Shown here in pieces: positions 1-50,354 of a stretch of 50,354 bases of DNA. The notes beneath the pieces were generated by a model. That model made no database searches and was not told the DNA's origin. It saw nothing but the letters and a program-made list of their open reading frames with translations. The stretch is taken from sequence record MH051911; one strand, written 5' to 3'. Positions within the stretch are counted from its first letter, which is position 1; the number at the start of each line of letters is the position of its first letter. The translations under genes were made by a program, and so were the position numbers. This DNA comes from Enterobacteria phage vB_EcoS_IME18.

Positions 1-151
1 CTTTTACACCATCAACTATGCCGACAACCTGAACCGCCGCGCCGAACTCAATGTCACCTTGAGCCACACAAGCGCCATCAATATTGTAGGTTGAAGTATC
101 AGAAAGATTTCCCGGACACGCCGGGCGCAACATTAAATTTTCGTAAGCCAT
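1..151 (-). CDS. gpD-like head decoration protein with C-terminal Ig-like domain, 5' portion; continues at 49738..50354 across the window junction
   Basis: ATG at 149-151 with SD GGAGAAA; frame open to position 1; N-terminus paralogous to 213..689 product; joins in frame with ORF at window end. Confidence 0.55.
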   Translation of the reverse strand, partial: MAYENLMLRPACPGNLSDTSTYNIDGACVAQGDIEFGAAVQVVGIVDGVK

Positions 152-164
152 AATGATTTCTCCA

Positions 165-196
165 TAAAAAAAGGACTATCCAAAAAAGGATAGTCC
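165..196 (-). terminator. intrinsic terminator, hairpin GGACTATCC/GGATAGTCC plus U-run on minus strand
   Basis: 9-bp inverted repeat 173-181/188-196, A8 run 165-172 (U-run on minus transcript); sits between 213..689 gene and next RBS. Confidence 0.6.
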
Positions 197-212
197 CCAT
201 ATTAAACGCTAA

Positions 213-689
213 TTACAGTTGATGCAACTGAACCTCAACAAGCTGAATATCTTTGTATTTAGTCCAGCCGCCAGCGTAGGTCCAGGTTGTTTCGATCGTG
301 CCATCAGATTTCTCTTGACCATCAACATCAAGTTTAACGGCAGAGCCGAAAGTTGGTGCTTCGGTGGATTTGGAAAGCATCCATACTCGGCCTGAAGTCA
401 TCACGTTGATAGCGCCGCCATCTTCGTAAATCATCTGATTTTGAGCGTTAACAGTCTGCCAGTGAGATCGGATTGCCACGCCGTAAGGAGTGGTTCCGGT
501 AGTAAGAGCCTTAACCAACTTATGACCATCAACCGCCTGAGCTTGAACAACTTGTACGGCAGCGCCAACAAGAACATCACCTTCATTAACGACACAAGCG
601 CCGTCAATATTGTACTTTGAAGTATCCGCAACCATACCCGGAAGCGCAATCGCCATATCTCGCTGATAAGATGCATTAATTTGTGCCAT
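213..689 (-). CDS. putative head decoration protein (lambda gpD-like position), paralog of junction gene
   Basis: ORF with SD AAGGAGAAA; located between scaffold and major capsid genes as gpD is in lambda; shares TPYG...SGRVW motifs with junction ORF. Confidence 0.55.
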   Translation of the reverse strand: MAQINASYQRDMAIALPGMVADTSKYNIDGACVVNEGDVLVGAAVQVVQAQAVDGHKLVKALTTGTTPYGVAIRSHWQTVNAQNQMIYEDGGAINVMTSGRVWMLSKSTEAPTFGSAVKLDVDGQEKSDGTIETTWTYAGGWTKYKDIQLVEVQLHQL

Positions 690-700
690 GATATTTCTCC

Positions 701-1813
701 TTACATTACTTTGCTTAAACGTGAATTTGGCGTAACAGGAGCGGCGTCGTTTTTCTCTTCCGGCTTGCCACCTTCGATAGAGTCGCCTTTTACTGCTTTA
801 CGCTGAATAGCCATGATATCAGAATCTTTAGCAACATCAAACATAGCGTCGATATATGCGTCTGATTTTTCGCTAACATCTTTATCAAGCATGGCTTTAA
901 CTACGGCAATCTTGACGTCTTTGATATCAAGACCATCATGTTTGACACCTGCGGTTTCTGCTACTGCGGTAACTTCTGCGCGTGCGGCGGCATCAGCTTT
1001 TTGCTTCTCTACTTCAGCCTTCACAAGTTCCGGCAGAGAGTCAACCTTAACCTTCAGCGCGTCGCGTTCAGCTTCGAAGCCATCAGCCTTGCCCTGAATG
1101 GTGGCAATCTGTGCGGTTAATTTTTCGATGTGGTTCGCAACGTCTTCGGTTACTTCCACATCAACGGAGTCGATCTTGATTTTTTTCATTTGCTTGTCCT
1201 CGTTAGTTGATTGAACGTTATTATAATACGGAAATTCCTGTTCAGCATCAAGGTTTAATTTAGCAATTCCAGCACGACCCTTGAAAACTAGTGCGATATG
1301 GTTGACCTTGATATTAGTCTGTACCGCGTCAAATTTCACCCAGCCTTCCGGCGGCGCTTCGTCCTGTTTCATATCCTCTTCGAAGATATATTCTCCAGTC
1401 TCATTTGAACCCCAGCCGGGCTTATCAATATCTACCGACGTATACCCTACAGATAATTCCCCGGCCTCCTTCGCTTTAGCCTTGCTGATCGCGTAGTCGC
1501 TGTAAATACTCAAAGGAACTTCAACGCCAACCCCTGAAGCAATACCAGCGCCAGCACACGATCCGACAACAACGTCCTTAGCATTTTGGGGAGTCACCGT
1601 TACGTGACCGACTGTGATCGGCTTGCCTGCAAAACTTTGCAAGGATTCTTGCTTGAAAACTTCGGACGCCGGACGGAACTCAACTCTATCGCCGTGCGGC
1701 GTTTTGTAAACCTGAGCGCCGATTCGCGCCACGATTGGGCGGTCAACTAAAAAACCGTTATCATCAAAGTGCGCCTTGATTTTTACTGAATCGAATCTTT
1801 GCTTTGCCTTCAT
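701..1813 (-). CDS. putative prohead protease/scaffolding protein
   Basis: Start reassigned to ATG 1811-1813 with SD AGGAG; C-terminal coiled-coil-like Ala/Glu/Lys-rich region; position between head morphogenesis and decoration genes. Confidence 0.55.
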   Translation of the reverse strand: MKAKQRFDSVKIKAHFDDNGFLVDRPIVARIGAQVYKTPHGDRVEFRPASEVFKQESLQSFAGKPITVGHVTVTPQNAKDVVVGSCAGAGIASGVGVEVPLSIYSDYAISKAKAKEAGELSVGYTSVDIDKPGWGSNETGEYIFEEDMKQDEAPPEGWVKFDAVQTNIKVNHIALVFKGRAGIAKLNLDAEQEFPYYNNVQSTNEDKQMKKIKIDSVDVEVTEDVANHIEKLTAQIATIQGKADGFEAERDALKVKVDSLPELVKAEVEKQKADAAARAEVTAVAETAGVKHDGLDIKDVKIAVVKAMLDKDVSEKSDAYIDAMFDVAKDSDIMAIQRKAVKGDSIEGGKPEEKNDAAPVTPNSRLSKVM

Positions 1814-1815
1814 TT

Positions 1816-2577
1816 TTAATCTCCTGTAGAAAAGTCTGGAACAGCCCAACAGCGGCAATTGTATTCCTCACCCGGGAATACATGATCGGAATCTACCGCT
1901 ATGCGCTTACCTTCCCATCTTACATGTTTTTCACGTTCGCGTAAATCCATCACCCCGCGCCAGAAATAGTAAGATACACCAGCGTCTTTTATGCGCTGCC
2001 GCATCAGTCTACTGTTCCATGTTCCGACAATTCCCGACGCCCTGTTTTTGGCCCAGCTTCGGTAAATACCAAATCGCTCCTTAGCCAGTTCAACAACAAA
2101 ATCCTTGCTTTTACCCTGACCGGATGCCGCACGAAGTTTATCAGTGAAATCAGTAACCATGTTGGCGGCAAATTTCCTGATAGAAGTAGTCACCTGCGAT
2201 CGCCACAGATTATATTGTCCTGAGTACCAGCTTTCGGCGGCGGTAGGACCAATCAGGGCAAGTAGCATAACGGCTTGATTCTTCTTACCTCCAGCATTGC
2301 GAGCGATACGCAGCCACTGCTTAGAGTTGAATTTATAGATCGTGAGCGCAACGGATGATAGAGAACCAATAATCGGAGCGATGAGTGATTCAACGTAATC
2401 AAGCAATGACCTTTCTGTCTGATCTATCTCTTCGTCAGTGGCGTCAAATTTCATCGGCTTTAATTCGTCACGCATTTTTTCAGTTAGTTTGGCTGCAACA
2501 TCCTGTAGGGAGCGCGACATTGCGCGCTCGCTCATTTCAGGATAGCGCCACTGTGTTGCAACGCCATTAATTTTCAT
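1816..2577 (-). CDS. head morphogenesis protein (SPP1 gp7 / Mu F-like minor head protein)
   Basis: 253-aa ORF directly after portal gene; sequence pattern typical of Mu F family (recalled, not searched). Confidence 0.65.
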   Translation of the reverse strand: MKINGVATQWRYPEMSERAMSRSLQDVAAKLTEKMRDELKPMKFDATDEEIDQTERSLLDYVESLIAPIIGSLSSVALTIYKFNSKQWLRIARNAGGKKNQAVMLLALIGPTAAESWYSGQYNLWRSQVTTSIRKFAANMVTDFTDKLRAASGQGKSKDFVVELAKERFGIYRSWAKNRASGIVGTWNSRLMRQRIKDAGVSYYFWRGVMDLREREKHVRWEGKRIAVDSDHVFPGEEYNCRCWAVPDFSTGD

Positions 2578-3850
2578 CTTCTAACTTCTCCCCTAATCCC
2601 GGTTCCGGTTCGGTTGTTTCTTCCGGTTCGCGAATGTTGATGTTATTACCATCCTTGAGTTTGAACTCAGGGGCAATGGATCGCAGCGTGTCGCGAGCTT
2701 CTTCCAGATCGATGATTTGCTCAGTGATAGCCTTCGTGACTGACTCAACGTTATTCTTCGTGATCTCTGATTCCTCTTTCTTACTCGGAACAGACAAAGG
2801 CTCAAACTCGATCGACCACTCTTCCTCATCAACAATGAACGGCAACAAGAACTCAAGAAGCGGCCTGTAGTCTTCCTCACGCTTGCGGTCGACTAGCTTA
2901 TAGAAAGTCTCAAGCGCTGTGTTTTGACTCGCTGATACGCCGCCTACGTTCTTATTCTTAATGATAATCTCATGAATCCCGGATAGTGAGACGATGCGGT
3001 CCATCTTGCTTGATAAGAACTCAGGAACTCCGCTGATATCAGAGTTGAGAACGTCATATTCCTCAGTCTCAGCATCGATACCGATCGCACGACCTACGCC
3101 GGAGTTATCATCAACCTGAGCAAGTCGCAGGCGCGCGGCATACTGAGCATCATCATCATCACACATTTCGGCAAGACCTTTGACCTTCCATACAGCCTGT
3201 TGCTTACGTCGCAAGATCTGAGTAGCAAGAGATTCACAGTAATCATAATCACAGATTGCATCAATCAGTGACTTGTTCAATACCGAAGCTCCCCATCCTT
3301 GATTCTGCTTTCTTGCCTGTTGCGTTACTCGTTCACCATCAGCAATAAAGACTCTTGAGTGATGAATCAGATACGGCTGCATATTGTCGCCAGGGGATAC
3401 CTTGTAAATTTCAGGCTCACCATAGCGAGGGGATCTTGCATTGGTGACTCGCTTTTCAATAGTGATAGCAAATCGATCGTAAACTCGGACGCCTTCAAGT
3501 TTGGCTCCAGGCTTTGCCTGACTGGTTAACATCCGGTTGTCGTTGATGATTGCCACCATCGCCGCGCCACCGTAAAGTCTCGCCCAACAAAGAAGATCCA
3601 CCAGACTTGAATCAAGTTTGTAGCTATCCCATAAAGACTTGAACTCTTTTTCATCCTTAACGCCTGACATTTTAAAACCAGCCGTCACCATCTCTTCCGG
3701 GATAACATCCACAATTCGCTTCGCGGTTGCGTTGTCGTTGTAGAAAGAACCTACGTGATATGATGCATCAGACATAAAGAATGGCTTAGGCGACCCGTCC
3801 GCGCCGCCGTTAAAGATATCGTTATATCCATCATGCTTAACAATTTTCAT
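2567..3850 (-). CDS. portal protein
   Basis: Start reassigned to ATG 3848-3850 with SD GGAGG; about 427 aa; immediately downstream of large terminase. Confidence 0.7.
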   Translation of the reverse strand: MKIVKHDGYNDIFNGGADGSPKPFFMSDASYHVGSFYNDNATAKRIVDVIPEEMVTAGFKMSGVKDEKEFKSLWDSYKLDSSLVDLLCWARLYGGAAMVAIINDNRMLTSQAKPGAKLEGVRVYDRFAITIEKRVTNARSPRYGEPEIYKVSPGDNMQPYLIHHSRVFIADGERVTQQARKQNQGWGASVLNKSLIDAICDYDYCESLATQILRRKQQAVWKVKGLAEMCDDDDAQYAARLRLAQVDDNSGVGRAIGIDAETEEYDVLNSDISGVPEFLSSKMDRIVSLSGIHEIIIKNKNVGGVSASQNTALETFYKLVDRKREEDYRPLLEFLLPFIVDEEEWSIEFEPLSVPSKKEESEITKNNVESVTKAITEQIIDLEEARDTLRSIAPEFKLKDGNNINIREPEETTEPEPGLGEKLEDEN

Positions 3851-3860
3851 GTTTCCTCCA

Positions 3861-3887
3861 ATAAAAAGGGCCGTCAATTGACAGCCC
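3861..3887 (-). terminator. intrinsic terminator/attenuator between terminase and portal genes
   Basis: Near-palindrome GGGCCGTCAATTGACAGCCC preceded on plus by A-run (U-run on minus transcript), followed directly by portal RBS. Confidence 0.5.
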
Positions 3888-3904
3888 TGATTATATCTCA
3901 TTTA

Positions 3905-5473
3905 TTACCGCTTAACCATCCCGGCGAGTCGCTTCATTCTCTCGATAGGATCATCAATGGTCAGCAATTCGATGTTCGCCGCATCCATGAAGTTATCGAC
4001 GATATCATCATGCGGGTGGGTGTCATCGTAAGTAAAGGCGCTGTGCTCAGCGATAATTTCAGCAAGCATAGGGTGCTCTTCTGGCAGAACCACACGCCCT
4101 GCTTTAATAACTGGCTGAGCATCCATAGCTCGGGTAACTTTGTCTTTGTTACGCTGCAATGGAGTGATGGATATCGGAGTCTTTTTCCTTAGGTTCTGGA
4201 TTAAGCCCGTACCGCTTGCTTTGTCTTCCACGTAGATTTTACGAAGCACGCCCATTGATTTATTGTGTCTCCATGCCTGATTCACGAAGGCGGTAAATTG
4301 TTTCTCCATATCCGGCGCTTCCCACTTACCGCGAATGCCGTCGATAAAGTAAACCTTGTCGTTTTTCTTACCCCACAAACAAAAGACTGTGTAGTCGTTT
4401 AGCTCACCTGTCTTCTGAGCGGTATCAGCGGTGATAAAACGGTAATCATATTTACCAGGATCTGGCTCGTCAGCGTCAAGGCTGCTTCCGTAATAAGTCC
4501 ACCACTCCGAGTTAAACACGGAGCCACCAAGCGCGATCGGCTTCTGTTGATACTGAGAATCAAAGGTGTACTGGTCCGCTTCGCGCAAAGCTAATAGGTC
4601 GTGCACACTTTCCTTGCTGGGCCAGAATGAATAATGCTTAACACCATCCAATTCTACATACTCAGACGACAAAACGTCGCGCTCGAAGTAAGGCTGCAAC
4701 CAGTCAGGAAGCGTCTTTCCGTATTCTTCCGTCACCAGCGCCGGGATTGAGATCTGGTCAAACTCAATACCCATCCCGCCATTCATCATGAACCATGTTG
4801 AATCCTGAGCGTGCAGTCTTTGCTGAATTGCAATAATAGGAGTCTCGTTATGCATACGACGAGATCGGATGGTGTTTTTCAATAGCATGTGCGTACGCTC
4901 ACGCTTAACCTTTGAGAACATATCATCAGGCTTGTCGATATCATCGAGCATTACCATCCCTGAGAATCCCGGCATCATGTATCCACCACGCGAACCTGTA
5001 ATTCGACCTCCAGCCGCAGCTGATATCAACTCAAACCAAACCTTTCCGTCTTCGTTAAGAACCTGCATCTCCTCGTCTTTCGATGTACCGAACTTGCAAG
5101 GCCATAGCTCTTGAAATTCGTTGCTGCTGATAATCTCACGGACGCGCTTACTGTTACGCTTAACCAAGCTGTCAGCAAACGACACGTTAAGGTTTCGCAC
5201 CTTCTTACACTTGAGCATTGCGTACACCGGAAGGTGAATTGAGAACACTTCAGTTTTACCGGAACCTGGCGTGACGTTAAAGATTGTATTCCCTCGCCGC
5301 CCTGCAATAATTTCCTCCACTTCGTGACATAGGTAAAGGTGATGCCAGTTAGGCTGGAACTGCTGCGCCTGCATAAGCTGGAACCAGATCCGAATCATTT
5401 TTTCGAAATTGGCCTCGCTCATTTTCTTGATCGCCAGCTTCTGTGTTGCGTTAAGGTCTTCCCATTGAATCAT
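3905..5473 (-). CDS. terminase large subunit
   Basis: 522 aa; P-loop-like TPGSGKT near N-terminus; SD AGGAGAA; gene order small terminase-large terminase-portal. Confidence 0.85.
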   Translation of the reverse strand: MIQWEDLNATQKLAIKKMSEANFEKMIRIWFQLMQAQQFQPNWHHLYLCHEVEEIIAGRRGNTIFNVTPGSGKTEVFSIHLPVYAMLKCKKVRNLNVSFADSLVKRNSKRVREIISSNEFQELWPCKFGTSKDEEMQVLNEDGKVWFELISAAAGGRITGSRGGYMMPGFSGMVMLDDIDKPDDMFSKVKRERTHMLLKNTIRSRRMHNETPIIAIQQRLHAQDSTWFMMNGGMGIEFDQISIPALVTEEYGKTLPDWLQPYFERDVLSSEYVELDGVKHYSFWPSKESVHDLLALREADQYTFDSQYQQKPIALGGSVFNSEWWTYYGSSLDADEPDPGKYDYRFITADTAQKTGELNDYTVFCLWGKKNDKVYFIDGIRGKWEAPDMEKQFTAFVNQAWRHNKSMGVLRKIYVEDKASGTGLIQNLRKKTPISITPLQRNKDKVTRAMDAQPVIKAGRVVLPEEHPMLAEIIAEHSAFTYDDTHPHDDIVDNFMDAANIELLTIDDPIERMKRLAGMVKR

Positions 5474-5511
5474 ATCAATTCTCCTATGTTGGCGCTCGCG
5501 CGCCCGTAACG

Positions 5512-6036
5512 TTAAAGCATGTCAAGAATGCTATTTACTGCGTCCTTCATTGCATCCTCAGTAGTGGCTACTACTGTCGATGCGGAAGCTGACGAGTTTT
5601 CGATATTGATTGAGGCTGGCTTGTCGATTCCGAGATCCTTACCGATAAATGAGGCGTTAATAACACCGTTGGCGGCAAGCTGGAATTTTTGCTCGTTGAT
5701 TACCGATTCCACAAACTCCATAACCTCACTGTATTCTTCCTCTCGCTTCCACTTAATGATTGCGGCCTCGCTTGCACCGATGAATAGTCGGTATCCGGTC
5801 CAGGTGAAGACGCGCGGCTTATGGACAAGCGATTCATAAACGCCACCCTGAAAGCTGGCTGATTCTGACGCCTTGATTGCATTGTCCTCGGCCCATTCGA
5901 AATACTTCACTGACAGATCGAATAGTTGCTCTGGCGTCATCGCCCGGTTTTTCGCGAGTACAGTGCCAAACTTTTTCTTGTATAGCTCTTTGAAATTACC
6001 CCCCTGGACTACGGGAGCGTTCTTAGGTTCACTCAT
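5512..6036 (-). CDS. putative terminase small subunit
   Basis: Start reassigned to ATG 6034-6036 with SD GAGGA; position immediately upstream of large terminase. Confidence 0.5.
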   Translation of the reverse strand: MSEPKNAPVVQGGNFKELYKKKFGTVLAKNRAMTPEQLFDLSVKYFEWAEDNAIKASESASFQGGVYESLVHKPRVFTWTGYRLFIGASEAAIIKWKREEEYSEVMEFVESVINEQKFQLAANGVINASFIGKDLGIDKPASINIENSSASASTVVATTEDAMKDAVNSILDML

Positions 6037-6088
6037 AAATCCATCCTCTTTGTTTAACATTTAGTGCTATTTTACCATATTGCAGGCA

Positions 6089-6112
6089 TAAAAAAACCCG
6101 CCGAAGCGGGTT
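6089..6112 (-). terminator. intrinsic terminator separating early island from packaging operon
   Basis: Stem CCCGC/GCGGG with CGAA loop, A8 run on plus (U-run on minus transcript). Confidence 0.65.
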
Positions 6113-6120
6113 AGTGTTTA

Positions 6121-6348
6121 TCACGACAATCGTCGCTTAATTCCTTTAGGGTGGGTCTGAGCTTTAGAGTAGCAGTGAGCAAGGTCGCCAGTCATCTCCC
6201 ATTGGTCCTTCTTAGGTGAGTAGGTCAGCCATACACCAGTTTTATCCTTAGCGTCCATCGCAATTGCTGCCGCAACAAGTGCGAAGCCAGCAAACAAACC
6301 AGCACCAAAAATAACAACACCAGAGATAATCAATAAAAAAATTGTCAT
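6121..6348 (-). CDS. small membrane protein, hypothetical
   Basis: N-terminal hydrophobic stretch IFLLIISGVVIFGAGLFAGFALVAAAIA; SD AGGAG. Confidence 0.5.
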   Translation of the reverse strand: MTIFLLIISGVVIFGAGLFAGFALVAAAIAMDAKDKTGVWLTYSPKKDQWEMTGDLAHCYSKAQTHPKGIKRRLS

Positions 6349-6349
6349 G

Positions 6350-6535
6350 TTAAATCTCCTTGATTAATTCAATATTTATTTTGTGAGTGTCAAGGTTAGC
6401 GCCTGAAAGTTTTTTTGCTTTCGTGATGGCTTCTGCCTGACTGGTTGCTGATAATTCAGTTTCGAAAGATTGCTTGCACGACTGGCAAAACATTCCCATC
6501 TTTCGAATAATTAATTTAACTTTGAATCGCTTCAT
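6350..6535 (-). CDS. hypothetical protein
   Basis: 61-aa ORF tightly packed against neighbours. Confidence 0.4.
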   Translation of the reverse strand: MKRFKVKLIIRKMGMFCQSCKQSFETELSATSQAEAITKAKKLSGANLDTHKINIELIKEI

Positions 6536-6677
6536 CTTCCTGCGCCTTAATCATAACGCCAGCAATGCGACCAATAACAGCCTCGCCAGGATTTAATCGT
6601 TTTTTATAACGAGTGGTTTCACCGTTGCGAGTTACTTTAATTTCAATTTTGACTGATTCATCTTTAGTGTTTTGCAT
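6516..6677 (-). CDS. hypothetical small protein (53 aa)
   Basis: ATG 6675-6677 with SD AGAGGA spacer 7; not in ORF track (below size cut-off); overlaps next gene start. Confidence 0.35.
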   Translation of the reverse strand: MQNTKDESVKIEIKVTRNGETTRYKKRLNPGEAVIGRIAGVMIKAQEDEAIQS

Positions 6678-6841
6678 TATGCAATCCTCTTGAATTTTTG
6701 CCGCTTACGGGTCTGCGGCGTTGCTTAACCACTATGCAACCGAGCTTGTTAGCTGGAAGTGTGAGAATCGTCTCACGCGTTGCGCCTAATTGCGCCTCGT
6801 CTGTCTACGGGATTAATACTATCACCGCTCAGGGATTTAGG

Positions 6842-7045
6842 TCAATCATTAATTTCGAATTGCCCCTTAGTCATATCCTGCGGGTAATCAATTTCATGAA
6901 GGTTTCCATCGTCACCGTACACATATACGAGTCTATTTGCTTTACTTACCTTTTCAACATCGTACAAGCACCCCGCTGAGAAAGCATCGCTATTGCGTGA
7001 CGTGAAGCATCGAACCTGATCGCCTTTCTTCGGTAAATTAGCCAT
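6842..7045 (-). CDS. hypothetical protein
   Basis: 67-aa ORF in co-directional tightly packed block. Confidence 0.45.
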   Translation of the reverse strand: MANLPKKGDQVRCFTSRNSDAFSAGCLYDVEKVSKANRLVYVYGDDGNLHEIDYPQDMTKGQFEIND

Positions 7046-7275
7046 TATTCGTAATCCCCTTCTTTGTTACCTACGCGCCCGGCAATATACCCGGCAGTCC
7101 AGACAAACTTGTATCGGTCGATGAGTAGCTCGACCTTTTTGTGGTGAGTAGAAATCACGTCAATCATGATCTTGTCGTTTTTACGATCTTCCTTCTTCAT
7201 GCCGCTAACGAATTTATTTAATTCCTTCGCCGCGCGCTTTACTACGTTCCATTCAACTTCACTTAAACCGAACAT
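7045..7275 (-). CDS. hypothetical protein
   Basis: 76-aa ORF; start/stop overlap with neighbours. Confidence 0.5.
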   Translation of the reverse strand: MFGLSEVEWNVVKRAAKELNKFVSGMKKEDRKNDKIMIDVISTHHKKVELLIDRYKFVWTAGYIAGRVGNKEGDYE

Positions 7276-7619
7276 TATTTACCTCCACCAAATGAGAAGT
7301 TAACATCTAAAACCTGATTGCAAACCGACTCCATGTATCGCAACTGATATTGAGCAACCTTTGAAGGACTTAATTCATCGGTAAATAAATCCTCAACGTT
7401 GATTTCTTTTTTATGCTTGCGCTTCCATGCCTTGATGATATTTGGCAAGATGCGTTCGCTTTTCCATGCTGCGAACTCAGCTTGATTCGTCGATACTGGT
7501 GTAATCTGCCTGTCGATCTGGTTAAGCAATTCAGCCGTAGCACCTTTTACGTGAAGCTGTTCACCAATCGTGTCCAGGAGTTCGCGCGCTTGTTTATCTG
7601 ACAAGTTAATCGTAATCAT
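7275..7619 (-). CDS. hypothetical protein
   Basis: 114-aa ORF; start/stop overlap with neighbours. Confidence 0.5.
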   Translation of the reverse strand: MITINLSDKQARELLDTIGEQLHVKGATAELLNQIDRQITPVSTNQAEFAAWKSERILPNIIKAWKRKHKKEINVEDLFTDELSPSKVAQYQLRYMESVCNQVLDVNFSFGGGK

Positions 7620-7825
7620 GCCTCTTCTCCTTCTTCTTCGATCGGTGTAAAGAACTGAGTGTTCACTGCCGGGTTATAATAAACTCCGTCATCATAGTCG
7701 CTTTCTTTCACTTCGATAAAAACGTCGCAACCGTCATGCATGAAATCACCATTATCAGTATGAACAAGCTCGAATACTTCAGAGGTTTTAGTGCAGGTGA
7801 AAAACTTATCAGTTGATACCATCAT
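7616..7825 (-). CDS. hypothetical protein
   Basis: 69-aa ORF; first gene downstream of box at 7886..7900. Confidence 0.5.
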   Translation of the reverse strand: MMVSTDKFFTCTKTSEVFELVHTDNGDFMHDGCDVFIEVKESDYDDGVYYNPAVNTQFFTPIEEEGEEA

Positions 7826-7885
7826 TTCGATTTTCTCTCTTCGTTGTCGATGAGGTAACTATATCAAATCACCCCATCGACGTTT

Positions 7886-7900
7886 TAGCAATTCGTGCTA
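7886..7900 (-). promoter_or_regulatory. palindromic box TAGCA-N5-TGCTA (promoter-associated)
   Basis: TAGCAATTCGTGCTA; on minus strand TATAGT lies exactly 22 nt downstream (7859-7864); overlaps stop codon of kinase gene. Confidence 0.6.
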
Positions 7901-8470
7901 TTTATTGATGAACGTGGCGGCTATGTGCTGAGCGGTAATTTCTGGATGACCTTCGACAGAAAAGAAGTCACATTCCTGATAACCGTTAACCCCGATCATG
8001 TAGTCAAGATAGATATAGTCGCGGCTGTCGTTATCAAAGCTGCAACCTTTGCGATGTATGCGGCATAGCTTGACCTGGATATCACCTTCAATCATTTGCA
8101 AGATCTCATCTTTGAATCCACCATCAGTAAATACCGAAAGGGAGTGCGACTCTTTCACCTTGCTTTCCGCTCGCATACCGAAAAAGCGATTGCCGAATTG
8201 CGGCTTGATGACCTCTTCACTAATCCAGATCATAAACTGGCGTGGGCTTTTACCGTTCAGGATTGATGCTGGCTCTTCTTTATATCGACGGTCCTCATAC
8301 AAGAACATGAAATACTCGTAGTTAGCTTCACCCAGGATTGCTCGGGCAATCTCAAACATTGGCGCTTTGAAGCTGCGCAAGGCTACGTGATCGTAAGTGT
8401 CAGCAAGGATGCATCCGATAGTGTCTTTTCCCGCTCCAGGTGCGCCGTTTAAAATGATAGCTGTTTTCAT
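7898..8470 (-). CDS. P-loop kinase (polynucleotide kinase-like or dNMP kinase-like)
   Basis: Walker A GAPGAGKDT at N-terminus; LNGKSP motif; adjacent to PNK-type phosphatase gene. Confidence 0.65.
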   Translation of the reverse strand: MKTAIILNGAPGAGKDTIGCILADTYDHVALRSFKAPMFEIARAILGEANYEYFMFLYEDRRYKEEPASILNGKSPRQFMIWISEEVIKPQFGNRFFGMRAESKVKESHSLSVFTDGGFKDEILQMIEGDIQVKLCRIHRKGCSFDNDSRDYIYLDYMIGVNGYQECDFFSVEGHPEITAQHIAATFINK

Positions 8471-8578
8471 GTTAGTATCTCCCTAAAAATAATTTTGCCA
8501 CATTGATGATAGTGTGATTGATGATTAACAGGATGATAACCGTCAATACCGGATGTGCTGCAATAAATTCGTACAGGT

Positions 8579-9190
8579 TCACTTCAATAACTCCTTGCAC
8601 TTAATACATATTTTATCGCCAAATGGCGGTAGCGGCTCAGATGGTTCATGATTGCAAACCTCATCTACGCCATGAGATTTTAAATGATCGTGAATTTTAT
8701 CGCCATAGTCAACTACGGCATACGTTGTTATTCCAAGCGAGCGGAATAATGGAATAATCTGCGGTGAGTCATCCCAAGCTGCCAGGATGTTCTCAATACC
8801 GATCGCGCGCACCGCCTCTTCTTTCATTACCGTGTCTTTGCGGTTGTCGGTGTGCGGCCTCATGACCAAGTAATCATATCGAGCGCCGTGATGCTTAAGC
8901 CATAACTCAGATGCGTAACGCACCTCATCACTTCGCCCGGTTAAAATTATTACATGATATCCAGCGGCAAACATAGAGTTCATCACATCGATCGTGCTTT
9001 GGATAGGGTTGTCAAATATTGCCGAGCGGTTAAACTCGGACCAGCTTTCAGTTAAGTGCAAATCCTTTGTCGGTAGCAGGTGAAGTCGACCAGATCCATC
9101 GCTAAGTGTTCCATCAAAGTCAAAGATTGCTACGCGGCGCGTGCCGAGAAACAGATTGATTGCCTGGCCCCAAATTGTGATTTTATCCAT
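8579..9190 (-). CDS. HAD-family phosphatase resembling polynucleotide kinase 3'-phosphatase domain
   Basis: DxDGT motif FDFDGTL, ILTGRS, DNRKDTVMKEEA resembling T4 Pnk phosphatase segments (from memory). Confidence 0.65.
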   Translation of the reverse strand: MDKITIWGQAINLFLGTRRVAIFDFDGTLSDGSGRLHLLPTKDLHLTESWSEFNRSAIFDNPIQSTIDVMNSMFAAGYHVIILTGRSDEVRYASELWLKHHGARYDYLVMRPHTDNRKDTVMKEEAVRAIGIENILAAWDDSPQIIPLFRSLGITTYAVVDYGDKIHDHLKSHGVDEVCNHEPSEPLPPFGDKICIKCKELLK

Positions 9191-9258
9191 GATTTATTCC
9201 TCTGATTGGTTGCTTAACTCAATGAAGGGCATTCTATCAAATGCCCTTGAGCAAGTTT

Positions 9259-9273
9259 TAGCAATTCGTGCTA
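9259..9273 (-). promoter_or_regulatory. palindromic box TAGCA-N5-TGCTA (promoter-associated)
   Basis: TAGCAATTCGTGCTA; TAGAAT 22 nt downstream on minus strand; hairpin AAGGGCAT/ATGCCCTT in spacer. Confidence 0.6.
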
Positions 9274-9720
9274 TTACCAGCAATCGACCTCGTAGTCAGC
9301 CCAAGCGTCAAAATCACTTTGGCAGAATGTGCCGCTATAATTTTCCATCATTTCATCGATCAGGAAGTAGCACGACTCACCGTTACGATAGAAGTATGAA
9401 TCAGCAACGTTACGCGCCCAGCGCCCAGCATCTTTCTTGCTCATCTTCCAGTATTTCATTGCAATTTTCTTGAATGCGCGAACAACGCGTTTGCGGATCT
9501 TTATATGCTTGTACACAGCGTTGCAGCCGTAGGCCATATATTCGTTATCGCCAAGATTCTGCATAATGTACGGATTTACTTCTCTTGACGTAATCATCAG
9601 ATCGCCATCGCCGCGACGCTCATCATAAATACTTGCTGTCATGTAGTGACCTCTGAACATTCCGATGCCGTGAAGAGTGTATTCATCGTTAGGCGTTTCA
9701 ATGCAAATTAAGTGTTTCAT
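9274..9720 (-). CDS. hypothetical protein
   Basis: Start reassigned to ATG 9718-9720 with SD GAGGAAG; 148 aa. Confidence 0.5.
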   Translation of the reverse strand: MKHLICIETPNDEYTLHGIGMFRGHYMTASIYDERRGDGDLMITSREVNPYIMQNLGDNEYMAYGCNAVYKHIKIRKRVVRAFKKIAMKYWKMSKKDAGRWARNVADSYFYRNGESCYFLIDEMMENYSGTFCQSDFDAWADYEVDCW

Positions 9721-9777
9721 TAGTGCTTCCTCGTTTGTTGGTGTAGGGGAATCATAGCGCATTCCCCTTGATAGGTT

Positions 9778-9996
9778 TTAGCAATTCGTGCTATTCGTTT
9801 TAATAGTAATGCAAAAATAATTTTTTAAGCACGTCACCACGCGCGCTGAATCGACTTGTGGGAGCCTTAAAACCTCGCTGACCAATTGCACTGCCGACAC
9901 CTCAGATTTGTAGTAGTGGGCGATTCTGGAGCTATTTGGGCGCATTCCTTCCACTGCGTCGCGTGCTGCATCTTCTGCTGTCATGATAGTAGCCAT
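9778..9996 (-). CDS. questionable ORF, hypothetical
   Basis: 72-aa ORF whose 3' end reads through the palindromic box; weak SD; may be non-coding. Confidence 0.25.
   Translation of the reverse strand: MATIMTAEDAARDAVEGMRPNSSRIAHYYKSEVSAVQLVSEVLRLPQVDSARVVTCLKNYFCITIKTNSTNC
9779..9793 (-). promoter_or_regulatory. palindromic box TAGCA-N5-TGCTA (promoter-associated)
   Basis: TAGCAATTCGTGCTA; TATGAT 22 nt downstream on minus strand. Confidence 0.55.
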
Positions 9997-10103
9997 AAAA
10001 CACCCTTAAGAGATAATGTCAGGATCAGGAGGCAAAATAGCAACTCCTGAAATGATGGCGGCTCGTTATTCCAGTTAGAAAAGTCTGGCATAGTTCTTTC
10101 TCC

Positions 10104-10137
10104 AAAAGAAAGGGGAACCGCTCAGAGCCGATTCCCC
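10104..10137 (-). terminator. intrinsic terminator
   Basis: Stem GGGGAA/TTCCCC with A-rich run upstream on plus (U-rich on minus transcript); downstream of gene 10145..10783. Confidence 0.45.
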
Positions 10138-10144
10138 GTTAAAA

Positions 10145-10783
10145 TTACATGATGAACATCAGCGAAATCGAAGCTACCAGGAGAACAAGCGCAACAGCCA
10201 GGCCGGATAAATCCGCTTTCTCTTCAAACTTCAATGCTGGCTTGCGGTCAACTTGTGACGCCTTGACGCTGTGGATCTTGTTTGCTGCAACCTTGCCTTT
10301 AACGCAGAAAGTGCGCTTACGCTTCTTGCCGAACGTTGCAAACTTAGTGCCGCCGCTATTCCATCTCAGACCTTCGCCATTGTGCGTTACGGTAGCAATG
10401 CGGTGACGCCCCGTGTCGTCAGTAAGCGCTACAGTGTGTTTTGCGTTCTCGGTCGGCGCTTCGTAAATATTGCCAACAGTAAATTTTTTGGTGTTATCGC
10501 TGATACATTCGAATTTCATAAATTTTACCTCTTTATTATGCAGTTGGTTGATTGCTTCGATTACGTCGTTAAATTTAACACCATCCACGATTCGATGGAA
10601 GATGTATTTTGAACTATTGCCATACGGCAGGAATATCTCCTGGTATTCGTGACGACGGACAATGTTCACGTTGCAACCGTTCTCATCAGTAATGATGAAG
10701 CTGTCATCATTTACGCGAACACCTTTGTAAGTTTTTCCCCACTTAAAACCAGATCCGCTACTTGATACGCACTCAAATTTCAT
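10145..10783 (-). CDS. membrane-anchored protein with tandemly duplicated domain
   Basis: Two internal repeats each starting MKFEC(V/I)S...; C-terminal hydrophobic segment LSGLAVALVLLVASISLMFIM. Confidence 0.5.
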   Translation of the reverse strand: MKFECVSSSGSGFKWGKTYKGVRVNDDSFIITDENGCNVNIVRRHEYQEIFLPYGNSSKYIFHRIVDGVKFNDVIEAINQLHNKEVKFMKFECISDNTKKFTVGNIYEAPTENAKHTVALTDDTGRHRIATVTHNGEGLRWNSGGTKFATFGKKRKRTFCVKGKVAANKIHSVKASQVDRKPALKFEEKADLSGLAVALVLLVASISLMFIM

Positions 10784-11067
10784 GGTCTAACCTTCCTGTA
10801 AGGCTTGATTGATAACATCACGTATTGCGTGAAGTCGCATCCTTGATCGTCATACCCGCGATTGATGTATGGCGTCACGTCTGTAACATCGGACACCCTG
10901 GCGTGAACTTCCCACCCGGTAAACTCGTCACGTTCGAACTCGCGTAGCTCAAGGATATCACCAACCTGGAAGTTTCGGTCATTGACGCGGAACTCTGCCG
11001 TTTTGGTTCCGTTCATTACACCAATGAAATGTACCGGGGCGATTTTTAACTTATGAGTTTTGCTCAT
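10780..11067 (-). CDS. hypothetical protein (possible ASCH/DUF3850-like fold)
   Basis: 95-aa ORF, SD GAGGTAAAG; family assignment is tentative recollection. Confidence 0.45.
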   Translation of the reverse strand: MSKTHKLKIAPVHFIGVMNGTKTAEFRVNDRNFQVGDILELREFERDEFTGWEVHARVSDVTDVTPYINRGYDDQGCDFTQYVMLSIKPYRKVRP

Positions 11068-11257
11068 CTTTCTTTACCTCAAATGTCACGTTCCAGAATT
11101 TATTGCCGCATGAATGATAGATTACGTCCTGAGATGTTAGTTCGTGCAATGCGTGCCCGATAATCTCCATTCGGTCATTCGGCGCCAGTCCACGAAGTGA
11201 TTCGCGTAGGCGTGATGCCTTGTCGTAAATCTGCCACTGCGTGAGTCGTGTATCCAT
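11051..11257 (-). CDS. hypothetical protein
   Basis: Start reassigned to ATG 11255-11257 with SD AGAGGA in conserved CCAATCAGAGGA context. Confidence 0.45.
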   Translation of the reverse strand: MDTRLTQWQIYDKASRLRESLRGLAPNDRMEIIGHALHELTSQDVIYHSCGNKFWNVTFEVKKDEQNS

Positions 11258-11325
11258 AGCTGATTCCTCTGATTGGTTGCTCTGCTTCAATAAGGCCACT
11301 ATATCAAATGGCCTTGCGGAAGGTT

Positions 11326-11340
11326 TAGCAATTCGTGCTA
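11326..11340 (-). promoter_or_regulatory. palindromic box TAGCA-N5-TGCTA (promoter-associated)
   Basis: TAGCAATTCGTGCTA; TATAGT 22 nt downstream on minus strand. Confidence 0.6.
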
Positions 11341-11487
11341 TCGTTTAACGCACATTGTTTTAACTTCGTACCCGAACGGCTTATTCTCTGCAATTACTTC
11401 CCGCGCCTTGTTGCATGATTGCTGACTTTCCATGTATACGTGATCAGGCCCGGTACTCATCAAGATAATCAAGATCCACGCAGCCAT
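11338..11487 (-). CDS. hypothetical small protein (49 aa) with hydrophobic N-terminus
   Basis: ATG overlaps upstream stop (TAATG); stop TAG lies inside box; not in ORF track. Confidence 0.4.
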   Translation of the reverse strand: MAAWILIILMSTGPDHVYMESQQSCNKAREVIAENKPFGYEVKTMCVKR

Positions 11488-11993
11488 TATTTCACCTCAT
11501 AGCGTACAAGCGTTCCGCGCTTAATGCTGATTTCACCTGATACCGTTTTGTGCTTAAAGCTGCCGTAATGCAATAGGAGAATCACTACATCATCATGCAC
11601 CTCAATAGTTTTAGGTGTGGCGGTAATCTCGGTCCAGGATTCGCTATCAAGTTGGACGCCCTTTATCGTAGCGCTCAATGGCATGTTCTCGATCTGAGTG
11701 CATTGTAACATCGGTTTAATTTCTGGCTTTGCGGTGTTGAAGATGGATCGATCAGTTTTCCAACCATCACACTTTCCGTACACATCCTGACTACCACTAA
11801 TAATGTAATGGTAATCCTTCTTGGCTGAGTTTTCAGGATTTACTTCATTGTGCCGATTGATAAACCAATCCAACTTAAGTTGAGACACCTCATCAGTGGC
11901 ACACTTGCCTTTATCTTCACTGGTGAATGTAATTTCACCGCAACCCAGGCTGATAAATTTAATCGGGAATTTTACGTCTTCTAATTTTAACAT
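11487..11993 (-). CDS. hypothetical protein
   Basis: 168-aa ORF with SD AGAGGA. Confidence 0.55.
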   Translation of the reverse strand: MLKLEDVKFPIKFISLGCGEITFTSEDKGKCATDEVSQLKLDWFINRHNEVNPENSAKKDYHYIISGSQDVYGKCDGWKTDRSIFNTAKPEIKPMLQCTQIENMPLSATIKGVQLDSESWTEITATPKTIEVHDDVVILLLHYGSFKHKTVSGEISIKRGTLVRYEVK

Positions 11994-12051
11994 GATGCTT
12001 TCCTCTTAGTGGTTTATGCGGGGATTATACCATTCAGGACAAATCCCCTTT

Positions 12052-12067
12052 TAACAATTCGTTCTTA
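12052..12067 (-). promoter_or_regulatory. degenerate palindromic box with consensus -10
   Basis: TAACAATTCGTTCTTA; on minus strand TATAAT exactly 22 nt downstream. Confidence 0.5.
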
Positions 12068-12553
12068 GTAAACTAACTCACACTCAATATCGAACGGCTC
12101 TGGATCTCGATGGAAGAAGCAAAGTGCCTCTTTATTCATACCTCCCACAAATCCAACAGCATGAAGCTGTTCACCGTTGATATAAGCTAAGTGCGCGGTG
12201 ATTTCTTCAAAGTCAACGATAACCGGGAACGTGCGATTCTCATAACCTTGACGCATCGGGTAGCCGCCATTACTGAGAAGACGAACCTTGCGAGGCTTGA
12301 TGTTTGCCTGCACTTCCCAATCAAAAAAGAACATCGTTCCGTCCTTCTCGTTGAAGTCTGCCGGGCCGAATACAGGGCTAACAGAAAGTCCGTAGTCAAG
12401 ATCGTACACGCCAGCTTTAACAAGATCGTCAACCTTAACGCGGTAGCCTCCAGTGCTGGAATCGCACTTAACCGCATCAACCACGATATGGTCGGCTTCA
12501 AGGTCGCGGGTGAATCCCTTGTAACCACCAGTGCAAAGTAATTTGATTTTCAT
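12065..12553 (-). CDS. hypothetical protein (MKIKLLCTGG family paralog)
   Basis: 162-aa ORF, SD GAGGA; N-terminus resembles 10145 and 18760 products. Confidence 0.55.
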   Translation of the reverse strand: MKIKLLCTGGYKGFTRDLEADHIVVDAVKCDSSTGGYRVKVDDLVKAGVYDLDYGLSVSPVFGPADFNEKDGTMFFFDWEVQANIKPRKVRLLSNGGYPMRQGYENRTFPVIVDFEEITAHLAYINGEQLHAVGFVGGMNKEALCFFHRDPEPFDIECELVY

Positions 12554-12612
12554 GCTATCGTCCTCGTTCGTTGTCGATGGGGTTACTATATCGCAACCCC
12601 TGAGTTGAGTTT

Positions 12613-12627
12613 TAACAAAAAGTGCTA
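12613..12627 (-). promoter_or_regulatory. palindromic box (promoter-associated)
   Basis: TAACAAAAAGTGCTA; TATAGT 22 nt downstream on minus strand. Confidence 0.6.
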
Positions 12628-12816
12628 TTCTTTAATTTCGAAGCAATCGGTGTCTTCGTCGAATATCCAGGGGTCGCCGTTATCATCAAGTAATGAGATA
12701 TTCCCGAAGCTGGTTAGCGATGCACTATAAGGCTTGTCAACGGTAAAGCACTCTTTAACTTCCTCGTAATCACTGCCTTTGAATACTGCAATCATTTGGT
12801 GCATAAAATCAGCCAT
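12625..12816 (-). CDS. hypothetical protein
   Basis: 63-aa ORF. Confidence 0.4.
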   Translation of the reverse strand: MADFMHQMIAVFKGSDYEEVKECFTVDKPYSASLTSFGNISLLDDNGDPWIFDEDTDCFEIKE

Positions 12817-12825
12817 TGTTAAATC

Positions 12826-12999
12826 CTATTCGCAAGTGATTTCATTTGATGTGATTGGTAGCAATACGTTACCAACCATCACGAAAGTAGTAACCTGGTT
12901 CCCGGTTTCATTGCATCGCTCTTTGACCTCGTCGCAGCCGGACACTACCAGGATAGCCAGGGCGACAGCCGCCATCATGCAGATCAGAATGCGCATCAT
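12826..12999 (-). CDS. small lipoprotein, hypothetical
   Basis: Start reassigned to ATG 12997-12999 (SD GGGAG); signal MMRILICMMAAVALAILVVSGC with lipobox-like VSGC. Confidence 0.45.
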   Translation of the reverse strand: MMRILICMMAAVALAILVVSGCDEVKERCNETGNQVTTFVMVGNVLLPITSNEITCE

Positions 13000-13106
13000 T
13001 CGAACGCTCCCGCACACAGTAGTAACATGATTACGATCCCAACAATGGCATGACCCATGCAGAAGAACCAGACGGCAGACCATAGAGCTATTGTATTGAA
13101 GTTCAT
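12996..13106 (-). CDS. small hydrophobic peptide (36 aa), hypothetical
   Basis: ATG overlaps upstream stop (ATGA) and its stop overlaps lipoprotein start; predicted membrane peptide; not in ORF track. Confidence 0.3.
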   Translation of the reverse strand: MNFNTIALWSAVWFFCMGHAIVGIVIMLLLCAGAFE

Positions 13107-13330
13107 TTTAGTACCTCGATCTTGTTGTCGCCGATTGAGTTTTCTACTACCGATTGCGGGTCGTCTCCAGGGACGCGCATGTAGAAATTACTCACTGCTG
13201 TGAAGTTCCATTGACCTCGCCACTTGAAATATAATCCGTGTTTTGCGCCCTTCGCGTAATGAGTGGATTTAGCAGGGATCATGTGCCCGTTGACTCGGGT
13301 CAGTTTGGTTAGGTTACTGTAACGTGGCAT
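13103..13330 (-). CDS. hypothetical protein
   Basis: 75-aa ORF with SD GAGGA. Confidence 0.5.
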   Translation of the reverse strand: MPRYSNLTKLTRVNGHMIPAKSTHYAKGAKHGLYFKWRGQWNFTAVSNFYMRVPGDDPQSVVENSIGDNKIEVLK

Positions 13331-13336
13331 GATTAT

Positions 13337-13600
13337 TTATTCCTCAATTAAAGTGCTGATATCGTCATATCCCTGAAATTCACCATTCCAGATCAAGAAG
13401 CTCGTTACGCCCTCAATCTCAATCCACTTGCCATTCTCCTCGCGATATTCCTTGTAAATGTATGGGGAAGGCTCAATCACTGCATAGCGGCGATACTGCA
13501 AGCCACCATTGATGCTTGAGCAGTAGCGAGCAATGAAAATCGCGTGTTGCTTGTTGTGGCGAGTAGCTTCAATTGCGTTGCGATTCTTGACTATAGACAT
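13337..13600 (-). CDS. hypothetical protein
   Basis: Start reassigned to ATG 13598-13600 with SD AGAGGA in CCAATCAGAGGA context. Confidence 0.5.
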   Translation of the reverse strand: MSIVKNRNAIEATRHNKQHAIFIARYCSSINGGLQYRRYAVIEPSPYIYKEYREENGKWIEIEGVTSFLIWNGEFQGYDDISTLIEE

Positions 13601-13666
13601 GGTGATTCCTCTGATTGGCATCTCGTTTCAATGGTGTAACTATATCAAGATACCCCGATCCGGTTT

Positions 13667-13681
13667 TAACAATTCGTGCTA
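13667..13681 (-). promoter_or_regulatory. palindromic box (promoter-associated)
   Basis: TAACAATTCGTGCTA; TATAGT 22 nt downstream on minus strand. Confidence 0.6.
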
Positions 13682-14149
13682 TTTGGTGAGATATTTCACA
13701 CGGCTTCCGGCAGTCTCATTCCAGCCATCCTCAAAGAATACGCTATAGCAAGTTGTCGAACGCTGGCGAACCTTCGACACAGTGCGCCACACTTTACGGC
13801 CCGAGTAACCAGTCAGCACACGCATCCCTGGCAACAACTCACCAGACTTTCTCACCTTAATGGCAACATCAGCATCAAGCTCGAACGACTCAAGATAGAC
13901 CGGGTTAATCATATTGCACATGCGGCGCTCTTCGTGCTCATCTGCCCACTCGCAGCCATTGTTCGTCTTGATAGCTCCAATGAAGCAACCCAGTTTTTCA
14001 GTAAGTGAGCCTGCGCGGTATGAGTTGATATCGATGACCGTGTAATGGCTATACATATGCCAGTGCAATCCGGTTTTGTGCTCAAACGCGAAGAATGACA
14101 TTTCGCCATCAACCTCATCTTTAGCCAGAAATACGGTAATTGTCGTCAT
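13679..14149 (-). CDS. hypothetical protein
   Basis: 156-aa ORF; stop TAG inside box. Confidence 0.55.
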   Translation of the reverse strand: MTTITVFLAKDEVDGEMSFFAFEHKTGLHWHMYSHYTVIDINSYRAGSLTEKLGCFIGAIKTNNGCEWADEHEERRMCNMINPVYLESFELDADVAIKVRKSGELLPGMRVLTGYSGRKVWRTVSKVRQRSTTCYSVFFEDGWNETAGSRVKYLTK

Positions 14150-14151
14150 GA

Positions 14152-14346
14152 TTAAGCCTCGGAAAAATAAGTGTTAAATCCTTTGAGTTTGTAGTCGCTG
14201 CCGACGCGCACCACGTTCCAGGTAAGACCAGAGTGATACGCAACCATATCCTCAAGGTCGATCGTGATTTCGGTTCCCTTCTTGAACAGACCCTTTTCAT
14301 GAGTTGAGTCTCGCTGAACAACCACTACGTCAATTTGCGTTTCCAT
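14152..14346 (-). CDS. hypothetical protein
   Basis: Start reassigned to ATG 14344-14346 with SD AGAGGA. Confidence 0.45.
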   Translation of the reverse strand: METQIDVVVVQRDSTHEKGLFKKGTEITIDLEDMVAYHSGLTWNVVRVGSDYKLKGFNTYFSEA

Positions 14347-14406
14347 CTTTGTTTCCTCTGTATCGTGTCGATGAAAAGATAATACCCGATCCGCTCGACC
14401 GGGATT

Positions 14407-14421
14407 TAACAAAAAGTGCTA
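14407..14421 (-). promoter_or_regulatory. palindromic box (promoter-associated)
   Basis: TAACAAAAAGTGCTA; TATTAT 22 nt downstream on minus strand. Confidence 0.55.
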
Positions 14422-14679
14422 TTTCATCAAAGTGAAGCAGCGAATTTTATTTGGCTTGAATAGGAATAGCTGGATGCCTTGCACCTTACCAAGACTTATC
14501 ATCTCTACGCCAAACTGTTTACGCACATACCGAACCAGCTCATCAGCTGGCGAACTCATCTGTAGGCCGAGTCTATAGAAGCCGACGAACCCGAATGTCT
14601 CGGGGTTAAGCTGGAATGCTTCGCCTGGATTTAGTTGCATCAATACACCTTTCAGGGCGTCATGATTAATCTTGCTCAT
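14419..14679 (-). CDS. hypothetical protein
   Basis: Start chosen at ATG 14677-14679 with SD AAGGAG spacer 8. Confidence 0.45.
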   Translation of the reverse strand: MSKINHDALKGVLMQLNPGEAFQLNPETFGFVGFYRLGLQMSSPADELVRYVRKQFGVEMISLGKVQGIQLFLFKPNKIRCFTLMK

Positions 14680-14691
14680 AACCATCTCTCC

Positions 14692-15207
14692 TTACAATCC
14701 ACATTTCTCAATATGCGCTTTCATCTGGCGCACGATCTCATTTACATCACGAACCATTAACTCGCTATCGCCCAGCTTGCTAACATCAACGTCAAACGAA
14801 TCGAGGCAATCAGTCAGGCTAACTTTCTTCCGGCTGCGGCGCTTCTTCACCGGAACCTCTTCGTCTGTAACGATAACGGTTATCATCGTGATTGCCGCGT
14901 CATTCCGGCCTACCTTCACCTTTGCCACCTTGCCATACTTACAGAAGTGCCTGGTAATGATCGGAGTGATGAAAGCGGACTTGAATCGCTTCTCTACCTC
15001 CCCCTGGTTCTGGTCCACCCATCCGGCAGCGGCAGATTCAAGATCGCTATCGCTTACCTCCTGGTCACGGAAGTAGAATCGCGCGGCTTCGAGGGCCATA
15101 TCATCAGCCACGAAAGAGAACTCATTCATGCCTTTGTCGCGATACATTGCATCGCAGGTTAGTCGAATCATATCGGTGATTTTTAATTCCTGATTGGTGT
15201 TGCTCAT
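14692..15207 (-). CDS. hypothetical protein
   Basis: 171-aa ORF, SD AGAGGG; first gene of minus-strand early block. Confidence 0.55.
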   Translation of the reverse strand: MSNTNQELKITDMIRLTCDAMYRDKGMNEFSFVADDMALEAARFYFRDQEVSDSDLESAAAGWVDQNQGEVEKRFKSAFITPIITRHFCKYGKVAKVKVGRNDAAITMITVIVTDEEVPVKKRRSRKKVSLTDCLDSFDVDVSKLGDSELMVRDVNEIVRQMKAHIEKCGL

Positions 15208-15611
15208 AATATACCCTCTTTGTCTATTCGTGTGTAAATGGTGTCATAATGTGTCAACAATTGCCATTGTGACATTGCGATGTAGAGCTGTCAATGCCTG
15301 CGAGCCAATTTTAAGCCGTGTAACATTTGTCTAGCTGTCTAGAGTCACTATAGAAATATATAGCTCTCAAAAAAGTACTGTATATATAAACATGCAGATA
15401 GAAATATGCCAACAGTACGCCAGACAATGTAAGACAACTATACACAACTATTACAATATAATTATCTATATATATAAATAAAAAAAACACTATATATATT
15501 ATATAGATACATATATCTATATGTATATTTAGAGGCGTCACAGTGTGTAATTTTGTCACAAGTGCGATTCTAGACAAATATTACATCCGTGACAAGTTAA
15601 AGTGTAATCGA

Positions 15612-15626
15612 TAGCACTTTTTGCTA
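15612..15626 (+). promoter_or_regulatory. palindromic box TAGCA-N5-TGCTA
   Basis: TAGCACTTTTTGCTA inside control region; no good -10 at +22. Confidence 0.4.
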
Positions 15627-15816
15627 AAAATGGAGATGACTACCAGGCGAACTGGGCAACACCAGATCATCCCTCTCACAATCATTGCAATCTCAGCAAC
15701 AAATCAACCAACTGTTGCACACCATGCAATAATCACGTTTCATCATTTGCAATCAATCGCAATCAGAATTATTCCACCTATTCCGATATTGATGGAATAA
15801 TGAGCAATTATTGGAA

Positions 15817-15831
15817 TAGCATTTTTTGCTA
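15817..15831 (+). promoter_or_regulatory. palindromic box (promoter-associated)
   Basis: TAGCATTTTTTGCTA with TATGGT-like hexamer about 22-23 nt downstream; upstream of 15895 gene. Confidence 0.45.
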
Positions 15832-15894
15832 ATGACTCGATCAGGTTGTCGGGGTATGGTTCTGGCCATCAACCAATCAGAAGAGGAAGCAGCA

Positions 15895-16512
15895 ATGAAG
15901 TTAATTTGGTCACTATTCGACGGTTCCGGTCTTGCGGGTCATGAACTGGCAAAGCAAGGTCACAAGGTGATGTGCTTCAACTTTGACGGAGCAGATCACG
16001 GAGATTACGCAAAGTACAATGCCCGGGTTGAGCATCCGAACATTGAGTATGTGAACGTGTTCATTGATGCAACGTTTGAGCGTGATGCGATCGCGGGTGT
16101 GTATGGCAAGCCGGATTTTATTATGGCCTTCCCTCCTTGCACTGACCTGGCTGTTAGTGGTGCTCGTCACTTTGCAAGCAAGCGTGAGCGCGATCCGTTA
16201 TTCCAGGAGAAAGCTGTTGCCACCGCTAGGATTGCTGCGAATATTGGCGACGCCCTGGGAGTGACTTACATCATTGAGAATCCGGTGAGCGTCCTGTCAT
16301 CTGCCTGGAGAAAACCAGATCACTCCTTCAATCCCTGGGAGTATGGCGGCTACCTTCCTGAGAATGACGCACATCCCTGGTTCCCGATGTATATTGCGCC
16401 GCGCGATGCTTACCCGAAGAAAACTTGTCTTTGGACCTCTGACGATTTTGTCATGCCAGAGAAAAAACCTGTAACCTGCCTGACGGGTACTCTGCACAGC
16501 ACAGCAAGCTAG
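15895..16512 (+). CDS. short C5-cytosine methyltransferase-like protein
   Basis: Start reassigned to ATG 15895 (SD AGAGGAAG); motif I-like LFDGSGLAG, PC motif FPPCTD, ENV-like IIENPVSV; only about 205 aa, no obvious target-recognition domain. Confidence 0.5.
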   Translation: MKLIWSLFDGSGLAGHELAKQGHKVMCFNFDGADHGDYAKYNARVEHPNIEYVNVFIDATFERDAIAGVYGKPDFIMAFPPCTDLAVSGARHFASKRERDPLFQEKAVATARIAANIGDALGVTYIIENPVSVLSSAWRKPDHSFNPWEYGGYLPENDAHPWFPMYIAPRDAYPKKTCLWTSDDFVMPEKKPVTCLTGTLHSTAS

Positions 16513-16582
16513 GCGGCAAGTCCGCCAAAACAAAACTGATACGATCCCTGTCGCCGCGTGGATTTTTCAAAGCGATCGCAAA

Positions 16583-16597
16583 TAGCACTTTTTGTTA
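16583..16597 (+). promoter_or_regulatory. palindromic box (promoter-associated)
   Basis: TAGCACTTTTTGTTA; CATAAT 22 nt downstream. Confidence 0.6.
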
Positions 16598-16658
16598 AAA
16601 CTCGATCTGTGCGATTTGGCATAATTACCTCATCGAAACGAGATTGAGGAAAAACAAA

Positions 16659-16844
16659 ATGGCACGTCGCATCACTAAAGACCTTAAAATTCTGAACAAA
16701 GAAAACGTAGTTAAAATCCTGGCTATTTGGGGATACAGCGAAGAGTCAGCAAAGCAGAAGGTAGAGGCTGGTTATGACCTGGCTGTCAAGGCGATGCCTA
16801 ACGACGACGCAAAAGGCATTGCAAACTATGTAGCATTCTTTTAA
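16659..16844 (+). CDS. hypothetical protein
   Basis: Start reassigned to ATG 16659 with SD GAGGA. Confidence 0.45.
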   Translation: MARRITKDLKILNKENVVKILAIWGYSEESAKQKVEAGYDLAVKAMPNDDAKGIANYVAFF

Positions 16845-16859
16845 TTAACTGGCTAACAA

Positions 16860-17045
16860 ATGAAAACGAAATTAGTGCATAAATCAGAAATCAAGATCGG
16901 CGATACTGTTATTCACAACGGAGAGCTTAGAACAGTTGGTAAGGAGTCGATAACCAAAGATGAATTTATGGGGTTATTGTTGTTCGGCGACTCCTATCGC
17001 CTGGGGTACAAATTTGTCGAGCTTGTTGAAGATGTAAAATTCTAA
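16860..17045 (+). CDS. hypothetical protein
   Basis: 61-aa ORF; stop followed directly by box. Confidence 0.4.
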   Translation: MKTKLVHKSEIKIGDTVIHNGELRTVGKESITKDEFMGLLLFGDSYRLGYKFVELVEDVKF

Positions 17046-17046
17046 A

Positions 17047-17060
17047 TAGCACTTTTGTTA
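17047..17060 (+). promoter_or_regulatory. palindromic box (promoter-associated)
   Basis: TAGCACTTTTGTTA (N4 spacer); TATAGT 22 nt downstream. Confidence 0.6.
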
Positions 17061-17119
17061 AGCGCGCACACGGGGTGGCTGGTATAGTCATCACATCAAC
17101 AGCAAACGAGGAAAGAATC

Positions 17120-17491
17120 ATGTTTAAGCAGCTCACTGACCTGGACTTCTCAGCAAGCACGGCAATACAGACTGACGAAAAAGAGCGCGTTGCGATCGAG
17201 AACATCGCGCGAAAGATTTACAACAAGCAAGAGAAAGCCGTGAGAGCCGCTCTAAGCTCTTATTACGGTGTAAGTGATGCAATGGAGTGTGTTAACCGCG
17301 TAACGCGCGTGGTGGACCGTTCTGGCGCATCTCGTTTCGTCGATAACGATACTGGCGAGACAATCATTCAGCTTAATAATCCATCTATGCGTACCGAGCT
17401 TGGCAATATTGCATTATGGGGCGTGGCTAACTACTCAATCACTGTAAACTCCTGCATTGCGGATCGTGTTAAGGAGGCATTGTATGAGTGA
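17120..17491 (+). CDS. hypothetical protein (paralog of 17698..18021)
   Basis: Start reassigned to ATG 17120 with SD GAGGA; shares AAxxxYG(V/I) region with 17698 product. Confidence 0.5.
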   Translation: MFKQLTDLDFSASTAIQTDEKERVAIENIARKIYNKQEKAVRAALSSYYGVSDAMECVNRVTRVVDRSGASRFVDNDTGETIIQLNNPSMRTELGNIALWGVANYSITVNSCIADRVKEALYE

Positions 17492-17684
17492 TAATATCTA
17501 CCGCGTGGTTGCGATCTCACGCAAGACGCAAAAGAGAGTAGTTGCCTACATGGGGAATAGCGCCATTGAAGCTACAGACGCATTCGAGCTACTGAAGAAT
17601 AACGAAGGATTTATGAACACGTTCCGAGTTAGACTTGAGCGTCTCGAACCTGTTATTATTGACGAAGCGAGAAAGCTATCCTGA
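17484..17684 (+). CDS. hypothetical protein
   Basis: Start ATG 17484 with SD AAGGAGG; overlaps previous gene end. Confidence 0.45.
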   Translation: MSDNIYRVVAISRKTQKRVVAYMGNSAIEATDAFELLKNNEGFMNTFRVRLERLEPVIIDEARKLS

Positions 17685-17697
17685 CTGGTTAGGGGGA

Positions 17698-18021
17698 ATG
17701 ATGAACCACACTTACAAAATCACAACGAAATCACCGAAGATTAACGGAAGTACGGTAGTCGCACTGAATAACGCGGCAGCAATCCACGAAAAAAACATCA
17801 TGGAGCGCGTTAAGGCGGCGGTAGGCCGATTCTACGGAATCAACGCCGACATTGCTGACAGCAAGCGACTGTTCAAATACGTGCCAGGTCATCCATATAG
17901 CCGGATGATTGATATTAAGCATGATAAAGAACTGGTTCGAATAGGATCGCTTAGCATTGACGAGTTTGACCATAGCATTAACCTTGTGACGGCGTATCAA
18001 ACCTGGGACGGCAAAAAATGA
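17698..18021 (+). CDS. hypothetical protein (paralog of 17120..17491)
   Basis: Start at ATG 17698/17701 after AGGGGGA. Confidence 0.45.
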   Translation: MMNHTYKITTKSPKINGSTVVALNNAAAIHEKNIMERVKAAVGRFYGINADIADSKRLFKYVPGHPYSRMIDIKHDKELVRIGSLSIDEFDHSINLVTAYQTWDGKK

Positions 18022-18161
18022 TTTATATTCACACTTTCTATACTGGCAAATTTAACAGCGTAAAAAATGTTCGCGTTTACGATAGTCACCAAAAAGCAAT
18101 GATGCAGAAAGTAGTTCTAGGTGGAACAATCAAGGAGTGCCAAGTAATTTCCGAGTACTGA
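18018..18161 (+). CDS. hypothetical small protein (47 aa)
   Basis: ATG overlaps previous stop (ATGA); stop immediately precedes box; not in ORF track. Confidence 0.35.
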   Translation: MIYIHTFYTGKFNSVKNVRVYDSHQKAMMQKVVLGGTIKECQVISEY

Positions 18162-18176
18162 TAGCACTAATTGCTA
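18162..18176 (+). promoter_or_regulatory. palindromic box TAGCA-N5-TGCTA (promoter-associated)
   Basis: TAGCACTAATTGCTA; TATATT-like hexamer 22-23 nt downstream. Confidence 0.55.
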
Positions 18177-18238
18177 AAGACAATAAATAGTGAGTAAGGT
18201 ATATTACTCACACACCAAACAAAACAAAGGAATTAAAA

Positions 18239-18463
18239 ATGAGCATTAAAGTTGAGAATATCATCAAGCGCTTGAACGCAAAAGGCCGTGTAGTTATCAA
18301 GATGGATAAGTCTTCCGGTTTTATTTCAATGACGGTAACTAAGACGCGTAACGGAAATAGCGTTATCGGAAGTGTACCGGGATCTCGACTGATAAATGCA
18401 ACAGATGCGGATGTTCGCGCAACGCTTGAGGCTAACTCGATTTACATTAATTCATGGAGCTAA
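18239..18463 (+). CDS. hypothetical protein
   Basis: 74-aa ORF with SD AAGGA. Confidence 0.5.
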   Translation: MSIKVENIIKRLNAKGRVVIKMDKSSGFISMTVTKTRNGNSVIGSVPGSRLINATDADVRATLEANSIYINSWS

Positions 18464-18466
18464 TTA

Positions 18467-18679
18467 ATGGAACAGGATAATTTCTGGACTCGTTATTTTG
18501 CAGCGCTCGATGCCGGGCTTGGTGCGGAATGGTGTATCAAGGTTGCATATAAAGAAATTACGCTTGACGACGCGCTAGGGAATATGGATATGGACGCAGA
18601 AAGTGAATATAATCCCGACTTCGAGATGCCAGGCGATGATACTGGTGATAATGACGACGACGATTATATTCCCTGGTAA
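18467..18679 (+). CDS. small acidic protein with SSB C-terminal-tail-like ending DDDDYIPW
   Basis: 70-aa ORF; C-terminus DDTGDNDDDDYIPW resembles the SSB tip DDDIPF present in this phage's own SSB (32260..32676). Confidence 0.5.
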   Translation: MEQDNFWTRYFAALDAGLGAEWCIKVAYKEITLDDALGNMDMDAESEYNPDFEMPGDDTGDNDDDDYIPW

Positions 18680-18680
18680 A

Positions 18681-18695
18681 TAGCACGATTTGTTA
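18681..18695 (+). promoter_or_regulatory. palindromic box (promoter-associated)
   Basis: TAGCACGATTTGTTA; extended -10-like TGATAAAGT with hexamer 22 nt downstream. Confidence 0.6.
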
Positions 18696-18759
18696 ATATT
18701 GCCGTAAGGTCATTTGATAAAGTGACCTTATTCAAGATAACCAATCAGGAGCTAACGCA

Positions 18760-19176
18760 ATGAAATCCATCAAACTTAAATGTACTTCAGCAGATAAAAT
18801 CACAGGATTTGAAGTAAACAACCTGTACAAAGGTCGTGAGCGCTATGATGGCACTCGCGAAGTAAAATTAAAATGCGGAAAGTATTTAAAACTTGAAAAG
18901 CATGATGAATTACAGATTCACGGATCTGATGAAATCTTCTTCGCGAAGTTCACTGAGTTGAAAACAAAGACGCTCAAGTGCACCGGGCTTGACCATCGCA
19001 ATCCGATGAAAAAATCATTCAAACTTGGCAAACGTTACCAGGTGGAAAGCGGTCGCGCTCTCGGCGGCGTAGCTGGTTATATTTTTGATGAGGACGGTTG
19101 CCGCTGGACCTTATTTCGAGAAGATGTTGGTTTTAGTATCGCGGACGGCACAACCTTTGAGGCCAAATACTTATAA
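18760..19176 (+). CDS. hypothetical protein (MKxxKLKCT family paralog)
   Basis: 138-aa ORF; N-terminus resembles 10145 and 12065 products. Confidence 0.5.
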   Translation: MKSIKLKCTSADKITGFEVNNLYKGRERYDGTREVKLKCGKYLKLEKHDELQIHGSDEIFFAKFTELKTKTLKCTGLDHRNPMKKSFKLGKRYQVESGRALGGVAGYIFDEDGCRWTLFREDVGFSIADGTTFEAKYL

Positions 19177-19180
19177 CCAA

Positions 19181-19195
19181 TAGCACTTTTTGCAA
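19181..19195 (+). promoter_or_regulatory. palindromic box (promoter-associated)
   Basis: TAGCACTTTTTGCAA; TATCAT 22 nt downstream. Confidence 0.55.
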
Positions 19196-19252
19196 AACGC
19201 GTGTACCATTGGCGGTGTATCATTTACACCGTCAACTAAGGAGTTTATTGTG

Positions 19253-20821
19253 ATGTTTAATATTAAGCCAAAACTGAATTACCAACAGATTATTGAGATC
19301 GCCAATAGCACTGGAGTTAATCCGGTGGCGATCGCAATTCGTGAAAACAGCTATGGTGACTCAGTTTCATTTTGGCAAGATCCGATCGATATCAATAACG
19401 GCAACGATAAGTTCCCTCTGATTTCGTTAGGTGGCGATAACCTGGTATTCGAATATGCAAAAGCAAAAGCTGAATCAGTCCAGTTCCCGGTTTCATCCGC
19501 GTATGCTCATTTTATCGGTTGCATCTCAGCCGCGATGCTCGGGAAGTTTTGGGTGCAATATCACGGAGAGGAACAGCCGACCGCGCTTTACATGGTAATC
19601 AGCCAGCCACCATCAACAGGTAAGTCCGCTATTAACTCAGCGGCGATAACTCCTATGCGTGCGGAGATTCAGCGACTGAATGAAGAGCGCAAAAAGGAAC
19701 GTATTCGTTTAACCAGTCAGCTACGCCAGGTTGAGAAGGAAATCAAGAATGATCCTAAAGGAAACACGACTGCGGCACTATACGAGGACAAAGAAAAACT
19801 GGAAGAGAAGATCAAAAAGATGGCTGATATTGTTTTTGCTGTATCAGATCCTACACCTGAAGGTCTTGCGAAAGTAGCCGCTGTTCAGGGCCACTTTTCC
19901 GTAATCTCTGATGAGGCAACGGCAATCAATACATTGCTCGGCCTGACTTATGGAGGTTCAGACAAGAAGTCAAACAGTGAACTTATCCTTAAGGCGTGGG
20001 ATAAAAACCACATGGAGGTAGCGCGTTCCAACCAGGACAACAACTTGTCTCTTTGCCCGGTTGGCTCGATCTGCGTAATTGCGCAGGATGAAACAATCAA
20101 AGGTATCATGGACGCAGGCCAACGAGGTATCGGTGTATCTGAGCGCTTCCTGTTAGTTCGCGAGGAACCGCTTTTAGGTACTCGTATTCTTTGTGATGAA
20201 AATGGTGATGCATTGTATAAAGAAGTCGATCGAGGACTGGTTAGCAAATATTACAGACTCGTTCACAACATCATGAAGGAGGAAAACGTTGTTCTCTCTG
20301 TAAGCCGTAATGCTATGCGTGAATTAAACCTTGCGCGTCAGGCGATGGAGCCGGATTTCGCCGCAGGTGGGAAATACTCTCACTCAATGCTACGCGGTCA
20401 TCTCGGCAAGTTCGATAAGCACGCCTTGCGTATTGCTTCAGTTCTCCACACGATCAAGAATTGGGATGGTGAATCACCGAACCGTTCCAACCGTGAGATT
20501 GACCTTGAAACAATGCAGGAAGCAATCATGATCTTCAATGAGCTTTCCAGGACTTATCTGTCGTCTGCCAGCGCTGCCGGGTATGCTGGTGATGAAGCTG
20601 AATCTCGCAAGCTGATTGATGTTATCACTGAGATCGCAAAGAAGAACAAAGGGCGCGCTCCGATTCATAGCATTGTTGCAAAGTGCCGTAACGTTACGCC
20701 GTTCAACGGTCAACAGAAAGTAGCTGAGCGAATCGATAGCCTGCTGATCACGCTCGAAGAGATGAACTACACTTGCCGCATTGATGATATTGTTTTCATC
20801 AATCCTCGACTGATGGGTTAA
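19253..20821 (+). CDS. putative replication-associated ATPase (P-loop-like), function uncertain
   Basis: Start reassigned to ATG 19253 (SD AAGGAG); 522 aa; deviant Walker-A-like QPPSTGKS. Confidence 0.45.
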   Translation: MFNIKPKLNYQQIIEIANSTGVNPVAIAIRENSYGDSVSFWQDPIDINNGNDKFPLISLGGDNLVFEYAKAKAESVQFPVSSAYAHFIGCISAAMLGKFWVQYHGEEQPTALYMVISQPPSTGKSAINSAAITPMRAEIQRLNEERKKERIRLTSQLRQVEKEIKNDPKGNTTAALYEDKEKLEEKIKKMADIVFAVSDPTPEGLAKVAAVQGHFSVISDEATAINTLLGLTYGGSDKKSNSELILKAWDKNHMEVARSNQDNNLSLCPVGSICVIAQDETIKGIMDAGQRGIGVSERFLLVREEPLLGTRILCDENGDALYKEVDRGLVSKYYRLVHNIMKEENVVLSVSRNAMRELNLARQAMEPDFAAGGKYSHSMLRGHLGKFDKHALRIASVLHTIKNWDGESPNRSNREIDLETMQEAIMIFNELSRTYLSSASAAGYAGDEAESRKLIDVITEIAKKNKGRAPIHSIVAKCRNVTPFNGQQKVAERIDSLLITLEEMNYTCRIDDIVFINPRLMG

Positions 20822-20825
20822 TAAT

Positions 20826-21233
20826 ATGCTTCTTCTTTTAGATCTGTTCCGGTTCTGCGAAGGTTACGACAAATACACTCGGCAGCACATAGCGAAATTT
20901 ATATACGCCCACAAGGAAAGTGAGCGATTTGCTAAGGCTGCTGGAATGACTCGCCGTGAATTTACAAGCGCGCTATCTAAGGAGTTTTGCGCTCGTTGCG
21001 TGACTGATGGTTACTTGGATCGCAAGGATGGAGTTTACTGGTGCAAGGGAAAGATTAAGCGCCCGGTAATGATGAAGCTGATGTGTATTGATGGCTACAA
21101 CAATCGGTATACGTGGGAAATGATGCACATTGGAGAGATGAGTGATGAAGATTTGTTTGGCGAACGTAGAAACATTGATAGATCGGAACGTCGAATTGTG
21201 CGCAAGGCTCCAGCTTACGAAAGAAGAATTTGA
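20826..21233 (+). CDS. hypothetical protein
   Basis: 135-aa ORF; 3' end overlaps next ORF by about 90 nt. Confidence 0.4.
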   Translation: MLLLLDLFRFCEGYDKYTRQHIAKFIYAHKESERFAKAAGMTRREFTSALSKEFCARCVTDGYLDRKDGVYWCKGKIKRPVMMKLMCIDGYNNRYTWEMMHIGEMSDEDLFGERRNIDRSERRIVRKAPAYERRI

Positions 21234-21345
21234 GCAAGGGTTGTTGAGTCTGTTACTCACTTCAATGAGGGCCAACAACGACAGTGAGCACAATCTTTGC
21301 GATCAGGAAGGAGAGTTACTCCTTCACGTAAAAAGGTACAAATAG
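21145..21345 (+). CDS. hypothetical protein (overlapping, +1 frame relative to 20826..21233)
   Basis: ATG 21145 with SD GGAGAG spacer 7; stop TAG lies in box. Confidence 0.35.
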   Translation: MKICLANVETLIDRNVELCARLQLTKEEFEQGLLSLLLTSMRANNDSEHNLCDQEGELLLHVKRYK

Positions 21346-21357
21346 CACTTTTTGTTA
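21343..21357 (+). promoter_or_regulatory. palindromic box (promoter-associated)
   Basis: TAGCACTTTTTGTTA; TATATT 22 nt downstream. Confidence 0.6.
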
Positions 21358-21432
21358 AAACACCAGATCTCGTATCGGGTATATTTGTTTCATCGAAACG
21401 AAGCGACCCGAAGGAAAGCATTATGGCTAACA

Positions 21433-21638
21433 AATTTTTAGTAGTTCGCGTTTACAACCACTCTAACGGCACTAGCAGTGAGATTCCTACCCTTTACAGC
21501 AAGCATGATGGATGGACTGAAGAAACGGCGGTAGCGAACGAGAAGAGGGTCGCTGAGATGTACGGCGACACCTGCGAGATTGAAGTTCGAGAATACGCAA
21601 AACTCACGAACGAAAGTTACATGTGGGCTGATGCATAA
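21433..21638 (+). CDS. hypothetical protein
   Basis: Start reassigned to ATG 21433 with SD AAGGAAAG; 68 aa. Confidence 0.45.
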
Positions 21639-21643
21639 AAGAA

Positions 21644-21667
21644 AGGAGGCTTACGCCTCCTTTTTTT
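21644..21667. terminator. bidirectional intrinsic terminator between convergent genes
   Basis: Stem AGGAGGC/GCCTCCT, loop TTAC, T7 run on plus and U-rich on minus; overlaps last codons of spanin gene. Confidence 0.7.
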
Positions 21668-22055
21668 CGTACTTACGAATTGAAAAATAAACCATCAACA
21701 GGCCAATAAAAACGAGAGTCCACCCTACAATTGCATCGTACCAGTTCCCATGTTTTGTTACCGTGATGTTTTCAGCGTTAACCGTATTTGCCTGAATGGT
21801 TGACACCTCCACAGACTTATTGACGGATGAGTCAACCTTGCCAATATTTGAGTCACTCACCTTCACCTCTCGCTTATCCTCTGCCTTTGCTGTAACTCCT
21901 GCTAGTTGTTTCGTGTTCTCAGCGCCAACCTGCGCCGTAACATCCGGGGAGTCAGAAAGTAAACCGCTCAGAGCAGATGCCGTCGAGCAACCGGATAGAG
22001 AAATAACACCAACAGCCACTGTAATCGCAATGCACGTTTTCTTCAGTTTCATCAT
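21651..22055 (-). CDS. unimolecular spanin (lipoprotein signal plus C-terminal TM)
   Basis: N-terminal [23 protein letters not shown] lipobox and C-terminal hydrophobic [13 protein letters not shown]; last gene of lysis cassette. Confidence 0.6.
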
Positions 22056-22540
22056 AATTCCTTAACGCAATACGCGTATTCTTCAGTGCGTCGGTTCTTG
22101 AGTCCTCTAGACACTTCTCGCTTTTTGGTTTTTGGGTTGTAGTAGTATACCCATCGCCATAACTGATTGCACGCTTCCTTGTGCTTACTCTGATTTATTA
22201 GCTTAAGCATTGTAGAAGATCCGAACGCGCCAGTTCCAACGTTGAAAGTGAAGCTGTACAGTGACGCGCGCATCGTTACCGGAATATCAACATTCACCTT
22301 TTTGTCAACGTATCGCTGAGCGACGCCGATATGTTTTATCAGCAATGCATCGCATTCTCGCTTAGTGTATTTCTTACCAGGTATGACGTCCGGCCCGGTT
22401 ATTCCGCTGCATACGGTAGGGACTCCGGCTATATCGTAATACACCTCGTACTCTATACCTTCGATTCGTTCAAGTAGGGTAGGTGTCAACGTCAAAGCAG
22501 CCCCGATCGATGCGCCTATAACGTTATTTTTTAAGCTCAT
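22052..22540 (-). CDS. SAR endolysin (GH24 lysozyme)
   Basis: Lysozyme motif [17 protein letters not shown]...G; weakly hydrophobic Gly/Ala-rich N-terminal segment; ATGA overlap with holin. Confidence 0.75.
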
Positions 22541-22755
22541 TATCTCCCCCTGATCTTAAGCGCCTTATTTAGATCGCCATCGTTTAACGCTTCCTGAATT
22601 GCCTTACTATCACGATACTTCCAGTATGCACCCCAGGCACCAAAAAGCAGAAAGCAAATGAATGTAGCGCCAGCAATATAAAGTTGCCCGGTAGCGGCCC
22701 CGACTAATGAAGCACCGCCCGTGCTTGACGTAGCTGCTGTTAAAAATTCTTTCAT
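22540..22755 (-). CDS. holin (pinholin-like)
   Basis: Start chosen at ATG 22753-22755 (SD GGTGAG); two hydrophobic segments; immediately upstream of endolysin. Confidence 0.55.
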
Positions 22756-22873
22756 AATCTCACCATATATTTTTTGAACAAGTGAGTCGATTTTAACCTT
22801 CAAATTTACTTGATACAACGCAAAAAGGCCAGCATGTAAATCATGCCAGCCTGTAAGGTGATGAATGATATTG

Positions 22874-23050
22874 TTAATCTATCGCAATAAATTCCAGATA
22901 GCTACCGTTCAGAGGAGTCTGAATTGCTGAACCTCGCCCGTCGTAAATCTCAAATAATCCCCCACCGAAATCATAACCAACACTATAGATCTGATTTACG
23001 CGGAATGGAAGTGTTTTGGAGTCATTTCGGATGCACTTAACTCGCTTCAT
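22874..23050 (-). CDS. hypothetical small protein (58 aa)
   Basis: ATG 23048-23050 with SD AAGAGGA; not in ORF track. Confidence 0.4.
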   Translation of the reverse strand: MKRVKCIRNDSKTLPFRVNQIYSVGYDFGGGLFEIYDGRGSAIQTPLNGSYLEFIAID

Positions 23051-23107
23051 GATATATCCTCTTTGTTTTCGATGTGATTACTATACCCGAATCCCTTCGG
23101 GCGTTTT

Positions 23108-23122
23108 TATCAATTAGTGCGA
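23108..23122 (-). promoter_or_regulatory. degenerate palindromic box (promoter-associated)
   Basis: TATCAATTAGTGCGA; TATAGT 22 nt downstream on minus strand. Confidence 0.45.
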
Positions 23123-24265
23123 CCCTGTCATTTCTGGACGATAGATGAATCGACCGATTTCACCAAACTGCTTATCGTAAACAATTACCGCCGCCTGGCG
23201 ATATGAGCGCCACCCTCCGCGTGCTGCGTATGCATCTTTCGCGCCTAACTGACCGTGTACTTCATCAATACCTAGCGAGTGCTCAGTGATTGTCTGGTGA
23301 TGCCAGTGCCCGCTATGAGTATACACATACTTGCTCTCGCCGAAATCCGATCGGAAATCTGCTGCCATCGCTGCAAGTCGCGTGTCTGCCTTTTTCATAG
23401 TGTGCCCGTGAGTGTATCCCAACAAGGTATTTCCCCAACGAGTCTTATGCAGAATCATAGGACTGACGTCAACGAATACTCGCGGCTCGTCTTCATAGTA
23501 TGCTGCCATTGCTGCGCGTAACCAAATCATCCCGGCCTGGTCGTGGTTTCCTTCGATAACCTGAACTTCGACCTCTTTGTGTTTCGTCAGCATTTTGTCT
23601 ATAGCTCGTCGCACCGATCGAATCGCTACATGCACCAATTTAGCATATCGTGAATCCTGATCAAGAACGTGACCACTTGCCGGGGTAACTGCATCAAGTC
23701 CGTCAGAGTGAAGGAAGTCGCCGCCGATTAACAGAACAGCCTTCTCTGCGTTCGGGGCAATATCGATCGCGTAGTTAAAGAAGTCATTCAGCACTTTTTC
23801 CGCTACGTCTGTAGAGTAGTTCTCTCCGCATTCATGCTTGTGAGCAAGCGCGCCAATGTGAAGATCGAACACCGGGTATAGTGCCAGCTTGCCAATAGCG
23901 GTTGTAAGCCCTTGCGATGTGAGTAGCTCAGTTAGTTTTGCTCGCGGCAAGTCTTCACAGAATGCAATACGCGCTGCTTCCATCATTGCCGCAATCTTCT
24001 CACGGTCCTGATCGGTCTTAACCCATCGCACTACCTCGGTCCCATCTCCGCGAATCATCGTTGATGTGCCTTTTACCATGAATCCTTCCGGTACGTTCTT
24101 AGCAACATGCTCGTTGCCGTGGAAGTGTCCTTCTTTTGCCAATTTTGCGTGGCGAGCCTCAACAGTGCGAATGTGCATACCGTACTTTTCCGCGATCTCG
24201 CGAAGTGTCAGGCCTTTCATGCGTTCTTCGACAAGTTGCTCGGTAGTGATTTTAGCTTGTGACAT
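23114..24265 (-). CDS. HTH domain-containing calcineurin-like metallophosphoesterase
   Basis: N-terminal HTH-like LTLREIAEKYGMHIRTVEARH; metallophosphatase motifs DLH, GDFLHSD, GNHD, GHT, GHWH. Confidence 0.6.
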   Translation of the reverse strand: MSQAKITTEQLVEERMKGLTLREIAEKYGMHIRTVEARHAKLAKEGHFHGNEHVAKNVPEGFMVKGTSTMIRGDGTEVVRWVKTDQDREKIAAMMEAARIAFCEDLPRAKLTELLTSQGLTTAIGKLALYPVFDLHIGALAHKHECGENYSTDVAEKVLNDFFNYAIDIAPNAEKAVLLIGGDFLHSDGLDAVTPASGHVLDQDSRYAKLVHVAIRSVRRAIDKMLTKHKEVEVQVIEGNHDQAGMIWLRAAMAAYYEDEPRVFVDVSPMILHKTRWGNTLLGYTHGHTMKKADTRLAAMAADFRSDFGESKYVYTHSGHWHHQTITEHSLGIDEVHGQLGAKDAYAARGGWRSYRQAAVIVYDKQFGEIGRFIYRPEMTGSH

Positions 24266-24343
24266 ATTTTAATCCTTACATGATAATGAAATACATTACT
24301 GAAAATGAAATTAGCGGTGTTAATACTACAGCAAAATAAAGAT

Positions 24344-24745
24344 TCATGCCACAGCCTTTAACCAGAATCCGAGATCTGAAGATTTAAACTCAACAAGTTT
24401 CCCATCAACCTCAAGCATCATGCTGTTTCTACCTGGTGAGTAATAACCTATATGCAACTCCTGTTTCATACCGATGGTGCAAAGCACATTAACGAAGTCA
24501 GGAGGCAACCAATCAGAGAAAGGGATTTGCTTAACCTGCCTCTTTCCGATCCATATGGTCTGGTAGTCATCTAAGTTAATGTTTAAGCCTGGAAGACTTG
24601 TTGTTCTTTGCTGTTTTTCGTTCTCGCTCAATTCTCTTTCCTTCTTCACGATAAAATTCAAGTGATGGGGTAGCTGGCACTCTATGCATTTTTCTCGGCA
24701 TATCTTCCATAAATGAAATCTTTCCGTTTGAGATAATGCTAACAT
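24344..24745 (-). CDS. hypothetical protein (possibly 3' part of a frameshifted gene)
   Basis: 133-aa ORF overlapping 24576..24848 by 170 nt in a different frame; weak SD at own start. Confidence 0.35.
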   Translation of the reverse strand: MLALSQTERFHLWKICREKCIECQLPHHLNFIVKKERELSENEKQQRTTSLPGLNINLDDYQTIWIGKRQVKQIPFSDWLPPDFVNVLCTIGMKQELHIGYYSPGRNSMMLEVDGKLVEFKSSDLGFWLKAVA

Positions 24746-24848
24746 CCTTTATATCGAAATATTTTGCTATTAGTGCTATATCGTCTGAGATGCCACATTC
24801 CTTTGCGTGCTCCCACACCTCTCGTTTACCTTGCTTTTTTATCAGCAT
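24576..24848 (-). CDS. hypothetical protein (possibly 5' part of a frameshifted gene)
   Basis: Good SD GGAGA at 24848 start; 3' third is Lys/Arg-rich low complexity. Confidence 0.35.
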   Translation of the reverse strand: MLIKKQGKREVWEHAKECGISDDIALIAKYFDIKDVSIISNGKISFMEDMPRKMHRVPATPSLEFYREEGKRIERERKTAKNNKSSRLKH

Positions 24849-25035
24849 TAGTTAATTTCTCCACGTCAGAGATGAAGCCTTCGACTTCTTCAACCGAGCA
24901 ACGGTAATAAGACATTTTAAGGAAGTTCATAGCAATATCCCAATCGAAGTTGCCGCCTTGCTTGTCAGTGATATGAACAGCCATTTTTGCGGACTGTTGA
25001 GCGATATTGAAAAAGTTTGCGTTAATGCGTGCCAT
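24826..25035 (-). CDS. hypothetical protein
   Basis: Start reassigned to ATG 25033-25035 with SD GAGGAA. Confidence 0.45.
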   Translation of the reverse strand: MARINANFFNIAQQSAKMAVHITDKQGGNFDWDIAMNFLKMSYYRCSVEEVEGFISDVEKLTNADKKAR

Positions 25036-25095
25036 CTTTTGATTCCTCACTTCGTCTCGATGAAATAACTATACCCGACTTTCGCCGGGTATTTT

Positions 25096-25110
25096 TAGCA
25101 ATTAGTGCTG
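25096..25110 (-). promoter_or_regulatory. palindromic box (promoter-associated)
   Basis: TAGCAATTAGTGCTG; TATAGT 22 nt downstream on minus strand. Confidence 0.55.
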
Positions 25111-25350
25111 TACGATCGTATCGGCTTTAAGTTCCTCTACGTCTTTCTGGATAATTGAAGGCCAACGCTCGATATATTCATTTTTTATCTCATCGAAAGA
25201 CATATCAAGAGAACTAGTAAACTTCCACAGATCGCAACCAATAACATCCTGAGTCAATCCGTTTTGCTCCATAATTTCGCAGCACGTAGCGCGATAAAGA
25301 AGCCATAAACCTTGCTCAGTTAATTTAACAGGAACCATTTTTTCGCTCAT
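25102..25350 (-). CDS. hypothetical protein
   Basis: Start chosen at ATG overlapping Dam stop (ATGA); 82 aa. Confidence 0.45.
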   Translation of the reverse strand: MSEKMVPVKLTEQGLWLLYRATCCEIMEQNGLTQDVIGCDLWKFTSSLDMSFDEIKNEYIERWPSIIQKDVEELKADTIVQH

Positions 25351-26063
25351 CATACTTTCCTTACCTTTGCTCGTTTGTTTTTCACCGAAGGGCAAATGCT
25401 TGTGATTGGGATGTAGTGAGTCTGTTGCACCTCACCTTCTTTAAGTTCGCGCATAATAAAAATTACCGAACCTTTGTTATTGCCGTCTACGGCCTTTCCA
25501 GTTTCACCGGATATGAAAGCCAGGCGACCAGATCTGGCGTACTCGTTACCGTCGATATCTTCAGTCAAGTCAGCTTCAATCCAGATAATCTCAGCCGCAT
25601 TCTGTCGCGCCTCAGTAAACCACGCTGTGGAATTATCGGCAGGCAACAGAATATCAATCTGATTGTTGTGCTCCATTTGCTCGATCGCCTTCTTGACGAA
25701 TATATCAGGTCGACTATAAGGAGGATTTAACCATACGTGCTTATTCTTACCCCACCAACGTTTTAAGCAGTTTGTTTCTTGTGAGTAGAACTTATCGCAA
25801 ACTTTATTTTCTTCGCTTGCCGCAGCGTCGAGATCATATTTTCCGTAGCGCCCCTCAAGGTATGCAATAACCTCTCGCGGAGTTGACCATAAATCACGAA
25901 CAGCGTCAGGGGTATTCGTCCCCTTGTATCGACGCCCTGAAATCTCTTTGCAGGTTGGCGTTTTCAATGCCTGATAATAACCGCCTGATGCTATTGCTTC
26001 GCGAGTGAATGAGCAACCAGTTTCTGCAAAGTCGATAGTTTCGATATCATTAAAGTCTTTCAT
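25350..26063 (-). CDS. dam: DNA N6-adenine methyltransferase (phage Dam-type)
   Basis: NPPY catalytic motif (WLNPPYS); SD GAGAGGAA. Confidence 0.75.
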   Translation of the reverse strand: MKDFNDIETIDFAETGCSFTREAIASGGYYQALKTPTCKEISGRRYKGTNTPDAVRDLWSTPREVIAYLEGRYGKYDLDAAASEENKVCDKFYSQETNCLKRWWGKNKHVWLNPPYSRPDIFVKKAIEQMEHNNQIDILLPADNSTAWFTEARQNAAEIIWIEADLTEDIDGNEYARSGRLAFISGETGKAVDGNNKGSVIFIMRELKEGEVQQTHYIPITSICPSVKNKRAKVRKV

Positions 26064-26118
26064 TTTTATTCCTCTCGTTTTGGTGAGATAATAATGCCAG
26101 ATTCCATCCCGGCAGTTT

Positions 26119-26133
26119 TAACAAAAAGTGCTA
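26119..26133 (-). promoter_or_regulatory. palindromic box (promoter-associated)
   Basis: TAACAAAAAGTGCTA; CATTAT/TATTAT about 22-25 nt downstream on minus strand; upstream of dam. Confidence 0.5.
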
Positions 26134-26547
26134 TTTCATCATTTCGTAAATTGCGATCTTGAATTGCCCGAATCCGTATGCGACGGCAGAGAAGCCACCA
26201 CGCTCCCGGACCTTTCGGAGAAATTCCCTTTGCTTGTCGCTGACTGGTGACGCCTTTCCTTTGCCTGACTTATTAACCCGCTTGAGTTCTATTGCTGCAA
26301 ACGGGTATCGTGAGTTAACACCAATCAGGATAACGAAGTCTGACACTCCTTTAAGTAATCCGGCCTGCTCATCCCTGAGCGCCGATGTGATTGTTTTTTC
26401 ACCTTCATTGACAGTGTGCCAAAATAGAAGGTGAGGAAAATTGTATTTCAGCCAGGACACACAATCCACCTGATGAGCGTCCTCCTTTCGAGTGTCGCTG
26501 GGATCTCGCTCGTAAAACTCTAAATAATCACCTTTGTCTGTAATCAT
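26131..26547 (-). CDS. VRR-NUC domain nuclease
   Basis: PD-(D/E)XK-type segment GVSDFVILIG...AIELKR typical of VRR-NUC; ATGA overlap with helicase stop. Confidence 0.65.
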   Translation of the reverse strand: MITDKGDYLEFYERDPSDTRKEDAHQVDCVSWLKYNFPHLLFWHTVNEGEKTITSALRDEQAGLLKGVSDFVILIGVNSRYPFAAIELKRVNKSGKGKASPVSDKQREFLRKVRERGGFSAVAYGFGQFKIAIYEMMK

Positions 26548-28562
26548 TCCGGGATATCCTCCATACCGAAGTCTTTACGTGAAATAATATCTTCTTTCTT
26601 CTGGTTGCGACGATGAGTTACGCGCACCGGGTGAGCAATATGATGTGAGTATTGCAAAATCTTGATGGCGTTCTTCATTCCGATAAAGTAGCGACGCATT
26701 TTAGGATCTGACACATGAGGTAATACACCTTTCGTTTTCCATAGCGTACCGCAAATCTTAGAGTCTGACTCAGGGAAGAATTTTTCATACGCCTTGAACT
26801 CATCACCTTCATCATTAATCAGCGTGTATTTGTATATCACGCCCTTTTGGTTTTTGGTTAGCGTAACCTCAAAATTCTTGACCTCGTACCAGTCATTCTT
26901 GGTGTACGCTTTGCCGGACAACTTCAGGTTCGGATCGACAAGTGAAACATCACAGCAACGACAGACTCGCGCAACAACATCATTCTCTGCACCACACCCT
27001 TTAACAAGGATTTTTCCTGTACGCTCATCAACCTGGTCCTCGCAAATCTGAGAAGTCCAGAAGTGATCGCAGCGCTCGCCGTCGATAACGTTAACGCATC
27101 TGCGAGCATAGAAGCTATTTACGCAACCGCATTTCGGACATGTTTTCGGATCTTTGCCGTTTTCGAAACGCTTTTGGAATTGTGCCTGCTCAAGTATCGG
27201 ATCGAAATAAAGCTGACCCAACTCATCCATCGTACCTGCGAAATCCCATACCAGATGGTCCTGCTTAACCATTCCCTCAGCAACCTGCCAGGATTTAAGC
27301 AGACGCATACCCCTACCCAAAAGTTGAATCAACAGTGTGAGCGACCCTATCTTGCGGAGTATGACACTGAAATCCCAATTTGGAACGTTAACGCCAGTAG
27401 TGAGCGCCATTACCTGAAAGGTGTATTTAATTTTTCCGGCCCTTACATCGTCCAGAATCTTTTTGCGCGCTTTGTTGTCTGTGTCGCCAGTAATAATTGC
27501 ATAGGTGCTTCCCGGAGGAAGTGCTGCCGCTGCCTCTTTGCAGTGGCGCACACCAGCACATGTAATCAGAACCGCGTTACGCTCTTCGGCCTTTTTGGCG
27601 ACCATTTGCATGATTCGCTGAGTCAGAGATTTATCATGAAGGATCTCATCTTCCATAGCCTTCATATCTTTCTCTGTAAAGTCCTGCACTCCGTCCTCGC
27701 TCGACGCCTTGAACTTATCCAGATCGTAATGAACTCCGTCTGTTGATCCGAATATAGTCGGAACGACAGAGCCGAACTCAATCAGATAGTTTGTGTCGAT
27801 ATCGGTTACTCGCTCACGCCAGAATCCCAGCGCTTTAGGATTCTCTACCAGAATAGGAACTACGCCACGAAATTCAGATCCCGTCATACCAAATATTCTG
27901 AGATCGTGACCGTGAACCTTTTTACAGCGCCGCATCATTTCCACGATTACGATCGTGTACTGACTACGCTTAGTTCCAAGCAAAGGTTTTCCATCATTAC
28001 CAATCAGGGGAATATCTCCGTCCATGATAATTTTCCCTTTCTCGCCCCTCATCTGTTCCATTGTTTCCTTGCCCTCGATGGCTTGCGCAAGGTCTTCCCA
28101 ATCCACCTGATGACATTCATCGATCCCGATTACGTGCGGGACAAAATCAGCCAACTCATTGTTTAAGCCATTTGCAACAGTACCCTCTGAGCCTACCACG
28201 ATAGGAAAATAGCAGGACTTAATACCTAATGAGGCTGAGAAGATGGAGTTAGTTACCCCGAAGTTGTCAATCTCCTCGCTATCCTGATCGACAATCTCAC
28301 CCTGACGAGCCAGAACGAGCATTTTTAATCCCATTTTCTGACACTGCTTTGCAACCATAGCAAAAATGATGGTTTTACCCGCAGATACTGACGCTTTAAC
28401 AAAGAATGGATGCTCGTAATTTGACAGGCGTTTCGCGATCTCAGCATAAGCAACAACCTGGTACGGATAAGGAACAACCTCACCGACAGTGAATCGCTCC
28501 TGAGTTCGCTTTATGTAGTCCTCGCCAAGTAATGCAATCTGTTTTTTAATGTTCATTGTCAC
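26544..28562 (-). CDS. SF2 ATP-dependent DNA helicase (DEAH-type) with C-terminal Cys-rich region
   Basis: Walker A SAGKT, DECH box (IGIDECHQV), C-terminal CxxC clusters; 672 aa. Confidence 0.75.
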   Translation of the reverse strand: MTMNIKKQIALLGEDYIKRTQERFTVGEVVPYPYQVVAYAEIAKRLSNYEHPFFVKASVSAGKTIIFAMVAKQCQKMGLKMLVLARQGEIVDQDSEEIDNFGVTNSIFSASLGIKSCYFPIVVGSEGTVANGLNNELADFVPHVIGIDECHQVDWEDLAQAIEGKETMEQMRGEKGKIIMDGDIPLIGNDGKPLLGTKRSQYTIVIVEMMRRCKKVHGHDLRIFGMTGSEFRGVVPILVENPKALGFWRERVTDIDTNYLIEFGSVVPTIFGSTDGVHYDLDKFKASSEDGVQDFTEKDMKAMEDEILHDKSLTQRIMQMVAKKAEERNAVLITCAGVRHCKEAAAALPPGSTYAIITGDTDNKARKKILDDVRAGKIKYTFQVMALTTGVNVPNWDFSVILRKIGSLTLLIQLLGRGMRLLKSWQVAEGMVKQDHLVWDFAGTMDELGQLYFDPILEQAQFQKRFENGKDPKTCPKCGCVNSFYARRCVNVIDGERCDHFWTSQICEDQVDERTGKILVKGCGAENDVVARVCRCCDVSLVDPNLKLSGKAYTKNDWYEVKNFEVTLTKNQKGVIYKYTLINDEGDEFKAYEKFFPESDSKICGTLWKTKGVLPHVSDPKMRRYFIGMKNAIKILQYSHHIAHPVRVTHRRNQKKEDIISRKDFGMEDIPE

Positions 28563-28575
28563 GGCTATTAATCCT

Positions 28576-28604
28576 TTGAATCGTTGTAGCGTTTACGCTA
28601 TAAT
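28576..28604 (+). promoter_or_regulatory. sigma70-type promoter (-35 TTGAAT, 17-bp spacer, -10 TATAAT)
   Basis: TTGAAT 28576-28581 and TATAAT 28599-28604; upstream of HTH gene 28656; its -10 overlaps the -10 of the divergent box promoter. Confidence 0.55.
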
Positions 28605-28627
28605 ACACGGCATACAGTAAACGTTTT

Positions 28628-28642
28628 TAGCAAAAAGTGCTA
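28628..28642 (-). promoter_or_regulatory. palindromic box (promoter-associated, divergent)
   Basis: TAGCAAAAAGTGCTA; on minus strand TATTAT 22 nt downstream, upstream of helicase; also sits about 10 bp from RBS of plus gene 28656. Confidence 0.55.
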
Positions 28643-28655
28643 TAGGAGAATTAAG

Positions 28656-29108
28656 ATGAGTATTCAACGCATCGCGGAGTCAACTGGTGAAATCGATAAA
28701 CGTCACATCAATGGTAACAACGGAACTCGACGCGGTAAAGACAAAAAGCCACGACAGCGCTGCGGGTTCTATATTCATAAGGAAGAAACACGCGCCGGAT
28801 TGCGAGCACGACTTGATGCGCTTATCGAATATTATGGTGGCCCTGCGGCATGCGCAAAGGCACTAAAAGTAACAAATCAGACGGTGCAAGGCTGGAAAGA
28901 ACGCAACATGATTTCGTGGCAAGGCGCTGAGGCTGCACATCGCGCTTACCGCCGACAGGGGTGTAAAGGATACCGCGCATCATGGCTGAGATTCGACCTC
29001 AAGTTTGATGGTAACGGCAAGTGCCTTGAGAAGCGATGCAAGAACAAGAAATTCATGCGGGTTGTGAAGAAGGAAGATATCGGAACGACCAATAGCATTT
29101 TTAGTTAA
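28656..29108 (+). CDS. putative HTH DNA-binding regulator (Cro/YdaS-like)
   Basis: Segment GGPAACAKALKVTNQTVQGWKERNMISWQGAEAAH resembles Cro-type HTH; SD AGGAG. Confidence 0.5.
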   Translation: MSIQRIAESTGEIDKRHINGNNGTRRGKDKKPRQRCGFYIHKEETRAGLRARLDALIEYYGGPAACAKALKVTNQTVQGWKERNMISWQGAEAAHRAYRRQGCKGYRASWLRFDLKFDGNGKCLEKRCKNKKFMRVVKKEDIGTTNSIFS

Positions 29109-29169
29109 AACAAACTACGCGTAGCGGGTTAACATCCTTCTACGCGTTTTTTATTTTGGAGATCTGGAA

Positions 29170-30105
29170 GTGAACGAAGAATTTATGATGTTTCAGAAAG
29201 AGGACGTTTTACCGTACATGAAGGGGTTATGGCGCGAGGCTTTCCAATCAATCTGCGGATTGCCGAATGATGTTTTTAATAAGAAGCACCAACCCTGCCC
29301 AAACTGCGGCGGTAAAGACCGATTTCGCTGGACTGACAATCTTAACACTCCAGGCGACGGCGGCGCGATCTGTAACTCATGCGGCAACGACTCAGGGATC
29401 GGTTGGTTGATGAAGTTAACTGGTATGCCGTATAGCGAATGCATAAACATCCTGGGGAGATTTCTCGGAAAGGTTCCGCAGGAATACATTGTCAAGGCCA
29501 ATAAAAAAGCGCGAAGAACTCCGGTGTCTGGCGTCAATGTTATGATGGCAGACCATGAAGCAGTGATGAAAGTTATGGAGCGCACAGAGAAGCGCGTAAA
29601 CACGCCTCTAAGCATGTTTGAGTCGCTACCAACTGAATCATTCGACGTTGGCGTAAAACGTCGAGAGGATGGCGGTGAATCGGTATTTCACACTATCCCG
29701 TGTCAACTTGTGCATGAGGACGGGCTTGATGACGAGTTTTGCAATATTTTGATTATTGATGAGGAAGGAAGGGAGTCATTTTACGCGAAGAAATACACGA
29801 GTTGCTCGGTTGCCGTGACTGGTAAAACAGAAAAGGCGATCTACTTATGCCTGAACTGGATTGATGCTCAGCATATTGCATTTCATACAAAGCAAGAAGT
29901 ATGGGCCTGCTTCACTCCTGAAAATATCGAAATGGTTGCGTACAGGTATAAAGGTGATCGAGAAGTAAGGGTGGCGTGCGAACCTTCAGACAAGGATACC
30001 TTGTACATGGCAGACGACCGACAATTAAAAATAATCATCCCGAATCTTGGAGGGTACCGTTCAGGAATGCAATCCAAATTATTCTCAGCAAGCGATCTAC
30101 TCTAA
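29170..30105 (+). CDS. DNA primase (zinc-ribbon type)
   Basis: CPNCGG...CNSCGN zinc-binding primase N-terminal motif; 311 aa; followed by terminator. Confidence 0.6.
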   Translation: MNEEFMMFQKEDVLPYMKGLWREAFQSICGLPNDVFNKKHQPCPNCGGKDRFRWTDNLNTPGDGGAICNSCGNDSGIGWLMKLTGMPYSECINILGRFLGKVPQEYIVKANKKARRTPVSGVNVMMADHEAVMKVMERTEKRVNTPLSMFESLPTESFDVGVKRREDGGESVFHTIPCQLVHEDGLDDEFCNILIIDEEGRESFYAKKYTSCSVAVTGKTEKAIYLCLNWIDAQHIAFHTKQEVWACFTPENIEMVAYRYKGDREVRVACEPSDKDTLYMADDRQLKIIIPNLGGYRSGMQSKLFSASDLL

Positions 30106-30128
30106 CCGCCTTCGGGCGGTTTTTTGTT
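30104..30128 (+). terminator. intrinsic terminator after primase gene
   Basis: Stem AACCGCC/GGCGGTT, loop TTCG, T-run TTTTTTGTT. Confidence 0.7.
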
Positions 30129-30169
30129 GGCCATTGCAAGACTCATAGCACAATGATAAAATCAGTGCT

Positions 30170-30184
30170 TAGCAATTCGTGCTA
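30170..30184 (-). promoter_or_regulatory. palindromic box adjacent to tail fibre RBS
   Basis: TAGCAATTCGTGCTA about 20 bp upstream of tail fibre ATG; oriented opposite to that gene; a degenerate forward copy lies at 30146-30160. Confidence 0.4.
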
Positions 30185-30205
30185 TTTACTTAAGGAGTTT
30201 ATACT

Positions 30206-32230
30206 ATGGCTTTATATAGACGCGGTACAGCATCAATGGATGCAGACGGAACGGTTCACGGAACCGACACAAAATGGAAAGACCAACTTGCTCTGATTCG
30301 AGTCGGTGCAACTATCGTATTCCTGGAGCAACCGATCAAGCTGGCGGTAATCAGCGACATCGTGAGCGACACAGAGTTAAAGGCTATCTCTACGGATGGT
30401 CAGACTGCCGCTGACGGAAAGTATGTGATCCTGCTTAACGACTCATTGACCGTTAACGGGCTTGCGCAAAACGTCGCTGAGACGCTTCGATACTATCAAA
30501 GCAAAGAGACTGAGATTGCTGGAGCATTGGATATTATTGCCGATCTTGATATGGATAACCTTAACCGCATCGTTGAAGAAATTAAGGCGAACAAATCAGC
30601 CGCTGAATCTGCACAGAATCAAGCGGAACTTGCTCGCGACTCAGCGAATGCAGCACGCGACGAAGCTAACGCCACTAAAGGTCAGGTACAGCAAATTGTT
30701 GACGGGGCGGTCGGTAGCATCAATTCAGCAAAAGACCAGGCTGTAACAGCTGTTAACTCCACGAAAGATTCAGCAGTAACCACAATCAATCAGGAAGAAG
30801 CTAGCGCGATCTCTGCTATCAACGCGGCGAAGGGAGATTTATCAGGTTACGTTAATGACGCTCAAGCGGCTGCTTCTACTGCAACATCTGCTAAAAACGA
30901 CGCTCAGAATGCAAGAAATCAAGCAGTAAGCGCAAAAGATGCAGCGGCGGCGTCTGCTCAGGAAGCTAAGGATGCAGCAAGTAGTGTTAATGCCTCAAAC
31001 CTGTTAACAAAAGATGGAAATCTTTCTGGATTAACAAATACACAAGCAGCAAGGAATAACTTGCAGGTTTTATATGCATCAAATTCTAATTTGGGATCTA
31101 CCGATCTTAACACGCTTAACAGCACTAAGGAGGGTAGGTACTATCAAACAACATCGGCTAATGCTACATCAGAGCGTAACTACCCATTTCAGGAGGCTGG
31201 TTGTCTTACAGTATTTAAAACGGGCGCTGGAAGCGTAGAGGCGTGTATACAGGAGTACACCACGTTTTCAAGCATGCGTAGATTCGTTAGATCTCTTGCT
31301 GGGACGGTATGGAAGGAGTGGAAGGAGATCTACCTGCAAGGGTCATTCCCGACTTACGGCGATATTAACGCTAAAGGCCGCGTGAGATCTGAGAAGGAGT
31401 ACCCTTCGTTCGAGTGGGTAACGACGAAAGTCGGAGACGATTTCATTGGCAAACGAGTCAGCATAGAGAATGACTCTGGTGTTAATATGTTCATGTTCTT
31501 CATGCAGAAAGAGACAACAGCAAATAGACGTGTCGTATCGTTCGCAAGACCTAACTCTACCGTATTCCACTTCGTCGGCTACAACGGTGGACTGCCTACA
31601 GATGGCAACAGTGCGCCATCAAATAACATAAACTTTAACACTCAGCCACAAGGCTGGAGGTTGGTATCAGGTGGGTGGCAAAATGCTCCTCTTGCTGGTA
31701 ATAGCTACGGGACTTTATTCACGCAGTGTATGCAAGGTGTTGCGCAGGGTGATTCGAAAAACACGGGTGATTCAGGATTATGGTATTCGCAGCGATATAC
31801 TAACACCGAATCACGCATGTTTATCAGAAATCAAACTAACAACGCAAACTGGTCCAACTGGTTCGAGTTCACTAAAACAGCGGTATCAGACGAACGCCTG
31901 AAGAATGTAAAAGGTAATTTGAATGTTGAAGGTGCGCTTGATAACATCAATCGCATGGAGTTTAAAGTATTCTCATTTAAGGACGATAAAAAAGGGAAGG
32001 GATATAGACGCGGTGTTATCTCTCAGCAGATTCGACAGATTGACAAAGAGTATACAAAGGAGATAGGCGGTTACTATCATCTAGATCAAACACCTATGCT
32101 TCTTGATGGATTGGCGGCAATAAAGGCACTTCGCGCTCGTGACGAAGAGAGCAAAAAAAGAATTTCAGATCTTGAATCAAGAATTTCCTCACTTGAGGAT
32201 ATGATCAAAAAACTAATAGAAAACAAGTAA
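30206..32230 (+). CDS. tail fibre protein with C-terminal intramolecular chaperone domain
   Basis: 674 aa; N-terminal coiled/Ala-rich region; C-terminal SDERLKNVKG motif typical of autoproteolytic chaperone domains; SD TAAGGAG. Confidence 0.65.
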   Translation: MALYRRGTASMDADGTVHGTDTKWKDQLALIRVGATIVFLEQPIKLAVISDIVSDTELKAISTDGQTAADGKYVILLNDSLTVNGLAQNVAETLRYYQSKETEIAGALDIIADLDMDNLNRIVEEIKANKSAAESAQNQAELARDSANAARDEANATKGQVQQIVDGAVGSINSAKDQAVTAVNSTKDSAVTTINQEEASAISAINAAKGDLSGYVNDAQAAASTATSAKNDAQNARNQAVSAKDAAAASAQEAKDAASSVNASNLLTKDGNLSGLTNTQAARNNLQVLYASNSNLGSTDLNTLNSTKEGRYYQTTSANATSERNYPFQEAGCLTVFKTGAGSVEACIQEYTTFSSMRRFVRSLAGTVWKEWKEIYLQGSFPTYGDINAKGRVRSEKEYPSFEWVTTKVGDDFIGKRVSIENDSGVNMFMFFMQKETTANRRVVSFARPNSTVFHFVGYNGGLPTDGNSAPSNNINFNTQPQGWRLVSGGWQNAPLAGNSYGTLFTQCMQGVAQGDSKNTGDSGLWYSQRYTNTESRMFIRNQTNNANWSNWFEFTKTAVSDERLKNVKGNLNVEGALDNINRMEFKVFSFKDDKKGKGYRRGVISQQIRQIDKEYTKEIGGYYHLDQTPMLLDGLAAIKALRARDEESKKRISDLESRISSLEDMIKKLIENK

Positions 32231-32260
32231 AAATAAGCCCCGCAATGCGGGGCTTTTTAT
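32231..32260. terminator. bidirectional intrinsic terminator between tail fibre and ssb
   Basis: Stem AAGCCCCGC/GCGGGGCTT, loop AAT, flanked by A-run and T-run. Confidence 0.75.
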
Positions 32261-32676
32261 TAGAACGGGATATCATCATCAAATGTTGACTGAGGATTTG
32301 GCTGTGGCTGTGATTGCGTTCGCTGTTGTTGCTGAGGTGCTCGTTGTTGCTGGTTGCTTTGTCCTCTCTGACTGAATACCAGCTTAGGAAAATCAGCAGC
32401 CTGCAATGAATTGTAAATAGTTCCGTTGTGCTCACGTGATGAGATCTTCAACGTCTCGCACGATACTGAGATCACTCTACCAACCTGGAACGCATCACGA
32501 TACCAGTCAGCAAGTCCGGGCTTTCCACCGTCACTAAAAAAGAACGTGTAGTTTGTGTATTCGCGATCGCCATCGCGCGGTTTGTAGCTTTCTGCCAGTT
32601 CGATGATGTAAGTATTGCCGCCGTTACGTTCCAGAATCTTCGGTTCTTTGCGGATCTCTCCAGTGATAATATGCAT
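32260..32676 (-). CDS. ssb: single-stranded DNA-binding protein
   Basis: OB-fold-like N-terminus, Gln/Pro-rich linker, canonical acidic tail DDDIPF. Confidence 0.85.
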   Translation of the reverse strand: MHIITGEIRKEPKILERNGGNTYIIELAESYKPRDGDREYTNYTFFFSDGGKPGLADWYRDAFQVGRVISVSCETLKISSREHNGTIYNSLQAADFPKLVFSQRGQSNQQQRAPQQQQRTQSQPQPNPQSTFDDDIPF

Positions 32677-32723
32677 GATTTTCTCTCCTAAAATTTATGG
32701 GCGACCGAAGCCGCCCGAAATGA

Positions 32724-33371
32724 TTATTCGAAGTTGGTTATTGATTGAGATTGTACAGGTTTCGCGCTCGTTGCTTCAACCTGTTTTTTCTGTTCCGGCT
32801 GAGCCGGGCGAATGCCGCGAGCTTTTCCGATCTCAAACTTAGCCTTAAGTGCGTTGTAGTGATCCTGAATGATTGACTTGCTCGCCGTGTCCGTCTGTCG
32901 GTAAGCGTTGGCCCACACCTCTTTCAGTGATTCGATATCTTCACACGCATCAAGTTCTTTTTTCCAGTCCTTGACTGATTTCACCGCAAGCTGAGCGTCG
33001 TCATCACTCTGACTAATCCCCAGCGCCGCAGCGAGTGAGTAACGTCGCGCATAAGTCATCGCTGAGCCTACACCTTGAGGATCGCGTTTTGCAATCGGCA
33101 TCATCATGAAGAATTTGGCCCACTGCCCGGATTTGTGAATCAGCATAGTTTCAAGGTGGAAGGTCGTTTCCGTGCTTGTATCCAGCATTGATTGCAGGAT
33201 CATGATATCGTTGTCGGTTAGAGCCGGACTAACCGCTGCCATCATTGCGTCAAGAGTTGCGTATGAGTTTTTCAGGTGATTGTTTTTAGCGTCCTTCTTT
33301 GCTTTCGCGAATTTGTTGCGAGCATTAAACAGCGCCGGGAGGATTTCGTTGGTTTCTGGTGATAATTGCAT
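32724..33371 (-). CDS. ERF-family single-strand annealing protein
   Basis: Start reassigned to ATG 33369-33371 (SD AGGAGA); motif GSAMTYARRYSL typical of ERF. Confidence 0.7.
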   Translation of the reverse strand: MQLSPETNEILPALFNARNKFAKAKKDAKNNHLKNSYATLDAMMAAVSPALTDNDIMILQSMLDTSTETTFHLETMLIHKSGQWAKFFMMMPIAKRDPQGVGSAMTYARRYSLAAALGISQSDDDAQLAVKSVKDWKKELDACEDIESLKEVWANAYRQTDTASKSIIQDHYNALKAKFEIGKARGIRPAQPEQKKQVEATSAKPVQSQSITNFE

Positions 33372-33445
33372 TTTAACTTCTCCTGATTGGTTTATGAGGT
33401 GCATTATAACACCTCATTAGTTACTTGTTTAGCTATTTGTGCCGT

Positions 33446-34510
33446 TTACTTGTTTTGGTATCGTACCCATGAAGGCGTTTCAAGTTCAATCTCGCTTGCG
33501 TCGCCAGCGTACCCAGGCCAAACATCCATTTCAGAGCAAGCCTTGTAAGTGTGGACTACGCTAATGTACTGGTTACGACCGATCCTGATTTGCTCCATAG
33601 TCATACGGTAAGCCAGTGCGATATAAGGCTCTTTTTTCTCCTGCGCCAGCAATCGAACTACGATCGGGATATCTTCCGGGAAGTTGCCTTCAAAAGCGCC
33701 AGCCTGGATTGCGCGTCGTAGCAGATCATGCTGCAAGGCCATTTTCAGATAATACCCGTGATTGTATGCCAGTCTAGGGAACTCTAACGGGTTGGCGCTC
33801 ATTGTTGTTTTGAAGTCAGTGATAATCAGTGCTTCAGGAAAAATAACATCTTCGAATACAGGATCGCCATTCTCATCATAACCAGTCAGGACACGACCTG
33901 GAACATTCTCCTTGTAATCAAGATGGTCAAGTCGAACCTTAACCTTGACGCCGGATATCTCACCGAAGATTGAAATCTCACGCTGAGCCGTTTCGCTGTT
34001 AATGCACGCTTCGTGATCCGGGTTTTGCTCAAGTATAGCTCTCATCTTCATGCAGGCGTCGTATTTATCAGCGTCAACGAGTTTCTTTCCTTCAGCGCGC
34101 GCCTCAGCTTCTGCGATCAGTTCAGTCAGGTATTGAACGTTGAGTTCTTCACCACAATCAACCATCATTTTGATGAGGTCAGGGTACTGTTTACCGGATG
34201 TACCTTTCAGGCCAAAAGATTTTAACTTTGCCGCCAGCGCCGTTTGAGAAGTAATGAGATCTTTAAACTCTGATGGAGCAGGACAACGCGCATACGATGC
34301 AGTAAACAGATCTCGGCTCTCAAAGTTGGTATGCGACTGAGTACCGAACTCAAGCGCTTTCGTTGTCTCATTCTTCTTGAATCGCCAGTTAGCCGGGCAA
34401 GTTTGATAGATTTCTGCAAGGCTCGATCCGCTTACATACTCTGCCGCCCAACCTTCGTTGCTATGATACTCGTCGTTAGAAAGCTGGCTTGATGTGAATA
34501 CCTGGAACAT
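33446..34510 (-). CDS. PD-(D/E)XK recombination exonuclease
   Basis: 354 aa; motif IITDFKTT consistent with D-E-K nuclease core; SD AAGGAG; upstream of ERF and SSB. Confidence 0.6.
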   Translation of the reverse strand: MFQVFTSSQLSNDEYHSNEGWAAEYVSGSSLAEIYQTCPANWRFKKNETTKALEFGTQSHTNFESRDLFTASYARCPAPSEFKDLITSQTALAAKLKSFGLKGTSGKQYPDLIKMMVDCGEELNVQYLTELIAEAEARAEGKKLVDADKYDACMKMRAILEQNPDHEACINSETAQREISIFGEISGVKVKVRLDHLDYKENVPGRVLTGYDENGDPVFEDVIFPEALIITDFKTTMSANPLEFPRLAYNHGYYLKMALQHDLLRRAIQAGAFEGNFPEDIPIVVRLLAQEKKEPYIALAYRMTMEQIRIGRNQYISVVHTYKACSEMDVWPGYAGDASEIELETPSWVRYQNK

Positions 34511-35037
34511 TGCGTTTATCTCCTTCGTTTACGATGAATCCATTATAGCCATTAACAGCGTTTAGTCAATCGAATACATGTAATTGGTGTGTAATTGCGT
34601 GTCTATATTGCTCAAGTTACAACCAGCATCAGCAGAATCAATGTCTTAAGTCGATTTTTATGCGATGTCTATTGCGTAACACTTGTAACCGCTTTTTCTT
34701 AGAAATACACAGATATCCATGAATAGAATCCCGATCGATTAAATTTTGAACATATATGATAGAAATTTGACGAATCAATCAAATCACCTGTTACACGATA
34801 GACAACTGTTACACAACAATAATTATATATATAAAGCTAAAATTAAATATTATCTATCTATATATATTATATAGAGTTTTTATCATATCTCCCTGCGGTC
34901 GGATGGGATCGATTTTGTAACGCCATCTCAAGTTACAAAAATAGACACCTGTTACACGAAAAAAATTGTAATCGAGCTATTGCAATAAAAGTAAACGCGA
35001 CATACAATGCAATCACACTAACGACGAGGACATGCAA
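34511..35037. promoter_or_regulatory. second AT-rich divergent control region, partly homologous to 15208..15894
   Basis: No ORF; shares exact 18-bp CTATATATATTATATAGA and a GACAACT(G/A)T(T/A)ACACAAC segment with region 1; repeated CACCTGTTACACGA and CTCAAGTTACAA. Confidence 0.5.
34980..35008 (+). promoter_or_regulatory. sigma70-type promoter for lipoprotein gene (-35 TTGCAA, 17 bp, -10 TACAAT)
   Basis: TTGCAA 34980-34985 and TACAAT 35003-35008, about 30 bp upstream of ATG 35038. Confidence 0.5.
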
Positions 35038-35265
35038 ATGAAAAAGTTAATCACCATTATCGCTGCGGCATTCATCCTGACTGGTTGCTCATCGATGCCT
35101 GAGCGCACTTGCACGGCAATTTATGAATCAGGCGGCGCGGAGTACTCGGTTTACGTTTTTGGATCTAAGATGCGCGGAAAGGAGATGGTATTGCGTGCTG
35201 GATACCCATTCTCCTTCAACTATGTATCAGAGAAAAACTTCAAATCTCACGATTGCTCGATATAA
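35038..35265 (+). CDS. Cor-like superinfection-exclusion lipoprotein (putative)
   Basis: 75 aa with signal MKKLITIIAAAFILTGC (lipobox LTGC); SD GAGGA; next to tail fibre/J genes where cor sits in T1/phi80-like phages. Confidence 0.45.
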   Translation: MKKLITIIAAAFILTGCSSMPERTCTAIYESGGAEYSVYVFGSKMRGKEMVLRAGYPFSFNYVSEKNFKSHDCSI

Positions 35266-35288
35266 AAGAAAAGCCCCGCAAGGGGCTT
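35262..35288 (-). terminator. intrinsic terminator after distal tail genes
   Basis: Stem AAGCCCC/GGGGCTT, loop GCAA, A-rich run on plus side (U-run on minus transcript). Confidence 0.6.
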
Positions 35289-35976
35289 AGTCGTACGCTG
35301 TCGTTTTGATTGCTGTTATAATATTTCCATTATTTGTGGTGTTCATTATCTGACCCGCCGCAGTGGTTGCTGCTGCGTTTATTCTCGTTGTGCTCCCATT
35401 GTACCTGCATGAACTGCCTGCTGTTGAGTTTCCTATTATGGGTTGCCCAGTTGGCAGCCTGCCAATAACAACTTGATAGTTGCCAAGTATAGTTGGAACA
35501 ACTGCGTAGCTTCCGCTGAGTGTTGTGTCTATGTTTAATCCGCCGCCAGCGTATCCAGGAGTGCCAATTGTAACCAAATCACTAAGAACTTTTGTCTCAT
35601 TTGTCAGCACTAGCTTTCCTGACGCATCCCATATCGCCATACCCCAGCTCGGTAGTGACTGCTCAAATATGGCAAATATGTAATATGTTAGTGTGTATGA
35701 TTGGTTTGCTGGATTTGTCCCCCTTATATAAACAGTTCCAACATTGGGTCCGCTTCTGAAAGTAAAGGCTGAAAGCGCGGTCCCCTGTTGCGTACTTGTT
35801 GTTTTGCAAAAAGCTATAACCGGAACACCTGTAGGTATCCGAACATATCTCTCCGCAACCTGTGAACCACTAACATTTACTGATTTAATTTCCCCTCTCG
35901 CATATAAAGCGAATGGCGTGGATAACGGGGTTATGAATGGGTTTCCGTTTACATCTATAAAAGCACCGTATGACAT
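35287..35976 (-). CDS. putative tail fibre / receptor-binding protein
   Basis: 229-aa Gly/Thr/Asn-rich ORF immediately downstream of J-like gene. Confidence 0.45.
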   Translation of the reverse strand: MSYGAFIDVNGNPFITPLSTPFALYARGEIKSVNVSGSQVAERYVRIPTGVPVIAFCKTTSTQQGTALSAFTFRSGPNVGTVYIRGTNPANQSYTLTYYIFAIFEQSLPSWGMAIWDASGKLVLTNETKVLSDLVTIGTPGYAGGGLNIDTTLSGSYAVVPTILGNYQVVIGRLPTGQPIIGNSTAGSSCRYNGSTTRINAAATTAAGQIMNTTNNGNIITAIKTTAYD

Positions 35977-36308
35977 TAATCATTCTCCAGATATGCTATT
36001 AAGTAACAGTTTGATGATGGGTGCACGTTTGGCCCAGGTGAGTTTGCTGGCGTTACTGTTATCGTATTGCCGCTAGCAATAATTTTCCTGCCAGGTCCGC
36101 TAATGGCGCCATCGTCAAGGCTTATAACGTAGTTCACACGCATACCAGGTGGTACTTGATAGCTGAACGATGCTGAATTCTGGCCTGCTGACAAAAAGCT
36201 CCAACCAACAACCGTGACAGGCTTAATTCCATAGTTATTATAAACGCCATTTGCGTCCCAAGTTGATATACCGTACGCCATAATAAATCCTCCAAAAGAA
36301 AAGGGCAT
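35976..36308 (-). CDS. putative tail protein
   Basis: 110-aa ORF between J-like gene and distal fibre gene; start/stop overlap. Confidence 0.4.
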   Translation of the reverse strand: MPFSFGGFIMAYGISTWDANGVYNNYGIKPVTVVGWSFLSAGQNSASFSYQVPPGMRVNYVISLDDGAISGPGRKIIASGNTITVTPANSPGPNVHPSSNCYLIAYLEND

Positions 36309-36326
36309 CTCTCGATGCCCTTGATA

Positions 36327-39300
36327 TTACCATGAACCAGTCAACCTGCCAATCTGAACCCTCAGGCGACCACTCGCATCCCTAACAGATATTGTGGTAT
36401 TAGTTTGCTTCATTGCACCCTCACCGTCACTTCCGTAGTTTTCGAATGTTCCACCCTTGTCAAGTCTCCAGCCAGCCTTGTTAACGACATAGTTATTCGA
36501 TTGAATAACATTACCAATCATCGCATTCGTGATGAATCCGTTCTTAATAATGGCGCTATTAAGAATCACCTGATTACCTTCAACAACGAAAGGATACTGA
36601 GTCTGACCGTTCATCCCTGTCATGATTGCAAATCGCGACGCCTCGAATAGAATTTGCGCCTTAACAGCTGCGCCGGAACCAATCAGAGACATAGCCATGC
36701 CTGCGCTATATTCCTGTCCGTTGTATTTCAGACCCAGCTTGACGCCGTACATTGCACCAGTCGAATCTGCATTGCTCCACGAATCAAGTTTTTGAGAAAG
36801 TGCTGCCTCATTATCCCCAAGCCTCGCGCTTAATGACAAGTCAGCTTGCGTTCTCGCCTCAGTCTCGTTTGCTATAGCCTCTCTGATATCAGTCAAACTT
36901 GCCTGAATATCATCACCAATCTCTGCCCTGAGTTGGTCAATTTCACGCGATAGCGCTCCAGTCTCAGTTGCGATAACTTCACGCAATTCGCTATTGCTTG
37001 CACTAATCTGATCACCAAAACTTGCCCTTAACTGCTCAACTGCTGTTACTCGCGCCTGAGTCTCATCAGCAATAAGTTGCAGTGATTTGGTGTACTCTGC
37101 TTTTCGTTTTCCGTTCTCCTTCTTCATGTAGATCGCGTCTTTGTCATTAGCTAGAGCGTTCTCAATTGCTGCCTCTGCGTTCGCTGCGTTCTGCGCCGCG
37201 TTGTCGGTTGCGTTATCAACAAGCCACTCGTAACCCGGCGAGTTTTCGATATCGACAGAAATCTCCCCAATGATATCGTCAACGTTTGTTGATGCCATAC
37301 CTCTGACAAAATCAGTCCACTGAGACACGTTACCGATCCTGTCAACCGTCCTTACCCGATACCACACAATATTCCCTCCAGGCATCGGTGAGTGATAATA
37401 CTCATGCTGCGGATACGGAATCAAAGAAAGCAAACTTGCGTTATCCACTGTTCCATCCGGTGACTGCTGCAACTCCGTATAGGCCGTATCTCCAGAACCA
37501 TCAGAGAACCCCCATTTTGTACGGATACCAAAAACAACATCATCCGTAGCTGTAAGGTTAATCGGTCGGCCCGGTTCACCCTGTTTACCCGTCAACGTTG
37601 CCGCGACGATATTTGACCAGCCTGAAGTTGTGCCAGAACCAGCGACGGAGCGCACGCGAACCTGATAGTTGCCAGCGTAAATCCCTTCAACATAAACCTC
37701 CTTGTTTGCCGTCTGCGGGACGTTCTGCCAGTTGCCATTATCCTTTCGCCACTGGACGTCATAGAAAACTGCGTACGGCACTTTATCCCAGCTAACAATC
37801 ATCGTTTCTACGCTCATCCCCTGGACGATTCGTGACTCTGAGGACACTTGCACGTTTTCCGGTCTAGGGATCTGATCTGGTTCAACGATGCTCGTCGGTC
37901 GGTCGTCGATATTAACTCCGTAATCAATCTCATCGTACTTGTTAGGATCGTACTCCACCGCCGTTATTTTGTAGGTAAATTCCTCATCATCATCGCCCTT
38001 ATCGATTTTTGTCACGACGTACTGCTGTAACGCAATGTCGGTGCGGTCGATAGCGAATACCGTGTTAGGCTTCACAGGAAAGCCAAAGCCAATGTTAACC
38101 TCTATAGTCTTACCATCCGCACTAACACTTGATATTGTGCGCTTCACGGGCTTGCCATCTGGCTTATTTACGATAATGAAGTCACCCGCGCGTGCATCCA
38201 CCCGGAACGGCAAGAAAATCTGACTACCGGATACTTCGAGCAAGCGCCCTGATAGGTTCATCGTCAAGTTACTTGACCAGAAGTTATCAGCTATTGCCAC
38301 AACATCTCCGATTGTCGGGATCATACCCTCAAGTCCGGTAGCGAAGTTTACCGTAGTGCTGCGGAGGTTAGTTTTCAGAATCCATCTCCCGCGTCGGTTG
38401 GCCTCGCTTCGACGTGTGCAGCCGATCGCTGTAATGCTCGTTACGTTGTTCCCGAACCGTAGAGTAGCCTCACGATCGAATACTGGCTCAACGTCCTGCT
38501 GATACATGTTTTGCTCGTCGTCAAACATCACATTACACGTCGTGTACATGCTCTTTTCGCTTGCAAACGTGTAGGAGAAGTCACCATTAACCACGTTGTC
38601 GTTAGTGAAGATGTACGCAGGCTCACGCGGCCTATCGATGATTACCGAAATGCTTTCGCCATTCCAAAAGCTCATACCTCGAAAGATTGAGCAAATATCT
38701 CGAATAACCTTGTAAGCGTCAGTCTGAGACTGGATTATCACGTCGCAAAGGTATCGAGGTTCCGTCCCGCCCTTCCCATCAGGAACCATCTGATCGCAAT
38801 ATTGCGCAGCCTCGTAGAGCGCCCATTTATCGACAGCGATACCAAGCTCTTTCTGATCCAAGCCGTAACGCTGATTAATCATCAGGTCATAAAGAACCCA
38901 CGCCGGATTATTCGTCCATGCTTTTTTGAAAGTGCCATCCCAATTGCCGTTGTATGTTCGCGATTCTGTGTCGTAGTTCGACGGAACGCTTACAATCTTC
39001 CAGCGCTTACGAATTGAGATCGTAGGTAACTGGTTTGGGAACATCTTCGAATCGAACTCTACGAAAAGAAGACCAGTCAGAGGATATCGGAATTTGGCAT
39101 CAATGACCTCGGCATAGCTTCTTACCTGGATTGCATCAACGACATTCGAGTCATTGGAATCAGGCGTCTTTCGAACAACTCTGAATATTACCTGATTGTT
39201 GAAGTTAGGCAGGTTTACGCGACGGCTTCGATCATAACCTGACATTGTTTTACCTTCGATTACGTCAGTAAGAACAGTCTCAAACGAACCGCCATCAACC

Positions 39301-39746
39301 GCTTGCTGCACCTCGTACTCAACTCGAACGCCGTTTTTATCACCATTGCTTTCAATTCGTACACCTCGAGGCATAAACATTTTGATGCGTATTGCCGATA
39401 GTGTTTTATTGGTTACTGAGATCGTGTATGGGTTATCGGTAGTAACCTCACGATTTACAGTTACCTCACTTGAGCTATCTTCCATGCCCTTGATGTATTC
39501 CTGCGTCTGAGTTCCCGGCCTGAACTCAGCCCTTACCCCTTCGAAGTTGAATGATCCATCCTCGTTTTGCACCGGAACTGAGTTAAACATCAACTGCTTT
39601 AGGCTGAATGTTTCGTCAATTTCACCATCAGATACAGCTAACAGGATCTTGATTTTGTTGATTGAGATTAGATTGTCCTCCATCTCAACTGGGTTATGAG
39701 GCTTCTGTGACCCACCTTTAGATCCGCTTATCACTTTTTGAATCAT
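36327..39746 (-). CDS. tail tip / host specificity protein (lambda gpJ-like)
   Basis: 1139 aa; follows I/K/L/M-like genes in lambda order. Confidence 0.75.
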   Translation of the reverse strand: MIQKVISGSKGGSQKPHNPVEMEDNLISINKIKILLAVSDGEIDETFSLKQLMFNSVPVQNEDGSFNFEGVRAEFRPGTQTQEYIKGMEDSSSEVTVNREVTTDNPYTISVTNKTLSAIRIKMFMPRGVRIESNGDKNGVRVEYEVQQAVDGGSFETVLTDVIEGKTMSGYDRSRRVNLPNFNNQVIFRVVRKTPDSNDSNVVDAIQVRSYAEVIDAKFRYPLTGLLFVEFDSKMFPNQLPTISIRKRWKIVSVPSNYDTESRTYNGNWDGTFKKAWTNNPAWVLYDLMINQRYGLDQKELGIAVDKWALYEAAQYCDQMVPDGKGGTEPRYLCDVIIQSQTDAYKVIRDICSIFRGMSFWNGESISVIIDRPREPAYIFTNDNVVNGDFSYTFASEKSMYTTCNVMFDDEQNMYQQDVEPVFDREATLRFGNNVTSITAIGCTRRSEANRRGRWILKTNLRSTTVNFATGLEGMIPTIGDVVAIADNFWSSNLTMNLSGRLLEVSGSQIFLPFRVDARAGDFIIVNKPDGKPVKRTISSVSADGKTIEVNIGFGFPVKPNTVFAIDRTDIALQQYVVTKIDKGDDDEEFTYKITAVEYDPNKYDEIDYGVNIDDRPTSIVEPDQIPRPENVQVSSESRIVQGMSVETMIVSWDKVPYAVFYDVQWRKDNGNWQNVPQTANKEVYVEGIYAGNYQVRVRSVAGSGTTSGWSNIVAATLTGKQGEPGRPINLTATDDVVFGIRTKWGFSDGSGDTAYTELQQSPDGTVDNASLLSLIPYPQHEYYHSPMPGGNIVWYRVRTVDRIGNVSQWTDFVRGMASTNVDDIIGEISVDIENSPGYEWLVDNATDNAAQNAANAEAAIENALANDKDAIYMKKENGKRKAEYTKSLQLIADETQARVTAVEQLRASFGDQISASNSELREVIATETGALSREIDQLRAEIGDDIQASLTDIREAIANETEARTQADLSLSARLGDNEAALSQKLDSWSNADSTGAMYGVKLGLKYNGQEYSAGMAMSLIGSGAAVKAQILFEASRFAIMTGMNGQTQYPFVVEGNQVILNSAIIKNGFITNAMIGNVIQSNNYVVNKAGWRLDKGGTFENYGSDGEGAMKQTNTTISVRDASGRLRVQIGRLTGSW

Positions 39747-39782
39747 GATGTTTACCTTTTTGTGCTATTTATCAGTGGACTC

Positions 39783-39809
39783 ATTATACAGGCGAAAAAA
39801 AACCCGCGC
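39783..39809 (-). terminator. intrinsic terminator/attenuator between I-like and J-like genes
   Basis: Stem AACCCGC/GCGGGTT preceded by A8 on plus (U-run on minus transcript). Confidence 0.55.
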
Positions 39810-39823
39810 AAGGCGGGTTAATT

Positions 39824-40423
39824 TTAACTCATATCCTCGGCATAAGAACCTGCTGAGAAAGTTGCGCCACCTCCTGCGCGATATCCATACGGGACCGGGA
39901 GAGGGTATCCCGCCGCCGTCGTATTGACAGCACCGCCGAACGCGTACGAAGGTTTATTCTTGCTTGATTGAACTTCAAAGTTTGCGCCACCCGGCTGCGG
40001 TGAAATCATCTGCATCACGCCGCCCAGCACCATAGCGCCGCCCATCATAAACAGAGACGAGGACATTGTGCCCATTAAAGCCAGAGACGCGCCGCCAGTA
40101 TAGAATGCTGCAACCATTATTGCCGCGCCCAATACAACCTGAAATAGACCTCCTGTCTTAGAGCCAGTAGGGATCGGTACGATTCTTATCTCTTTCGCGC
40201 ACTTGAATTTTTCCTCTTCATGGTGTCCCACGTTAACGCCATCCACAAATATTGCAAACTTGCTACGAGATCCTACCTCGCTTTGCATGTATTCTTTAAA
40301 TCCGTCCACCTGACTGGATAGCGCCCGTATGGCTTCCGGGTAAGAGTCAACAGCGTAACGGTGAAAGACGCCGAAGCGTCTCCCAAGTGAACCTGACAAT
40401 TTAATTACTTTTACATCATTCAT
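39824..40423 (-). CDS. tail assembly protein (lambda gpI-like)
   Basis: 199 aa with Gly/Met-rich hydrophobic C-terminal half; ATGA overlap with K-like gene. Confidence 0.65.
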   Translation of the reverse strand: MNDVKVIKLSGSLGRRFGVFHRYAVDSYPEAIRALSSQVDGFKEYMQSEVGSRSKFAIFVDGVNVGHHEEEKFKCAKEIRIVPIPTGSKTGGLFQVVLGAAIMVAAFYTGGASLALMGTMSSSLFMMGGAMVLGGVMQMISPQPGGANFEVQSSKNKPSYAFGGAVNTTAAGYPLPVPYGYRAGGGATFSAGSYAEDMS

Positions 40424-41154
40424 AATTTAAGATCCTTATGGCGAACGATTAAAACAGTATGATCCTGATACCATCCGGAATAAATATCACGACGAGATAG
40501 CTTGCCGAAGGCATGATGCAAGATCTGATTATCTCCCAGGTAAATCCCTGCATGGTTCCATACCGGAACGTTTTGCCCTATCTGCATGATTACCATATCA
40601 CCGAATGACGGATTATTCTGATCTGGAATCTCAACGAAGCCATCCTTCTTGTAATAATCCTGATAGAGATTAATTCCGTACTCAGGTTTCCACCATTCAA
40701 AATTCAATCGGCGATCGCGCAATTCTACGCCGTGCTCTTTGTGCCATGCAATAACAAGACCGTAACAGTCGAATGATCCTAATGACCACGGACGACCAAT
40801 CAGAGGCAATTTCTCCGGCTTCACAAATCGCATATCCCCTTCCGGCACGCTAACAATAATCCAGGTAACTTCCATCTCGTTGCACATGCACGTATCGTGA
40901 GCGCTTGGTAGAGTTGTAGCCCCGTCTCCTGTGTGGCTGTGAACAATTGCTATTGTTGTTGATTCCGCATCGTCCTCAATGCAAGCGTATTGTACAGCAT
41001 CCATCATGAAATGATTCTCGGGATCGCGGTGTACATTATCAACGCGATGGTATTTTTGTACGCGGCCCTTTTGGGTGACTACCCCACAGCATTCGCGAGG
41101 ATATTCTTCTTGAGCGTGAGTCATAATTTCAAGTTTAATTTTTGCACTAATCAT
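40420..41154 (-). CDS. tail assembly protein (lambda gpK-like, JAB/MPN plus NlpC/P60)
   Basis: JAMM-like motif IVHSHTGDGATTLPSAHD; Cys/His-containing C-terminal domain; start chosen at ATGA overlap. Confidence 0.7.
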   Translation of the reverse strand: MISAKIKLEIMTHAQEEYPRECCGVVTQKGRVQKYHRVDNVHRDPENHFMMDAVQYACIEDDAESTTIAIVHSHTGDGATTLPSAHDTCMCNEMEVTWIIVSVPEGDMRFVKPEKLPLIGRPWSLGSFDCYGLVIAWHKEHGVELRDRRLNFEWWKPEYGINLYQDYYKKDGFVEIPDQNNPSFGDMVIMQIGQNVPVWNHAGIYLGDNQILHHAFGKLSRRDIYSGWYQDHTVLIVRHKDLKL

Positions 41155-41933
41155 TGATTTTTCCTCTGTAGTGAAGCGACTGCGCAACCGCCAAAATCCA
41201 ATTCATTGTTTGCGCCGAATCTCAGGCGGCAGGCCGTTACCGTTCCCGGGCAAAAATCCAGCGAAGGATCGTCTACCGGATTATTGTCTTTATCGAAGTA
41301 ACCATTTTGCCCGTTGTATCCGCACCCCTTCCCGGTTTTATACCATCCCCTCTGCGCCCAATAGCAAACGCTTTGAGTTAGTCGTGACGGTATCATGATT
41401 CCATCCATATCATAAGGAGACGTTAGATCGAACCTGGCGACACTCTTATCAACATAGTTCGGACGCTCGATATAGTATACCAGTTTACGGTAAGCTCCGT
41501 CAGCGATTGAGCCGTTAGGTTGAATTAAGTCCTTTTGAGTGATCCAGATAGTCACCTTAGCTTGCATTAGTCCGTTATATGCACGAATCATCGCAGATAC
41601 GCGACTATCGATGTTTGCCACCGTTAATTGTGGCTTTGTGGCCTTGCCGGAACTGTCGAACGAGATCCCGGATATACCGAAAGGTCGCGCGCCGTATTGC
41701 TCGCCACGGAAGGTGATTTCTTTCGGCGGTAGCGTTCCGGTTTGCTGTGCCTGCATGATTTCTTCTGGAGTGTACTGGATATTTTCCCCGTGGAAACGGT
41801 ACACCTGAGCGCCGAACTTGCTGCCATCAACTTCAATCAGAGTGATTATCTCTCCAGGGTATAGTGATTGAAGGCAGTTGTGAAACAGGCTCTTCCCGCT
41901 TTCTTCATCATAAAGTTTTTTGTTTTCGCTCAT
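41151..41933 (-). CDS. minor tail protein (lambda gpL-like)
   Basis: Start reassigned to ATG 41931-41933 (SD AGAGGA); position between M-like and K-like genes. Confidence 0.65.
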   Translation of the reverse strand: MSENKKLYDEESGKSLFHNCLQSLYPGEIITLIEVDGSKFGAQVYRFHGENIQYTPEEIMQAQQTGTLPPKEITFRGEQYGARPFGISGISFDSSGKATKPQLTVANIDSRVSAMIRAYNGLMQAKVTIWITQKDLIQPNGSIADGAYRKLVYYIERPNYVDKSVARFDLTSPYDMDGIMIPSRLTQSVCYWAQRGWYKTGKGCGYNGQNGYFDKDNNPVDDPSLDFCPGTVTACRLRFGANNELDFGGCAVASLQRKNQ

Positions 41934-41973
41934 TGTCTTTTCCTCTTGTTTAGTTGCAACCATTCTACAGCTA

Positions 41974-41996
41974 CAAAAAAACCCGCGCAAGGCGGG
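41974..41996 (-). terminator. intrinsic terminator/attenuator between M-like and L-like genes
   Basis: Stem CCCGC/GCGGG, A8 run on plus (U-run on minus transcript). Confidence 0.5.
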
Positions 41997-42012
41997 CTTT
42001 TGTCATGAAGTG

Positions 42013-42366
42013 CTATTCCATAGATGTAAACTGCTCCATAAACGTGACATTAATTTCCATCACGTCGCGTGATACTGGCTTCGCACCCAGGCTGTTAGGC
42101 TTAACAACCCATATTCCGATCTTCCCGTCCGGCGGCGTCCATGCGAAAGGTTTAATGCGGTGAGAATCACAGAAGTCGTAAACAGCCATGAAATCTTCCC
42201 CAGCATAGACAACTGAATACTCGCGTCGCGTGGTGTTAAATCCAGAAGATGCAAGCTGCATGTAGCCGTTTCCAAACTGTATGGATCTGTCATTGTTGGT
42301 AGTTGTAAGGGAGCCGCCGCCCCCTTGAACCTGCGTACACCAACTGAAAGTGTCAAGTGTCGCCAT
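42013..42366 (-). CDS. minor tail protein (lambda gpM-like)
   Basis: 117 aa; immediately downstream of tape measure gene. Confidence 0.65.
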   Translation of the reverse strand: MATLDTFSWCTQVQGGGGSLTTTNNDRSIQFGNGYMQLASSGFNTTRREYSVVYAGEDFMAVYDFCDSHRIKPFAWTPPDGKIGIWVVKPNSLGAKPVSRDVMEINVTFMEQFTSME

Positions 42367-42368
42367 TA

Positions 42369-45242
42369 TTAGCCTCCTGTTTTTTCCTGAATGTAATTGT
42401 AAACCTCACCGCCCTGTGAACAAGACTCTCGAATCATTTTTTTGAACATCATTTCTACGCCCTGAGAAATTCCTCTCGGATCTGAACCGTTGTCAACTTT
42501 AACCTCCATACCCCTAACATCAACGACCGTCCCGCCTGCTGATTGGTTCACTGCCTTCGGTGCGGATTTAGATGCGTTAAATCCAGATGTTGCAACACTA
42601 CCCGCAGCGGCAGCAAGCGAGGTAACAGCGACGCCTGAAGATAAAGACCTAAAACCAGAGACGGCAGGCGTAGGAGTTGCCTGTGATACCGCAGAAGCAC
42701 CAGGCGACACCCCTCCAGCAAAGCTCCACGTCTTACCGCCCATCATGCCTGAGATCGTATTGAAGATTACCATTTGAGCAATCATCTTGATAATCATGCT
42801 AATGATGTTTTTCGCAAAGTCCTCAAAATTTGCCTTACCTGTAGTCAGGAATTGGGTCATCATGTCACTCATTCCGTTAAGTGAACTTGACGCGATATCA
42901 TACACGTTGCCGTACATATCCATTGCAGAATCGCCGTAATCTGCAAATGCACTTTCAGCACCTGCTAACCAGTCAGAACGCTTGGCATCTTCCGCAGCAT
43001 AGTAATCATTTTGTGCCTTGATCATGTTCTGGAGTTTTTCATCTCCTTCGCTGCCACCTGCATTAATATAATCAGTAGTGATCTTAGCCAACTCAGCTTG
43101 CCTTTCCATTTCTCGGGTGCTCATCCCTCGAGACGCGTTTAGCTGTTCTGTAGCTGCCGTCAAATCATTGACAAATTTCAGTGATTTATCGGTAAGAGCG
43201 TTCAACTGCTGCTGCTTAACAATCTGATCGCCAATCTCAGCCTTTTGTTTCGCAAGCTCTAAAACCTTCTCTTGGTTTGCAAGTAGTGCTTTTTCTTCCG
43301 CAGATAGCTGACGCTTAGAACTAGCTTCTCGAAGAACAGCAATTGTAGCCTCAGTCGTAAACAGCGCCTTTCTCTGTGCTGATATTTTTTGCCCGATCTC
43401 CTTGTGCTCCTGCAAAACCTTAAGCTGCGCTTTGAGTGAAATTAACTCCTTATCGAATTGCTCTGTAGGTGAGCGTAAAATTTTCGACTGCTTATTTCGT
43501 TCACGGTTTCGCTTTTCGATCTCTTCCGCTTCTTCCTTGATAGCGTCCTTAGTTTCCTGGCTATACTGCTTTTCAAGAGTACGGCGCTGCTTCATTGCTT
43601 CAATGTATCCCATCTCACCTTTTTCAACACGGGCGTTAATGGCATCAAGCTCTGAAGCTAACTGATCGTAGTTGTCACGAGAACTTTTTACAATATTCTC
43701 CTGTTCCTTTAGTACATCAGCACCAAAATCACTCATGCCAGGCAGGGACTGTGTAGCCTTAATTGCAGATGCGATAAAGTTTGAGATGTACTCATCACCC
43801 TTAGCAAGAATCATTTTCACCTGAATTACTGTACCTTGAACTACGTCAATAATCAGGTTTAACGCTCCGAGCGTATGATCCCCAACCCATCCCCACGCAT
43901 CAGAGGCCCACTGCTTAATATCGTTCCACATTTTTTCAAGAGGTGTGGCATTGTCTGCGATCGACTTCATTCGTTTTTCCATTACATCGGCGAATAATTT
44001 CGTGGCTTCAGACACTGCCTCCGTTTCACCCTTAGTACGGCTTAGAGTATCGATGTATGTCAGCTGTCCTTTTTCTAAAAAATTGTATTGCTCGTTAAGT
44101 TTAGCTAAACCCTTTACAGGATCGCTTGCGATTTTATCGAACTCAGCGATGATTTTACTTGCTGATTTTCCGGTTGCTGTCGACCACTCAGCGGTAGCTT
44201 TTGTGATGTTCTGAATCTGCTCTCGAGTATACTTCCCCGTACTGGCAAGTTCAGTAACAATATCACGAATACTTCCAACGGTTGAGTTACTTGTCTGCGC
44301 AACCTTTTTAGCAACCAAATCAAGATCATCAGCCGTAACTCCAGCATAACCTCCAGTCTCAATAAGTGCATTCTGCATATCAGTTATTGACTTGTAAGAG
44401 TCATAACCAGCTTTCGCAAGAAGACCTAAAGAACCGACAAGAACACCAACGCCAACTGTGACAGGATTAATATAGCTTAGCAATACCTTAAACGTATTCC
44501 CGATCCCGCCGAACGAGTCCTTGATTTGACCGCCTTGCTGGATGGCAACCATCCAAACTGGCATACCGGACGCAAGAGATGTAACGACGTCGGTAATCTG
44601 TGCAGGAAGCATTCGCATTGCCTGCCTATATTGCCCTGCGCTAATACCTGCGGCATTCATGGCTCTACCCTGTTCTTTCAGTTTTGCGATCAGGGGCGCT
44701 GCTTCATTTGATAGTCCAAGCTGAGCCGCTTTCAGTTCCATTAACTCTGCGTGAGTTTTGCCAATGGCGTTAACCTGACTGTTCAGGGAATCCATGAACG
44801 CTTTGTTTTTCGCTGCCGCCTGCTCTTTTGCTTTCGCCTCCTGCAATGCTGCCTGACCTTCTTCTGTAAGCATGGCCCGGCTGCGAGCAAGTTTTGCGTT
44901 TTGCATATCCAGCATTTCACCTAACCGGAAAAATGTTTCATCTGGAACGACGCCCTTTTGCCAGAGCTTGTCAAGCTGCTGAGATGCAATCTTCAGCCTT
45001 TCCATTTTTGATACTGTAGGATCGATTGCCTTTTCTACAGCCTCGTACTCTTTTCGCTGGCGCTTAAGTTGCTCAGCGTGTTCTTTAGCCTTCTGTTTTG
45101 CAACCTCAGCCTCATTGATTAAAGACCCCATAGAGTCAGCGGCTTGGTCGTTAGCTTTTGAAAACTCTTTCAATGACTTGACGGCGCGCTGCACTGTCGA
45201 CACATCAACGTCAAGCGATAGACCTGCTACCTTATCAACCAT
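42369..45242 (-). CDS. tail tape measure protein
   Basis: 957 aa, long Ala/Gln/Lys-rich coiled-coil regions, Gly/Met-rich hydrophobic segment; follows G/G-T chaperones. Confidence 0.85.
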
Positions 45243-45258
45243 ATAACCCCCTTATATA

Positions 45259-45281
45259 CAAAAAAACCGCCAAACGGCGGC
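45259..45281 (-). terminator. hairpin plus U-run between chaperone and tape measure genes
   Basis: Stem CCGCC/GGCGG with A-run on plus (U-run on minus transcript). Confidence 0.45.
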
Positions 45282-45916
45282 TTAGTTATTCTGCTTAGCA
45301 ATCATTTCGAGCGCTTTCGCTTCCATGATCCTAACGTCCTGCAATGCCAGTTCTTCATCCTCTATTTTATAGATTTTAAACAACATAGGCAAAACATTAT
45401 AATCAAGACCGTAAGCGCCAGCGCCTGAACTTCTCCACTGAGTGAGCATTGATGTAAAAACATTCCAAGCCTTCAACATTTCAGCGTCGCCAATTATCGT
45501 TTCCGGTTCCTCGTCTTCATAGTCAGAAAGACTTAAACCAACCGATCGCAATTGTTCCTCTGTTGGCGGCTTCTGATATAACAGATAGACCGCCTTTTTT
45601 AGTTTTTTGCGCGGTGTCCGGCAAGCGCCTTGATGTAAGTCGCTGTCAGGTTGTACGCTGCGGAAGGATAATACTGAACCAGTTTTCGTGAATTTTCTTC
45701 GTTAAATTCTTCTTCAAGGTTCCATCCTGACGCGATCTTGGTAATGAACTCGCTGTCGTTCATTTCTCCCTGGTTAGCATACATGTCCTGAACTTCTTTA
45801 CTGGAAAGGTGGCGCACAGTGAAAATGATCGTTGCATCTTCACCGTTAGGCATGGTGAAGGTAACTGGAAGTTTGAAGTCTGGAAGTTGACCAAGAACGA
45901 AATTAAATTTAGCCAT
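45282..45916 (-). CDS. tail assembly chaperone G-T fusion (via programmed -1 frameshift)
   Basis: T-frame ORF is open upstream of its annotated start and overlaps G; slippery heptamer A_AAA_AAC at G stop. Confidence 0.6.
45599..45916 (-). CDS. tail assembly chaperone (lambda gpG-like)
   Basis: 105 aa; SD AGGAGAA; ends in slippery site AAAAAAC followed by TAA. Confidence 0.65.
   Translation of the reverse strand: MAKFNFVLGQLPDFKLPVTFTMPNGEDATIIFTVRHLSSKEVQDMYANQGEMNDSEFITKIASGWNLEEEFNEENSRKLVQYYPSAAYNLTATYIKALAGHRAKN
45602..45608 (-). other. -1 programmed ribosomal frameshift slippery site AAAAAAC
   Basis: mRNA reads GCA AAA AAC TAA; -1 slip gives AAA AAA CUA and continues into 45282..45598 frame. 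Confidence 0.6.
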
Positions 45917-45938
45917 GATATTTCTCCTGATTGGTTAA

Positions 45939-45953
45939 TAGCACTTTTTGTTA
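45939..45953 (+). promoter_or_regulatory. palindromic box adjacent to chaperone G RBS
   Basis: TAGCACTTTTTGTTA about 20 bp upstream of G start on opposite strand; TACGAT 22 nt downstream on plus. Confidence 0.4.
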
Positions 45954-45989
45954 AAAGCAAAGAGTGCAAAGTTGATACGATGATTTTAC

Positions 45990-46017
45990 AGAAATGAAGA
46001 AGGGGGCGCAAGCCCCC
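45990..46017 (-). terminator. intrinsic terminator after major tail gene
   Basis: Stem GGGGGC/GCCCCC, loop GCAA, U-rich tract on minus transcript. Confidence 0.6.
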
Positions 46018-46029
46018 TGTGGATATGAT

Positions 46030-46698
46030 TTAGGCACCTGGAGATGCCAGAGTTGATGAGACGAAAGTAAAGTCACCTTTCAGGGATACGGCGAGTTCCA
46101 CCGTTTCCATTTCGTTAACCTGCGTGGATGGGATATCGTTAAACGACAAGATGCCAGCCCACATACGCATTTCGCTCGCTTTCGGCACGTACATTCGAAC
46201 CGCTGTTACCTGGCCAGACGAATCCAGCTTGCGCAGAATCGGGTAGATCGGGTTATCAAATTCGTGCGCGAAAGTGTACGTTAGCGATACCGCAGATTTA
46301 AACGTTGGGATCTGCTGCTCTTTATCGTCGGACAAACACTGATAAGTGTAATACTGCTGCTCGCCGCCGTCCTGACCAATCTCCTGTACGCAAGGAATCT
46401 CAGTCCAGCCAGTAATTTTTGCAAAGCTCATTGTACCGCCAGTCGGGAAAACAAGAGTATCAGAGGTGTCAATTCCAGCAAGAGTGATGCTTGTTTCTTG
46501 AGCGTCAGTAACAATTAGCACTCGACTAACCATCTTAGCCCAAGTTGACTGAGTTACAATAACGTAATCGCCTTTTACTAAGTCACCTTTAGATGCAACT
46601 GTAGCAACAGGATTATCTGCATTAGTGATAGCGGTCGCCTCAATCTCTACTCCGCGAGAGGTTTCCACGAAAATTTGCGCGCCATTTGGTAAGTGCAT
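46030..46698 (-). CDS. major tail protein (lambda gpV-like)
   Basis: 222 aa; position upstream of chaperone pair; followed by strong terminator. Confidence 0.65.
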   Translation of the reverse strand: MHLPNGAQIFVETSRGVEIEATAITNADNPVATVASKGDLVKGDYVIVTQSTWAKMVSRVLIVTDAQETSITLAGIDTSDTLVFPTGGTMSFAKITGWTEIPCVQEIGQDGGEQQYYTYQCLSDDKEQQIPTFKSAVSLTYTFAHEFDNPIYPILRKLDSSGQVTAVRMYVPKASEMRMWAGILSFNDIPSTQVNEMETVELAVSLKGDFTFVSSTLASPGA

Positions 46699-46699
46699 A

Positions 46700-47098
46700 T
46701 TAAGTCTCCTTTGTGTCTACTCGTACTGTAAAGCGAACCGGAATCATCCACCCGCTTTCATGTTTAACAATTTGATGCACGATTGCACCCTCGAAAATAT
46801 AACCAACGTTAAGCATTTTACCATCTTTGAAAAAATCAGCAATCTCTTTTGCTTTCAATCTTGCCTCGTCAACGCCGGAACCTGGAGGGAACACTACGCC
46901 GATCTGAACGATTGCGATGTAAGATTTACACTTTCTGTCAATGGATAGATAAAGCGTATCCCCTTCAATGTAGTTGAACCTCAGCCACATCCCGCCATCC
47001 TTCGGCGGTGTGAAATTTCTGTTTTCCATGTAGTGAGGAAAGTCTCTGTACTTTGATAGAAAAGCGGCTCGCGCCGCCGCTGATAACTCATAGTGCAT
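46700..47098 (-). CDS. putative tail terminator (gpU-like position)
   Basis: 132 aa, immediately upstream of major tail gene. Confidence 0.4.
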   Translation of the reverse strand: MHYELSAAARAAFLSKYRDFPHYMENRNFTPPKDGGMWLRFNYIEGDTLYLSIDRKCKSYIAIVQIGVVFPPGSGVDEARLKAKEIADFFKDGKMLNVGYIFEGAIVHQIVKHESGWMIPVRFTVRVDTKET

Positions 47099-47624
47099 TT
47101 TGCTGTCTCCTTGCCTGCTTGATTGCGTCAGCCATATATGATCTAAGCCTTAACGCCACAAGACCGACAACGCCGCTCGGTGCTTGCTGTGAATGACCGT
47201 ACTCAAGAGCGTTTGCATAAATCAACATGTTTGAAAAGTGAACTGATGTTATCGCGCCGCCACGGCTGAACATGCCATAAGTTTTGGCCTGCTCCTCACC
47301 TCTGACGACACCGCCAGTTTTATCGTATCGGTTTAATGCGTGGTTAGGTATTTCGTTAAAAGTTATCTGCCAGTTACCCTTGAATCGACCTGTATCAACA
47401 GGGGAGCGGCTAACAAGAGCGTCGTGAACATCCCTTACGAATATCTCAATGGCATGTTCTAACGTGCTTTCAGCTGCCTTAATCCACGCATCAATCTCGC
47501 CTTGAAATCTACGAATCTGATAATTAGCCACCGACTGATACCCTCCGTAATACTGGACGATAGGCGACTGGTTCCAGTGACGCCTGAACCGGGCGAGCAT
47601 CAACGACAACATGACGAATGCCAT
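47088..47624 (-). CDS. putative tail completion protein (HK97 gp10 / gpZ-like)
   Basis: Segment ANALEYGHS resembles gp10-family motif; start uncertain (ATG candidates 47600-47624). Confidence 0.4.
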   Translation of the reverse strand: MAFVMLSLMLARFRRHWNQSPIVQYYGGYQSVANYQIRRFQGEIDAWIKAAESTLEHAIEIFVRDVHDALVSRSPVDTGRFKGNWQITFNEIPNHALNRYDKTGGVVRGEEQAKTYGMFSRGGAITSVHFSNMLIYANALEYGHSQQAPSGVVGLVALRLRSYMADAIKQARRQQNAL

Positions 47625-47904
47625 CAATCTCTATATAGTCACCTTCGTTTATTTCATGATCATTATTGAAGATCCCCAAAATATCTGAGGCGCGGATAGT
47701 TTCCCCGTCAATCTCACGCGCGTTCGGTCTTCTCGTCGCGCCGGATATTGGAATAACCTGTTCCATCGGTGGGATCTCGAATCCGTTTTCATCATATCCG
47801 TATTCAACTTGTTTTATCAGGTTCATAGGTCTTGACGGATCGGTGAAGAAAGCCACGCCTTTGCGAGCCATTCTTTCAATCTGTGAGTAGTTCATTAGTG
47901 GCAT
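47524..47904 (-). CDS. putative head-tail joining protein
   Basis: 126-aa ORF in connector gene block. Confidence 0.4.
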   Translation of the reverse strand: MPLMNYSQIERMARKGVAFFTDPSRPMNLIKQVEYGYDENGFEIPPMEQVIPISGATRRPNAREIDGETIRASDILGIFNNDHEINEGDYIEIDGIRHVVVDARPVQASLEPVAYRPVLRRVSVGG

Positions 47905-48305
47905 CCTCCACGGAGTCCTGTCATTAATGCGAATCTACCACGGCGTCTCGCTTTAAGCTGTTCGAACATCTTACCCCACGGCGTCGAAAGCATCATGTTC
48001 CCTGACTGGTTCTTCGTAACCTCTCCGAAAGTCTGGCTAAATTCACCGCTCAGGGAGAATGACGTAACGCGTCGTGAGTACGATTCCAGATCCTCATCTT
48101 CACCTTTTAGCGCCCCGTCAAGGAAAGCAAGGTGCAATGCATAAAGAGCGAGCGCTTTGACGTATGCGTCTTTAAAGGTCTTCTGGCATACAAAAAGCTC
48201 AGCCATTTCTACCCACGCATAAAGCGTTTCGTCTGGAACCTTACGAAGTGCCGGAACCAGCTTTCGCATTTGCTCAACAACTGCAATTAAAGTTTCTTGA
48301 TTCAT
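47895..48305 (-). CDS. putative head-tail connector/adaptor protein
   Basis: 136-aa ORF; LALYALHLAF-type segment reminiscent of gp6-like connectors. Confidence 0.4.
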   Translation of the reverse strand: MNQETLIAVVEQMRKLVPALRKVPDETLYAWVEMAELFVCQKTFKDAYVKALALYALHLAFLDGALKGEDEDLESYSRRVTSFSLSGEFSQTFGEVTKNQSGNMMLSTPWGKMFEQLKARRRGRFALMTGLRGGCH

Positions 48306-48349
48306 AATTTACCCCCATAAAAAAAGGCGCTACATGAGCGCCTTGATGA

Positions 48350-48637
48350 TTAATATTCGCCGCCGTCCTCAAGCTCTTTAACGCTTTTGCTATCCCACGG
48401 ATCTGGCTTCGTGATCTTTGCCATTTCAGCGCGGATTTTGCGGTTGGTTGCACTGTCGTCTTTAACTTCGATTTCTTCGCGAGCAATTAAGCAACGCAGG
48501 CCGGGCAAATCAAGAACGGACGCCGGAAGCGTGACCTCTTCATCTGGAAGAACTTTAGCAAAGGAGCCATCTTCAAGACGGAACATCTGAAGAGCTACAC
48601 CAACATTTACGATAACAACAGTTTTTTCTTTAGCCAT
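48350..48637 (-). CDS. hypothetical head-associated protein
   Basis: 95-aa ORF with SD GGAGAAA directly after capsid-gene terminator. Confidence 0.45.
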   Translation of the reverse strand: MAKEKTVVIVNVGVALQMFRLEDGSFAKVLPDEEVTLPASVLDLPGLRCLIAREEIEVKDDSATNRKIRAEMAKITKPDPWDSKSVKELEDGGEY

Positions 48638-48650
48638 TTTGATTTCTCCA

Positions 48651-48679
48651 ATAAAAAAGGGACTAACTAAGTTAGCCCC
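48651..48679 (-). terminator. intrinsic terminator after major capsid gene
   Basis: Stem GGGACTAACT/AGTTAGCCCC with A7 on plus (U-run on minus transcript), immediately followed by next RBS. Confidence 0.6.
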
Positions 48680-48686
48680 TATAATA

Positions 48687-49646
48687 TTACACGCCAGTGA
48701 TTAAGACAATAGTCATCGGGCGATAAATTGTAAGACCAGTACATTTAGAGGTGCAAGGCACTTTAAAGTGCAAGTCTTTCGGCTGTGCTGGCAGCATGTT
48801 AAATGCTTCCGGGATCTCGATGGACATATTCATCGGATTCTTTTCGTACACCAGCACACCTTTAGTTCCAGCGCCGTCGATATCTTCAAGTTCTGCGATA
48901 GAGTCGATTTCGATACCTGAGTTCTGAGACTTGAAATAGTCCAGATAAGACATGGTAGTCTCAGGCATACGAATCGCCAGCACCTTACGCATGGACGGCG
49001 GGATCAGAATGTTGGTAGCTCGGTGCTGGCCTCGAGTAATCGTCTCGATGGTTTCGATCGCCTGAGTCAATTCCGCTTCAGCCGTTTCCGGTTTCTGAGT
49101 TGCGCCATCCATCCACTTACCGGAGGTAATTTTGGTGATGTTCGGATGATTGAACACGGACACAATCTTGTGCGGCGCGGAACCTTTGAACACCAGGCGG
49201 TTAACAAGCTGATCATGAGCCAACTGGCACGCACTTGCCTTACGGGTTGACAGTGGGCGACCAGTTGCCTGACCTGCTTTGATTTCGTCGATTGAGATCA
49301 GATACGCGTTACCCAGACGGAACACCTTGCCAAACTCAGAAGTACCCAGGGCGTCAACCAGCGGAAGATCGTCGGTGTAGTCTGCGATAATCTGAGCCGT
49401 ACCAACCTTGTCAAAGGTCATGTATTCAAACGTCTTATCAGTCGGAGAAAGATCGGTTGTAACCGGGAATACGCGTAAAGCTGAGCCGACCGGGTAGTCT
49501 TCTTCATAGGACTGGCTTTTGATGCGGTGTAGTTCCTGAGCGGTCCAGATACCCATCGTTGCGGCTGCATCCTGTTTTACGCCAGCCTGGATCAGATACA
49601 TTTCAACATTGCTTTTATCTGCTTCATCAAATTTTTTAGTAGTCAT
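48687..49646 (-). CDS. major capsid protein (lambda gpE-like position)
   Basis: 319 aa; SD GGAGAAG; flanked by terminator hairpins on both sides. Confidence 0.7.
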   Translation of the reverse strand: MTTKKFDEADKSNVEMYLIQAGVKQDAAATMGIWTAQELHRIKSQSYEEDYPVGSALRVFPVTTDLSPTDKTFEYMTFDKVGTAQIIADYTDDLPLVDALGTSEFGKVFRLGNAYLISIDEIKAGQATGRPLSTRKASACQLAHDQLVNRLVFKGSAPHKIVSVFNHPNITKITSGKWMDGATQKPETAEAELTQAIETIETITRGQHRATNILIPPSMRKVLAIRMPETTMSYLDYFKSQNSGIEIDSIAELEDIDGAGTKGVLVYEKNPMNMSIEIPEAFNMLPAQPKDLHFKVPCTSKCTGLTIYRPMTIVLITGV

Positions 49647-49664
49647 GATTACTTCTCCGTAGTT

Positions 49665-49695
49665 AATAAAAAAGCCGTGATTATGTTCACGGCTT
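49665..49695 (-). terminator. intrinsic terminator between junction gene and capsid gene
   Basis: Stem AAGCCGTGA/TCACGGCTT, loop TTATGT, A-run on plus (U-run on minus transcript). Confidence 0.6.
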
Positions 49696-49701
49696 CAATA
49701 A

Positions 49702-49716
49702 TAGCACTTTTTGTTA
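49702..49716 (+). promoter_or_regulatory. palindromic box between decoration-like and capsid genes
   Basis: TAGCACTTTTTGTTA; plus orientation inside minus-strand operon; TATGCA-like hexamer 22 nt downstream. Confidence 0.4.
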
Positions 49717-49737
49717 AAGCGTCAAAGTGTTTTTATG

Positions 49738-50354
49738 TTATGCATCAACCTCTGGCGTTGGCACTGCTTCTACGCGATAAGCAATGGTTGCCGTCGTCTT
49801 GCTGGCATCGTTAGCCGTCCAGGTAATATTGAAATCACCGACTACCTCTCCACCAACAGGAGTTACAAGACCCGAGTCCGGATCGACAGTGGCGATATTG
49901 GTAGCGTCGATTGACCATTTGCCAGTCTTATCGGTTGCATTAGCCGGAAGAGCATTAGCTACACACTGGATCGTAACATTGTTTGGCTGAGGACTTTCCT
50001 TGTTAGTGGTGATTGTAGCGGATTCAACAAGAACGACAGGGGGCGGCGGCGGTGGAGCGATGAAAGCATTTTGTTTCACCTGAACTTCAATAATGTGCCC
50101 GTCTTCGTGCTTAACAAAGCCGCCAGCAAAGGTCCATCCTGCGGAACCAGATCCACCAGTAACAACTCCACCAGATCCAAACTGCAACTTTGAGAACAAG
50201 CTGGGAACCTCATCAAGAGAAGTAAGCGCCCATACTCGACCATGAGAAACGACGTTGCAAACTTCACCGTCTAGGATTTTACCGCTCAGGTGTTCATATT
50301 GTGAGCGGAAAGCGATTCCGTAAGGAGTCCCGCCATCAGAAAGTACTTTGACTA
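49738..50354 (-). CDS. gpD-like head decoration protein with C-terminal Ig-like domain, 3' portion (gene begins at 1..151)
   Basis: Frame open from stop at 49738 to window end; poly-Pro linker PPPPPP then Ig-like C-terminal domain; upstream part paralogous to 213..689. Confidence 0.55.
   Translation of the reverse strand, partial: VKVLSDGGTPYGIAFRSQYEHLSGKILDGEVCNVVSHGRVWALTSLDEVPSLFSKLQFGSGGVVTGGSGSAGWTFAGGFVKHEDGHIIEVQVKQNAFIAPPPPPPVVLVESATITTNKESPQPNNVTIQCVANALPANATDKTGKWSIDATNIATVDPDSGLVTPVGGEVVGDFNITWTANDASKTTATIAYRVEAVPTPEVDA

Follow-up and report, generated by a model that had tools for sequence, protein, structure and literature searches.

The record of the T1-like phage IME18 opens within the Ig-domain member of a paralogous capsid decoration gene pair

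Two tandem decoration genes at the record ends

We analysed the 50,354-nt sequence of Enterobacteria phage vB_EcoS_IME18 (MH051911), the whole of which is called the window hereafter, and joined its end to its start. Read on the minus strand across this join, a prohead protease/scaffold gene is followed by a short decoration gene, a terminator-like hairpin, a long decoration gene cut by the record origin, and the major capsid gene (Table 1). The pair of tandem paralogs thus stands where the original prediction had placed it, at the position that gpD takes in lambda, after the scaffold/protease and upstream of the major capsid gene. The T1 coding sequence equivalent to the protease/scaffold gene spans 701..1813.

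Table 1. Features of the IME18 window, with strand and the evidence for each assignment.
Feature	Position	Strand	Evidence
Long decoration gene (T1 gp48 / CPTT1_030 ortholog), 5' part: codons 1-50 and first base of codon 51	1..151	-	joined translation
Long decoration gene, 3' part: second base of codon 51 through TAA	49738..50354	-	joined translation, domain search
Short decoration/cement gene (T1 gp49 / CPTT1_029 ortholog), 158 aa	213..689	-	
Terminator-like hairpin between short and long genes: 11-bp stem, then U-run	171..198	-	sequence scan
Prohead protease/scaffold gene, directly upstream	701..1858	-	Pfam DUF2213; phrog_530 head maturation protease, E 1e-109; T1 CPTT1_028
Major capsid protein gene (T1 gp47 ortholog), directly downstream	48687..49646	-	Pfam Major_capside, 213 bits; phrog_264; T1 CPTT1_031
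Promoter-like site TTGACG-16-TATTAT with TG, between long decoration and major capsid genes	49725..49698	-	scan
Terminator-like hairpin between long decoration and major capsid genes	49696..49671	-	scan; fold z -3.82
Meeting point of the T1 record ends (positions 2 and 48836)	15729..15731	none	blastn vs T1

The short protein is identical to T1 gp49 at all 158 residues and matches its PDB chain with E 3e-103. Both decoration proteins match phrog_1989 and the Phage_cement family PF22758, the short one with 106.1 bits and the long one with 65.5 bits (gathering cut-off 27), and the fold common to the solved members of this family was recovered. In BLASTP, residues 11-145 of the joined long protein aligned to the short protein with 43% identity (E 4e-30), in agreement with the predicted paralogy, and the alignment passes straight over the join. 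The long gene has the length of T1 14282..15049, from which it differs by 36 nt and 11 aa (244/255 residues identical to T1 gp48, 250/255 to LeonhardEuler); its product matches the PDB entries 9KZJ_H (E 7e-164) and 9KMH (E 9e-161). Full-length high identity together with the same synteny indicates that the IME18 pair is orthologous to the annotated T1 gp49/gp48, and many records of Drexlerviridae contain the same two genes.

The poly-Pro linker and C-terminal Ig-like domain announced for the longer paralog were both found. The remainder of its cement domain reaches about position 50077 in the 3' part of the gene, PPPPPP forms residues 151-156 (50038..50055), and residues 175-240 (49786..49983) match Pfam Big_2 (PF02368) with 32.3 bits (cut-off 22.8). 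The structure was taken from the AF2 model of the 94%-identical protein P0121, standing in for the joined 255-aa protein. This model contains two domains (mean pLDDT 89.1, about 92-96 in the C-terminal one). Foldseek matched the N-terminal domain to 9KZJ_H with a target-normalised TM of 0.91, and the C-terminal domain, an Ig-like beta-sandwich, to the Big_2 structure 7QUZ and to the Ig domain of T5 pb6. A tail or adhesin protein might also be considered for the long paralog, since residues 157-249 match the tail families phrog_341 and phrog_3575 ('major tail protein' families are among the PHROG matches) and its Foldseek hits include Ig domains from tail tube proteins (T5 pb6 and that of DT57C). 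These tail matches are however confined to the mobile Big_2 domain, while a cement domain makes up the first 150 residues and the T1 and FCWL1 orthologs have been modelled in capsid maps, which leaves a tail protein hardly credible and the long paralog a capsid component.

With lambda gpD the pair has in common its place between the scaffold/protease and major capsid genes, a trimeric capsid-stabilising role and a beta-tulip element. Membership of both proteins in the gpD family proper (Pfam PF02924) is nevertheless very unlikely: neither protein has this family among its Pfam matches (E <= 0.01), a result on which we rejected it. The fold comparison with gpD gave a weak match.

The hairpin between the two decoration genes has an RNA fold centroid of -17.4 kcal/mol (z -3.85), and the T1 record carries a rho-independent terminator at the equivalent place (14237..14269). 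A GGAGA ribosome-binding site for the long gene (163..159) lies after the hairpin and before the ATG. Further downstream, at the sites equivalent to 49671..49725, a promoter and a terminator are likewise annotated in the T1 record.

Continuity of the long gene across the join

The original prediction held that the window termini are contiguous and that the open reading frame at the window end runs in frame into the one at its start. Joining and translating the two parts gave a minus-strand frame of 768 nt, divisible by 3, which encodes an intact protein of 255 aa from an ATG at 151..149 to a TAA at 49740..49738; minus-strand translation showed no internal stop, at the junction or elsewhere. 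The join follows nucleotide 151 of the gene, within codon 51, and the protein spanning it reads ...IVDGVK/VVKVLSDGGTPYG... (the slash marks the join), exactly as had been proposed.

A junction query made of 1,200 nt on each side of the join (2,400 nt) matched 78 phage records, at least 80% of it being covered at a single place in 57 of them. Among the matches listed, 30 of 30 records align over positions 1-2400 in one piece, T1 with 97.0% identity. With LeonhardEuler and ADB-2 the full 2,400-nt query aligns without gaps, at 65 and 75 mismatches, respectively; in the 40 nt on either side of the join the mismatches number just three (-38, -2 and +16). Mismatches to T1 bunch beside the join (6 in 11 nt, giving K53T and V54A); because LeonhardEuler and ADB-2 carry the same variant, this cluster is natural variation, and an assembly-end error at the join was ruled out. 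A search at k = 8 to 1,999 found no exact overlap of at least 8 nt shared by the two window ends, and therefore nothing was duplicated or lost at the join.

Were the window ends real physical ends, of the cos type or with short direct terminal repeats, the joined frame would be a coincidence. About one in three random joins is in frame, and prior expectation is all that speaks for such ends; against them, the joined gene has exactly the length of T1 gp48 and its product is 96% identical, the junction is uninterrupted in the 30 listed relatives and covered to at least 80% at one place in 57 records, the alignment over the join is ungapped, and T1-like phages package by a pac/headful mechanism. 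Physical ends at these positions are already refuted at the sequence level and retain a negligible probability. The two window ends are contiguous parts of a single gene.

Genome map and packaging

In nucleotide sequence the window is 91-97% identical to T1, ADB-2, LeonhardEuler, SH2 and others, and the nucleotide matches include no identical record. The entire window is collinear with the T1 reverse complement, window position 1 corresponding to T1 14432 and position 50354 to T1 14433. Compared with the T1 genome, about 89% is alignable at 71-95% identity and several early-region segments are replaced. In blastn, 15354-15729 matched T1 389-2 and 15731-15873 matched T1 48836-48694. The T1 record ends thus adjoin inside the window, and therefore the window origin represents another permutation of the circular map shared with T1, on which this unit-length sequence closes upon itself and is collinear with its relatives. 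No tRNA was found in a scan of the whole window.

We consider it highly probable (roughly 95%), none of our results speaking against it, that the window is a T1-like siphophage genome (Tunavirus, Drexlerviridae), complete and of unit length, and that the gene cut by the origin forms a paralogous capsid cement/decoration pair with the gene just upstream of it. The genome would have been assembled into a circle, then opened at an arbitrary point within a structural gene. The original prediction of a complete circular or circularly permuted genome stands as to completeness, unit length and an origin that cuts a gene; 'circular' fits the assembly but not the molecule, as T1-like virion DNA is linear. 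In T1-like phages this DNA is terminally redundant and partially permuted, being packaged by headful from a pac site, and physical ends of this type, with a submolar pac fragment and heterogeneous termini, are known for T1 and TLS (PMC5238451, PMC11447400). The large terminase of IME18 matches phrog_38 and Terminase_6C, and the small terminase the P22 gp3 packaging family PF16677, both matches being of the headful type; the terminase region lies within a block 95.3% nucleotide-identical to T1. By analogy with these relatives, the virion DNA of IME18 would have physical termini of the same kind.

Since the record origin cuts the Ig-domain decoration gene, a gene caller given the record in its linear form would overlook this gene or report it shortened. 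We advise rotation of the record, for example to the start used for T1 or to the small terminase gene.

Capsid architecture and proposed roles

The GenBank record of T1 labels gp49 'capsid decoration protein' and gp48 'IgG-domain-containing decoration protein'. Cryo-EM structures containing both proteins have been solved for T1 (PDB 9KZJ) and FCWL1 (9KMG/9KMH); the literature searched yielded no publication on 9KMG/9KMH or phage FCWL1, only unrelated matches and one passing mention. In the T1 cryo-EM structure, 80 of the trimers are gp49 homotrimers and the other 60 are heterotrimers with one gp48 for two gp49, and gp48 residues 154-255 are flexible with a protruding C-terminus (Chen et al., Viruses 2025, PMC11945409). 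IME18 has the same gene order, lengths (158/255 aa), intergenic terminator and domain content as T1, with eleven substitutions in the long protein, and differs by a few substitutions from the FCWL1 decoration protein and 'decoration protein gp29'. Our analysis established the orthology, domain content, fold and genome contiguity; cryo-EM of the near-identical orthologs demonstrated where the proteins sit on the capsid, how the trimers are composed and the beta-tulip fold, all of which should apply to IME18.

Given this near-identity, homotrimers and 1:2 heterotrimers would probably assemble in IME18 as in T1. The 158-aa protein would form beta-tulip trimers at the threefold and quasi-threefold sites of a T=7 HK97-fold capsid, reinforcing it; 60 of the 140 trimers would have one subunit replaced by the 255-aa paralog, whose poly-proline linker would keep the flexible Big_2 Ig-like domain off the capsid surface. 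For phages with other PF22758 Phage_cement or PF23982 proteins (E217 gp24, Pam3 gp6, XM1 gp53), as well as those with TW1 gp56 and Sf11 gp40, descriptions give just one cement gene of this type, whereas IME18 has a second paralog with an Ig domain, the T1 orthologs of the pair forming heterotrimers. T4 Hoc and T5 pb10 are Ig-like capsid decorations carried on a flexible linker and proposed to help adsorption. The capsid-binding module of IME18 differs from theirs in that it is a cement-protein paralog inserted in the cement trimer. T5 and crAss001 have been cited for an Ig-like capsid decoration role (PMC11945409).

As suggested in the literature, the Ig domain may aid weak adhesion to host or environmental surfaces. 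The intergenic hairpin may contribute to a short-to-long protein ratio of about 6:1 (360:60), a link drawn from the sequence pattern, the predicted fold energy and the T1 annotation. Among relatives, the C-terminal load varies between zero, one or two Big_2 domains. A tentative idea, which we regard as rather doubtful, is that the conserved hairpin acts as a partial attenuator setting gp49:gp48 at about 6:1 for 1:2 heterotrimers at only 60 sites, and that the variable Big_2 load additionally tunes capsid-mediated adhesion to different habitats.

The gene pair and the capsid arrangement are already known, being annotated in the T1 GenBank record and resolved by cryo-EM. With the pair and its arrangement on the capsid already described for T1 and FCWL1, the window therefore contributes just another sequence variant of a known system.

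Continuity of the long decoration gene across the record origin

When the end of the window was joined to its start and translated, the long decoration gene was recovered as an uninterrupted minus-strand ORF of 768 nt, made of the window's first 151 bases and its final 617, with neither stop codon nor frameshift at the join. Across the join, its 255-aa product runs ...IVDGVK|VVKVLSDGGTPYG..., identical to the sequence originally given. The predicted alignment with the product of the short decoration gene was recovered by BLASTP (43% identity, residues 11-145, E 4e-30); since the join falls at residue 50/51, this alignment spans it.

A 2,400-nt query combining the window's final 1,200 and initial 1,200 bases matched 78 phage records, 57 of which covered at least 80% of it at one place. 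Among the matches listed, all 30 records aligned over 1-2400 as a single piece, T1 at 97.0%. LeonhardEuler and ADB-2 were gapless over the 2,400 nt (65 and 75 mismatches, respectively), and mismatches to these two phages within 40 nt of the join numbered three (-38, -2 and +16). A cluster of differences from T1 adjoins the join; an end artefact was considered as its cause and rejected, because LeonhardEuler and ADB-2 carry the same variant; the cluster is natural variation. No exact overlap was found between the two window ends.

Using blastn, the whole window was collinear with the reverse complement of T1 (AY216660) round the full circle, with 89% of the window alignable to T1 and 92% of T1 to the window. 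The two window termini fall on neighbouring T1 positions, 14432 (window 1) and 14433 (window 50354), and the ends of the T1 record (positions 2 and 48836) adjoin at window 15729/15731. Together, the junction alignments and this collinearity show that the window is one complete unit-length genome, permuted differently from the T1 record, with contiguous termini and an origin inside a gene, as had been claimed. The best nucleotide matches were Tunavirus phages (T1, ADB-2, SH6, LeonhardEuler, SH2 and JMPW1/2, about 91-97% identity), and no identical record was present in the sequence collection searched.

The genome had also been described as circular or circularly permuted, and its map does close on itself. 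T1-like phages are described as packaging by the headful from pac, so that their DNA is terminally redundant and partly circularly permuted (PMC5238451, PMC11447400). The window encodes a small terminase with a match to the P22 gp3 packaging family and a large terminase of the corresponding type. 'Circular' thus describes the assembly and the genetic map, and the DNA in the virion is presumably linear. Between the meeting point of the T1 record ends and the small terminase gene lie about 9.7 kb; if that record begins at the pac end, packaging should start here near 15729..15731.

Features of the window discussed in the text
Feature	Position	Strand	Remarks
Long decoration gene	1..151 + 49738..50354	-	ATG 151..149, TAA 49740..49738
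Short decoration gene	213..689	-	158 aa
Terminator-like hairpin	198..171	-	between short and long genes; 11-bp stem then U-run; centroid energy -17.4 kcal/mol, z-score -3.85
Promoter-like site	49725..49698	-	long gene / capsid gene interval
Hairpin terminator	49696..49671	-	long gene / capsid gene interval; z -3.82
Hairpin with U-run	48658..48680	-	decoration/capsid block boundary
Small terminase gene	5512..6060	-	match to P22 gp3 packaging family
674-aa ORF	30206..32230	+	C-terminal third, 31030..32224
DUF3850 protein	10780..11067	-	early region
Early segments without T1 nucleotide match	8474..8764, 10532..11272, 13684..14686, 14995..15353, 15874..17080

Families and folds of the two decoration proteins

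Ahead of the pair come, in this order, the genes for the terminase, the portal, a head protein of the Mu-F-like type and a protease/scaffold with DUF2213; the major capsid protein gene comes after it. This is the place of lambda D, and the flanking genes thus agree with the predicted tandem paralogs at the gpD position. The curated T1 GenBank record names the counterparts 'capsid decoration protein' (CPTT1_029, 158 aa) and 'IgG-domain-containing decoration protein' (CPTT1_030, 255 aa); the short protein is 100% identical to the former, and the long one differs from the latter at 11 of 255 residues. Both belong to phrog_1989 and pass the Pfam cut-off of 27 bits for Phage_cement (PF22758; short 106, long 65). 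The long protein also contains Big_2 (residues 175-240, 32.3 bits, cut-off 22.8).

Fold comparison values were 22.7 for the FCWL1 decoration protein (9KMG), 20.4 for 9KMH gp29, 16.0 for XM1, 14.1 for Pam3, 12.6 for E217 gp24, 11.4 for TW1 and 11.3 for Sf11 gp40, lambda gpD being lowest at 5.3 (6% identity). The label 'gpD-like' thus fits where the genes lie, what the proteins do and a remote element of their fold; membership of the gpD sequence family was rejected. The long form was represented by a model of P0121, a homolog 94% identical to it, with two well-predicted domains and a linker of lower confidence between them. The N-terminal domain matched 9KZJ_H (target-normalised TM 0.91). For the C-terminal one, matches were Big_2 structures (7QUZ) and, from the T5 tail tube protein pb6, its Ig domain, which upholds the predicted C-terminal Ig-like domain.

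Solved structures of the T1 capsid (PDB 9KZJ) and of the FCWL1 capsid and portal vertex (9KMG/9KMH) contain both proteins, and the proposed checks on paralog structure and virion presence have thus already been answered for proteins 96-100% identical to those of the window. The T=7 head of T1 contains 415 gp47 subunits, and its threefold and quasi-threefold axes carry 80 gp49 homotrimers and 60 heterotrimers (gp48:gp49 = 1:2; Chen et al., Viruses 2025, PMC11945409). Both proteins adopt a beta-tulip fold, for which the authors draw a comparison with TW1 gp56, lambda gpD and the triplex proteins of herpesviruses; gp49 has its N-terminus embedded in the inner capsid surface, and gp48 residues 154-255, a weak flexible protrusion modelled by AlphaFold3, were suggested to aid adsorption (PMC11945409).

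Using tblastn, the long protein matched 524 phage records, 172 of which covered at least 80% of it at one place (cement and Ig domains). Many records had two match places, corresponding to both paralogs, and other Drexlerviridae a single cement-domain match. Metagenome-wide protein searches returned three forms of the long-type paralog, with one Big_2 (about 255 aa), two (337-346 aa; P0139, P0145, P0150, P0154 and P0157) or a short acidic PEPDP tail without Ig domain (about 165 aa; P0158 and P0159). With a constant cement domain and proline-rich linker, this paralog is modular among relatives.

Putative expression signals, and differences from T1

The hairpin between the two genes is directly followed by a GGAGA site and then the long-gene ATG. 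Each boundary of the decoration/capsid block bears a strong hairpin and U-run, with the next ribosome-binding site directly after. The T1 record annotates an equivalent pattern, with a rho-independent terminator between CPTT1_029 and CPTT1_030 and a promoter and terminator ahead of the major capsid gene. The published trimers imply a gp49:gp48 ratio of 360:60 (PMC11945409), which a leaky terminator ahead of the long gene would fit; these boundary signals suggest graded read-through over the head genes.

The 674-aa ORF is the counterpart of T1 CPTT1_053, labelled 'lateral tail fibre' in other records. Its C-terminal third, without T1 counterpart, contains a Peptidase_S74 intramolecular chaperone domain and looks like a swapped receptor-binding tip. 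In the T1-unmatched early segments, Pfam identified only the DUF3850 protein; small early genes are commonly exchanged in this mosaic fashion.

The original observation is confirmed and its interpretation supported, with refinements as to the circle and the gpD likeness. For all of the biology described, annotation and solved structures already exist in T1 and FCWL1, and the sole practical consequence is that, as its origin splits the long decoration gene, the record should be rotated to keep this gene whole.

Follow-up and report, generated by a model that had tools for sequence, protein, structure and literature searches.

Why does a T1-like phage place a GC-rich hairpin and a U-run between so many of its late genes, often directly before the next Shine-Dalgarno sequence (SD)? 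The window analysed here, the whole 50,354-nucleotide stretch of Enterobacteria phage vB_EcoS_IME18 (MH051911), is the complete, circularly permuted genome of a Tunavirus, a T1-like coliphage. Its gene order is collinear with that of T1, and identity to JMPW2, SH2 and T1 is 93–96% for the genome and 92–96% for the late region. A first-pass annotation proposed that these hairpins act as partial-readthrough attenuators, setting protein stoichiometry along one long late transcript. Here, we find that the late region resembles a series of short, leaky transcription units rather than one attenuated transcript.

The late operon, on the minus strand, has twelve GC-rich stem-loops followed by U-runs in its intergenic gaps, each in sense orientation; all features described below are likewise on the minus strand. 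They occupy each of the eight junctions named in the earlier annotation and four more besides. Their predicted energies range from -10.4 to -17.1 kcal/mol, with fold z-scores of -2.6 to -6.5 against shuffles. Of the 8 nt following each stem, 5–7 are U. Requiring a perfect stem of 6 bp or more, no fewer than 4 GC pairs, and 6 or more T in 9, a strict scan returns 19 minus-strand and 5 plus-strand matches, compared to 0.7–0.8 ± 0.8 per strand expected from 40 dinucleotide shuffles. Every late-operon gap of at least 38 nt contains a hairpin, and the remaining late junctions are at most 11 nt long or overlapping. Seven of the 12 stems start 0–8 nt past the upstream stop codon.

With respect to the downstream gene, the sites fall into two groups. 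At the genes for portal, Ig-like decoration protein (Ig-decoration), major capsid protein (MCP), orf46, connector1, tape measure (TMP) and orf32, the stem ends 7–12 nt before the SD, and the U-run is the spacer. Together with an early-region hairpin (10112–10137), this makes eight sites at which the U-run immediately precedes the SD. The claim that the hairpins sit within 10–20 nt of the next SD stands for these eight sites but not between the major tail gene (MTP) and the tail chaperone gene G (72 nt), M and L (33 nt), I and J (42 nt), or orf55 and TerS (46 nt). The associated motif, TTTTTATTGGAGAA, is not enriched in the window (10 matches with up to three mismatches versus 8.2 expected), yet it does recur where proposed: all four matches with up to two mismatches, and seven of the 10 overall, come directly after a hairpin.

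That such hairpins exist is already known from the annotation of T1. In its GenBank record (AY216660), 10 of the 12 late hairpins are labelled "terminator, rho-independent", and for several of these an RBS feature begins at the very next base. The hairpins before the portal gene and after MTP carry no terminator feature in that record, and the capsid promoter is the only promoter it annotates within the late region. As cited in PMC11447400, Roberts et al. (2004) described T1 (AY216660) in terms of rho-independent terminators and "transcriptons"; the T1 hairpins are orthologous to those of IME18. Our search of the literature found neither mapped transcript ends (5′ or 3′) nor coverage data nor termination assays for IME18 or any T1-like phage.

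Comparison of about 85 Drexlerviridae loci shows a sense-strand hairpin with U-run at ten common junctions in 76–100% of unique sequences, versus 1–3% when the same test is applied to shuffled gaps, although the family sequences are related by descent and the shuffle controls overstate their independence. The number of distinct stems per junction is 14–29, and where the stems can be aligned, compensatory changes are seen at 5 of 8, 4 of 7, 3 of 5 and 2 of 7 pairs. Family medians for the stop-to-stem distance are 3–7 nt at five junctions. Terminator anatomy on the sense strand is conserved in position and structure, with turnover of the sequence itself, and this structure-preserving turnover indicates ongoing selection on RNA or terminator function. 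Elements resembling the promoter -10 hexamer are enriched downstream of the hairpins that lie far from an SD (class B) and upstream of three of those fused to the next SD (class A), with no enrichment at connector1 or TMP. At four junctions tested, a -10-like hexamer lies 0–1 nt from the stem in 80–100% of family sequences (31/33 at portal, 19/19 at Ig-decoration, 36/40 at orf46, and 12/15).

Among the class A sites, the portal hairpin (3867–3888; AGGGCTGTCAATTGACGGCCCT followed by TTTTATTGGAGG; -15.6 kcal/mol) lies in the gap after TerL, 7 nt from the SD and 16 nt from the ATG, and is found in 32 of 38 family sequences. The hexamer TATAAT (3890–3895) lies 1 nt upstream. In the family this element ends 0–1 nt before the stem, reads TATAAT (20 sequences), TACAAT (5) or TAAAAT (5), and scores 4.83 as a -10 versus 2.36 ± 0.27 in shuffles. 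Between the decoration and Ig-decoration genes, the hairpin at 171–198 (-17.1 kcal/mol, z -6.5; 7 nt to the SD, 19 nt to the ATG) corresponds to T1 terminator 14237–14269, with the RBS at 14270. It is present in all 19 family sequences as 14 distinct stems, with compensatory changes at five of eight pairs, and is abutted by TAATAT (199–204). After the capsid gene, the hairpin fused to the orf46 SD (48658–48680; -13.3 kcal/mol) starts 6 nt past the stop codon and ends 8 nt from the SD and 20 nt from the ATG; it is seen in 38 of 39 family sequences, with 21 distinct stems, and matches T1 terminator 16107–16137 (RBS at 16138). Abutting it is a promoter-like TTGTCT-17-TATTAT (48681–48709; promoter score 9/12). 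The promoter evidence at this junction is weaker because the -10-like hexamer shares bases with the TAA stop codon. The hairpin following J at the orf32 SD (36301–36322; -14.8 kcal/mol; T1 terminator 28568–28594, RBS at 28595) lies 4 nt past the stop codon, 7 nt from the SD and 19 nt from the ATG, and is abutted by a promoter-like TTGGCA-17-TAATAT (36352–36324).

Only two junctions have no promoter-like element of any kind. One lies between orf46 and connector1, where the hairpin (48324–48344; -11.4 kcal/mol; T1 terminator 16445–16470) begins 5 nt past the stop codon, ends 18 nt before the ATG, and occurs in 30 of 37 family sequences; scanning either side of it across the family shows no enrichment of -10 elements (2.29 versus 2.13 in shuffles). 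The other lies between the chaperone GT and TMP, where the stem (45264–45283; -11.8 kcal/mol; 21 nt to the ATG; T1 terminator 19508–19527) directly adjoins the frameshift product's stop codon. This hairpin is found in 48 of 52 family sequences, with four of seven pairs compensatory, and the family scan on either side again gives no enrichment of -10-like elements.

The capsid-gene leader combines a promoter and a hairpin. The predicted sigma70-type promoter (49698–49725) has an upstream A-tract, a -35 TTGACG (49725–49720), a 16-nt spacer and TG-n-TATTAT, with the -10 at 49703–49698. It is near-consensus (10/12 with TG in a promoter scan), is kept in all genera sampled, and is the annotated promoter of T1 (15062–15089). 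Directly downstream, between promoter and SD, is the hairpin of the Ig-decoration–MCP junction (49671–49696; GAAGCCGTGAACATAATCACGGCTTT followed by TTTATTAAC; -14.5 kcal/mol), 12 nt from the SD and 24 nt from the ATG; it equals T1 terminator 15095–15121. Outside Tunavirus and Tempevirinae, the stem GCCGTG...CACGGC is either kept without a U-run or lost.

Class B comprises the hairpins that precede TerS, chaperone G, L and J. A conserved -10 hexamer follows each of them, and three of the four carry the -35 TTG in the loop, with exactly 17 nt separating it from the downstream -10. The hairpin between orf55 and TerS (6095–6112; AACCCGCTTCGGCGGGTT followed by TTTTTAT; -11.3 kcal/mol; T1 terminator 8322–8344) lies 58 nt from the ATG and is present in 68 of 72 unique family sequences. 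Downstream of it are CAATAT (6082–6077) and TG-G-TAAAAT (6074–6069), in a region with family consensus TTTTTTT.TGCCTGcAAT.TGgTA.AAT; TAnnnT is seen in 58 of 58 sequences, and the best -10 score is 6.34 versus 3.24 ± 0.17 in shuffles. The hairpin after MTP (46001–46018; AGGGGGCTTGCGCCCCCT followed by TCTTCATTT; -14.0 kcal/mol; 54 of 55 family sequences) has the weakest U-run and lies 84 nt from the ATG of chaperone G. Its loop contains the TTGCGC (46011–46006) of a promoter-like TTGCGC-17-TAAAAT (45983–46011; -10 at 45988–45983), and TTG occurs 16–18 nt upstream of the best -10 in 51 of 52 family sequences, compared to 0 at control spacings. The M–L hairpin (41979–41999; AAGCCCGCCTTGCGCGGGTTT followed by TTTTG; -11.3 kcal/mol; 45 nt to the ATG; 46 of 47 family sequences; T1 terminator 22793–22816) likewise has TTGCGC in its loop (41990–41985), as part of TTGCGC-17-TAGAAT (41962–41990; -10 at 41967–41962). 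Here TTG is found at 16–18 nt in 23 of 42 family sequences and in 0 at control spacings, and the -10 score is 4.97 versus 3.30 in shuffles. At I–J, a hairpin with an 8-U run (39801–39819; -10.4 kcal/mol; 48 of 51 family sequences; T1 terminator 24972–24994) starts 4 nt past the stop codon and ends 54 nt before the ATG; TTGCGC in its loop (39811–39806) is followed by TATAAT at 39788–39783 (TTGCGC-17-TATAAT, 39783–39811). TTG is present at 16–18 nt in 29 of 44 sequences and in 1 at control spacings, the -10 score is 5.68 versus 3.34, and TAnnnT is seen in 44 of 44.

We consider it likely that the hairpins are intrinsic (Rho-independent) terminators, read by host RNA polymerase at the non-overlapping late junctions and bounding short, leaky units. 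About eleven short late units, overlapping by read-through, would result; terminator activity, its efficiency and every promoter call are predictions from sequence. At class B sites, where the putative sigma70-type promoter overlaps the hairpin and U-run, stopped transcription could restart at once. Where a -10-like hexamer lies 0–1 nt from a class A stem, on its upstream side (portal, Ig-decoration, capsid, orf46, orf32), RNA started at the abutting hexamer would begin inside the 5′ arm, lack the full hairpin, and so escape the terminator that stops upstream transcripts. This escape depends on the assumed start site: a start 3–4 nt farther upstream would leave the hairpin complete in locally initiated RNA. 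For the genes behind class A hairpins with no promoter-like element (connector1 to the major tail gene, and TMP to M), read-through would be needed, since these hairpins leave only 18–21 nt before the ATG and there is no -10-like enrichment on either side.

Leaky terminators are plausible because stop codons lie 0–8 nt from seven of the stems. The nearness of the stop codon probably sets the level of read-through: a ribosome finishing the upstream gene would cover the 5′ arm while polymerase reaches the U-run. Most of the U-runs are long and unbroken, and taken alone predict efficient termination; the case for leakiness rests on ribosome proximity. A U-run that touches the SD may be the most compact packing of the two signals, with the stem ending 16–24 nt before the ATG. 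This distance is about that of the 5′ edge of the ribosome-binding site. A precedent is lambda tR2, the efficiency of which drops from ~90% to under 10% when a stop codon is placed 5 bp away, the terminating ribosome preventing hairpin folding (Li et al., NAR 2016, PMC4824070). The likeness is that an intrinsic terminator follows a stop codon by a few bases (0–8 nt at seven IME18 sites), whereas the tR2 construct was an engineered reporter (PMC4824070), and its transfer to these sites is our inference.

How does this compare with a single attenuated transcript? On that account, one RNA from upstream of TerS falls stepwise at partial attenuators, and the steps set stoichiometry. Part of it survives, in that the terminator anatomy is real and complete and read-through is logically required at two junctions. 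Virion copy numbers also agree with some of the steps (from 360 for decoration to 60 for Ig-decoration; from 415 for capsid to 12 for adaptor), and leaky terminators do tune expression in phages T7 and LUZ7. T7 T-phi (after gene 10) and the LUZ7 terminators mapped by ONT-cappable-seq similarly place a terminator behind the major capsid gene, and read-through in sequence gives nested transcripts that balance expression; unlike IME18, where the polymerase is presumed to be the host's and the sites are known from sequence, those phages encode RNA polymerases and the efficiencies were measured. Nonetheless, the idea of one long late transcript is at odds with the conserved near-consensus promoter directly before the capsid gene, with conserved -35/-10 pairs that overlap four hairpins, and with the promoter-like hexamers at others. 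Copy numbers are not monotonic along the operon: they increase on going from terminase to portal (12 copies) and on to decoration (360), and once more between adaptor (12) and the tail tube with its many copies (6 per ring), so attenuation alone cannot set stoichiometry. Eleven serial terminators with good U-runs would, moreover, leave almost no J transcript. We therefore regard the single-transcript account as unlikely. A role in RNA stability is rather improbable too. The hairpins might guard upstream 3′ ends from exonucleases, or, in a variant, cleavage in the AU-rich stretch just upstream might leave 5′-terminal stem-loops that stabilize downstream mRNA; mRNA half-lives would differ by segment in both cases. 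Any terminator hairpin also stabilizes a 3′ end, which counts in favor of this idea, as do the AU-rich hexamers 0–1 nt upstream of many stems and the capsid-leader stem that persists without a U-run in other genera, which fits a 5′ stem-loop role. But pure stability needs no U-run, and all ten junctions have kept one, even the class B sites with no nearby SD; the hexamers, for their part, preserve T-A-n-n-n-T, the typical -10 pattern.

Two further ideas seem very improbable. The hairpin and U-rich spacer could be translation elements, keeping the SD single-stranded or raising initiation of the downstream gene as an S1-binding or standby site. U-rich leaders can enhance translation, and the U-run is directly 5′ of the SD at the eight sites noted above, but the predicted unpaired probability from -15 to -1 averages 0.51 at class A sites versus 0.61 at hairpin-less tight junctions, and four hairpin–U-run elements are 33–72 nt from any SD. 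Alternatively, hairpin–promoter cassettes may mark module boundaries at the DNA level, as leftovers or mediators of gene insertion with little role in late dosage, an idea to which we give equally little credence. Relatives do carry an extra 470–670 nt between TerL and portal and upstream of the capsid gene, and hairpins flank Ig-decoration, orf46 and orf32–orf31, which count in favor of this idea; yet the same junctions keep hairpins, with structure-preserving turnover, in genera lacking the insertions. T4-type PeSL cassettes (promoter-early stem-loop) and lambdoid "morons" likewise have a stem-loop or terminator beside a promoter at gene-module boundaries. In IME18, by contrast, the hairpin either has the -35 within its loop or directly adjoins the -10, and the sites are between core structural genes.

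Several other hairpins deserve mention. Between TerS and TerL, a stem-loop at 5491–5504 (GGCGCGCGAGCGCC, then AACATAGGAG) was rejected as a terminator, there being just 1 U in the 8 nt after the stem; the gap itself is absent in most relatives. Ig-decoration, orf46 and the orf32–orf31 pair each have hairpins on both flanks. The late operon ends after orf31, convergent with cor, at a predicted terminator (35271–35288; AAGCCCCTTGCGGGGCTT followed by TTCTTTTAT; -11.6 kcal/mol) that equals T1 terminator 29602–29624. Finally, the early-region element (10112–10137; -15.2 kcal/mol) repeats the hairpin–U-run–SD arrangement between orf68 and orf67, with 8 nt from stem to SD, and corresponds to T1 terminator 4001–4034, where the RBS begins at 4035.

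The window, 50,354 bp long, holds the whole genome, in circularly permuted form, of a T1-like coliphage (Tunavirus, Drexlerviridae). Its ends are bridged seamlessly by the reading frame of the Ig-like decoration gene, the T1 proteins are collinear on it, and its late region is 92–96% identical to those of JMPW2, SH2, pSf-2 and T1. The late operon lies on the minus strand, from ~6100 down to 1 and then from 50354 down to ~35270. Gap by gap, the operon consists of tight junctions, which overlap or leave ≤11 nt, and 12 gaps of 38–113 nt, all 12 of which contain a hairpin, with a U-run behind it in 11. The hairpin at TerS>TerL (upstream>downstream gene) has 1 U after the stem, too few for a U-tract, and the operon is closed after orf31 by a twelfth hairpin with a U-run. 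The first-pass annotation had proposed at least nine such elements in front of ribosome-binding sites; we find hairpin and U-run at all eight junctions that it named, and at four more (orf55>TerS, orf46>connector1, J>orf32 and the end of orf31).

The late hairpins have stems of 7–11 bp and loops of 3–6 nt, dimensions typical of intrinsic terminators, with folding energies of –10.4 to –17.1 kcal/mol and z-scores of –2.6 to –6.5 relative to dinucleotide shuffles. At the 12 late sites, 5–7 of the 8 nt after the stem are U, the weakest run being that between the major tail gene and the chaperone gene (UCUUCAUU). Loose scans were uninformative: a terminator scan gave 21 versus 18.9, 27 versus 18.5 and 19 versus 11.2 matches, none significant, and an RNAfold scan gave ~60 matches per strand, mainly noise. 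Both were replaced by a strict scan calibrated on 40 shuffles, which returns 19 minus-strand and 5 plus-strand elements, versus 0.7–0.8 ± 0.8 per strand in shuffled sequence. Twelve of the 19 are the late-operon sites, every one intergenic, and these are oriented with the genes and follow a stop codon, as expected of terminators. One strict match falls within coding sequence, at 47063–47081 (–), in the gene tailU shortly after its overlap with orf43 (AGCGGCGGCGCGAGCCGCT followed by TTTCTATC); its tail is weak, and it is probably a chance match. Hairpins that score as terminators on both strands include 32235–32255, 21642–21663 and 39801–39819, and the first two, which lie between convergent gene blocks, look like true bidirectional terminators.

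In their relation to the next gene, the late elements fall into two classes. At seven sites (class A) the stem ends 7–12 nt before the Shine-Dalgarno sequence (SD) and 16–24 nt before the ATG, and the spacer is the U-run alone. At the class B sites, which lie before TerS, after the major tail gene (MTP), at M>L and at I>J, 33–72 nt separate the stem from the SD. Hence the close stem-to-SD spacing proposed for all of these elements holds for class A but not after MTP, at M>L or at I>J. Nor is the literal motif of the suggested arrangement enriched: TTTTTATTGGAGAA is found 10 times at ≤3 mismatches, versus 8.2 expected. An Rfam search of the whole window returned no family at gathering score, and so no leader or riboswitch match; judged by length, the class A gaps (41–61 nt) appear too short for an alternative antiterminator structure.

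Conservation was assessed in ~85 Drexlerviridae loci, comprising T1, tunus, CF1, GaoY1-9D, TSK1, ECH1 and 80 IMG/VR loci with capsid proteins 55–100% identical to that of the window, in which orthologous genes were placed by tblastn. At ten shared junctions a sense hairpin with U-run is present in 76–100% of unique gap sequences, versus 1–3% of shuffled gaps: upstream of TerS (68/72), TerL>portal (32/38), decoration>Ig-decoration (19/19), upstream of the capsid gene (37/49), capsid>orf46 (38/39), orf46>connector1 (30/37), MTP>G (54/55), GT>TMP (48/52), M>L (46/47) and I>J (48/51). The remaining late junctions are tight and hairpin-free in the relatives. Each hairpin junction has 14–29 distinct stem sequences, and MAFFT with RNAalifold finds no consensus structure at 5 of the 10 junctions because whole stems have been exchanged, not mutated; conservation was therefore scored as hairpin presence against shuffle counts. 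Where stems can be aligned (4 junctions), both sides have changed in compensatory fashion in 5/8, 4/7, 3/5 and 2/7 pairs. This comparison indicates that selection acts on the structure and U-run rather than on the sequence. By stem, U-tract and placement, and at ten junctions also by conservation, the twelve late elements are predicted to be intrinsic (Rho-independent) terminators, and their layout is a constant of late-gene organization throughout Drexlerviridae, a modestly useful comparative result. Among the relatives, extra DNA is located at hairpin-bearing junctions: it occurs at TerL>portal (gaps of 470–670 nt in loci L008, L009, L028, L032 and L067), a gap of 575–665 nt separates a decoration paralogue from the capsid gene in ~30 loci, and ECH1 has additional genes, an HNH endonuclease among them, at several late junctions.

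Promoter-like elements interlock with most of the late terminators, at spacings exact to the base pair. Before the capsid gene, a predicted near-consensus sigma70 promoter (49725–49698; TTGACG-16 nt-TG-n-TATTAT) ends 1 nt short of the hairpin at 49696–49671. This predicted promoter and an upstream A-tract are conserved in every sampled genus; the U-run behind the hairpin is kept only in Tunavirus and Tempevirinae-type genomes. In class B, a –10 hexamer lies at a fixed distance downstream of the U-run, with scores of 6.34 (TerS), 5.68 (J) and 4.97 (L) versus ~3.3 ± 0.2 in shuffles, G being weaker. In the window, the elements of G, L and J read TTGCGC-17-TA(A/G/T)AAT, with the TTG within the hairpin loop; across the family, a TTG precedes the best –10 by 16–18 nt in 51/52 (G), 23/42 (L) and 29/44 (J) cases, versus 0–1 at control spacings. 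At TerS, TGGTAnAAT is conserved without a clear –35. By hexamers and spacing, the class B and capsid elements are candidate sigma70 promoters.

At four class A junctions, a TAnnnT hexamer ends 0–1 nt before the first paired base (portal 31/33, Ig-decoration 19/19, orf46 36/40, capsid 12/15), and upstream –10 scores are enriched (4.83 versus 2.36, 3.53 versus 2.55, 3.74 versus 2.52). A start 7 nt past this hexamer would leave only 2–5 bp of a 9–10 bp stem. In the window, the candidate –10 hexamers beside the late hairpins stand at 49703–49698, 6074–6069, 45988–45983, 41967–41962, 39788–39783, 3895–3890, 204–199, 48686–48681 and 36329–36324. There is no –10 enrichment at orf46>connector1 (2.29 versus 2.13) or GT>TMP (0.70 versus 1.54). 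We considered whether the AU-rich hexamer is instead an A-tract complementary to the U-run. This idea was rejected, since the conserved positions are T-A-n-n-n-T rather than A-runs, and since the hexamer is absent from the operon-end terminators at 35288, 22852 and 32255 as well as from the two promoter-less sites. A further element, at 29092–29165 (+) between a Cro-like regulator and the primase gene, has a copy of a 19-nt repeat (described below), then 19 nt, then TAACAT inside a hairpin loop; after the hairpin (29117–29147) come TTTTTATTTTGGAG and the start codon. From its sequence, it appears to be a promoter embedded in a terminator, and its T1 counterpart is annotated as a terminator with an adjacent ribosome-binding site.

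How might these elements act? The first-pass annotation viewed them as partial-readthrough attenuators that set protein stoichiometry along one long late transcript. Leaky termination at the late hairpins is plausible, but pure attenuation along a single transcript is not, as it conflicts with the conserved candidate promoters. The virion contains 415 copies of capsid protein, 360 of decoration protein gp49, 60 of Ig-decoration protein gp48, 12 each of portal and adaptor, 6 each of stopper and tail terminator, and 6 of tail tube per ring (PMC11945409). The drops from 360 to 60 and from 415 to 12 fit attenuation, but copy number also rises along the operon, from portal (12) to decoration (360) and from adaptor (12) to the many-copy tail tube. 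Because these numbers fit no monotonic gradient, internal promoters and translation efficiency must contribute.

It is also possible that the hairpins are RNA stability or processing elements. The capsid leader hairpin may be such a case, although this role would leave the universal U-runs unexplained. That hairpin and U-run enhance or insulate translation is not supported, and we rejected the idea: predicted SD accessibility is no better behind class A hairpins (0.51) than at tight junctions (0.61). Finally, the hairpins could be scars of insertion. The presence of extra genes at some hairpin junctions in relatives is compatible with such an origin, which gives no reason for the structure to persist.

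Our tentative and, on balance, doubtful proposal is a general self-insulating design, in which each hairpin is interlocked with the next promoter and read-through is gated by ribosomes where there is none. Transcripts from upstream would stop at the hairpin, while locally started RNAs, unable to fold it, would escape. Three forms of interlock are seen: the loop holds the –35, the –10 borders on the 5′ arm or, at 29117–29147, the –10 lies within the loop.

Two blocks, the seven genes from connector1 to MTP and the genes from TMP to M, appear to depend on read-through, since they lack promoter enrichment. With their mostly long U-runs, the late elements resemble efficient terminators in sequence. 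At seven sites, 0–8 nt separate the upstream stop codon from the stem, and the family median is 3–7 nt at five junctions. A terminating ribosome blocks hairpin folding (PMC4824070), and at promoterless junctions a ribosome finishing the upstream gene 0–8 nt from the stem would likewise hinder it, allowing partial read-through. We infer that stop-codon proximity may provide a route to read-through that needs only host factors. Scanned against Pfam, 10 early or regulatory proteins matched no antiterminator family and showed only a sub-threshold Cro-like HTH, most small early proteins having no annotated function; the T1 annotation likewise lists no antiterminator. If true, the self-insulating design would couple late transcription to translation without an antiterminator protein. 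If start-site and 3′-end mapping bear out the terminator map and its interlocking with promoter-like elements, T1-like phages would provide a compact example of insulated transcription units served by host polymerase alone. Confirmation would also make them a source of natural terminator-promoter parts and a system in which to test ribosome-gated read-through.

The hairpins themselves are real and already known for T1. Its GenBank record has a "terminator, rho-independent" at 10 of the 12 late positions, and at several of them a ribosome-binding site feature begins with the base that follows the terminator (for example 14237–14269 then 14270, 16107–16137 then 16138, 28568–28594 then 28595). 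In TLS, 21 intergenic terminators have been reported (PMC11447400). Because it rediscovers annotated features of a classic phage, the initial observation is of little consequence; the base-pair-precise interlocking of terminators with promoter-like elements may be the sole part that goes beyond published annotation. A literature search found no transcriptomics, Term-seq, transcript mapping or in vitro data on T1-like phages; in the only candidate paper (PMC13250531), the phage sequenced was T5-like.

The 19-nt repeat, ATAGCACnnnTTGnTAAAA, has 28 copies in the window at ≤3 mismatches, versus 2.3 expected, among them 7883–7901 (–), 9256–9274 (–), 12610–12628 (–), 16582–16600 (+), 21342–21360 (+) and 28625–28643 (–); it has been described in TLS, T1 and Rtp with its function left open (PMC11447400). 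In the early and middle regions its orientation follows transcription on both strands. For 19 of 27 copies, a –10 hexamer (TATAGT, TATAAT or TATTAT), frequently with TG in front of it, starts exactly 19 nt downstream. By this spacing the repeat occupies about –50 to –32, a position resembling that of an activator site. Two late-region copies are reversed: 49701–49719 (+) makes up the spacer and –10 of the capsid promoter, and 45938–45956 (+) falls in a degenerate version of that promoter ahead of chaperone gene G. Given this reversal, we speculate that a repeat-binding protein could act oppositely on the early promoters and the capsid promoter.

Several predicted early promoters on the minus strand (7897–7826, 9273–9191, 12624–12554, 13678–13622 and 25111–25040) position their –10 within a strong hairpin (down to –23 kcal/mol), in its loop or its arm; the hairpin lacks a U-run, and a conserved initial transcribed sequence, CATCGAnAACGA, is common to these promoters. 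Between orf58 and orf57, a non-coding stretch of 164 nt at 6678–6841 (–) folds into small hairpins one after another (–47.6 kcal/mol, z –2.2) and has no tRNA (ARAGORN) or Rfam match. In the relative ECH1, a tRNA-Arg lies upstream of TerS.

What the first reader, a model, noticed from the sequence alone, without database searches (positions are those of the whole stretch)
6121..15207. Early island of about 27 small uncharacterised genes, each with its own box promoter: candidate host-takeover / anti-defence region
Roughly 9 kb of co-directional small ORFs (36-212 aa), many with overlapping start/stop codons, is interspersed with box-promoter modules and bounded by terminators at 6089-6112 and the control region at 15208. 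Only the kinase, the PNK-type phosphatase and a possible ASCH-like protein have recognisable features. Several tiny hydrophobic peptides missed by the ORF track are present (6516..6677, 11338..11487, 12996..13106). Such early blocks are where phages usually keep anti-restriction and anti-defence functions.
Basis: inference. Interest (0 to 1): 0.6.

Follow-up and report, generated by a model that had tools for sequence, protein, structure and literature searches.

The report
T1-type early gene block, shuffled at promoters
This is the well-known block of small, mostly function-unknown genes at the left end of T1-like coliphages. It is split into about eleven short operons by a repeated promoter cassette that also acts as the crossover point where related phages swap genes, and none of its genes is shown to be anti-defence.

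Summary
The gene block is real: 28 co-directional minus-strand genes (36-212 aa), all supported by family hits or codon-position bias. It is the orf55-orf77 block of phage T1 (window ~91% identical to Tunavirus phages), annotated as hypothetical in hundreds of genomes.

"Each with its own box promoter" is wrong. Eight box cassettes plus canonical promoters serve 28 genes, and the box occurs genome-wide (28 copies vs 2.3 expected). The box was published for phage TLS in 2024 as an unexplained repeat.

What I add:
- The cassette has a rigid architecture: box, 19 nt, extended -10, conserved leader, and a covarying hairpin over the -10.
- Published T1 reporter data imply that two copies fire with host polymerase alone.
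- 12 of 16 gene-scale indels among 14 relatives end in a cassette, and three are cassette-to-cassette deletions. This resembles the PeSL cassettes of T4-like phages.

Recognisable products are a dNMP-kinase-like protein, a PNKP-type phosphatase, an ASCH/DUF3850 protein, a Gp54 homologue (published CapRel trigger), the Orf65 regulator orthologue and six membrane or lipoproteins. No known anti-defence family matches, and most Drexlerviridae are restriction-sensitive. Anti-defence remains plausible for a few variable genes only.

The parts
14692..15207 (-). g28, 171 aa, first gene after the canonical promoters (T1 ST77 homologue, 52% identity)
14419..14685 (-). g27, 86-88 aa, cassette in a three-state variable slot
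   Evidence: phrog_35072. Only 4 clusters among 5.8 billion sequences. In relatives the slot holds the g27 family, an unrelated ~108-aa family, or nothing.
14347..14422 (-). Cassette Ma: box 14422-14404, spacer hairpin, -10 TATTAT, leader CATCGACACGA, SD
   Evidence: Also scored as terminator-like (14403-14385).
14152..14346 (-). g26, 64 aa, Gp54-family protein (SH3-like barrel; Bas11 Gp54 is a CapRelSJ46 trigger)
   Evidence: PF25180, 121 bits against a cut-off of 27. PDB 9axb Gp54, E 4e-15. Literature.
13679..14149 (-). g25, 156 aa, unknown; absent from T1 and Eco_BIFF together with g26
   Evidence: phrog_12951. Presence/absence.
13601..13682 (-). Cassette Mb: box 13682-13664, hairpin over -10 TATAGT, leader with CCAATCAGAGGAA
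13337..13600 (-). g24, 87 aa, unknown, with a hypervariable N-terminal half
   Evidence: phrog_11449. Divergent segment 13400-13553.
13103..13330 (-). g23, 75 aa, DUF7274, basic
   Evidence: PF23939, 134 bits.
12996..13106 (-). g22, 36-aa membrane peptide
   Evidence: phrog_25570. KD 2.49, third-position share of substitutions 0.76.
12826..12999 (-). g21, 57-aa putative lipoprotein (signal peptide ending VVSGC)
   Evidence: phrog_8628 matches from residue 28 of the long ORF. KD 2.75. The lipobox is read directly from the sequence.
12625..12816 (-). g20, 63 aa, acidic (net charge -11), absent from T1
   Evidence: phrog_11551..
12554..12628 (-). Cassette Mc: box 12628-12610, hairpin GGGGTT/AACCCC over the -10; crossover point in CLB_P3 and Eco_BIFF
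12065..12553 (-). g19, 162 aa, unknown, acidic
   Evidence: phrog_9595. Present in all 14 Tunavirus relatives.
11994..12067 (-). Cassette Md: degenerate box (3 mismatches) 12067-12049, TGgTATAAT inside the hairpin GGGGATT/AATCCCC
11487..11993 (-). g18, 168 aa, the most widely conserved larger unknown; C-terminal SH3/KOW-like barrel
11338..11487 (-). g17, 49 aa, weakly hydrophobic N-terminus
   Evidence: phrog_5579..
11258..11341 (-). Cassette Me: box 11341-11323, hairpin AAGGCCA/TGGCCTT, leader AACCAATCAGAGGAAT; the only stretch of the island that megablast finds in ~200 phages of other genera
11051..11257 (-). g16, 68 aa, unknown; deleted or replaced in several relatives
   Evidence: phrog_18601..
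10780..11067 (-). g15, 95 aa, DUF3850/ASCH (PUA-like, RNA-binding type)
   Evidence: PF12961, 59 bits against a cut-off of 22.9. phrog_986.
10145..10783 (-). g14, 212 aa, two SH3-like repeats and a C-terminal membrane anchor
   Evidence: Weak DUF7244 hit. phrog_10580. KD 2.66 at residues 194-212.
10112..10137 (-). Intrinsic terminator inside the island (9-bp stem followed by TTTCTTTT)
   Evidence: T1 annotates the equivalent site.
9981..10091 (-). g13, 36-aa membrane peptide
   Evidence: KD 2.38, intact in 14 of 14 relatives.
9778..9996 (-). g12, 72 aa, unknown
   Evidence: phrog_11330.
9721..9794 (-). Cassette Mf: consensus box 9794-9776, -10 TATGAT in the hairpin GGGGAAT/ATTCCCC; equivalent to the published T1 orf65 promoter
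9274..9720 (-). g11, 148 aa, orthologue (84% identity) of T1 Orf65, a published transcription regulator
   Evidence: PMC6737242. No fold or family hit.
9191..9274 (-). Cassette Mg: consensus box 9274-9256, hairpin GGGCAT/ATGCCC; crossover partner of Mf in phiD2-2
8579..9190 (-). g10, 203 aa, PNKP-type HAD 3'-phosphatase (DFDGTL motif), with no kinase domain
   Evidence: PF25109, E 1.7e-16. PDB Pnkp1 and T4 Pnk phosphatase domains.
8472..8600 (-). g09, 36-42-aa membrane peptide; T1 and Eco_BIFF carry an HNH endonuclease at this position instead
   Evidence: KD 2.22..
7898..8470 (-). g08, 190 aa, P-loop dNMP-kinase-like protein (GAPGAGKDT)
   Evidence: phrog_139, E 1e-45. No Pfam or NCBIfam hit.
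7826..7901 (-). Cassette Mh: consensus box 7901-7883, 15-bp hairpin (-23 kcal/mol) over TGATATAGT, leader CATCGACAACGA
7616..7825 (-). g07, 69 aa, very acidic (net charge -14)
   Evidence: phrog_10456..
7275..7619 (-). g06, 114 aa, DUF7180
   Evidence: PF23805, 110 bits.
7045..7275 (-). g05, 76 aa, phrog_303, conserved in all genera examined
6842..7045 (-). g04, 67 aa, unknown
   Evidence: phrog_4927.
6678..6845 (-). Canonical promoter TTGACC-18-TAGTAT (with TG) and a conserved, structured ~135-nt leader without a box
6516..6677 (-). g03, 53 aa, hydrophilic
   Evidence: phrog_6666..
6350..6535 (-). g02, 61 aa, basic, conserved in all genera examined
   Evidence: phrog_2919..
6121..6348 (-). 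g01, 75 aa, N-terminal membrane segment, weak DUF7299 match
6095..6112 (.). Bidirectional intrinsic terminator that closes the block
6052..6070 (-). Orphan box at the terS ribosome-binding site, overlapped at its 5' edge by TGgTAAAAT; conserved in all Tunavirus
15266..15294 (-). Canonical sigma70-type promoter TTGACA-17-CACAAT (with TG) facing g28
15567..15595 (-). Second canonical promoter TTGTCA-17-TAGAAT facing the island
15611..15629 (+). Orphan, perfectly palindromic box about 60 bp upstream of the 15595 promoter

Best explanation
**What it is.** The region is the conserved left-arm block of a Tunavirus (T1 orf77 to orf55). It holds 28 real small genes between the pac/control region and the terminase genes.

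**How it is transcribed.** Host RNA polymerase reads it as about eleven short operons:
- One operon starts at canonical promoters in the control region.
- One starts at a canonical promoter at 6845.
- Eight start at a family-wide composite cassette.
- For g13-g12 I found no promoter.

**The cassette.** It consists of the box ATAGCACnnnTTGnTAAAA, then exactly 19 nt, then an extended -10 (TGnTATAGT), then a conserved leader and SD. A covarying hairpin overlaps or abuts the -10.
- The TTGnTA of the box lies 22 nt from the -10, too far to act as a -35.
- The palindrome TAGCA-N5-TGCTA would be centred near -42.
- I infer that the cassette is an extended -10 promoter with an upstream recognition element. 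It fires with host polymerase alone and can be modulated by factors.
- I infer that the hairpin acts on read-through RNA from the upstream gene as a 3'-end stabiliser or partial insulator.

**Gene shuffling.** The cassette also serves as the patch of homology through which related phages delete, insert and exchange gene cassettes, as PeSL elements do in T4-like phages.

**Gene content.** It is mixed: nucleotide salvage or end-healing enzymes (dNMP-kinase-like protein, 3'-phosphatase), an ASCH-type protein, a transcription regulator (Orf65 orthologue), a Gp54-family protein, six small membrane or lipoproteins, and about 15 proteins with no detectable relatives outside the family.

**Shown versus inferred.** Shown: genes, cassette anatomy, hairpin statistics, breakpoints. 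Taken from the literature: promoter activity of two T1 copies, and the Orf65 and Gp54 functions. Inferred: early timing, transcription start sites, hairpin role, and any host-takeover or anti-defence role.
For: - **Identity and synteny:**
- **Genes are real:**
- **Box census:** 28 copies against 2.27 expected, following the direction of transcription.
- **Rigid architecture:** of 165 distinct cassettes from 266 kb, 132 have a -10-like hexamer exactly 19 nt after the box (TATAGT 66 times), and about 99 have TGn before it.
- **Hairpin:** mean MFE -13.9 against -5.5 kcal/mol for random 42-mers (p = 7.5e-47); mean z -3.4; 81% have z < -2. 47 of 108 cassettes pair in one fixed register using 19 different complementary arm pairs.
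- **Cassette more conserved than genes:** about 200 records from other genera match only window 11261-11341, at 88-98% identity.
- **Breakpoints:** 12 of 16 gene-scale indels have an end in a cassette (p = 4e-7 against random position). Three deletions run cassette to cassette with 32-90 nt of shared sequence. One relative's cassette is a mosaic of three window cassettes.
- **Promoter function:** T1 Pdam and Porf65 are consensus box cassettes. They were active as reporters without phage infection, and Pdam also in E. coli cell-free extract.
- **Published repeat:** TLS paper.
- **PeSL analogy:**
Against: - No transcription start site or time-course data exist for any T1-like phage in the library searched, so start sites and 'early' timing are unverified.
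- Against the stricter null that indels simply fall at gene junctions, the breakpoint enrichment is only p = 0.04.
- Most hairpins lack a U-tract, so they are not classical terminators, and their role is a guess.
- Two conserved orphan boxes without a -10 (at terS and in the control region) suggest the box is a protein-binding site in its own right, which the simple promoter picture does not explain.
- No promoter was found for g13-g12.
- The reporter levels in the T1 paper could not be inspected, because the figures are not held in the library.
Confidence: 0.7

Rival explanations
1. One reading: the block is mainly a host-takeover and anti-defence arsenal, whose small proteins inhibit restriction, abortive-infection or signalling defences.
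For: - The position is consistent with early expression.
- Gene content is accessory, and one slot has three states among relatives.
- The Gp54 family is a defence trigger, and its authors suggest it may inhibit another system.
- Two very acidic small proteins, g07 (-14) and g20 (-11), have the charge profile of DNA mimics (inference).
- Drexlerviridae differ in defence sensitivity for unknown reasons.
Against: - No hit to any known anti-defence family in Pfam, PHROGs or NCBIfam.
- The identifiable products are nucleotide enzymes, a regulator and membrane proteins.
- Much of the block is conserved within the genus rather than rapidly turning over.
- The Gp54 homologues of SECphi27, Bas5 and Bas8 did not trigger CapRelSJ46.
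Confidence: 0.3
2. The box is an operator or activator site for a specific DNA-binding protein, so the cassettes are switched rather than constitutive. Candidates are the island's own Orf65/g11, the Pir regulator at 28656-29105, or host Lrp.
For: - The palindrome TAGCA-N5-TGCTA has an invariant GC-containing arm, unlike an UP element.
- Its centre would lie near -42, the classical class II position (inference).
- Orphan boxes sit at operator-like positions at terS and upstream of the early promoter.
- Orf65 activates its own box promoter and represses pir, whose promoter region overlaps an inverted box.
- Pir is encoded family-wide, in 823 records.
- Box cores match the Lrp consensus yAGhAwATTwTdCTr at 11-14 of 15 positions.
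Against: - Porf65 is a perfect box yet independent of Pir, and Pir also regulates the hol and recE promoters, which have no box.
- g11 is deleted in phiD2-2 and poorly conserved outside the genus.
- Pdam works in cell-free extract without phage proteins.
- The invariant C at box position 7 violates the Lrp consensus, and the consensus is loose: 77 sites in the window reach 12 of 15.
Confidence: 0.3
3. The cassettes are rho-independent terminators, as annotated in phages SA30RD and SA12KD, and the neighbouring promoter-like sequence is incidental.
For: - WebGeSTer and TransTermHP annotations at the equivalent sites.
- Strong hairpins.
- Cassette Ma and several cassettes outside the island have a stem followed by the T-rich -10 and discriminator.
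Against: - In six of the eight island cassettes the hairpin is followed by ATCGAC, ATTGAA or similar with no T-run.
- Only two classical terminators pass a stem-plus-T-run scan inside or at the edge of the block.
- The fixed 19-nt spacing to a TGnTATAGT and the reporter activity of two copies are not explained by a terminator.
Confidence: 0.1

Closest known systems
21-nt direct repeats of phage TLS (aaATAGCACnnnTTGnTAAAA; Phage 2024, PMC11447400)
   Same: Same consensus, intergenic position, orientation with transcription and distance to the start codon (about 75-85 nt). The authors state that similar repeats exist in T1, Rtp and Rogue1.
   Different: The paper left the function open (stoperator, enhancer site or UP element). 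It did not report the fixed spacing to an extended -10, the hairpin, the conserved leader, the orphan copies, or any role in recombination.
PeSL (promoter-early stem-loop) cassettes of T4-like myoviruses (PMC2839356, PMC4122927)
   Same: A composite promoter plus stem-loop, repeated between small genes of a variable region. Indels and replacements between close relatives end in or next to the element, and deletions occur between two copies.
   Different: PeSLs have a stem-loop upstream of a canonical -35/N17/-10 promoter. Here there is no -35 at N17, the conserved box lies 22 nt from the -10, and the hairpin overlaps the -10. The phage family is unrelated (siphovirus, about 50 kb). Mini-circle excision was not tested.
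Gp54 of phage Bas11 (PF25180; PDB 9axb), direct activator of CapRelSJ46
   Same: g26 matches the family at 121 bits and the crystallised protein at E 4e-15. Both are about 64-66 aa, come from the same phage family and lie in the same gene block.
   Different: Identity is moderate. The paper shows that the homologues from SECphi27, Bas5 and Bas8 do not trigger CapRelSJ46. The protein's benefit to the phage is unknown.
T1 Orf65 and Pir (Orf23) regulators (mBio 2019, PMC6737242)
   Same: g11 is 84% identical to Orf65, and the window protein at 28656-29105 is 97% identical to Pir. Their published target promoters include box cassettes.
   Different: DNA-binding sites were not mapped in that work. 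Here no DNA-binding fold could be recognised in g11, and Pir gives only sub-threshold Cro/YdaS matches.
T4 MotA-dependent middle promoters and class II activator-dependent promoters
   Same: A good or extended -10, no usable -35, and a conserved upstream box that replaces it.
   Different: The MotA box is centred at -30 and needs AsiA. No MotA or AsiA homologue is annotated in this phage family. At least one box cassette (T1 Pdam) works in E. coli cell-free extract without phage proteins. This comparison rests on my own knowledge of those systems.

Membership tests
TLS-type 21-nt repeat family of Drexlerviridae | Consensus aaATAGCACnnnTTGnTAAAA | tested here: met
   28 matches with up to 3 mismatches against 2.27 expected. 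Same consensus from 165 distinct copies.
TLS-type 21-nt repeat family of Drexlerviridae | Intergenic, oriented with transcription, about 76 nt upstream of start codons | tested here: met
   Strand follows gene direction. Box end to ATG is 52-65 nt, so box start to ATG is about 71-84 nt.
PeSL cassettes (T4-like phages) | Composite promoter plus stem-loop repeated between genes of a variable region | tested here: met
PeSL cassettes (T4-like phages) | Indel and replacement breakpoints between close relatives coincide with the element | tested here: met
   12 of 16 events, including three element-to-element deletions. Only p = 0.04 against a gene-junction null.
PeSL cassettes (T4-like phages) | Canonical sigma70 early promoter (-35, about 17 nt, -10) downstream of the stem-loop | tested here: not met
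   The hexamer at 17-nt spacing is AAAACN. TTGnTA lies 22 nt from the -10, and the hairpin overlaps the -10.
PeSL cassettes (T4-like phages) | Excision of the DNA between two copies as a mini-circle | not testable with these tools
   Needs PCR or sequencing of infected cells.
Gp54 family (PF25180) | Profile match above the curated cut-off and similarity to the crystallised protein | tested here: met
   121 bits against 27. PDB 9axb, E 4e-15.
Gp54 family (PF25180) | Binds and activates CapRelSJ46 | not testable with these tools
   The paper reports that several homologues do not trigger it.
T4-type polynucleotide kinase/phosphatase (Pnk) | HAD 3'-phosphatase domain with a DxDGT motif | tested here: met
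   PF25109, E 1.7e-16. DFDGTL in the sequence. Matches the phosphatase domains of 4xrp and 1ltq.
T4-type polynucleotide kinase/phosphatase (Pnk) | N-terminal P-loop 5'-kinase domain in the same protein | tested here: not met
   The 203-aa protein aligns only to the phosphatase part (1ltq residues 160-297). The P-loop protein g08 is a separate gene of the dNMP-kinase type.
ASCH / DUF3850 | Profile match above the curated cut-off | tested here: met
   PF12961, 59.2 bits against 22.9. ASCH itself is below its cut-off.
Known anti-defence protein families (Ocr, ArdA, Acr, Tad, Acb and others, as far as they are held in Pfam or named in PHROGs) | Sequence-profile match of any island product | tested here: not met
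   No such family at E <= 0.01 in Pfam, PHROGs or NCBIfam. No dedicated anti-defence library was available.
Intrinsic (rho-independent) terminator | GC-rich stem followed directly by a T-run | tested here: not met
   Met only by 6112-6095, 10137-10112 and cassette Ma. The other island cassettes have no T-run.
E. coli Lrp binding site | Match to yAGhAwATTwTdCTr with at most three mismatches | tested here: inconclusive
   Boxes score 11-14 of 15, most at 12-13. The consensus is loose (77 sites at 12 or more in the window), and the invariant C at box position 7 is a mismatch. Binding was not tested.

The most novel reading that the evidence does not exclude
The box/hairpin cassette would be a distinct promoter class of Drexlerviridae. 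An extended -10 sits inside a structure-forming inverted repeat and is read together with a sequence-specific factor bound at -42. That factor would be host Lrp or a phage protein such as Orf65. The same element at operator-like positions (the terS start and upstream of the early promoter) would set the early-to-late switch. The cassette would also be the family's dedicated device for exchanging accessory genes, among them still unrecognised defence inhibitors (Gp54 family, g27 slot, acidic g07 and g20).
Probability: 0.2. Interest if true: 0.6.

Novelty: new variant of a known kind. Interest (0 to 1): 0.35.

Why it matters
T1-like phages are among the most commonly isolated coliphages and Klebsiella phages, and they are used in defence-system screens. 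Yet about half of their genes have no known function, and their transcription programme has never been mapped.

- If the unexplained family-wide repeat is a promoter cassette of fixed geometry that fires with host polymerase, the left arm gets an operon map (about eleven units) that can be tested with one 5'-end sequencing experiment.
- The cassette being the crossover point for gene gain and loss explains why this arm is mosaic. It also points to the slots (g27, g16, g20, g25-g26) where host-specific accessory genes are exchanged.
- The block itself, and the idea that such blocks may hide anti-defence genes, are not new.

Tried and rejected
- **RNA families:** Rfam found nothing, either on the whole window at gathering scores or on 6000-15900 at E <= 1. 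ARAGORN found no tRNA.
- **Defence and naming libraries:** PADLOC gave nothing, and NCBIfam gave only sub-threshold HAD-phosphatase matches for g10 among the ten proteins scanned in each.
- **Profile searches against PDB sequences:** the g18, g28 and g11 families gave only chance-level hits.
- **Paralogy:** all-against-all comparison of island proteins found nothing below E 0.01.
- **TTGnTA as a -35:** rejected, because the spacing is 22 nt in 132 of 165 copies and the hexamer at 17 nt is AAAACN.
- **Pir as the general box-binding protein:** rejected as the leading candidate. A perfect box promoter (Porf65) is independent of Pir, and two Pir targets have no box.
- **'GntR-type regulator' annotated in the island of phage LL5:** unrelated to any window protein and without a GntR domain.
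- **RNA repair as the role of g08 plus g10:** considered less likely. I know of no RNA ligase in T1-like phages and did not search the window for one. g08 is of the dNMP-kinase type, and T1 and TLS are reported to degrade host DNA and reuse the nucleotides.
- **Expression timing:** literature searches found no transcriptome or timing data for a T1-like phage.

Full report
**What the window is.** The 9.1-kb region matches 257 phage records. The best matches (LeonhardEuler/Bas13, JMPW1, IME167) are about 91% identical over 95-97% of its length, and all are Tunavirus of the family Drexlerviridae. One product is 100% identical to a protein of phage vB_EcoS_IME18. In T1 the equivalent genes are ST77 to ST55. 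They lie at the left end of the genome (539-8311), start inside the annotated 2.8-kb terminal repeat, and are followed in the same direction by terS, terL, portal and the structural genes. T1 coordinate 1 maps to about window 15730. The same syntenic block (control region, about 25 small genes, terS) exists in Webervirus, Tlsvirus and Sertoctavirus, almost entirely annotated as hypothetical.

**The observation.**
- There are 28 minus-strand ORFs of 36-212 aa, with 11 overlapping junctions.
- Twenty-six have their own PHROG family.
- All have an SD-like sequence, remain open in the 2-14 relatives that carry them, and concentrate 54-83% of substitutions at the third codon position, so all are genes.
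- Several starts need correcting: g11 9720, g16 11257, g21 12999, g24 13600, g26 14346, g27 probably 14679. These follow from where the PHROG matches begin, the annotations of relatives, and the position of the SD inside the cassette leaders.
- The terminator at 6095-6112 and the control region are as described.
- The claim of one box promoter per gene fails. The box occurs at 14404, 13664, 12610, 12049, 11323, 9776, 9256 and 7883, plus an orphan at 6052.
- The box also occurs 19 more times elsewhere in the window, on whichever strand is transcribed (28 matches against 2.27 expected).

**The cassette.** The box is the 21-nt repeat published for phage TLS (18 intergenic copies, function left open, said also to occur in T1, Rtp and Rogue1). 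Anchoring all copies on the box shows a fixed architecture.
- Among 165 distinct copies from the window and 17 related loci (266 kb), 132 have a -10-like hexamer exactly 19 nt after the box (TATAGT 66 times). About 99 are preceded by TGn, which makes an extended -10.
- The TTGnTA of the box is therefore 22 nt from the -10, and the hexamer at the normal 17-nt spacing is AAAACN, so there is no -35.
- If transcription starts at the A of the conserved CATCGA, about 7 nt after the -10, the palindrome TAGCA-N5-TGCTA is centred near -42. This is an inference.
- Downstream follow one of two conserved leaders, CATCGAnAACGA or AACCAATCAGAGGAA, the latter including the SD.
- A hairpin overlaps or abuts the -10. 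The 42 nt after the box fold at a mean of -13.9 kcal/mol against -5.5 for random 42-mers (p = 7.5e-47), with mean z -3.4 against dinucleotide shuffles.
- In the ungapped register, 47 of 108 distinct cassettes form at least 7 of 8 pairs using 19 different complementary arm sequences, which is covariation. The remainder place the stem in the spacer just 5' of the -10.
- Only cassette Ma and the two classical terminators have a T-run after the stem, so the 'terminator' annotations in SA30RD and SA12KD are not convincing for most copies.

**Promoter function.** In T1, consensus box cassettes lie 55 nt upstream of orf65 and 52 nt upstream of dam. A third lies in the pir/helicase divergent region. 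The hol and recE promoters have none. A published study measured the Phol, Pdam, Ppir, PrecE and Porf65 reporters in phage-free E. coli, and Pdam, Ppir and PrecE also in E. coli cell-free extract. I conclude that box cassettes work with host polymerase alone. I could not see the figures, so I do not know the activity levels.

That study also shows three further things:
- Orf65 is a transcription regulator that activates its own promoter and represses pir.
- Pir (Orf23) activates hol and dam and represses itself and recE.
- Porf65 is independent of Pir.

g11 is the Orf65 orthologue (84% identity), and the Pir orthologue is at window 28656-29105 (97% identity).

**Is the box a protein site?**
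- Two orphan boxes without a -10 are conserved in all Tunavirus. One lies directly before the terS ribosome-binding site, with TGgTAAAAT overlapping its 5' edge, so the box would lie at about +1 to +15 of a terS promoter. The other is a perfect palindrome about 60 bp upstream of the canonical promoter at 15595.
- This pattern, and the invariant GC-containing arm, fit a sequence-specific binding site better than an UP element.
- Pir is encoded family-wide (823 records), but its regulation does not follow the box.
- Orf65/g11 fits better, but it is dispensable: phiD2-2 has lost it and it is poorly conserved outside the genus.
- The box cores match the E. coli Lrp consensus at 11-14 of 15 positions. 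That is a loose consensus with one systematic mismatch, so it is a lead only.

**Cassettes as recombination joints.** Megablast of the island finds about 200 records of other genera that match only window 11261-11341, which is cassette Me, at 88-98% identity. The cassette is thus far better conserved than the genes it serves, and in those phages it precedes different genes.

Against 14 Tunavirus genomes I found 16 distinct gene-scale indels. Twelve have at least one end in a cassette (p = 4e-7 against random positions, p = 0.04 against random gene junctions). Three are cassette-to-cassette deletions:
- phiD2-2 lacks 9275-9764, with the switch of homology inside the 20-nt box.
- CLB_P3 lacks 12630-13621.
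- Eco_BIFF lacks 12630-14331. Its remaining cassette combines the box flank of Ma, a spacer like that of Mb, and the -10 and leader of Mc.

The events that do not involve a cassette are an HNH endonuclease insertion between the kinase and phosphatase genes, a 78-nt change at the end of the phosphatase gene, and an internal deletion in g14. The slot between g28 and Ma has three states: the g27 family in two subtypes, an unrelated family of about 108 aa, or empty. This is the behaviour described for PeSL cassettes in T4-like phages, with a different promoter architecture and in an unrelated phage family.

**The proteins.** Recognisable products:
- g08: dNMP-kinase-like P-loop protein (phrog_139).
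- g10: PNKP-type HAD phosphatase without a kinase domain.
- g15: DUF3850/ASCH.
- g26: Gp54 family.
- g11: Orf65 regulator orthologue.
- g06, g23 and, weakly, g01: domains of unknown function.
- g14: two SH3-like repeats and a C-terminal anchor.
- Six products have a strongly hydrophobic segment (g01, g09, g13, g14, g21 with a lipobox, g22).
- g07 and g20 are very acidic.

Deeper work on the rest gave little:
- g18 is the only larger unknown with homologues in all genera. It is confined to T1-like contigs, and its model has a C-terminal SH3/KOW-like barrel.
- g28, the first gene, has a confident model without a meaningful structural relative.
- g27 has four clusters among 5.8 billion sequences.
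- No product matches a defence or anti-defence family.
- There is no paralogy within the block.

Gp54 of Bas11 is non-essential and of unknown function. It directly activates CapRelSJ46, whereas its homologues from SECphi27, Bas5 and Bas8 do not. [quoted passage not shown]

**Verdict.** The block is real but ordinary and already catalogued. Its box is a published repeat, and the one-promoter-per-gene description is wrong. The anti-defence reading is neither excluded nor supported by any specific match, and I put it at about 0.3 for the block as a whole.

The useful results are the operon map, the fixed geometry of the cassette, the link to published reporter data, and the evidence that the cassette is the crossover point for gene exchange. 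This is a PeSL-like device in a siphovirus family, with a non-canonical promoter.

Noticed in passing
window 6678-6845 (minus strand): A 164-nt non-coding gap without a box. It holds the only canonical sigma70-type promoter inside the block (TTGACC-18-TAGTAT) and a leader of about 135 nt with 5-6 hairpins. It is 93-98% identical in 14 Tunavirus, more than the flanking genes, and 74.5% identical in Sertoctavirus. That one divergent relative supplies six compensatory pair changes, four of them in a single helix. There is no Rfam match. It may be a structured leader or small RNA of the g03-g02-g01 operon.
   Followed up: partly
window 6052-6070 and 15611-15629: Two 'orphan' boxes without a -10 at the fixed offset, conserved in all Tunavirus. 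One sits at the terS ribosome-binding site, overlapped by TGgTAAAAT. The other is a perfect palindrome about 60 bp upstream of the canonical early promoter. They bracket the whole block.
   Followed up: partly
window 45938-45956 (+) and 49701-49719 (+); T1 L003 18832 (-) and 15068 (-): Box copies that point against the direction of the surrounding late structural genes. In T1 they lie in the intergenic gaps before the major capsid gene and after the major tail gene. A -10-like hexamer sits at or near the usual offset, and the copies are conserved between T1 and the window. They may be antisense promoters or roadblock sites.
   Followed up: no
window 15360-15830: The control region contains a very AT-rich stretch with TATATA repeats (15360-15540), repeated TGTGAC/GTCACA motifs around the two canonical promoters, and TTGCAAT(C) repeats at 15732-15762, next to where the T1 genome end (pac cut) maps at about 15730.
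   Followed up: no
window 28656-29105 (+): Orthologue (97% identity) of T1 Pir/Orf23, a published regulator of T1 promoters. Pfam gives only sub-threshold Cro/YdaS-type HTH matches. It is encoded in 823 phage records. Its upstream region holds a box on the opposite strand at 28625-28643.
   Followed up: partly
window 8472-8600; T1 L003 5465-5959; Eco_BIFF L017 3152-3646: The position between the kinase and phosphatase genes holds a 36-42-aa membrane peptide in the window. In T1 and Eco_BIFF it holds an HNH homing endonuclease, an insertion that does not involve a cassette.
   Followed up: no
window 11487-11993; proteins P0084-P0119: In Tempevirinae (for example JakobBernoulli/Bas07 and PGN590) the g18 homologue is a 293-aa protein, about 125 aa longer than in Tunavirus. 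This suggests an extra domain or a gene fusion.
   Followed up: no
window 10092-10144: g13 and g12 lie directly after the internal terminator (10137-10112), with no box and no canonical promoter upstream. How they are transcribed is unexplained; read-through is one possibility.
   Followed up: no

Follow-up and report, generated by a model that had tools for sequence, protein, structure and literature searches.

A recurrent box of a T1-like coliphage matches the enterobacterial marbox and probably marks about 20 class II promoters

A short box recurs in the window, which is the whole stretch of 50,354 nt that was analysed and represents a T1-like coliphage with about 91% identity to T1. The box is probably a near-optimal asymmetric marbox, and about 20 of its copies would form micF-type class II promoters that use the host proteins MarA, SoxS, and Rob. 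Binding of a host factor and activation by it, including the sign and size of the effect, are predicted from the sequence. The marbox (also known as soxbox or robbox) is an asymmetric 20-bp site that is bound by monomers of enterobacterial AraC-family activators. These are MarA, SoxS, and Rob, which are host stress and antibiotic-resistance activators, as well as RamA in Klebsiella and Salmonella. If the reading is true, about 20 phage promoters appear to be wired to such activators.

Copy number and spread of the box

The strict pattern TAGCA-N5-TGYTA has 28 strand matches in the window that represent 19 distinct sites. Shuffled sequences gave 0.17 +/- 0.55 and none of the 100 shuffles attained 28. 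The 19-mer ATAGCACNNNTTGYTAAAA has 17, 21, and 27 matches in the window at <=1, <=2, and <=3 mismatches, respectively, and 0, 0, and about 1 in shuffles. The box is thus a real repeat, as a preliminary description of this DNA had claimed, and the coordinates and 23 copies given there are about right, with about 27 copies under looser matching. An extra copy at 6052 lies beyond that list, and degenerate extra copies were found at 12049, 23105, 24761, 33427, 39750, and 41998. Nearly every copy is intergenic and has the same direction as the next gene, which agrees with the same description.

The box is essentially invariant across nine family genomes, for which Escherichia, Klebsiella, Cronobacter, Yersinia, Vibrio, and Pseudomonas are recorded as hosts. 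The repeat has been published before as the 21-nt direct repeat aaATAGCACnnnTTGnTAAAA, which TLS, T1, Rtp, and Rogue1 carry and to which no function was assigned (PMC11447400). The TLS repeat has the same consensus as the phage box, occurs as the same three subtypes (TTT, GAA, and AAA), and is co-directional with transcription at about 76 nt 5' of start codons, and neither a -10 hexamer nor the marbox was connected with it (PMC11447400). The reading of this repeat as a marbox was not found in the published literature.

Promoter architecture around the box

The box is numbered A1 to A19, and a hexamer that starts at position 39 lies 22 nt after TGYTA. A -10-like hexamer (TAnnnT) starts at position 39 in 19-21 window copies and in 249 of the 405 unique copies of the family, whereas position 38 is used by only 14 and position 40 by only 23. 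The fixed 22-nt spacing that had been noted before is thereby confirmed. Among the 314 promoter-like copies, 267 have the G of an extended -10 TG at position 37 and 277 have A at position 51, mostly with C before it. The latter suggests a CA(+1) start-site signature 7 nt past the hexamer, from which the starts are predicted. In about nine window copies, the upstream gene ends on the TAG within the box. The distance from the first position of the box to start codons is 70-85 nt.

The box promoters have a good, often extended, -10 and TAAAAC at the place of the -35, so that a -35 is absent, as had been described. The class II activator position was also proposed correctly, with the pseudo-palindrome centred at -42 and the 20-bp site at about -41. 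The spacer hairpins reported earlier are real as well, since 49 of 138 diverged copies contain a perfect stem of at least 7 bp, whereas about 3 would be expected.

Individual sites

Most leftward (-) sites are candidate class II marbox promoters. Those at 7851..7901 (marbox 7882-7901, ATAGCACGAATTGCTAAAAC; TGA+TATAGT 7858-7863; predicted start 7851), 9224..9274 (marbox 9255-9274; TGA+TAGAAT 9231-9236, with the hairpin AAGGGCAT/ATGCCCTT flanking the -10), and 9744..9794 (marbox 9775-9794; -10 TATGAT 9751-9756) are followed by 11291..11341, where the marbox 11322-11341 has no mismatch to the consensus (TGA+TATAGT 11298-11303). A degenerate box (TAAGAACGAATTGTTAAAAG) at 12017..12067 has TGG+TATAAT 12024-12029 at the canonical spacing. 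Further candidates lie at 12578..12628 (marbox 12609-12628; -10 TATAGT 12585-12590; CA start), 13632..13682 (marbox 13663-13682; TGA+TATAGT 13639-13644), and 14372..14422 (marbox 14403-14422, no mismatch; -10 TATTAT 14379-14384).

The leftward site at 15560..15630 has a reversed marbox (15611-15630, forward on the + strand), and a canonical leftward promoter TTGTCA-17-TAGAAT (15595..15567) lies 15 bp downstream of it. The box variants GTCGCACTAATTGATAAAAA at 23073..23123 (spacer hairpin; TATAGT 23080-23085) and ATAGCACTAATAGCAAAATA at 24729..24779 (TGT+TAGCAT 24736-24741) are also leftward. Three other putative leftward promoters are found at 25061..25111 (marbox 25092-25111; -10 TATAGT 25068-25073; spacer hairpin ACCCGGC-GAAA-GTCGGGT running up to the -10), at 26084..26134 with the dam methylase gene downstream (marbox 26115-26134; TGG+CATTAT), and at 28593..28643 for the helicase operon (marbox 28624-28643; -10 TATTAT 28600-28605). 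The box ATAGCACGAATTGCTAAGCA at 30135..30185 (-) has a poor -10 (TGC+TATGAG) and is directed away from the tail fibre gene.

The rightward (+) sites begin with a degenerate box (ATAGCATTTTTTGCTAATGA) at 15816..15866, which lies 5' of the first rightward early gene and has a -10 that is weak or shifted by 1 (TATGGT). Candidate class II marbox promoters follow at 16582..16632 (marbox 16582-16601; TGG+CATAAT 16620-16625), 18161..18212 (marbox 18161-18180; -10 TATATT off by 1 nt), 18680..18730 (marbox 18680-18699; TGA+TAAAGT 18718-18723), 19180..19230 (-10 TATCAT; helicase-like gene 19190..20821 downstream), and 21342..21392 (marbox 21342-21361; -10 TATATT 21380-21385). The hairpin GTGAGTAA/TTACTCAC at 18161..18212 exhibits a compensatory change relative to GGGAGTAA/TTACTCCC of T1. 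The box variant ATAGCATTTTTAGTTAAAAC at 29092..29142 (+) lies over the stop codon of the regulator gene and 5' of the primase gene (-10 TAACAT), and its hairpin is an annotated terminator in T1. A putative class II marbox promoter (TGA+TACGAT) at 45938..45988 (+) is antisense in the tail-gene region and is kept in T1.

Three copies lack a well-placed -10, which counts against promoter activation because it leaves them unexplained. The perfect-consensus marbox at 6051..6070 (-) has no -10 and lies about 17 nt 5' of the terS start codon, directly past a terminator. Another perfect-consensus marbox (ACGGCACAAATAGCTAAACA) at 33426..33445 (-) lies between the exonuclease VIII and Erf genes, and no clear -10 was found at the canonical spacing. 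The box at 49701..49720 (+) is antisense to late genes; read in the direction of the capsid gene, it represents a marbox in reverse, with an intrinsic terminator directly behind it and then the major capsid start, and this order is kept in six genomes.

Match to the marbox

The published marbox consensus is AYNGCACNNWNNRYYAAAYN (PMC2064960), and another one is gcannwwntgnnaaa (PMC12052159). The pattern AYnGCACnnWnnRYYAAAYn is found with <=1 mismatch at 22 sites in the window, four of them perfect, and at about 0.7 sites in shuffles. The consensus is matched with <=1 mismatch by 351 of the 405 copies of the family. Variation of the box is confined to positions 8, 9, 10, 14, 19, and 20, which are N, W, or Y positions of the consensus.

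An independent matrix was derived solely from 70 in vivo ChIP-seq sites that MarA, SoxS, Rob, and RamA occupy in Salmonella (PMC10268841). The box copies fill almost all of the top 22 ranks of this matrix in the window with 15.2-18.1 bits (17.9 bits for the variant at 23073..23123), and the sites used to train it reach 17.9 bits at most, with a median of 10.8 bits. The 15-mer GCACTTTTTGCAAAA (19183-19197) is identical to a Salmonella RamA/SoxS ChIP-seq site. The register also agrees. G4 and A6 of the phage box are at -47 and -45, and Rob at micF touches -47G and -45A of GCAC (PMC9178005). RamA sits at about -41 (PMC8811837), the centre of the soxbox is at -41.5 (PMC9638938), and class II promoters have no recognisable -35 (PMC10268841). 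No phage homologue of MarA was found by tblastn with MarA (best E 1.4), and no AraC-type domain was found among 20 early ORFs with Pfam.

A palindromic phage operator is not the best description of the box. It is asymmetric, with an invariant G4 that faces C or T at its dyad position 14 and with C7 opposite T11; A-runs flank it on both sides of one strand, and its variable positions are the N, W, and Y positions of the marbox. The preliminary description saw a palindromic operator-like element of no described class. Neither view is supported, since the element would be that of class II mar/sox/rob promoters and the repeat has been published for TLS and T1, whereas its placement among class II activator promoters and its option of a host factor stand.

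Some observations count against the marbox reading. A3, T11, and T12 are invariant in the box though free in the consensus, perhaps because the site is an optimum one or because a second protein also binds it. Phages recorded on Vibrio cholerae and Pseudomonas aeruginosa have this box as well. In unstressed cells, most of the Rob is reportedly sequestered (PMC10268841). Since MarA and SoxS are scarce without stress as well, dependence on Rob, MarA, or SoxS is not obvious for a phage that grows well in plain broth. The TGnTATAAT promoters may fire without any activator, and the box would then only modulate them.

Comparison with known promoters and proposed mechanism

The closest likeness is to micF of E. 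coli K-12 (ACAGCACTGAATGTCAAAAC, 18 bp, TAGAAT), a class II promoter dependent on MarA, SoxS, Rob, or RamA with cryo-EM structures for Rob, SoxS, and RamA (PMC9178005, PMC8811837, PMC9638938). Its gap equals the 18 bp of the phage promoters. Both exhibit a forward marbox of 20 bp that contains GCAC and (C/T)AAA and has the 3' end AAAAC, both lack a usable -35, and both have a site centre at about -41. However, the phage sites are nearer to the consensus, recur with about 20 copies in 50 kb, mostly have the extended -10 TG and often a strong spacer hairpin, and extend over the upstream gene's stop codon; binding to them is putative. The E. coli mar marbox (reverse complement ATGCCACGTTTTGCTAAATC) is identical to the phage box at 16 of 20 positions. 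The distance from the reversed marbox to the -35 is 15 bp for 15611-15630, 15 bp for fpr, and 16 bp for marRAB, although the phage has a single case, common to T1, whose promoter is a consensus match only.

In the proposed mechanism, the forward marbox would cover the -35 region, with its GCAC near -47..-44 and its TAAA near -36..-33. A gap of exactly 18 bp would lead to a sigma-70 -10 hexamer, usually with the extended -10 TG, and transcription would start at CA 7 nt downstream of the hexamer. At class II promoters of this kind, the activator takes over the -35 contact; it is bound to the DNA and meets the alpha C-terminal domain as well as sigma region 4. Such replacement would account for the missing -35, the strict spacing, and an 18-bp spacer that is free for terminator-like hairpins of the upstream gene. 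The reversed copy, 15 bp upstream of a canonical -35, would be of the mar/fpr type. The likeliest binder at the start of infection would be Rob, an abundant constitutive host protein, to which MarA, SoxS, or RamA may add under stress.

T4 middle promoters also have a conserved upstream box in place of the -35 with a host sigma-70 -10. The MotA box of T4 is centred at -30 and requires the phage proteins MotA and AsiA; the phage box differs in sequence and position, and homologues of MotA and AsiA are not evident in the phage.

Cro-fold regulator and its locus

A phage protein is the main rival candidate binder. The gene at 28656..29108 (+), a homologue of T1 ST23, encodes a regulator with a predicted all-alpha Cro fold (model pLDDT 83). 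Foldseek matched the model to Xfaso1 Cro (3bd1, TM 0.73) and N15 Cro, and a profile search against PDB gave Cro proteins (E 7e-4). Lambda cI at OR2 is a dimeric HTH protein at -42 that activates PRM. The box could similarly be an operator from which a dimer of the regulator at -42 activates the promoters or later shuts them off, but we regard this as unlikely. Both systems have a site centre near -42 beside sigma region 4, a Cro-fold protein is encoded nearby in the phage, and the half-sites TAGCA/TGCTA have centres 10 bp apart. The regulator is present in 823 phage records. Its near-consensus sigma-70 promoter (TTGAAT-17-TATAAT; 28575..28655, +) has a -10 that overlaps the -10 of the helicase promoter back to back, and a reversed box at about +15..+33 of its transcript adjoins the Shine-Dalgarno sequence. 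Both features were found in 7/7 genomes examined, although the place of the box in the leader is an automatic result of the short divergent intergenic region.

In contrast to the invariant box, the recognition helix of the regulator varies at most exposed positions (QTVQGWKER, KTVWGWKER, QVVQQWRKR, and GTVRHWMLR). The conserved asymmetry of the box fits a monomer site, many putative early genes lie behind boxes and would need the protein before its synthesis, and the marbox match in sequence, orientation, and two spacings would be a coincidence. The regulator operator and the marbox could also share the same DNA as competitors. The two phage proteins suggested previously as HTH binders are not supported, since the product of 28656..29108 has a Cro fold with a variable recognition helix, and that of 23114..24265 is no HTH protein and belongs to a DNA repair exonuclease family (phrog_704).

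Other readings of the box

It is improbable that the box is read by RNA polymerase without a further protein, be it as an UP-like element or as a displaced -35 (TTGYTA), or that the box is a repressor roadblock ('stoperator'). The flanks are A/T-rich with TTG inside the box, and UP-like, enhancer-binding, or stoperator roles were proposed by the TLS authors (PMC11447400). A roadblock fits the RBS-adjacent copies (terS and regulator gene) and the antisense late-region copies better than a promoter does. However, UP elements lie at -59..-38 without invariant G/C positions, the 22-bp spacer exceeds the 16-18 bp of sigma-70-type promoters, a roadblock requires no fixed -10 distance, and the stoperator model names no binder.

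It is very improbable that the box acts at the RNA level in read-through transcripts, where it would fold into a 5-bp stem and a 5-nt loop (UAGCA-CNNNU-UGYUA), comparable in size to lambda boxB, and would recruit an antiterminator or processing factor directly before the spacer hairpins. The pairing partner of G4 at position 14 is C or U and the reverse change is never seen, boxes lie directly after stop codons and before hairpins (some annotated as terminators), G.T accounts for 6-7 and A.C for one of the single mismatches within the spacer hairpins, and the N-terminal arm of the regulator is invariant and arginine/lysine-rich. Nevertheless, such a role gives no reason for the strict 22-nt spacing to the -10 or the CA(+1) signature, the box of the helicase promoter lies in a divergent region with no co-directional gene upstream, the stem has no compensatory double changes (T12A and T2C are uncompensated), and the Y of the marbox consensus already accounts for the C/T at position 14.

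Recurrence of the box among T1-like phages

Escherichia phage T1 is about 91% identical to the window over an 8-kb stretch, and 141 phage records match that stretch. This makes the window a T1-like virus (Tunavirus, Drexlerviridae) whose sequence is reverse-complemented and permuted with respect to the T1 record. The core of the repeated box (TAGCA-N5-TGYTA) was found at 19 distinct sites in the window (28 strand hits) against 0.17 expected. The longer form ATAGCACNNNTTGYTAAAA gave 17, 21, and 27 matches at no more than one, two, and three mismatches, against 0, 0, and about 1 in shuffled sequences. Nearly all copies lie between genes or overlap a gene end, in about nine copies the upstream gene uses the TAG within the box as its stop codon, and the distance from the box start to the next start codon is 70-85 nt. 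The recurrence and mostly intergenic placement stated in the preliminary description of this DNA are borne out by these counts.

Related phage genomes were also searched for the box. A set of 113 copies came from the annotated genomes of seven Drexlerviridae (the window, T1, TLS, Klebsiella KLPN1, Cronobacter ESP2949-1, AKS96, and Yersinia YP10S2), and 405 unique copies were available after viral contigs had been scanned. In nine family genomes, recorded on the hosts Escherichia, Klebsiella, Cronobacter, Yersinia, Vibrio, and Pseudomonas, the box is essentially invariant. The phages recorded on Vibrio cholerae (Vc1) and Pseudomonas aeruginosa (Motto) carry the same box, and both of their genomes have 45% G+C. 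T1-like sequence is also present in about 20 GenBank records that are named Campylobacter phage. The recorded hosts of these genomes and of the Vibrio cholerae and Pseudomonas aeruginosa T1-like genomes may merit a check.

The box corresponds to the 21-nt direct repeat of Drexlerviridae (DR1-18 in TLS) in its sequence (aaATAGCACnnnTTGnTAAAA), intergenic location, co-directional orientation, and distance of about 76 nt to the start codon downstream. In the T1 GenBank record, the annotation is limited to ribosome binding sites and terminators. The repeat had reportedly been noted already in the T1 genome paper of 2004. The re-annotation of TLS in 2024 located it at 21 places, oriented with transcription and about 76 nt ahead of start codons, with the subtypes AAA, TTT, and GAA and with similar repeats in T1, Rtp, and Rogue1 (PMC11447400). 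Stoperators, enhancer-binding sites, or UP-like elements were suggested by its authors with no link to a -10 hexamer, and the repeat was still called functionally unexplained (PMC11447400).

Promoter architecture

A fixed 22-nt spacing between the box and a -10-like hexamer had been described earlier, and it holds. With the box numbered A1..A19, 19-21 copies in the window have a TAnnnT hexamer that begins at position 39, which is 22 nt past TGYTA. Of the 405 family copies, 249 have the hexamer start at position 39, 14 at position 38, and 23 at position 40. Among the 314 family copies having A40 and T44, G37 (the G of the extended -10 TG) is present in 267 and A51 in 277, where the preceding base is usually C. 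The hexamer varies as real -10 elements do, with positions 2 and 6 kept and the rest free. The pattern T36-G37-n-T39-A40-t-a-a-T44-N6-C50-A51 is the signature of a putative extended -10 sigma-70 promoter with a predicted start 7 nt past the hexamer. Given the fixed spacing, the TG, the CA signature, and the -10-like variation, the units of box and hexamer are treated here as putative promoters with a predicted start site. The promoters of TGnTATAAT type can fire without an activator, so the box may merely boost them.

The GenBank record of AKS96 annotates a promoter at 22079-22113 as 'similar to TTGACA(N23)TATAAT', where the long spacer was encountered and the box went unrecognised. The leaders that follow the boxes (for example 9190-9224, 11270-11291, 13621-13632, and 18730-18760) have common motifs, which suggests a common leader function. 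CATCGA(A/C)AACGA stands exactly at the predicted start, and CCAATCAGAGGA is the Shine-Dalgarno context in a subset of leaders. Tandem canonical sigma-70-like promoters (TTGTCA-17-TAGAAT, TATACA-18-TATAAT, and TTGACA-17-CACAAT with TG) open the leftward early arm at 15200-15600 on the minus strand. These promoters are candidates for immediate-early, box-independent promoters.

Similarity of the box to the marbox

The box fits the marbox, which also goes by soxbox or robbox. This asymmetric site belongs to the AraC-family activators MarA, SoxS, and Rob, and in other enterics to RamA. The marbox consensus is AYNGCACNNWNNRYYAAAYN (PMC2064960), and a ChIP-derived form, gcannwwntgnnaaa, is non-palindromic and oriented (PMC12052159). 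The phage 20-mer ATAGCAC(T/G)(A/T)(A/T)TTG(C/T)TAAA(A/C)N agrees with AYnGCACnnWnnRYYAAAYn at all specified positions but 19, where, as at micF, A is found more often than C. The phage box varies at positions 8, 9, 10, 14, 19, and 20, and the marbox consensus has N, W, or Y at each of them. A3, T11, and T12 are invariant in the phage box, and the consensus leaves these positions free. Twenty-two sites in the window have at most one mismatch to the consensus and four are perfect, against about 0.7 in shuffles; in the family, 351 of the 405 copies have at most one mismatch. The E. coli mar box is identical to the phage box at 16 of 20 positions.

[quoted passage not shown] The box copies take nearly all of the top 22 hits at 15.2-18.1 bits; the best training site of the matrix has 17.9 bits and the median training site 10.8 bits. 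The 15-mer at 19183-19197 (GCACTTTTTGCAAAA) is identical to one RamA/SoxS site in the Salmonella ChIP-seq table.

Geometry of the box promoters

The function of a marbox depends on its orientation and distance, and class I promoters have a reversed marbox further upstream (PMC12052159). The promoter-associated copies in the phages are all forward, and the 20-mer would span -50 to -31 given a start 7 nt past the hexamer. The micF promoter is a class II promoter that has been solved with Rob, SoxS, and RamA. The micF of E. coli K-12 consists of ACAGCACTGAATGTCAAAAC, 18 bp, and TAGAAT, and the phage 20-mer likewise stands exactly 18 bp before its hexamer. The Rob complex at micF contacts -47G and -45A of GCAC, and the CAAA element overlaps the -35, from which sigma region 4 is displaced (PMC9178005). 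With the predicted start, G4 and A6 of the phage box would be -47 and -45, the same positions that Rob contacts at micF. RamA sits at about -41 at micF (PMC8811837), and the soxbox centre is at -41.5 (PMC9638938). Class II promoters have no recognisable -35 (PMC10268841), and the -35 region of the phage box promoters is TAAAAC with no recognisable -35 hexamer.

The consensus, the likeness to in vivo sites, the orientation and centre, the 18-bp gap, and the lack of a -35 would together place the phage units among class II promoters of the micF type. The preliminary description had placed the box as a class II activator site on promoters with an extended -10, and this placement was right.

One "orphan" copy is a reversed marbox at 15611-15630 without a -10 on its own strand. 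It stands on the other strand 15 bp upstream of the predicted promoter TTGTCA-17-TAGAAT, and this arrangement, a single case in the window, is also found in T1. The gap between the reversed marbox and the -35 is 15 bp in the phage, 16 bp in E. coli mar, and 15 bp in fpr (fpr: PMC9638938), so that 15611-15630 would have the reversed-marbox geometry of the mar/fpr type. Two separate known geometries are thus reproduced, by the 18-bp gap of the micF type and by the 15-bp gap of the reversed box. The phage box promoters would be new members of a well-known promoter class in an unexpected place.

Candidate binding proteins

All functional claims on the box rest on sequence, and host proteins of the MarA, SoxS, and Rob type are most likely the proteins that bind it. 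A phage MarA homologue was not found by tblastn with MarA in nine family genomes (best E 1.4), and an AraC-type domain was not found by Pfam in 20 early ORFs. Rob is constitutive and has a DNA affinity above that of MarA or SoxS, though much of it is reportedly sequestered (PMC10268841). Rob would therefore be on hand at injection. With host Rob, the timing problem that a phage-encoded activator would face also disappears, since many boxes stand ahead of small putative early genes in both genome arms.

The main rival is that the Cro-like product of 28656..29108, a homologue of T1 ST23, binds the box or, alternatively, competes for the same DNA later in infection. This product is a real candidate DNA-binding protein. 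It has a weak P22_Cro match in Pfam and is a "transcriptional regulator" in PHROGs, and a profile search of solved structures returned Cro proteins (E 7e-4). In its AlphaFold model (pLDDT 83), an all-alpha Cro core matching Xfaso1 Cro and N15 Cro is joined by an invariant basic N-terminal arm and a small C-terminal domain. A near-consensus sigma-70 promoter precedes the regulator gene in 7/7 genomes examined, here TTGAAT-17-TATAAT (28575-28655, plus strand). The -10 of this promoter and the -10 (TATTAT) of the divergent, putatively box-dependent helicase promoter (28593-28643, minus strand) overlap back to back, likewise in 7/7 genomes examined, and a reversed box lies in the regulator leader adjoining the Shine-Dalgarno sequence. 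The two promoters should exclude each other since their -10s overlap, and the divergent layout looks like a switch.

Between subfamilies, however, the regulator varies at most exposed positions of its recognition helix while the box is unchanged, and the conserved asymmetry of the box is ill-suited to a symmetric dimer. G4 is present in 403 of the 405 family copies, whereas position 14 opposite to it is C in 231 and T in 164, and C7 is opposite T11. A palindromic phage operator is therefore not favoured, and neither this asymmetry nor the varying recognition helix of the only phage HTH protein agrees with a dimeric operator of Cro/cI type. Of the two HTH binders named in the preliminary description, 28656..29108 stands as a Cro-fold candidate with these reservations, and the product of 23114..24265 belongs to a DNA repair exonuclease family. 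As a separate observation, residues 1-35 of the regulator (28656-28760) contain the invariant basic stretch DKRxINGNNGTRRGxDxKxR, which is predicted to be disordered and is conserved far better than the recognition helix.

Other readings of the box were rejected or fit less well than the marbox. The Lrp site YAGHAWATTWTDCTR is matched at 13/15 positions by the TTT subtype but at only about 11/15 by the GAA subtype and offers no orientation or spacing logic, whereas the marbox fits all subtypes. The box has some resemblance to the sigma-54 promoter, whose consensus is TGGCAC-N5-TTGCW with GG-N10-GC one helical turn apart; the box is AG-N8-GC, which is 2 nt short and lacks the first G, and a sigma-70 -10 follows it. 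TTGYTA as a -35 would have a 22-bp spacer, which is too long, and AAAACN stands 17 bp upstream of the -10. An UP element is an A/T-rich tract at -59 to -38 that has no invariant G/C positions, whereas the box has invariant G4, C5, C7, and G13 and reaches -31. None of ArcA, Fis, CRP, FNR, and the MotA box fits.

Novelty and implications

The repeat itself is already known, and what appears to be new within the searchable papers is a near-optimal marbox in the micF and mar/fpr types of geometry. The literature search turned up neither a start-site nor an RNA-seq study of any T1-like phage, and no paper linking marbox, MarA, SoxS, or Rob with T1-like phages. A broader proposal, which we put forward tentatively and hold with somewhat less than even confidence, is that the T1-like family (including the therapy-used Klebsiella Webervirus) entrusts early and middle transcription to host Rob, MarA, SoxS, and RamA by way of super-consensus class II marboxes, about 20 in each genome, that infection efficiency tracks the mar/sox/rob/ram state, and that the array may titrate the activators.

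If this is true, salicylate, bile salts, paraquat, dipyridyl, and resistance mutations in marR or ramR would boost the phage, and the many high-affinity sites brought in at injection might draw activators off the host resistance regulon. If the marbox reading is true, phage productivity would be linked with gut exposure to bile, oxidants, and antibiotics. Multidrug-resistant isolates with constitutive MarA or RamA would be predicted to be better hosts, which matters for phage-antibiotic combinations with T1-like phages of Klebsiella and E. coli. The family would be a clear case of virulent phages using a host stress and drug-resistance regulon as a promoter specificity factor, and it would provide marbox promoters that are compact and very strong and have terminators nested within their spacers. 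Testing the marbox hypothesis would be inexpensive, and what it implies for phage-antibiotic interactions is clear.

Hairpins in the spacer

The spacer hairpins mentioned in the preliminary description are real. Perfect stems of at least 7 bp are present in 49 of 138 diverged box copies against about 3 expected, and the mean folding energy in the 113-copy set is -11.1 kcal/mol against -4.8 kcal/mol in shuffles. The hairpins lie around the spacer at positions 20-56 after the box (for example 9224-9250, 11291-11316, 25068-25090, and 7846-7881). The first type is centred at position 30.5 and has a G+C-rich stem that ends at the -10, often with GAAA, GCAA, or TTCG loops (GNRA or UUCG-type); the T1 and TLS annotations list some hairpins of this type as intrinsic terminators. 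The second type is centred at position 38.5 and has its arms on either side of the extended -10.

The arms vary in sequence among copies while their complementarity is kept, and a compensatory change is found in the orthologous pair at 18161 in the window and 47615 in T1. Of the single mismatches inside the stems, 6-7 are G.T and one is A.C, and these numbers, too few to decide on an RNA-level role, hint at a function in the sense-strand RNA, that is, in read-through transcripts from the upstream gene. The 18-bp spacer of a class II marbox promoter would be free of sequence constraint, and we suggest that it could nest terminators or 3'-end stabilisers of the upstream gene. The box was also compared with the boxB hairpin of lambda-type nut sites. 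Its size fits and one pair alternates between G-C and G.U, with no compensated double changes, and for one copy no co-directional transcript would be expected at its location.

Copies outside the promoter pattern

The copies that do not follow the promoter pattern may be roadblocks, antisense promoters, or titration sites. A perfect marbox without a -10 is found at 6051-6070 on the minus strand, about 17 nt upstream of the terS start and just after the terminator that ends the early arm. It may gate the entry of transcription into the late genes. Another box lies at 33426-33445 between the exonuclease and Erf genes.

Upstream of the major capsid gene (49640-49720, minus strand), a reversed box and an intrinsic terminator come first, and the capsid start codon lies within about 20 nt of the terminator. 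The terminator (GCCGTGA-ACATAA-TCACGGC and a T-run) stands directly after the reversed box, and this layout is kept in six genomes (T1 15049-15140, with equivalents in TLS, YP10S2, Vc1, and Motto). A class I-type promoter for the major capsid gene was rejected, as the single hit in Vc1 is the stem of the intrinsic terminator.

An antisense box with a good extended -10 (TGATACGAT) is found at 45938-46020 on the plus strand between the major tail and tape-measure chaperone genes. It could yield a short antisense RNA. It reads into the tail-gene terminator hairpin and is conserved in T1 (18832, minus strand).

Follow-up and report, generated by a model that had tools for sequence, protein, structure and literature searches.

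The known phage enzymes closest to the products of the locus analyzed here include two of T4, a dNMP kinase (gp1; PDB 1dek/1del) and a polynucleotide kinase-phosphatase (Pnkp, or PseT; PDB 1ltq/5uj0). Host-DNA salvage in T4 combines the gp46/47 metallophosphoesterase (MPE) nuclease with gp1, and the T7 nucleotide kinase gp1.7, working with the gp3 and gp6 nucleases, is a functional analogue in which host-DNA breakdown is coupled to a phage dNMP kinase; gp1.7 lacks a P-loop and is unrelated in fold, and the T7 system includes no phosphatase. Outside the phages, yeast Tpp1 and plant ZDP are HAD 3'-phosphatases related to PNKP with no attached kinase, like the phosphatase studied here, and both are eukaryotic DNA-repair enzymes. 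Nucleotides from degraded host DNA are reused by the T1-like phages T1 and TLS; according to the authors of the TLS study, the responsible gene products have not been identified (PMC11447400). In phage KanT1, a "PNK" and a dNMP kinase were suggested to extend the replication module and thereby enhance nucleotide supply (PMC13164509). Both the phosphatase and the kinase are already annotated in relatives, and a nucleotide-supply role has been proposed (PMC11447400, PMC13164509); a cross-lineage three-gene module, natural fusions, an equivalence with NT5C-type enzymes and a coupled micro-ORF are added here. Literature searches on the phosphatase and kinase gave genome-annotation papers, and no functional study or biochemistry was found for either subfamily.

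The window, i.e. the whole stretch of 50,354 nucleotides from Enterobacteria phage vB_EcoS_IME18 (record MH051911), comprises essentially the whole genome of a T1-like (Tunavirus) phage, since its ORFs of at least 230 aa all match (16/16) functions assigned in LeonhardEuler, a 93%-identical annotated relative: terminase, portal, capsid, tail, RecE-like exonuclease, primase, two helicases, Dam methylase and metallophosphoesterase. The 2.2 kb around the locus are 92-94% identical to the corresponding region of >60 Escherichia/Shigella Tunavirus (Drexlerviridae) phages, with matching gene order. The two ORFs of the preliminary description were recovered exactly where it had placed them, on the minus strand (Table 1), and the hundreds to thousands of homologues in the phosphatase and kinase families mark them as real genes rather than chance ORFs. 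They are indeed separate genes, as it had stated, but the 108 bp between them are not intergenic, being filled by an ORF of 36 codons. The GTG start of this micro-ORF overlaps the phosphatase stop codon (GTGA) and is preceded, 8 nt upstream, by an AAGGAG Shine-Dalgarno sequence, while its stop lies one base ahead of the kinase ATG. Judged by this sequence layout, the phosphatase, micro-ORF and kinase form one translationally coupled unit. The micro-ORF is annotated in LeonhardEuler as bas13_0075, and its few close variants, a small sample, show 10 synonymous differences and 4 non-synonymous ones. Its product is hydrophobic and membrane-like, with a single helix, and is specific to the Tunavirus clade. 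Small ORFs that separate the MPE gene from the kinase gene in phiR8-01, VP17802 and PS3 have no homology to it; two of these unrelated micro-ORFs at the equivalent spot, phiR8-01 g028 and VP17802_00041, share a YxxW/HWxxKG motif with each other. In the same early block as the three-ORF unit, ~1.6 kb upstream of it, a DUF3850/ASCH-domain protein (PHROG_986, "RNA-binding protein") is encoded.

Table 1. Coordinates of the features discussed, given for the window unless a contig is named.
Feature	Position	Strand	Details
Phosphatase ORF	8579..9190	minus	203 aa, ATG start; T1p64 orthologue
Variable phosphatase C-terminal tail	8579..8662	minus	aa 177-203; CxH...CxxC
Micro-ORF	8472..8582	minus	36 aa, GTG start
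Kinase ORF	7898..8470	minus	190 aa, ATG start; T1p62 orthologue
HTH-metallophosphoesterase (MPE)	23114..24265	minus	383 aa; PHROG_704, 5e-156
DUF3850/ASCH-domain protein	10780-11067	minus	95 aa
Palindromic repeat ATAGCACGAATTGCTAA	7882..7902	minus	overlaps kinase stop codon
Palindromic repeat ATAGCACGAATTGCTAA	9255..9275	minus	just upstream of phosphatase gene
Further ATAGCACGAATTGCTAA copies	9775-9795, 11322-11342, 13663-13683, 30166-30186	minus	
P0219 fusion gene	L093, 6001-7212		followed by MPE homologue, PAPS-reductase-like gene and Dam methylase
NT5C-type HAD 5'(3')-deoxyribonucleotidase (Vequintavirinae)	L094, 4600-5193; L095, 4578-5192		directly downstream of kinase
Phage P1 homologue of phosphatase	L098, 2459-2965		among pmg genes

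The kinase motifs reported earlier are present (NGAPGAGKDT, aa 8-17; LNGKSP, aa 71-76), and profile comparisons place the protein with gp1. It matches PHROG_139 "dNMP kinase" (1e-45, profile positions 82-260), on which T4 gp1 covers the same region (1.8e-65, positions 83-261), whereas T4 Pnkp, unlike both, falls in PHROG_505. With hhalign, 74 columns are aligned to gp1, the identical hexapeptide LNGKSP included, compared to 21 P-loop columns only for T4 Pnkp; LNGKSP thus reads as a signature of gp1 and not of Pnk. Searches of the PDB with the single sequence and with a 25-sequence profile gave generic P-loop matches (AAA+ ATPases, adenylate kinases) and missed 1dek, so that a structure comparison was needed, whose top match is T4 gp1 (1dek). 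Named proteins among the top 50 BFVD structural neighbours are mostly dNMP kinases, no Pnk appearing among them, and one neighbour is a fusion with nucleoside 2-deoxyribosyltransferase. Pfam and NCBIfam contain no model for this kinase subfamily.

The resemblance to gp1 is distant, with ~13% identity in the structural alignment between 190 aa in the window kinase and 241 aa in gp1, and a gp1 insertion at roughly residues 96-131 is missing. Using the residue roles tabulated for gp1 (PMC10653934), a local HMM alignment pairs kinase R77 with R132 (dNMP phosphate) and M80 with M135 (sugar) of the dNMP site, and likewise D116 with D175 and E122 with E181, the alignment as a whole being remote. The gp1 residues K14, D15 and T16 are all kept, as K15, D16 and T17, and R68 and K37 are probably kept as R61 and K35, which were mapped by manual inspection across a shift of one or two residues. 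Differences are found at gp1 R177 and R11, which are replaced in the remote alignment by Gly118 and Gly12, and at H206, replaced by Arg150. The best-supported assignment of the 7898..8470 product is by family a dNMP kinase of the T4 gp1 type, with predicted conversion of dNMPs to dNDPs, and this assignment is firmer than the role inferred for the phosphatase. The alternative that the preliminary description itself had offered, in which the kinase is a dNMP kinase and the pair serves nucleotide pools, is the better supported one in view of the shared PHROG_139 membership and the 1dek match. The other half of its interpretation, a split Pnkp working with an RNA ligase, is not supported, given that the kinase aligns to T4 Pnkp over the 21-residue P-loop only and that no ligase is encoded; the locus is not a Pnkp divided between two genes.

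The phosphatase, in contrast to the kinase, does belong with Pnkp. The segments FDFDGTL, LTGRS and DNRKDTVMKEE are confirmed, and the likeness to the phosphatase domain of T4 Pnkp is borne out by Pfam PF25109 HAD_PNKP (score 61.1 bits, gathering threshold 27.6, E 1.7e-16; residues 20-159) and by matching catalytic residues. The protein also matches PHROG_415 (5.6e-66); its best solved sequence relatives are Capnocytophaga Pnkp1 (4xrp) and T4 Pnkp, hhalign places its family profile on residues 151-297 of T4 Pnkp (97% probability), and its fold is closest to solved Pnkp phosphatase domains. The DxDxT motif D24/D26/T28 (FDFDGT) is invariant in 23/23 family members, and D24 and D26 correspond to T4 Pnkp D165, the Asp nucleophile, and D167, the general acid/base. 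Likewise, T84, R86, D119, K123, D140 and D141, invariant or nearly so among the 23 relatives, correspond to T4 Pnkp S211, R213, D254, K258, D277 and D278 (for the roles of D165, D167, S211, K258 and D278, see PMC3592404). An additional invariant residue, R35, is probably the equivalent of R176 according to phmmer and hhalign, its placement by MAFFT being different. In T4 Pnkp, R176, R213, D254 and D277 were reportedly found to be essential by mutagenesis in 2007. The 8579..9190 product is, by family, a stand-alone Pnkp-type HAD 3'-phosphatase with predicted 3'-phosphomonoesterase activity. The preliminary description had set two groupings against its own proposal, the kinase with dNMP kinases and the phosphatase with generic sugar phosphatases; the former was observed, and the phosphatase grouped with Pnkp instead.

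Several features distinguish this phosphatase from its solved relatives. Unlike the T4 domain and Capnocytophaga Pnkp1, it stands alone, without a Pnk-type kinase domain or a partner ligase; compared to T4 Pnkp, its insert after motif I is longer and highly conserved (R35-N54: RLHLLPTKDLHLTESWSEFN), and it bears an optional Cys/His tail at the C-terminus. The tail of 27 residues is missing from the 176-aa T1 orthologue. In the relatives compared (P0101, P0117, P0119, P0120 and P0134), the consensus is CxH-x(9-16)-CxxC, the Cys/His spacing being kept in several relatives and the tail being duplicated in P0120, while P0192 and P0202 have an unrelated extension of ~60 aa in its place. The predicted model of the tail consists of two short strands (pLDDT ~70-76). 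This segment may form a small, putatively zinc-binding knuckle for nucleic-acid or partner binding, and it loosely resembles the zinc fingers of ZDP.

The association between the two genes was assessed in 80 IMG/VR kinase loci, mostly of Drexlerviridae. The phosphatase is located upstream on the same strand in 71 of them and downstream in none, and it is adjacent to or overlaps the kinase in 42. Owing to the predominance of Drexlerviridae in this set, cross-lineage cases weigh more, and the overlapping phosphatase-then-kinase order recurs in Kagunavirus (K1ind3), Autographiviridae (Ahp1) and the Pseudomonas siphovirus PsgS01F. The two could conceivably be mere neighbours with unrelated roles, in keeping with a T1 early region that is a mosaic of small genes, with the 9/80 kinase loci in which no phosphatase occurs within 5 kb, and with phiR8-01 and PS3, which contain the MPE and the kinase and lack the HAD phosphatase gene entirely. 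Yet this is highly improbable in view of the strict order and strand in 71/80 loci, the stop/start overlaps in three other phage lineages and the fusions, described below, on several independent contigs. Gene order in the 80 loci and across lineages, adjacency of the MPE and the fusions together indicate that the phosphatase and the kinase are functionally linked.

The MPE, phosphatase and kinase genes are contiguous in 28/80 IMG/VR loci as well as in K1ind3, Ahp1 and PsgS01F. The MPE immediately upstream in these cases has an N-terminal HTH and matches PHROG_704 "DNA repair exonuclease" or PHROG_221. Its counterpart in the window is encoded 14 kb away from the phosphatase and kinase genes. 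It shares 45% identity with K1ind3 ORF20 and combines an N-terminal LuxR/FixJ-like HTH with a calcineurin-type metallophosphoesterase domain that carries the motifs DxH, GD..H, GNHD, HGH and GHxHH. Searches of the window MPE against the PDB and Pfam gave no significant match; sub-threshold hints point to a FixJ-type HTH (E 0.17) and to Thermotoga SbcD/Mre11 (E 0.6), and the designation as a putative exonuclease comes solely from PHROG names. The HTH-MPE is a probable third partner of the pair. In the Autographiviridae phages Ahp1 and phiR8-01, the gp1-like kinase is found within a block of exonuclease, endonuclease VII and MPE genes. A PADLOC search with the kinase, phosphatase and MPE gave no match.

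Further context is provided by nucleotide-metabolism genes, beside which kinase orthologues of 36-39% identity are located. In Vequintavirinae, the same kinase subfamily adjoins an NT5C-type HAD nucleotidase, ThyX, thymidylate synthase and RNR, and in Aeromonas phage 4_4572 the kinase adjoins nucleoside 2-deoxyribosyltransferase and RNR. In a Krischvirus, a stand-alone homologue of the Pnkp-type phosphatase overlaps the end of nrdB. The Vequintavirinae arrangement, with a HAD phosphatase beside an orthologous kinase in a cluster for dNTP synthesis, points to an equivalent role, although the HAD gene lies downstream of the kinase there and upstream in the small phages. The NT5C type is a different HAD subfamily that gives no significant hhalign match to the window phosphatase family, and the pairing is therefore analogous, not orthologous; the NT5C enzyme looks like a non-orthologous replacement of the Pnkp-type partner.

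The best explanation of the locus, and one considered reasonably probable as a whole, is a three-ORF early operon on the minus strand (9190 -> 7898, in the order phosphatase, micro-ORF, kinase), in which the phosphatase-kinase pair would act as a nucleotide salvage or pool module feeding phage DNA synthesis, rather than in tRNA repair. In this scheme, one or more nucleases would release nucleotides and oligonucleotides from host nucleic acid, and the phosphatase would strip 3'-phosphates from 3'-phosphorylated ends, 3'-dNMPs or 3',5'-bisphosphates, leaving either 5'-dNMPs that can be used or substrates for exonucleases. Conversion of 5'-dNMPs to dNDPs by the kinase, and of dNDPs to dNTPs by host NDK, would follow. 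Salvage is supported by the nucleotide-metabolism neighbours of the kinase subfamily, the conserved gene linkage, the missing ligase and the reuse of host DNA by T1 and TLS. The phosphatase step is the weakest link, because no nuclease of T1 or E. coli is known to yield 3'-phosphate products in bulk. Also counted against salvage are the low identity between the kinase and gp1, the Gly residues at the R177 and R11 equivalents and the distance of the window MPE from the pair.

The NT5C substitution also suggests a variant with no link to nucleases, in which the HAD protein would be a 5'(3')-deoxynucleotidase that removes certain mononucleotides (e.g. dUMP, or ribo- and non-canonical NMPs), while the kinase pushes wanted dNMPs forward, so that dNTP pools are biased and host DNA is not recycled. 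Such pool shaping is quite unlikely here. The invariance of the Pnkp-clade residues R86 (R213), D119 (D254) and probably R35 (R176) favours Pnkp-like 3'-phosphate substrates, the frequent adjacency of the MPE nuclease is better suited to salvage, and a futile cycle would result from the fusion of a 5'-nucleotidase to a dNMP kinase unless the two specificities were disjoint.

Such fusions do occur. A library-wide profile search recovered 5094 representative kinases, among which P0219, P0351 and P0235 carry HAD_PNKP at the N-terminus and the gp1-like kinase at the C-terminus. These three are encoded on phage contigs of roughly 45-60 kb, P0219 on three contigs of up to 60 kb, and their linker of 65-110 aa carries a conserved GPELHG motif. 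The MPE homologue beside the P0219 fusion gene on contig L093 is 44% identical to the window MPE. The characterized kinase and 3'-phosphatase fusions known to us are all end-healing enzymes, and for this reason the fusions could point away from salvage. In an end-healing role, the HAD 3'-phosphatase and the gp1-like kinase would convert 3'-P/5'-OH to 3'-OH/5'-P termini as a non-orthologous analogue of Pnkp, the MPE would trim the ends and a host ligase (LigA for DNA) would seal them, either to counter host nucleases or to repair phage DNA. The T4 Pnkp catalytic set retained in the phosphatase, the frequent neighbour named "DNA repair exonuclease" with its HTH, and the fusions themselves, in which the phosphatase is N-terminal to the kinase as in mammalian PNKP, are all consistent with this role. 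It is nevertheless unlikely in light of the ancestry of the kinase, the missing ligase and the dNTP-cluster contexts.

A more general proposal, which is tentative and somewhat doubtful, is that the HTH-MPE, the phosphatase and the gp1-like kinase constitute a widespread uncharacterized pathway into which the kinase was recruited to share the nucleic-acid-derived substrate of the phosphatase. This shared substrate could be 5'-OH/3'-P ends, in which case the module would be a second, independently evolved Pnkp, with reversed domain order in its fusions, or it could be 3',5'-bisphosphate nucleotides that are channelled straight to dNDPs.

A role in tRNA repair was considered separately and rejected. 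As had been noted at the outset, no ligase is visible in the window, where the ORFs of at least 230 aa are all otherwise assigned and a tblastn search with T4 RnlA finds nothing; the same search across the 80 module loci gave no match. No Pnk-type 5'-OH kinase (GxxGxGKS P-loop, downstream general-base Asp, Arg contacts) was found, either fused or as a partner. Finally, removal of 3'-phosphates would work against host RtcB, a consideration that weighs against end healing as well.

The names given to these proteins in databases deserve comment. Orthologues of T1p64 are labelled "polynucleotide kinase", "3'-phosphatase, 5'-polynucleotide kinase" or "putative morphogenetic protein", and the kinase is called "phosphomevalonate kinase" in some records. 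All of these labels are misleading; the two that mention a polynucleotide kinase are attached to a protein with no kinase domain. The "putative morphogenetic protein" label probably derives from the "putative morphogenetic function" (pmg) naming in phage P1, whose homologue of the phosphatase, presumably pmgT, sits among pmg genes. The protein phosphatase Ppp of P1, encoded nearby, is itself a metallophosphoesterase. The present analysis corrects the widespread "polynucleotide kinase" label. If the salvage reading is true, the locus names part of the enzymology by which the host chromosome is turned into the DNA of T1-like phages. The conserved module with its rare fusions offers a concrete and cheap test of whether a kinase of the gp1 fold can work on polynucleotide ends.

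Repeat elements accompany the locus. A scan of 7600..9500 for sigma-70 promoters and terminators gave sites no more numerous than in shuffled sequence. The element ATAGCACGAATTGCTAA, which contains the palindrome TAGCA-N5-TGCTA, is present in the window in six copies of the same orientation, where none are expected, and these occupy intergenic gaps among the leftward early genes; the copies at 9255 and 7882 bracket the three-ORF unit. Five copies, all except that at 30166, were examined for flanking structure. A hairpin whose loop contains an extended -10 box resembling TGnTATAGT is located ~20 nt downstream of the copies at 9255, 9775 and 11322; the stem is weaker at the copies at 7882 and 13663. 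The stems vary by compensatory changes (AAGGGCAT/ATGCCCTT, AAGGCCA/TGGCCTT and GGGGAAT/ATTCCCC). The record of phage SA32RD has terminators annotated at equivalent positions; the ATAGCACGAATTGCTAA elements could instead be operator-promoter or RNA-processing sites.
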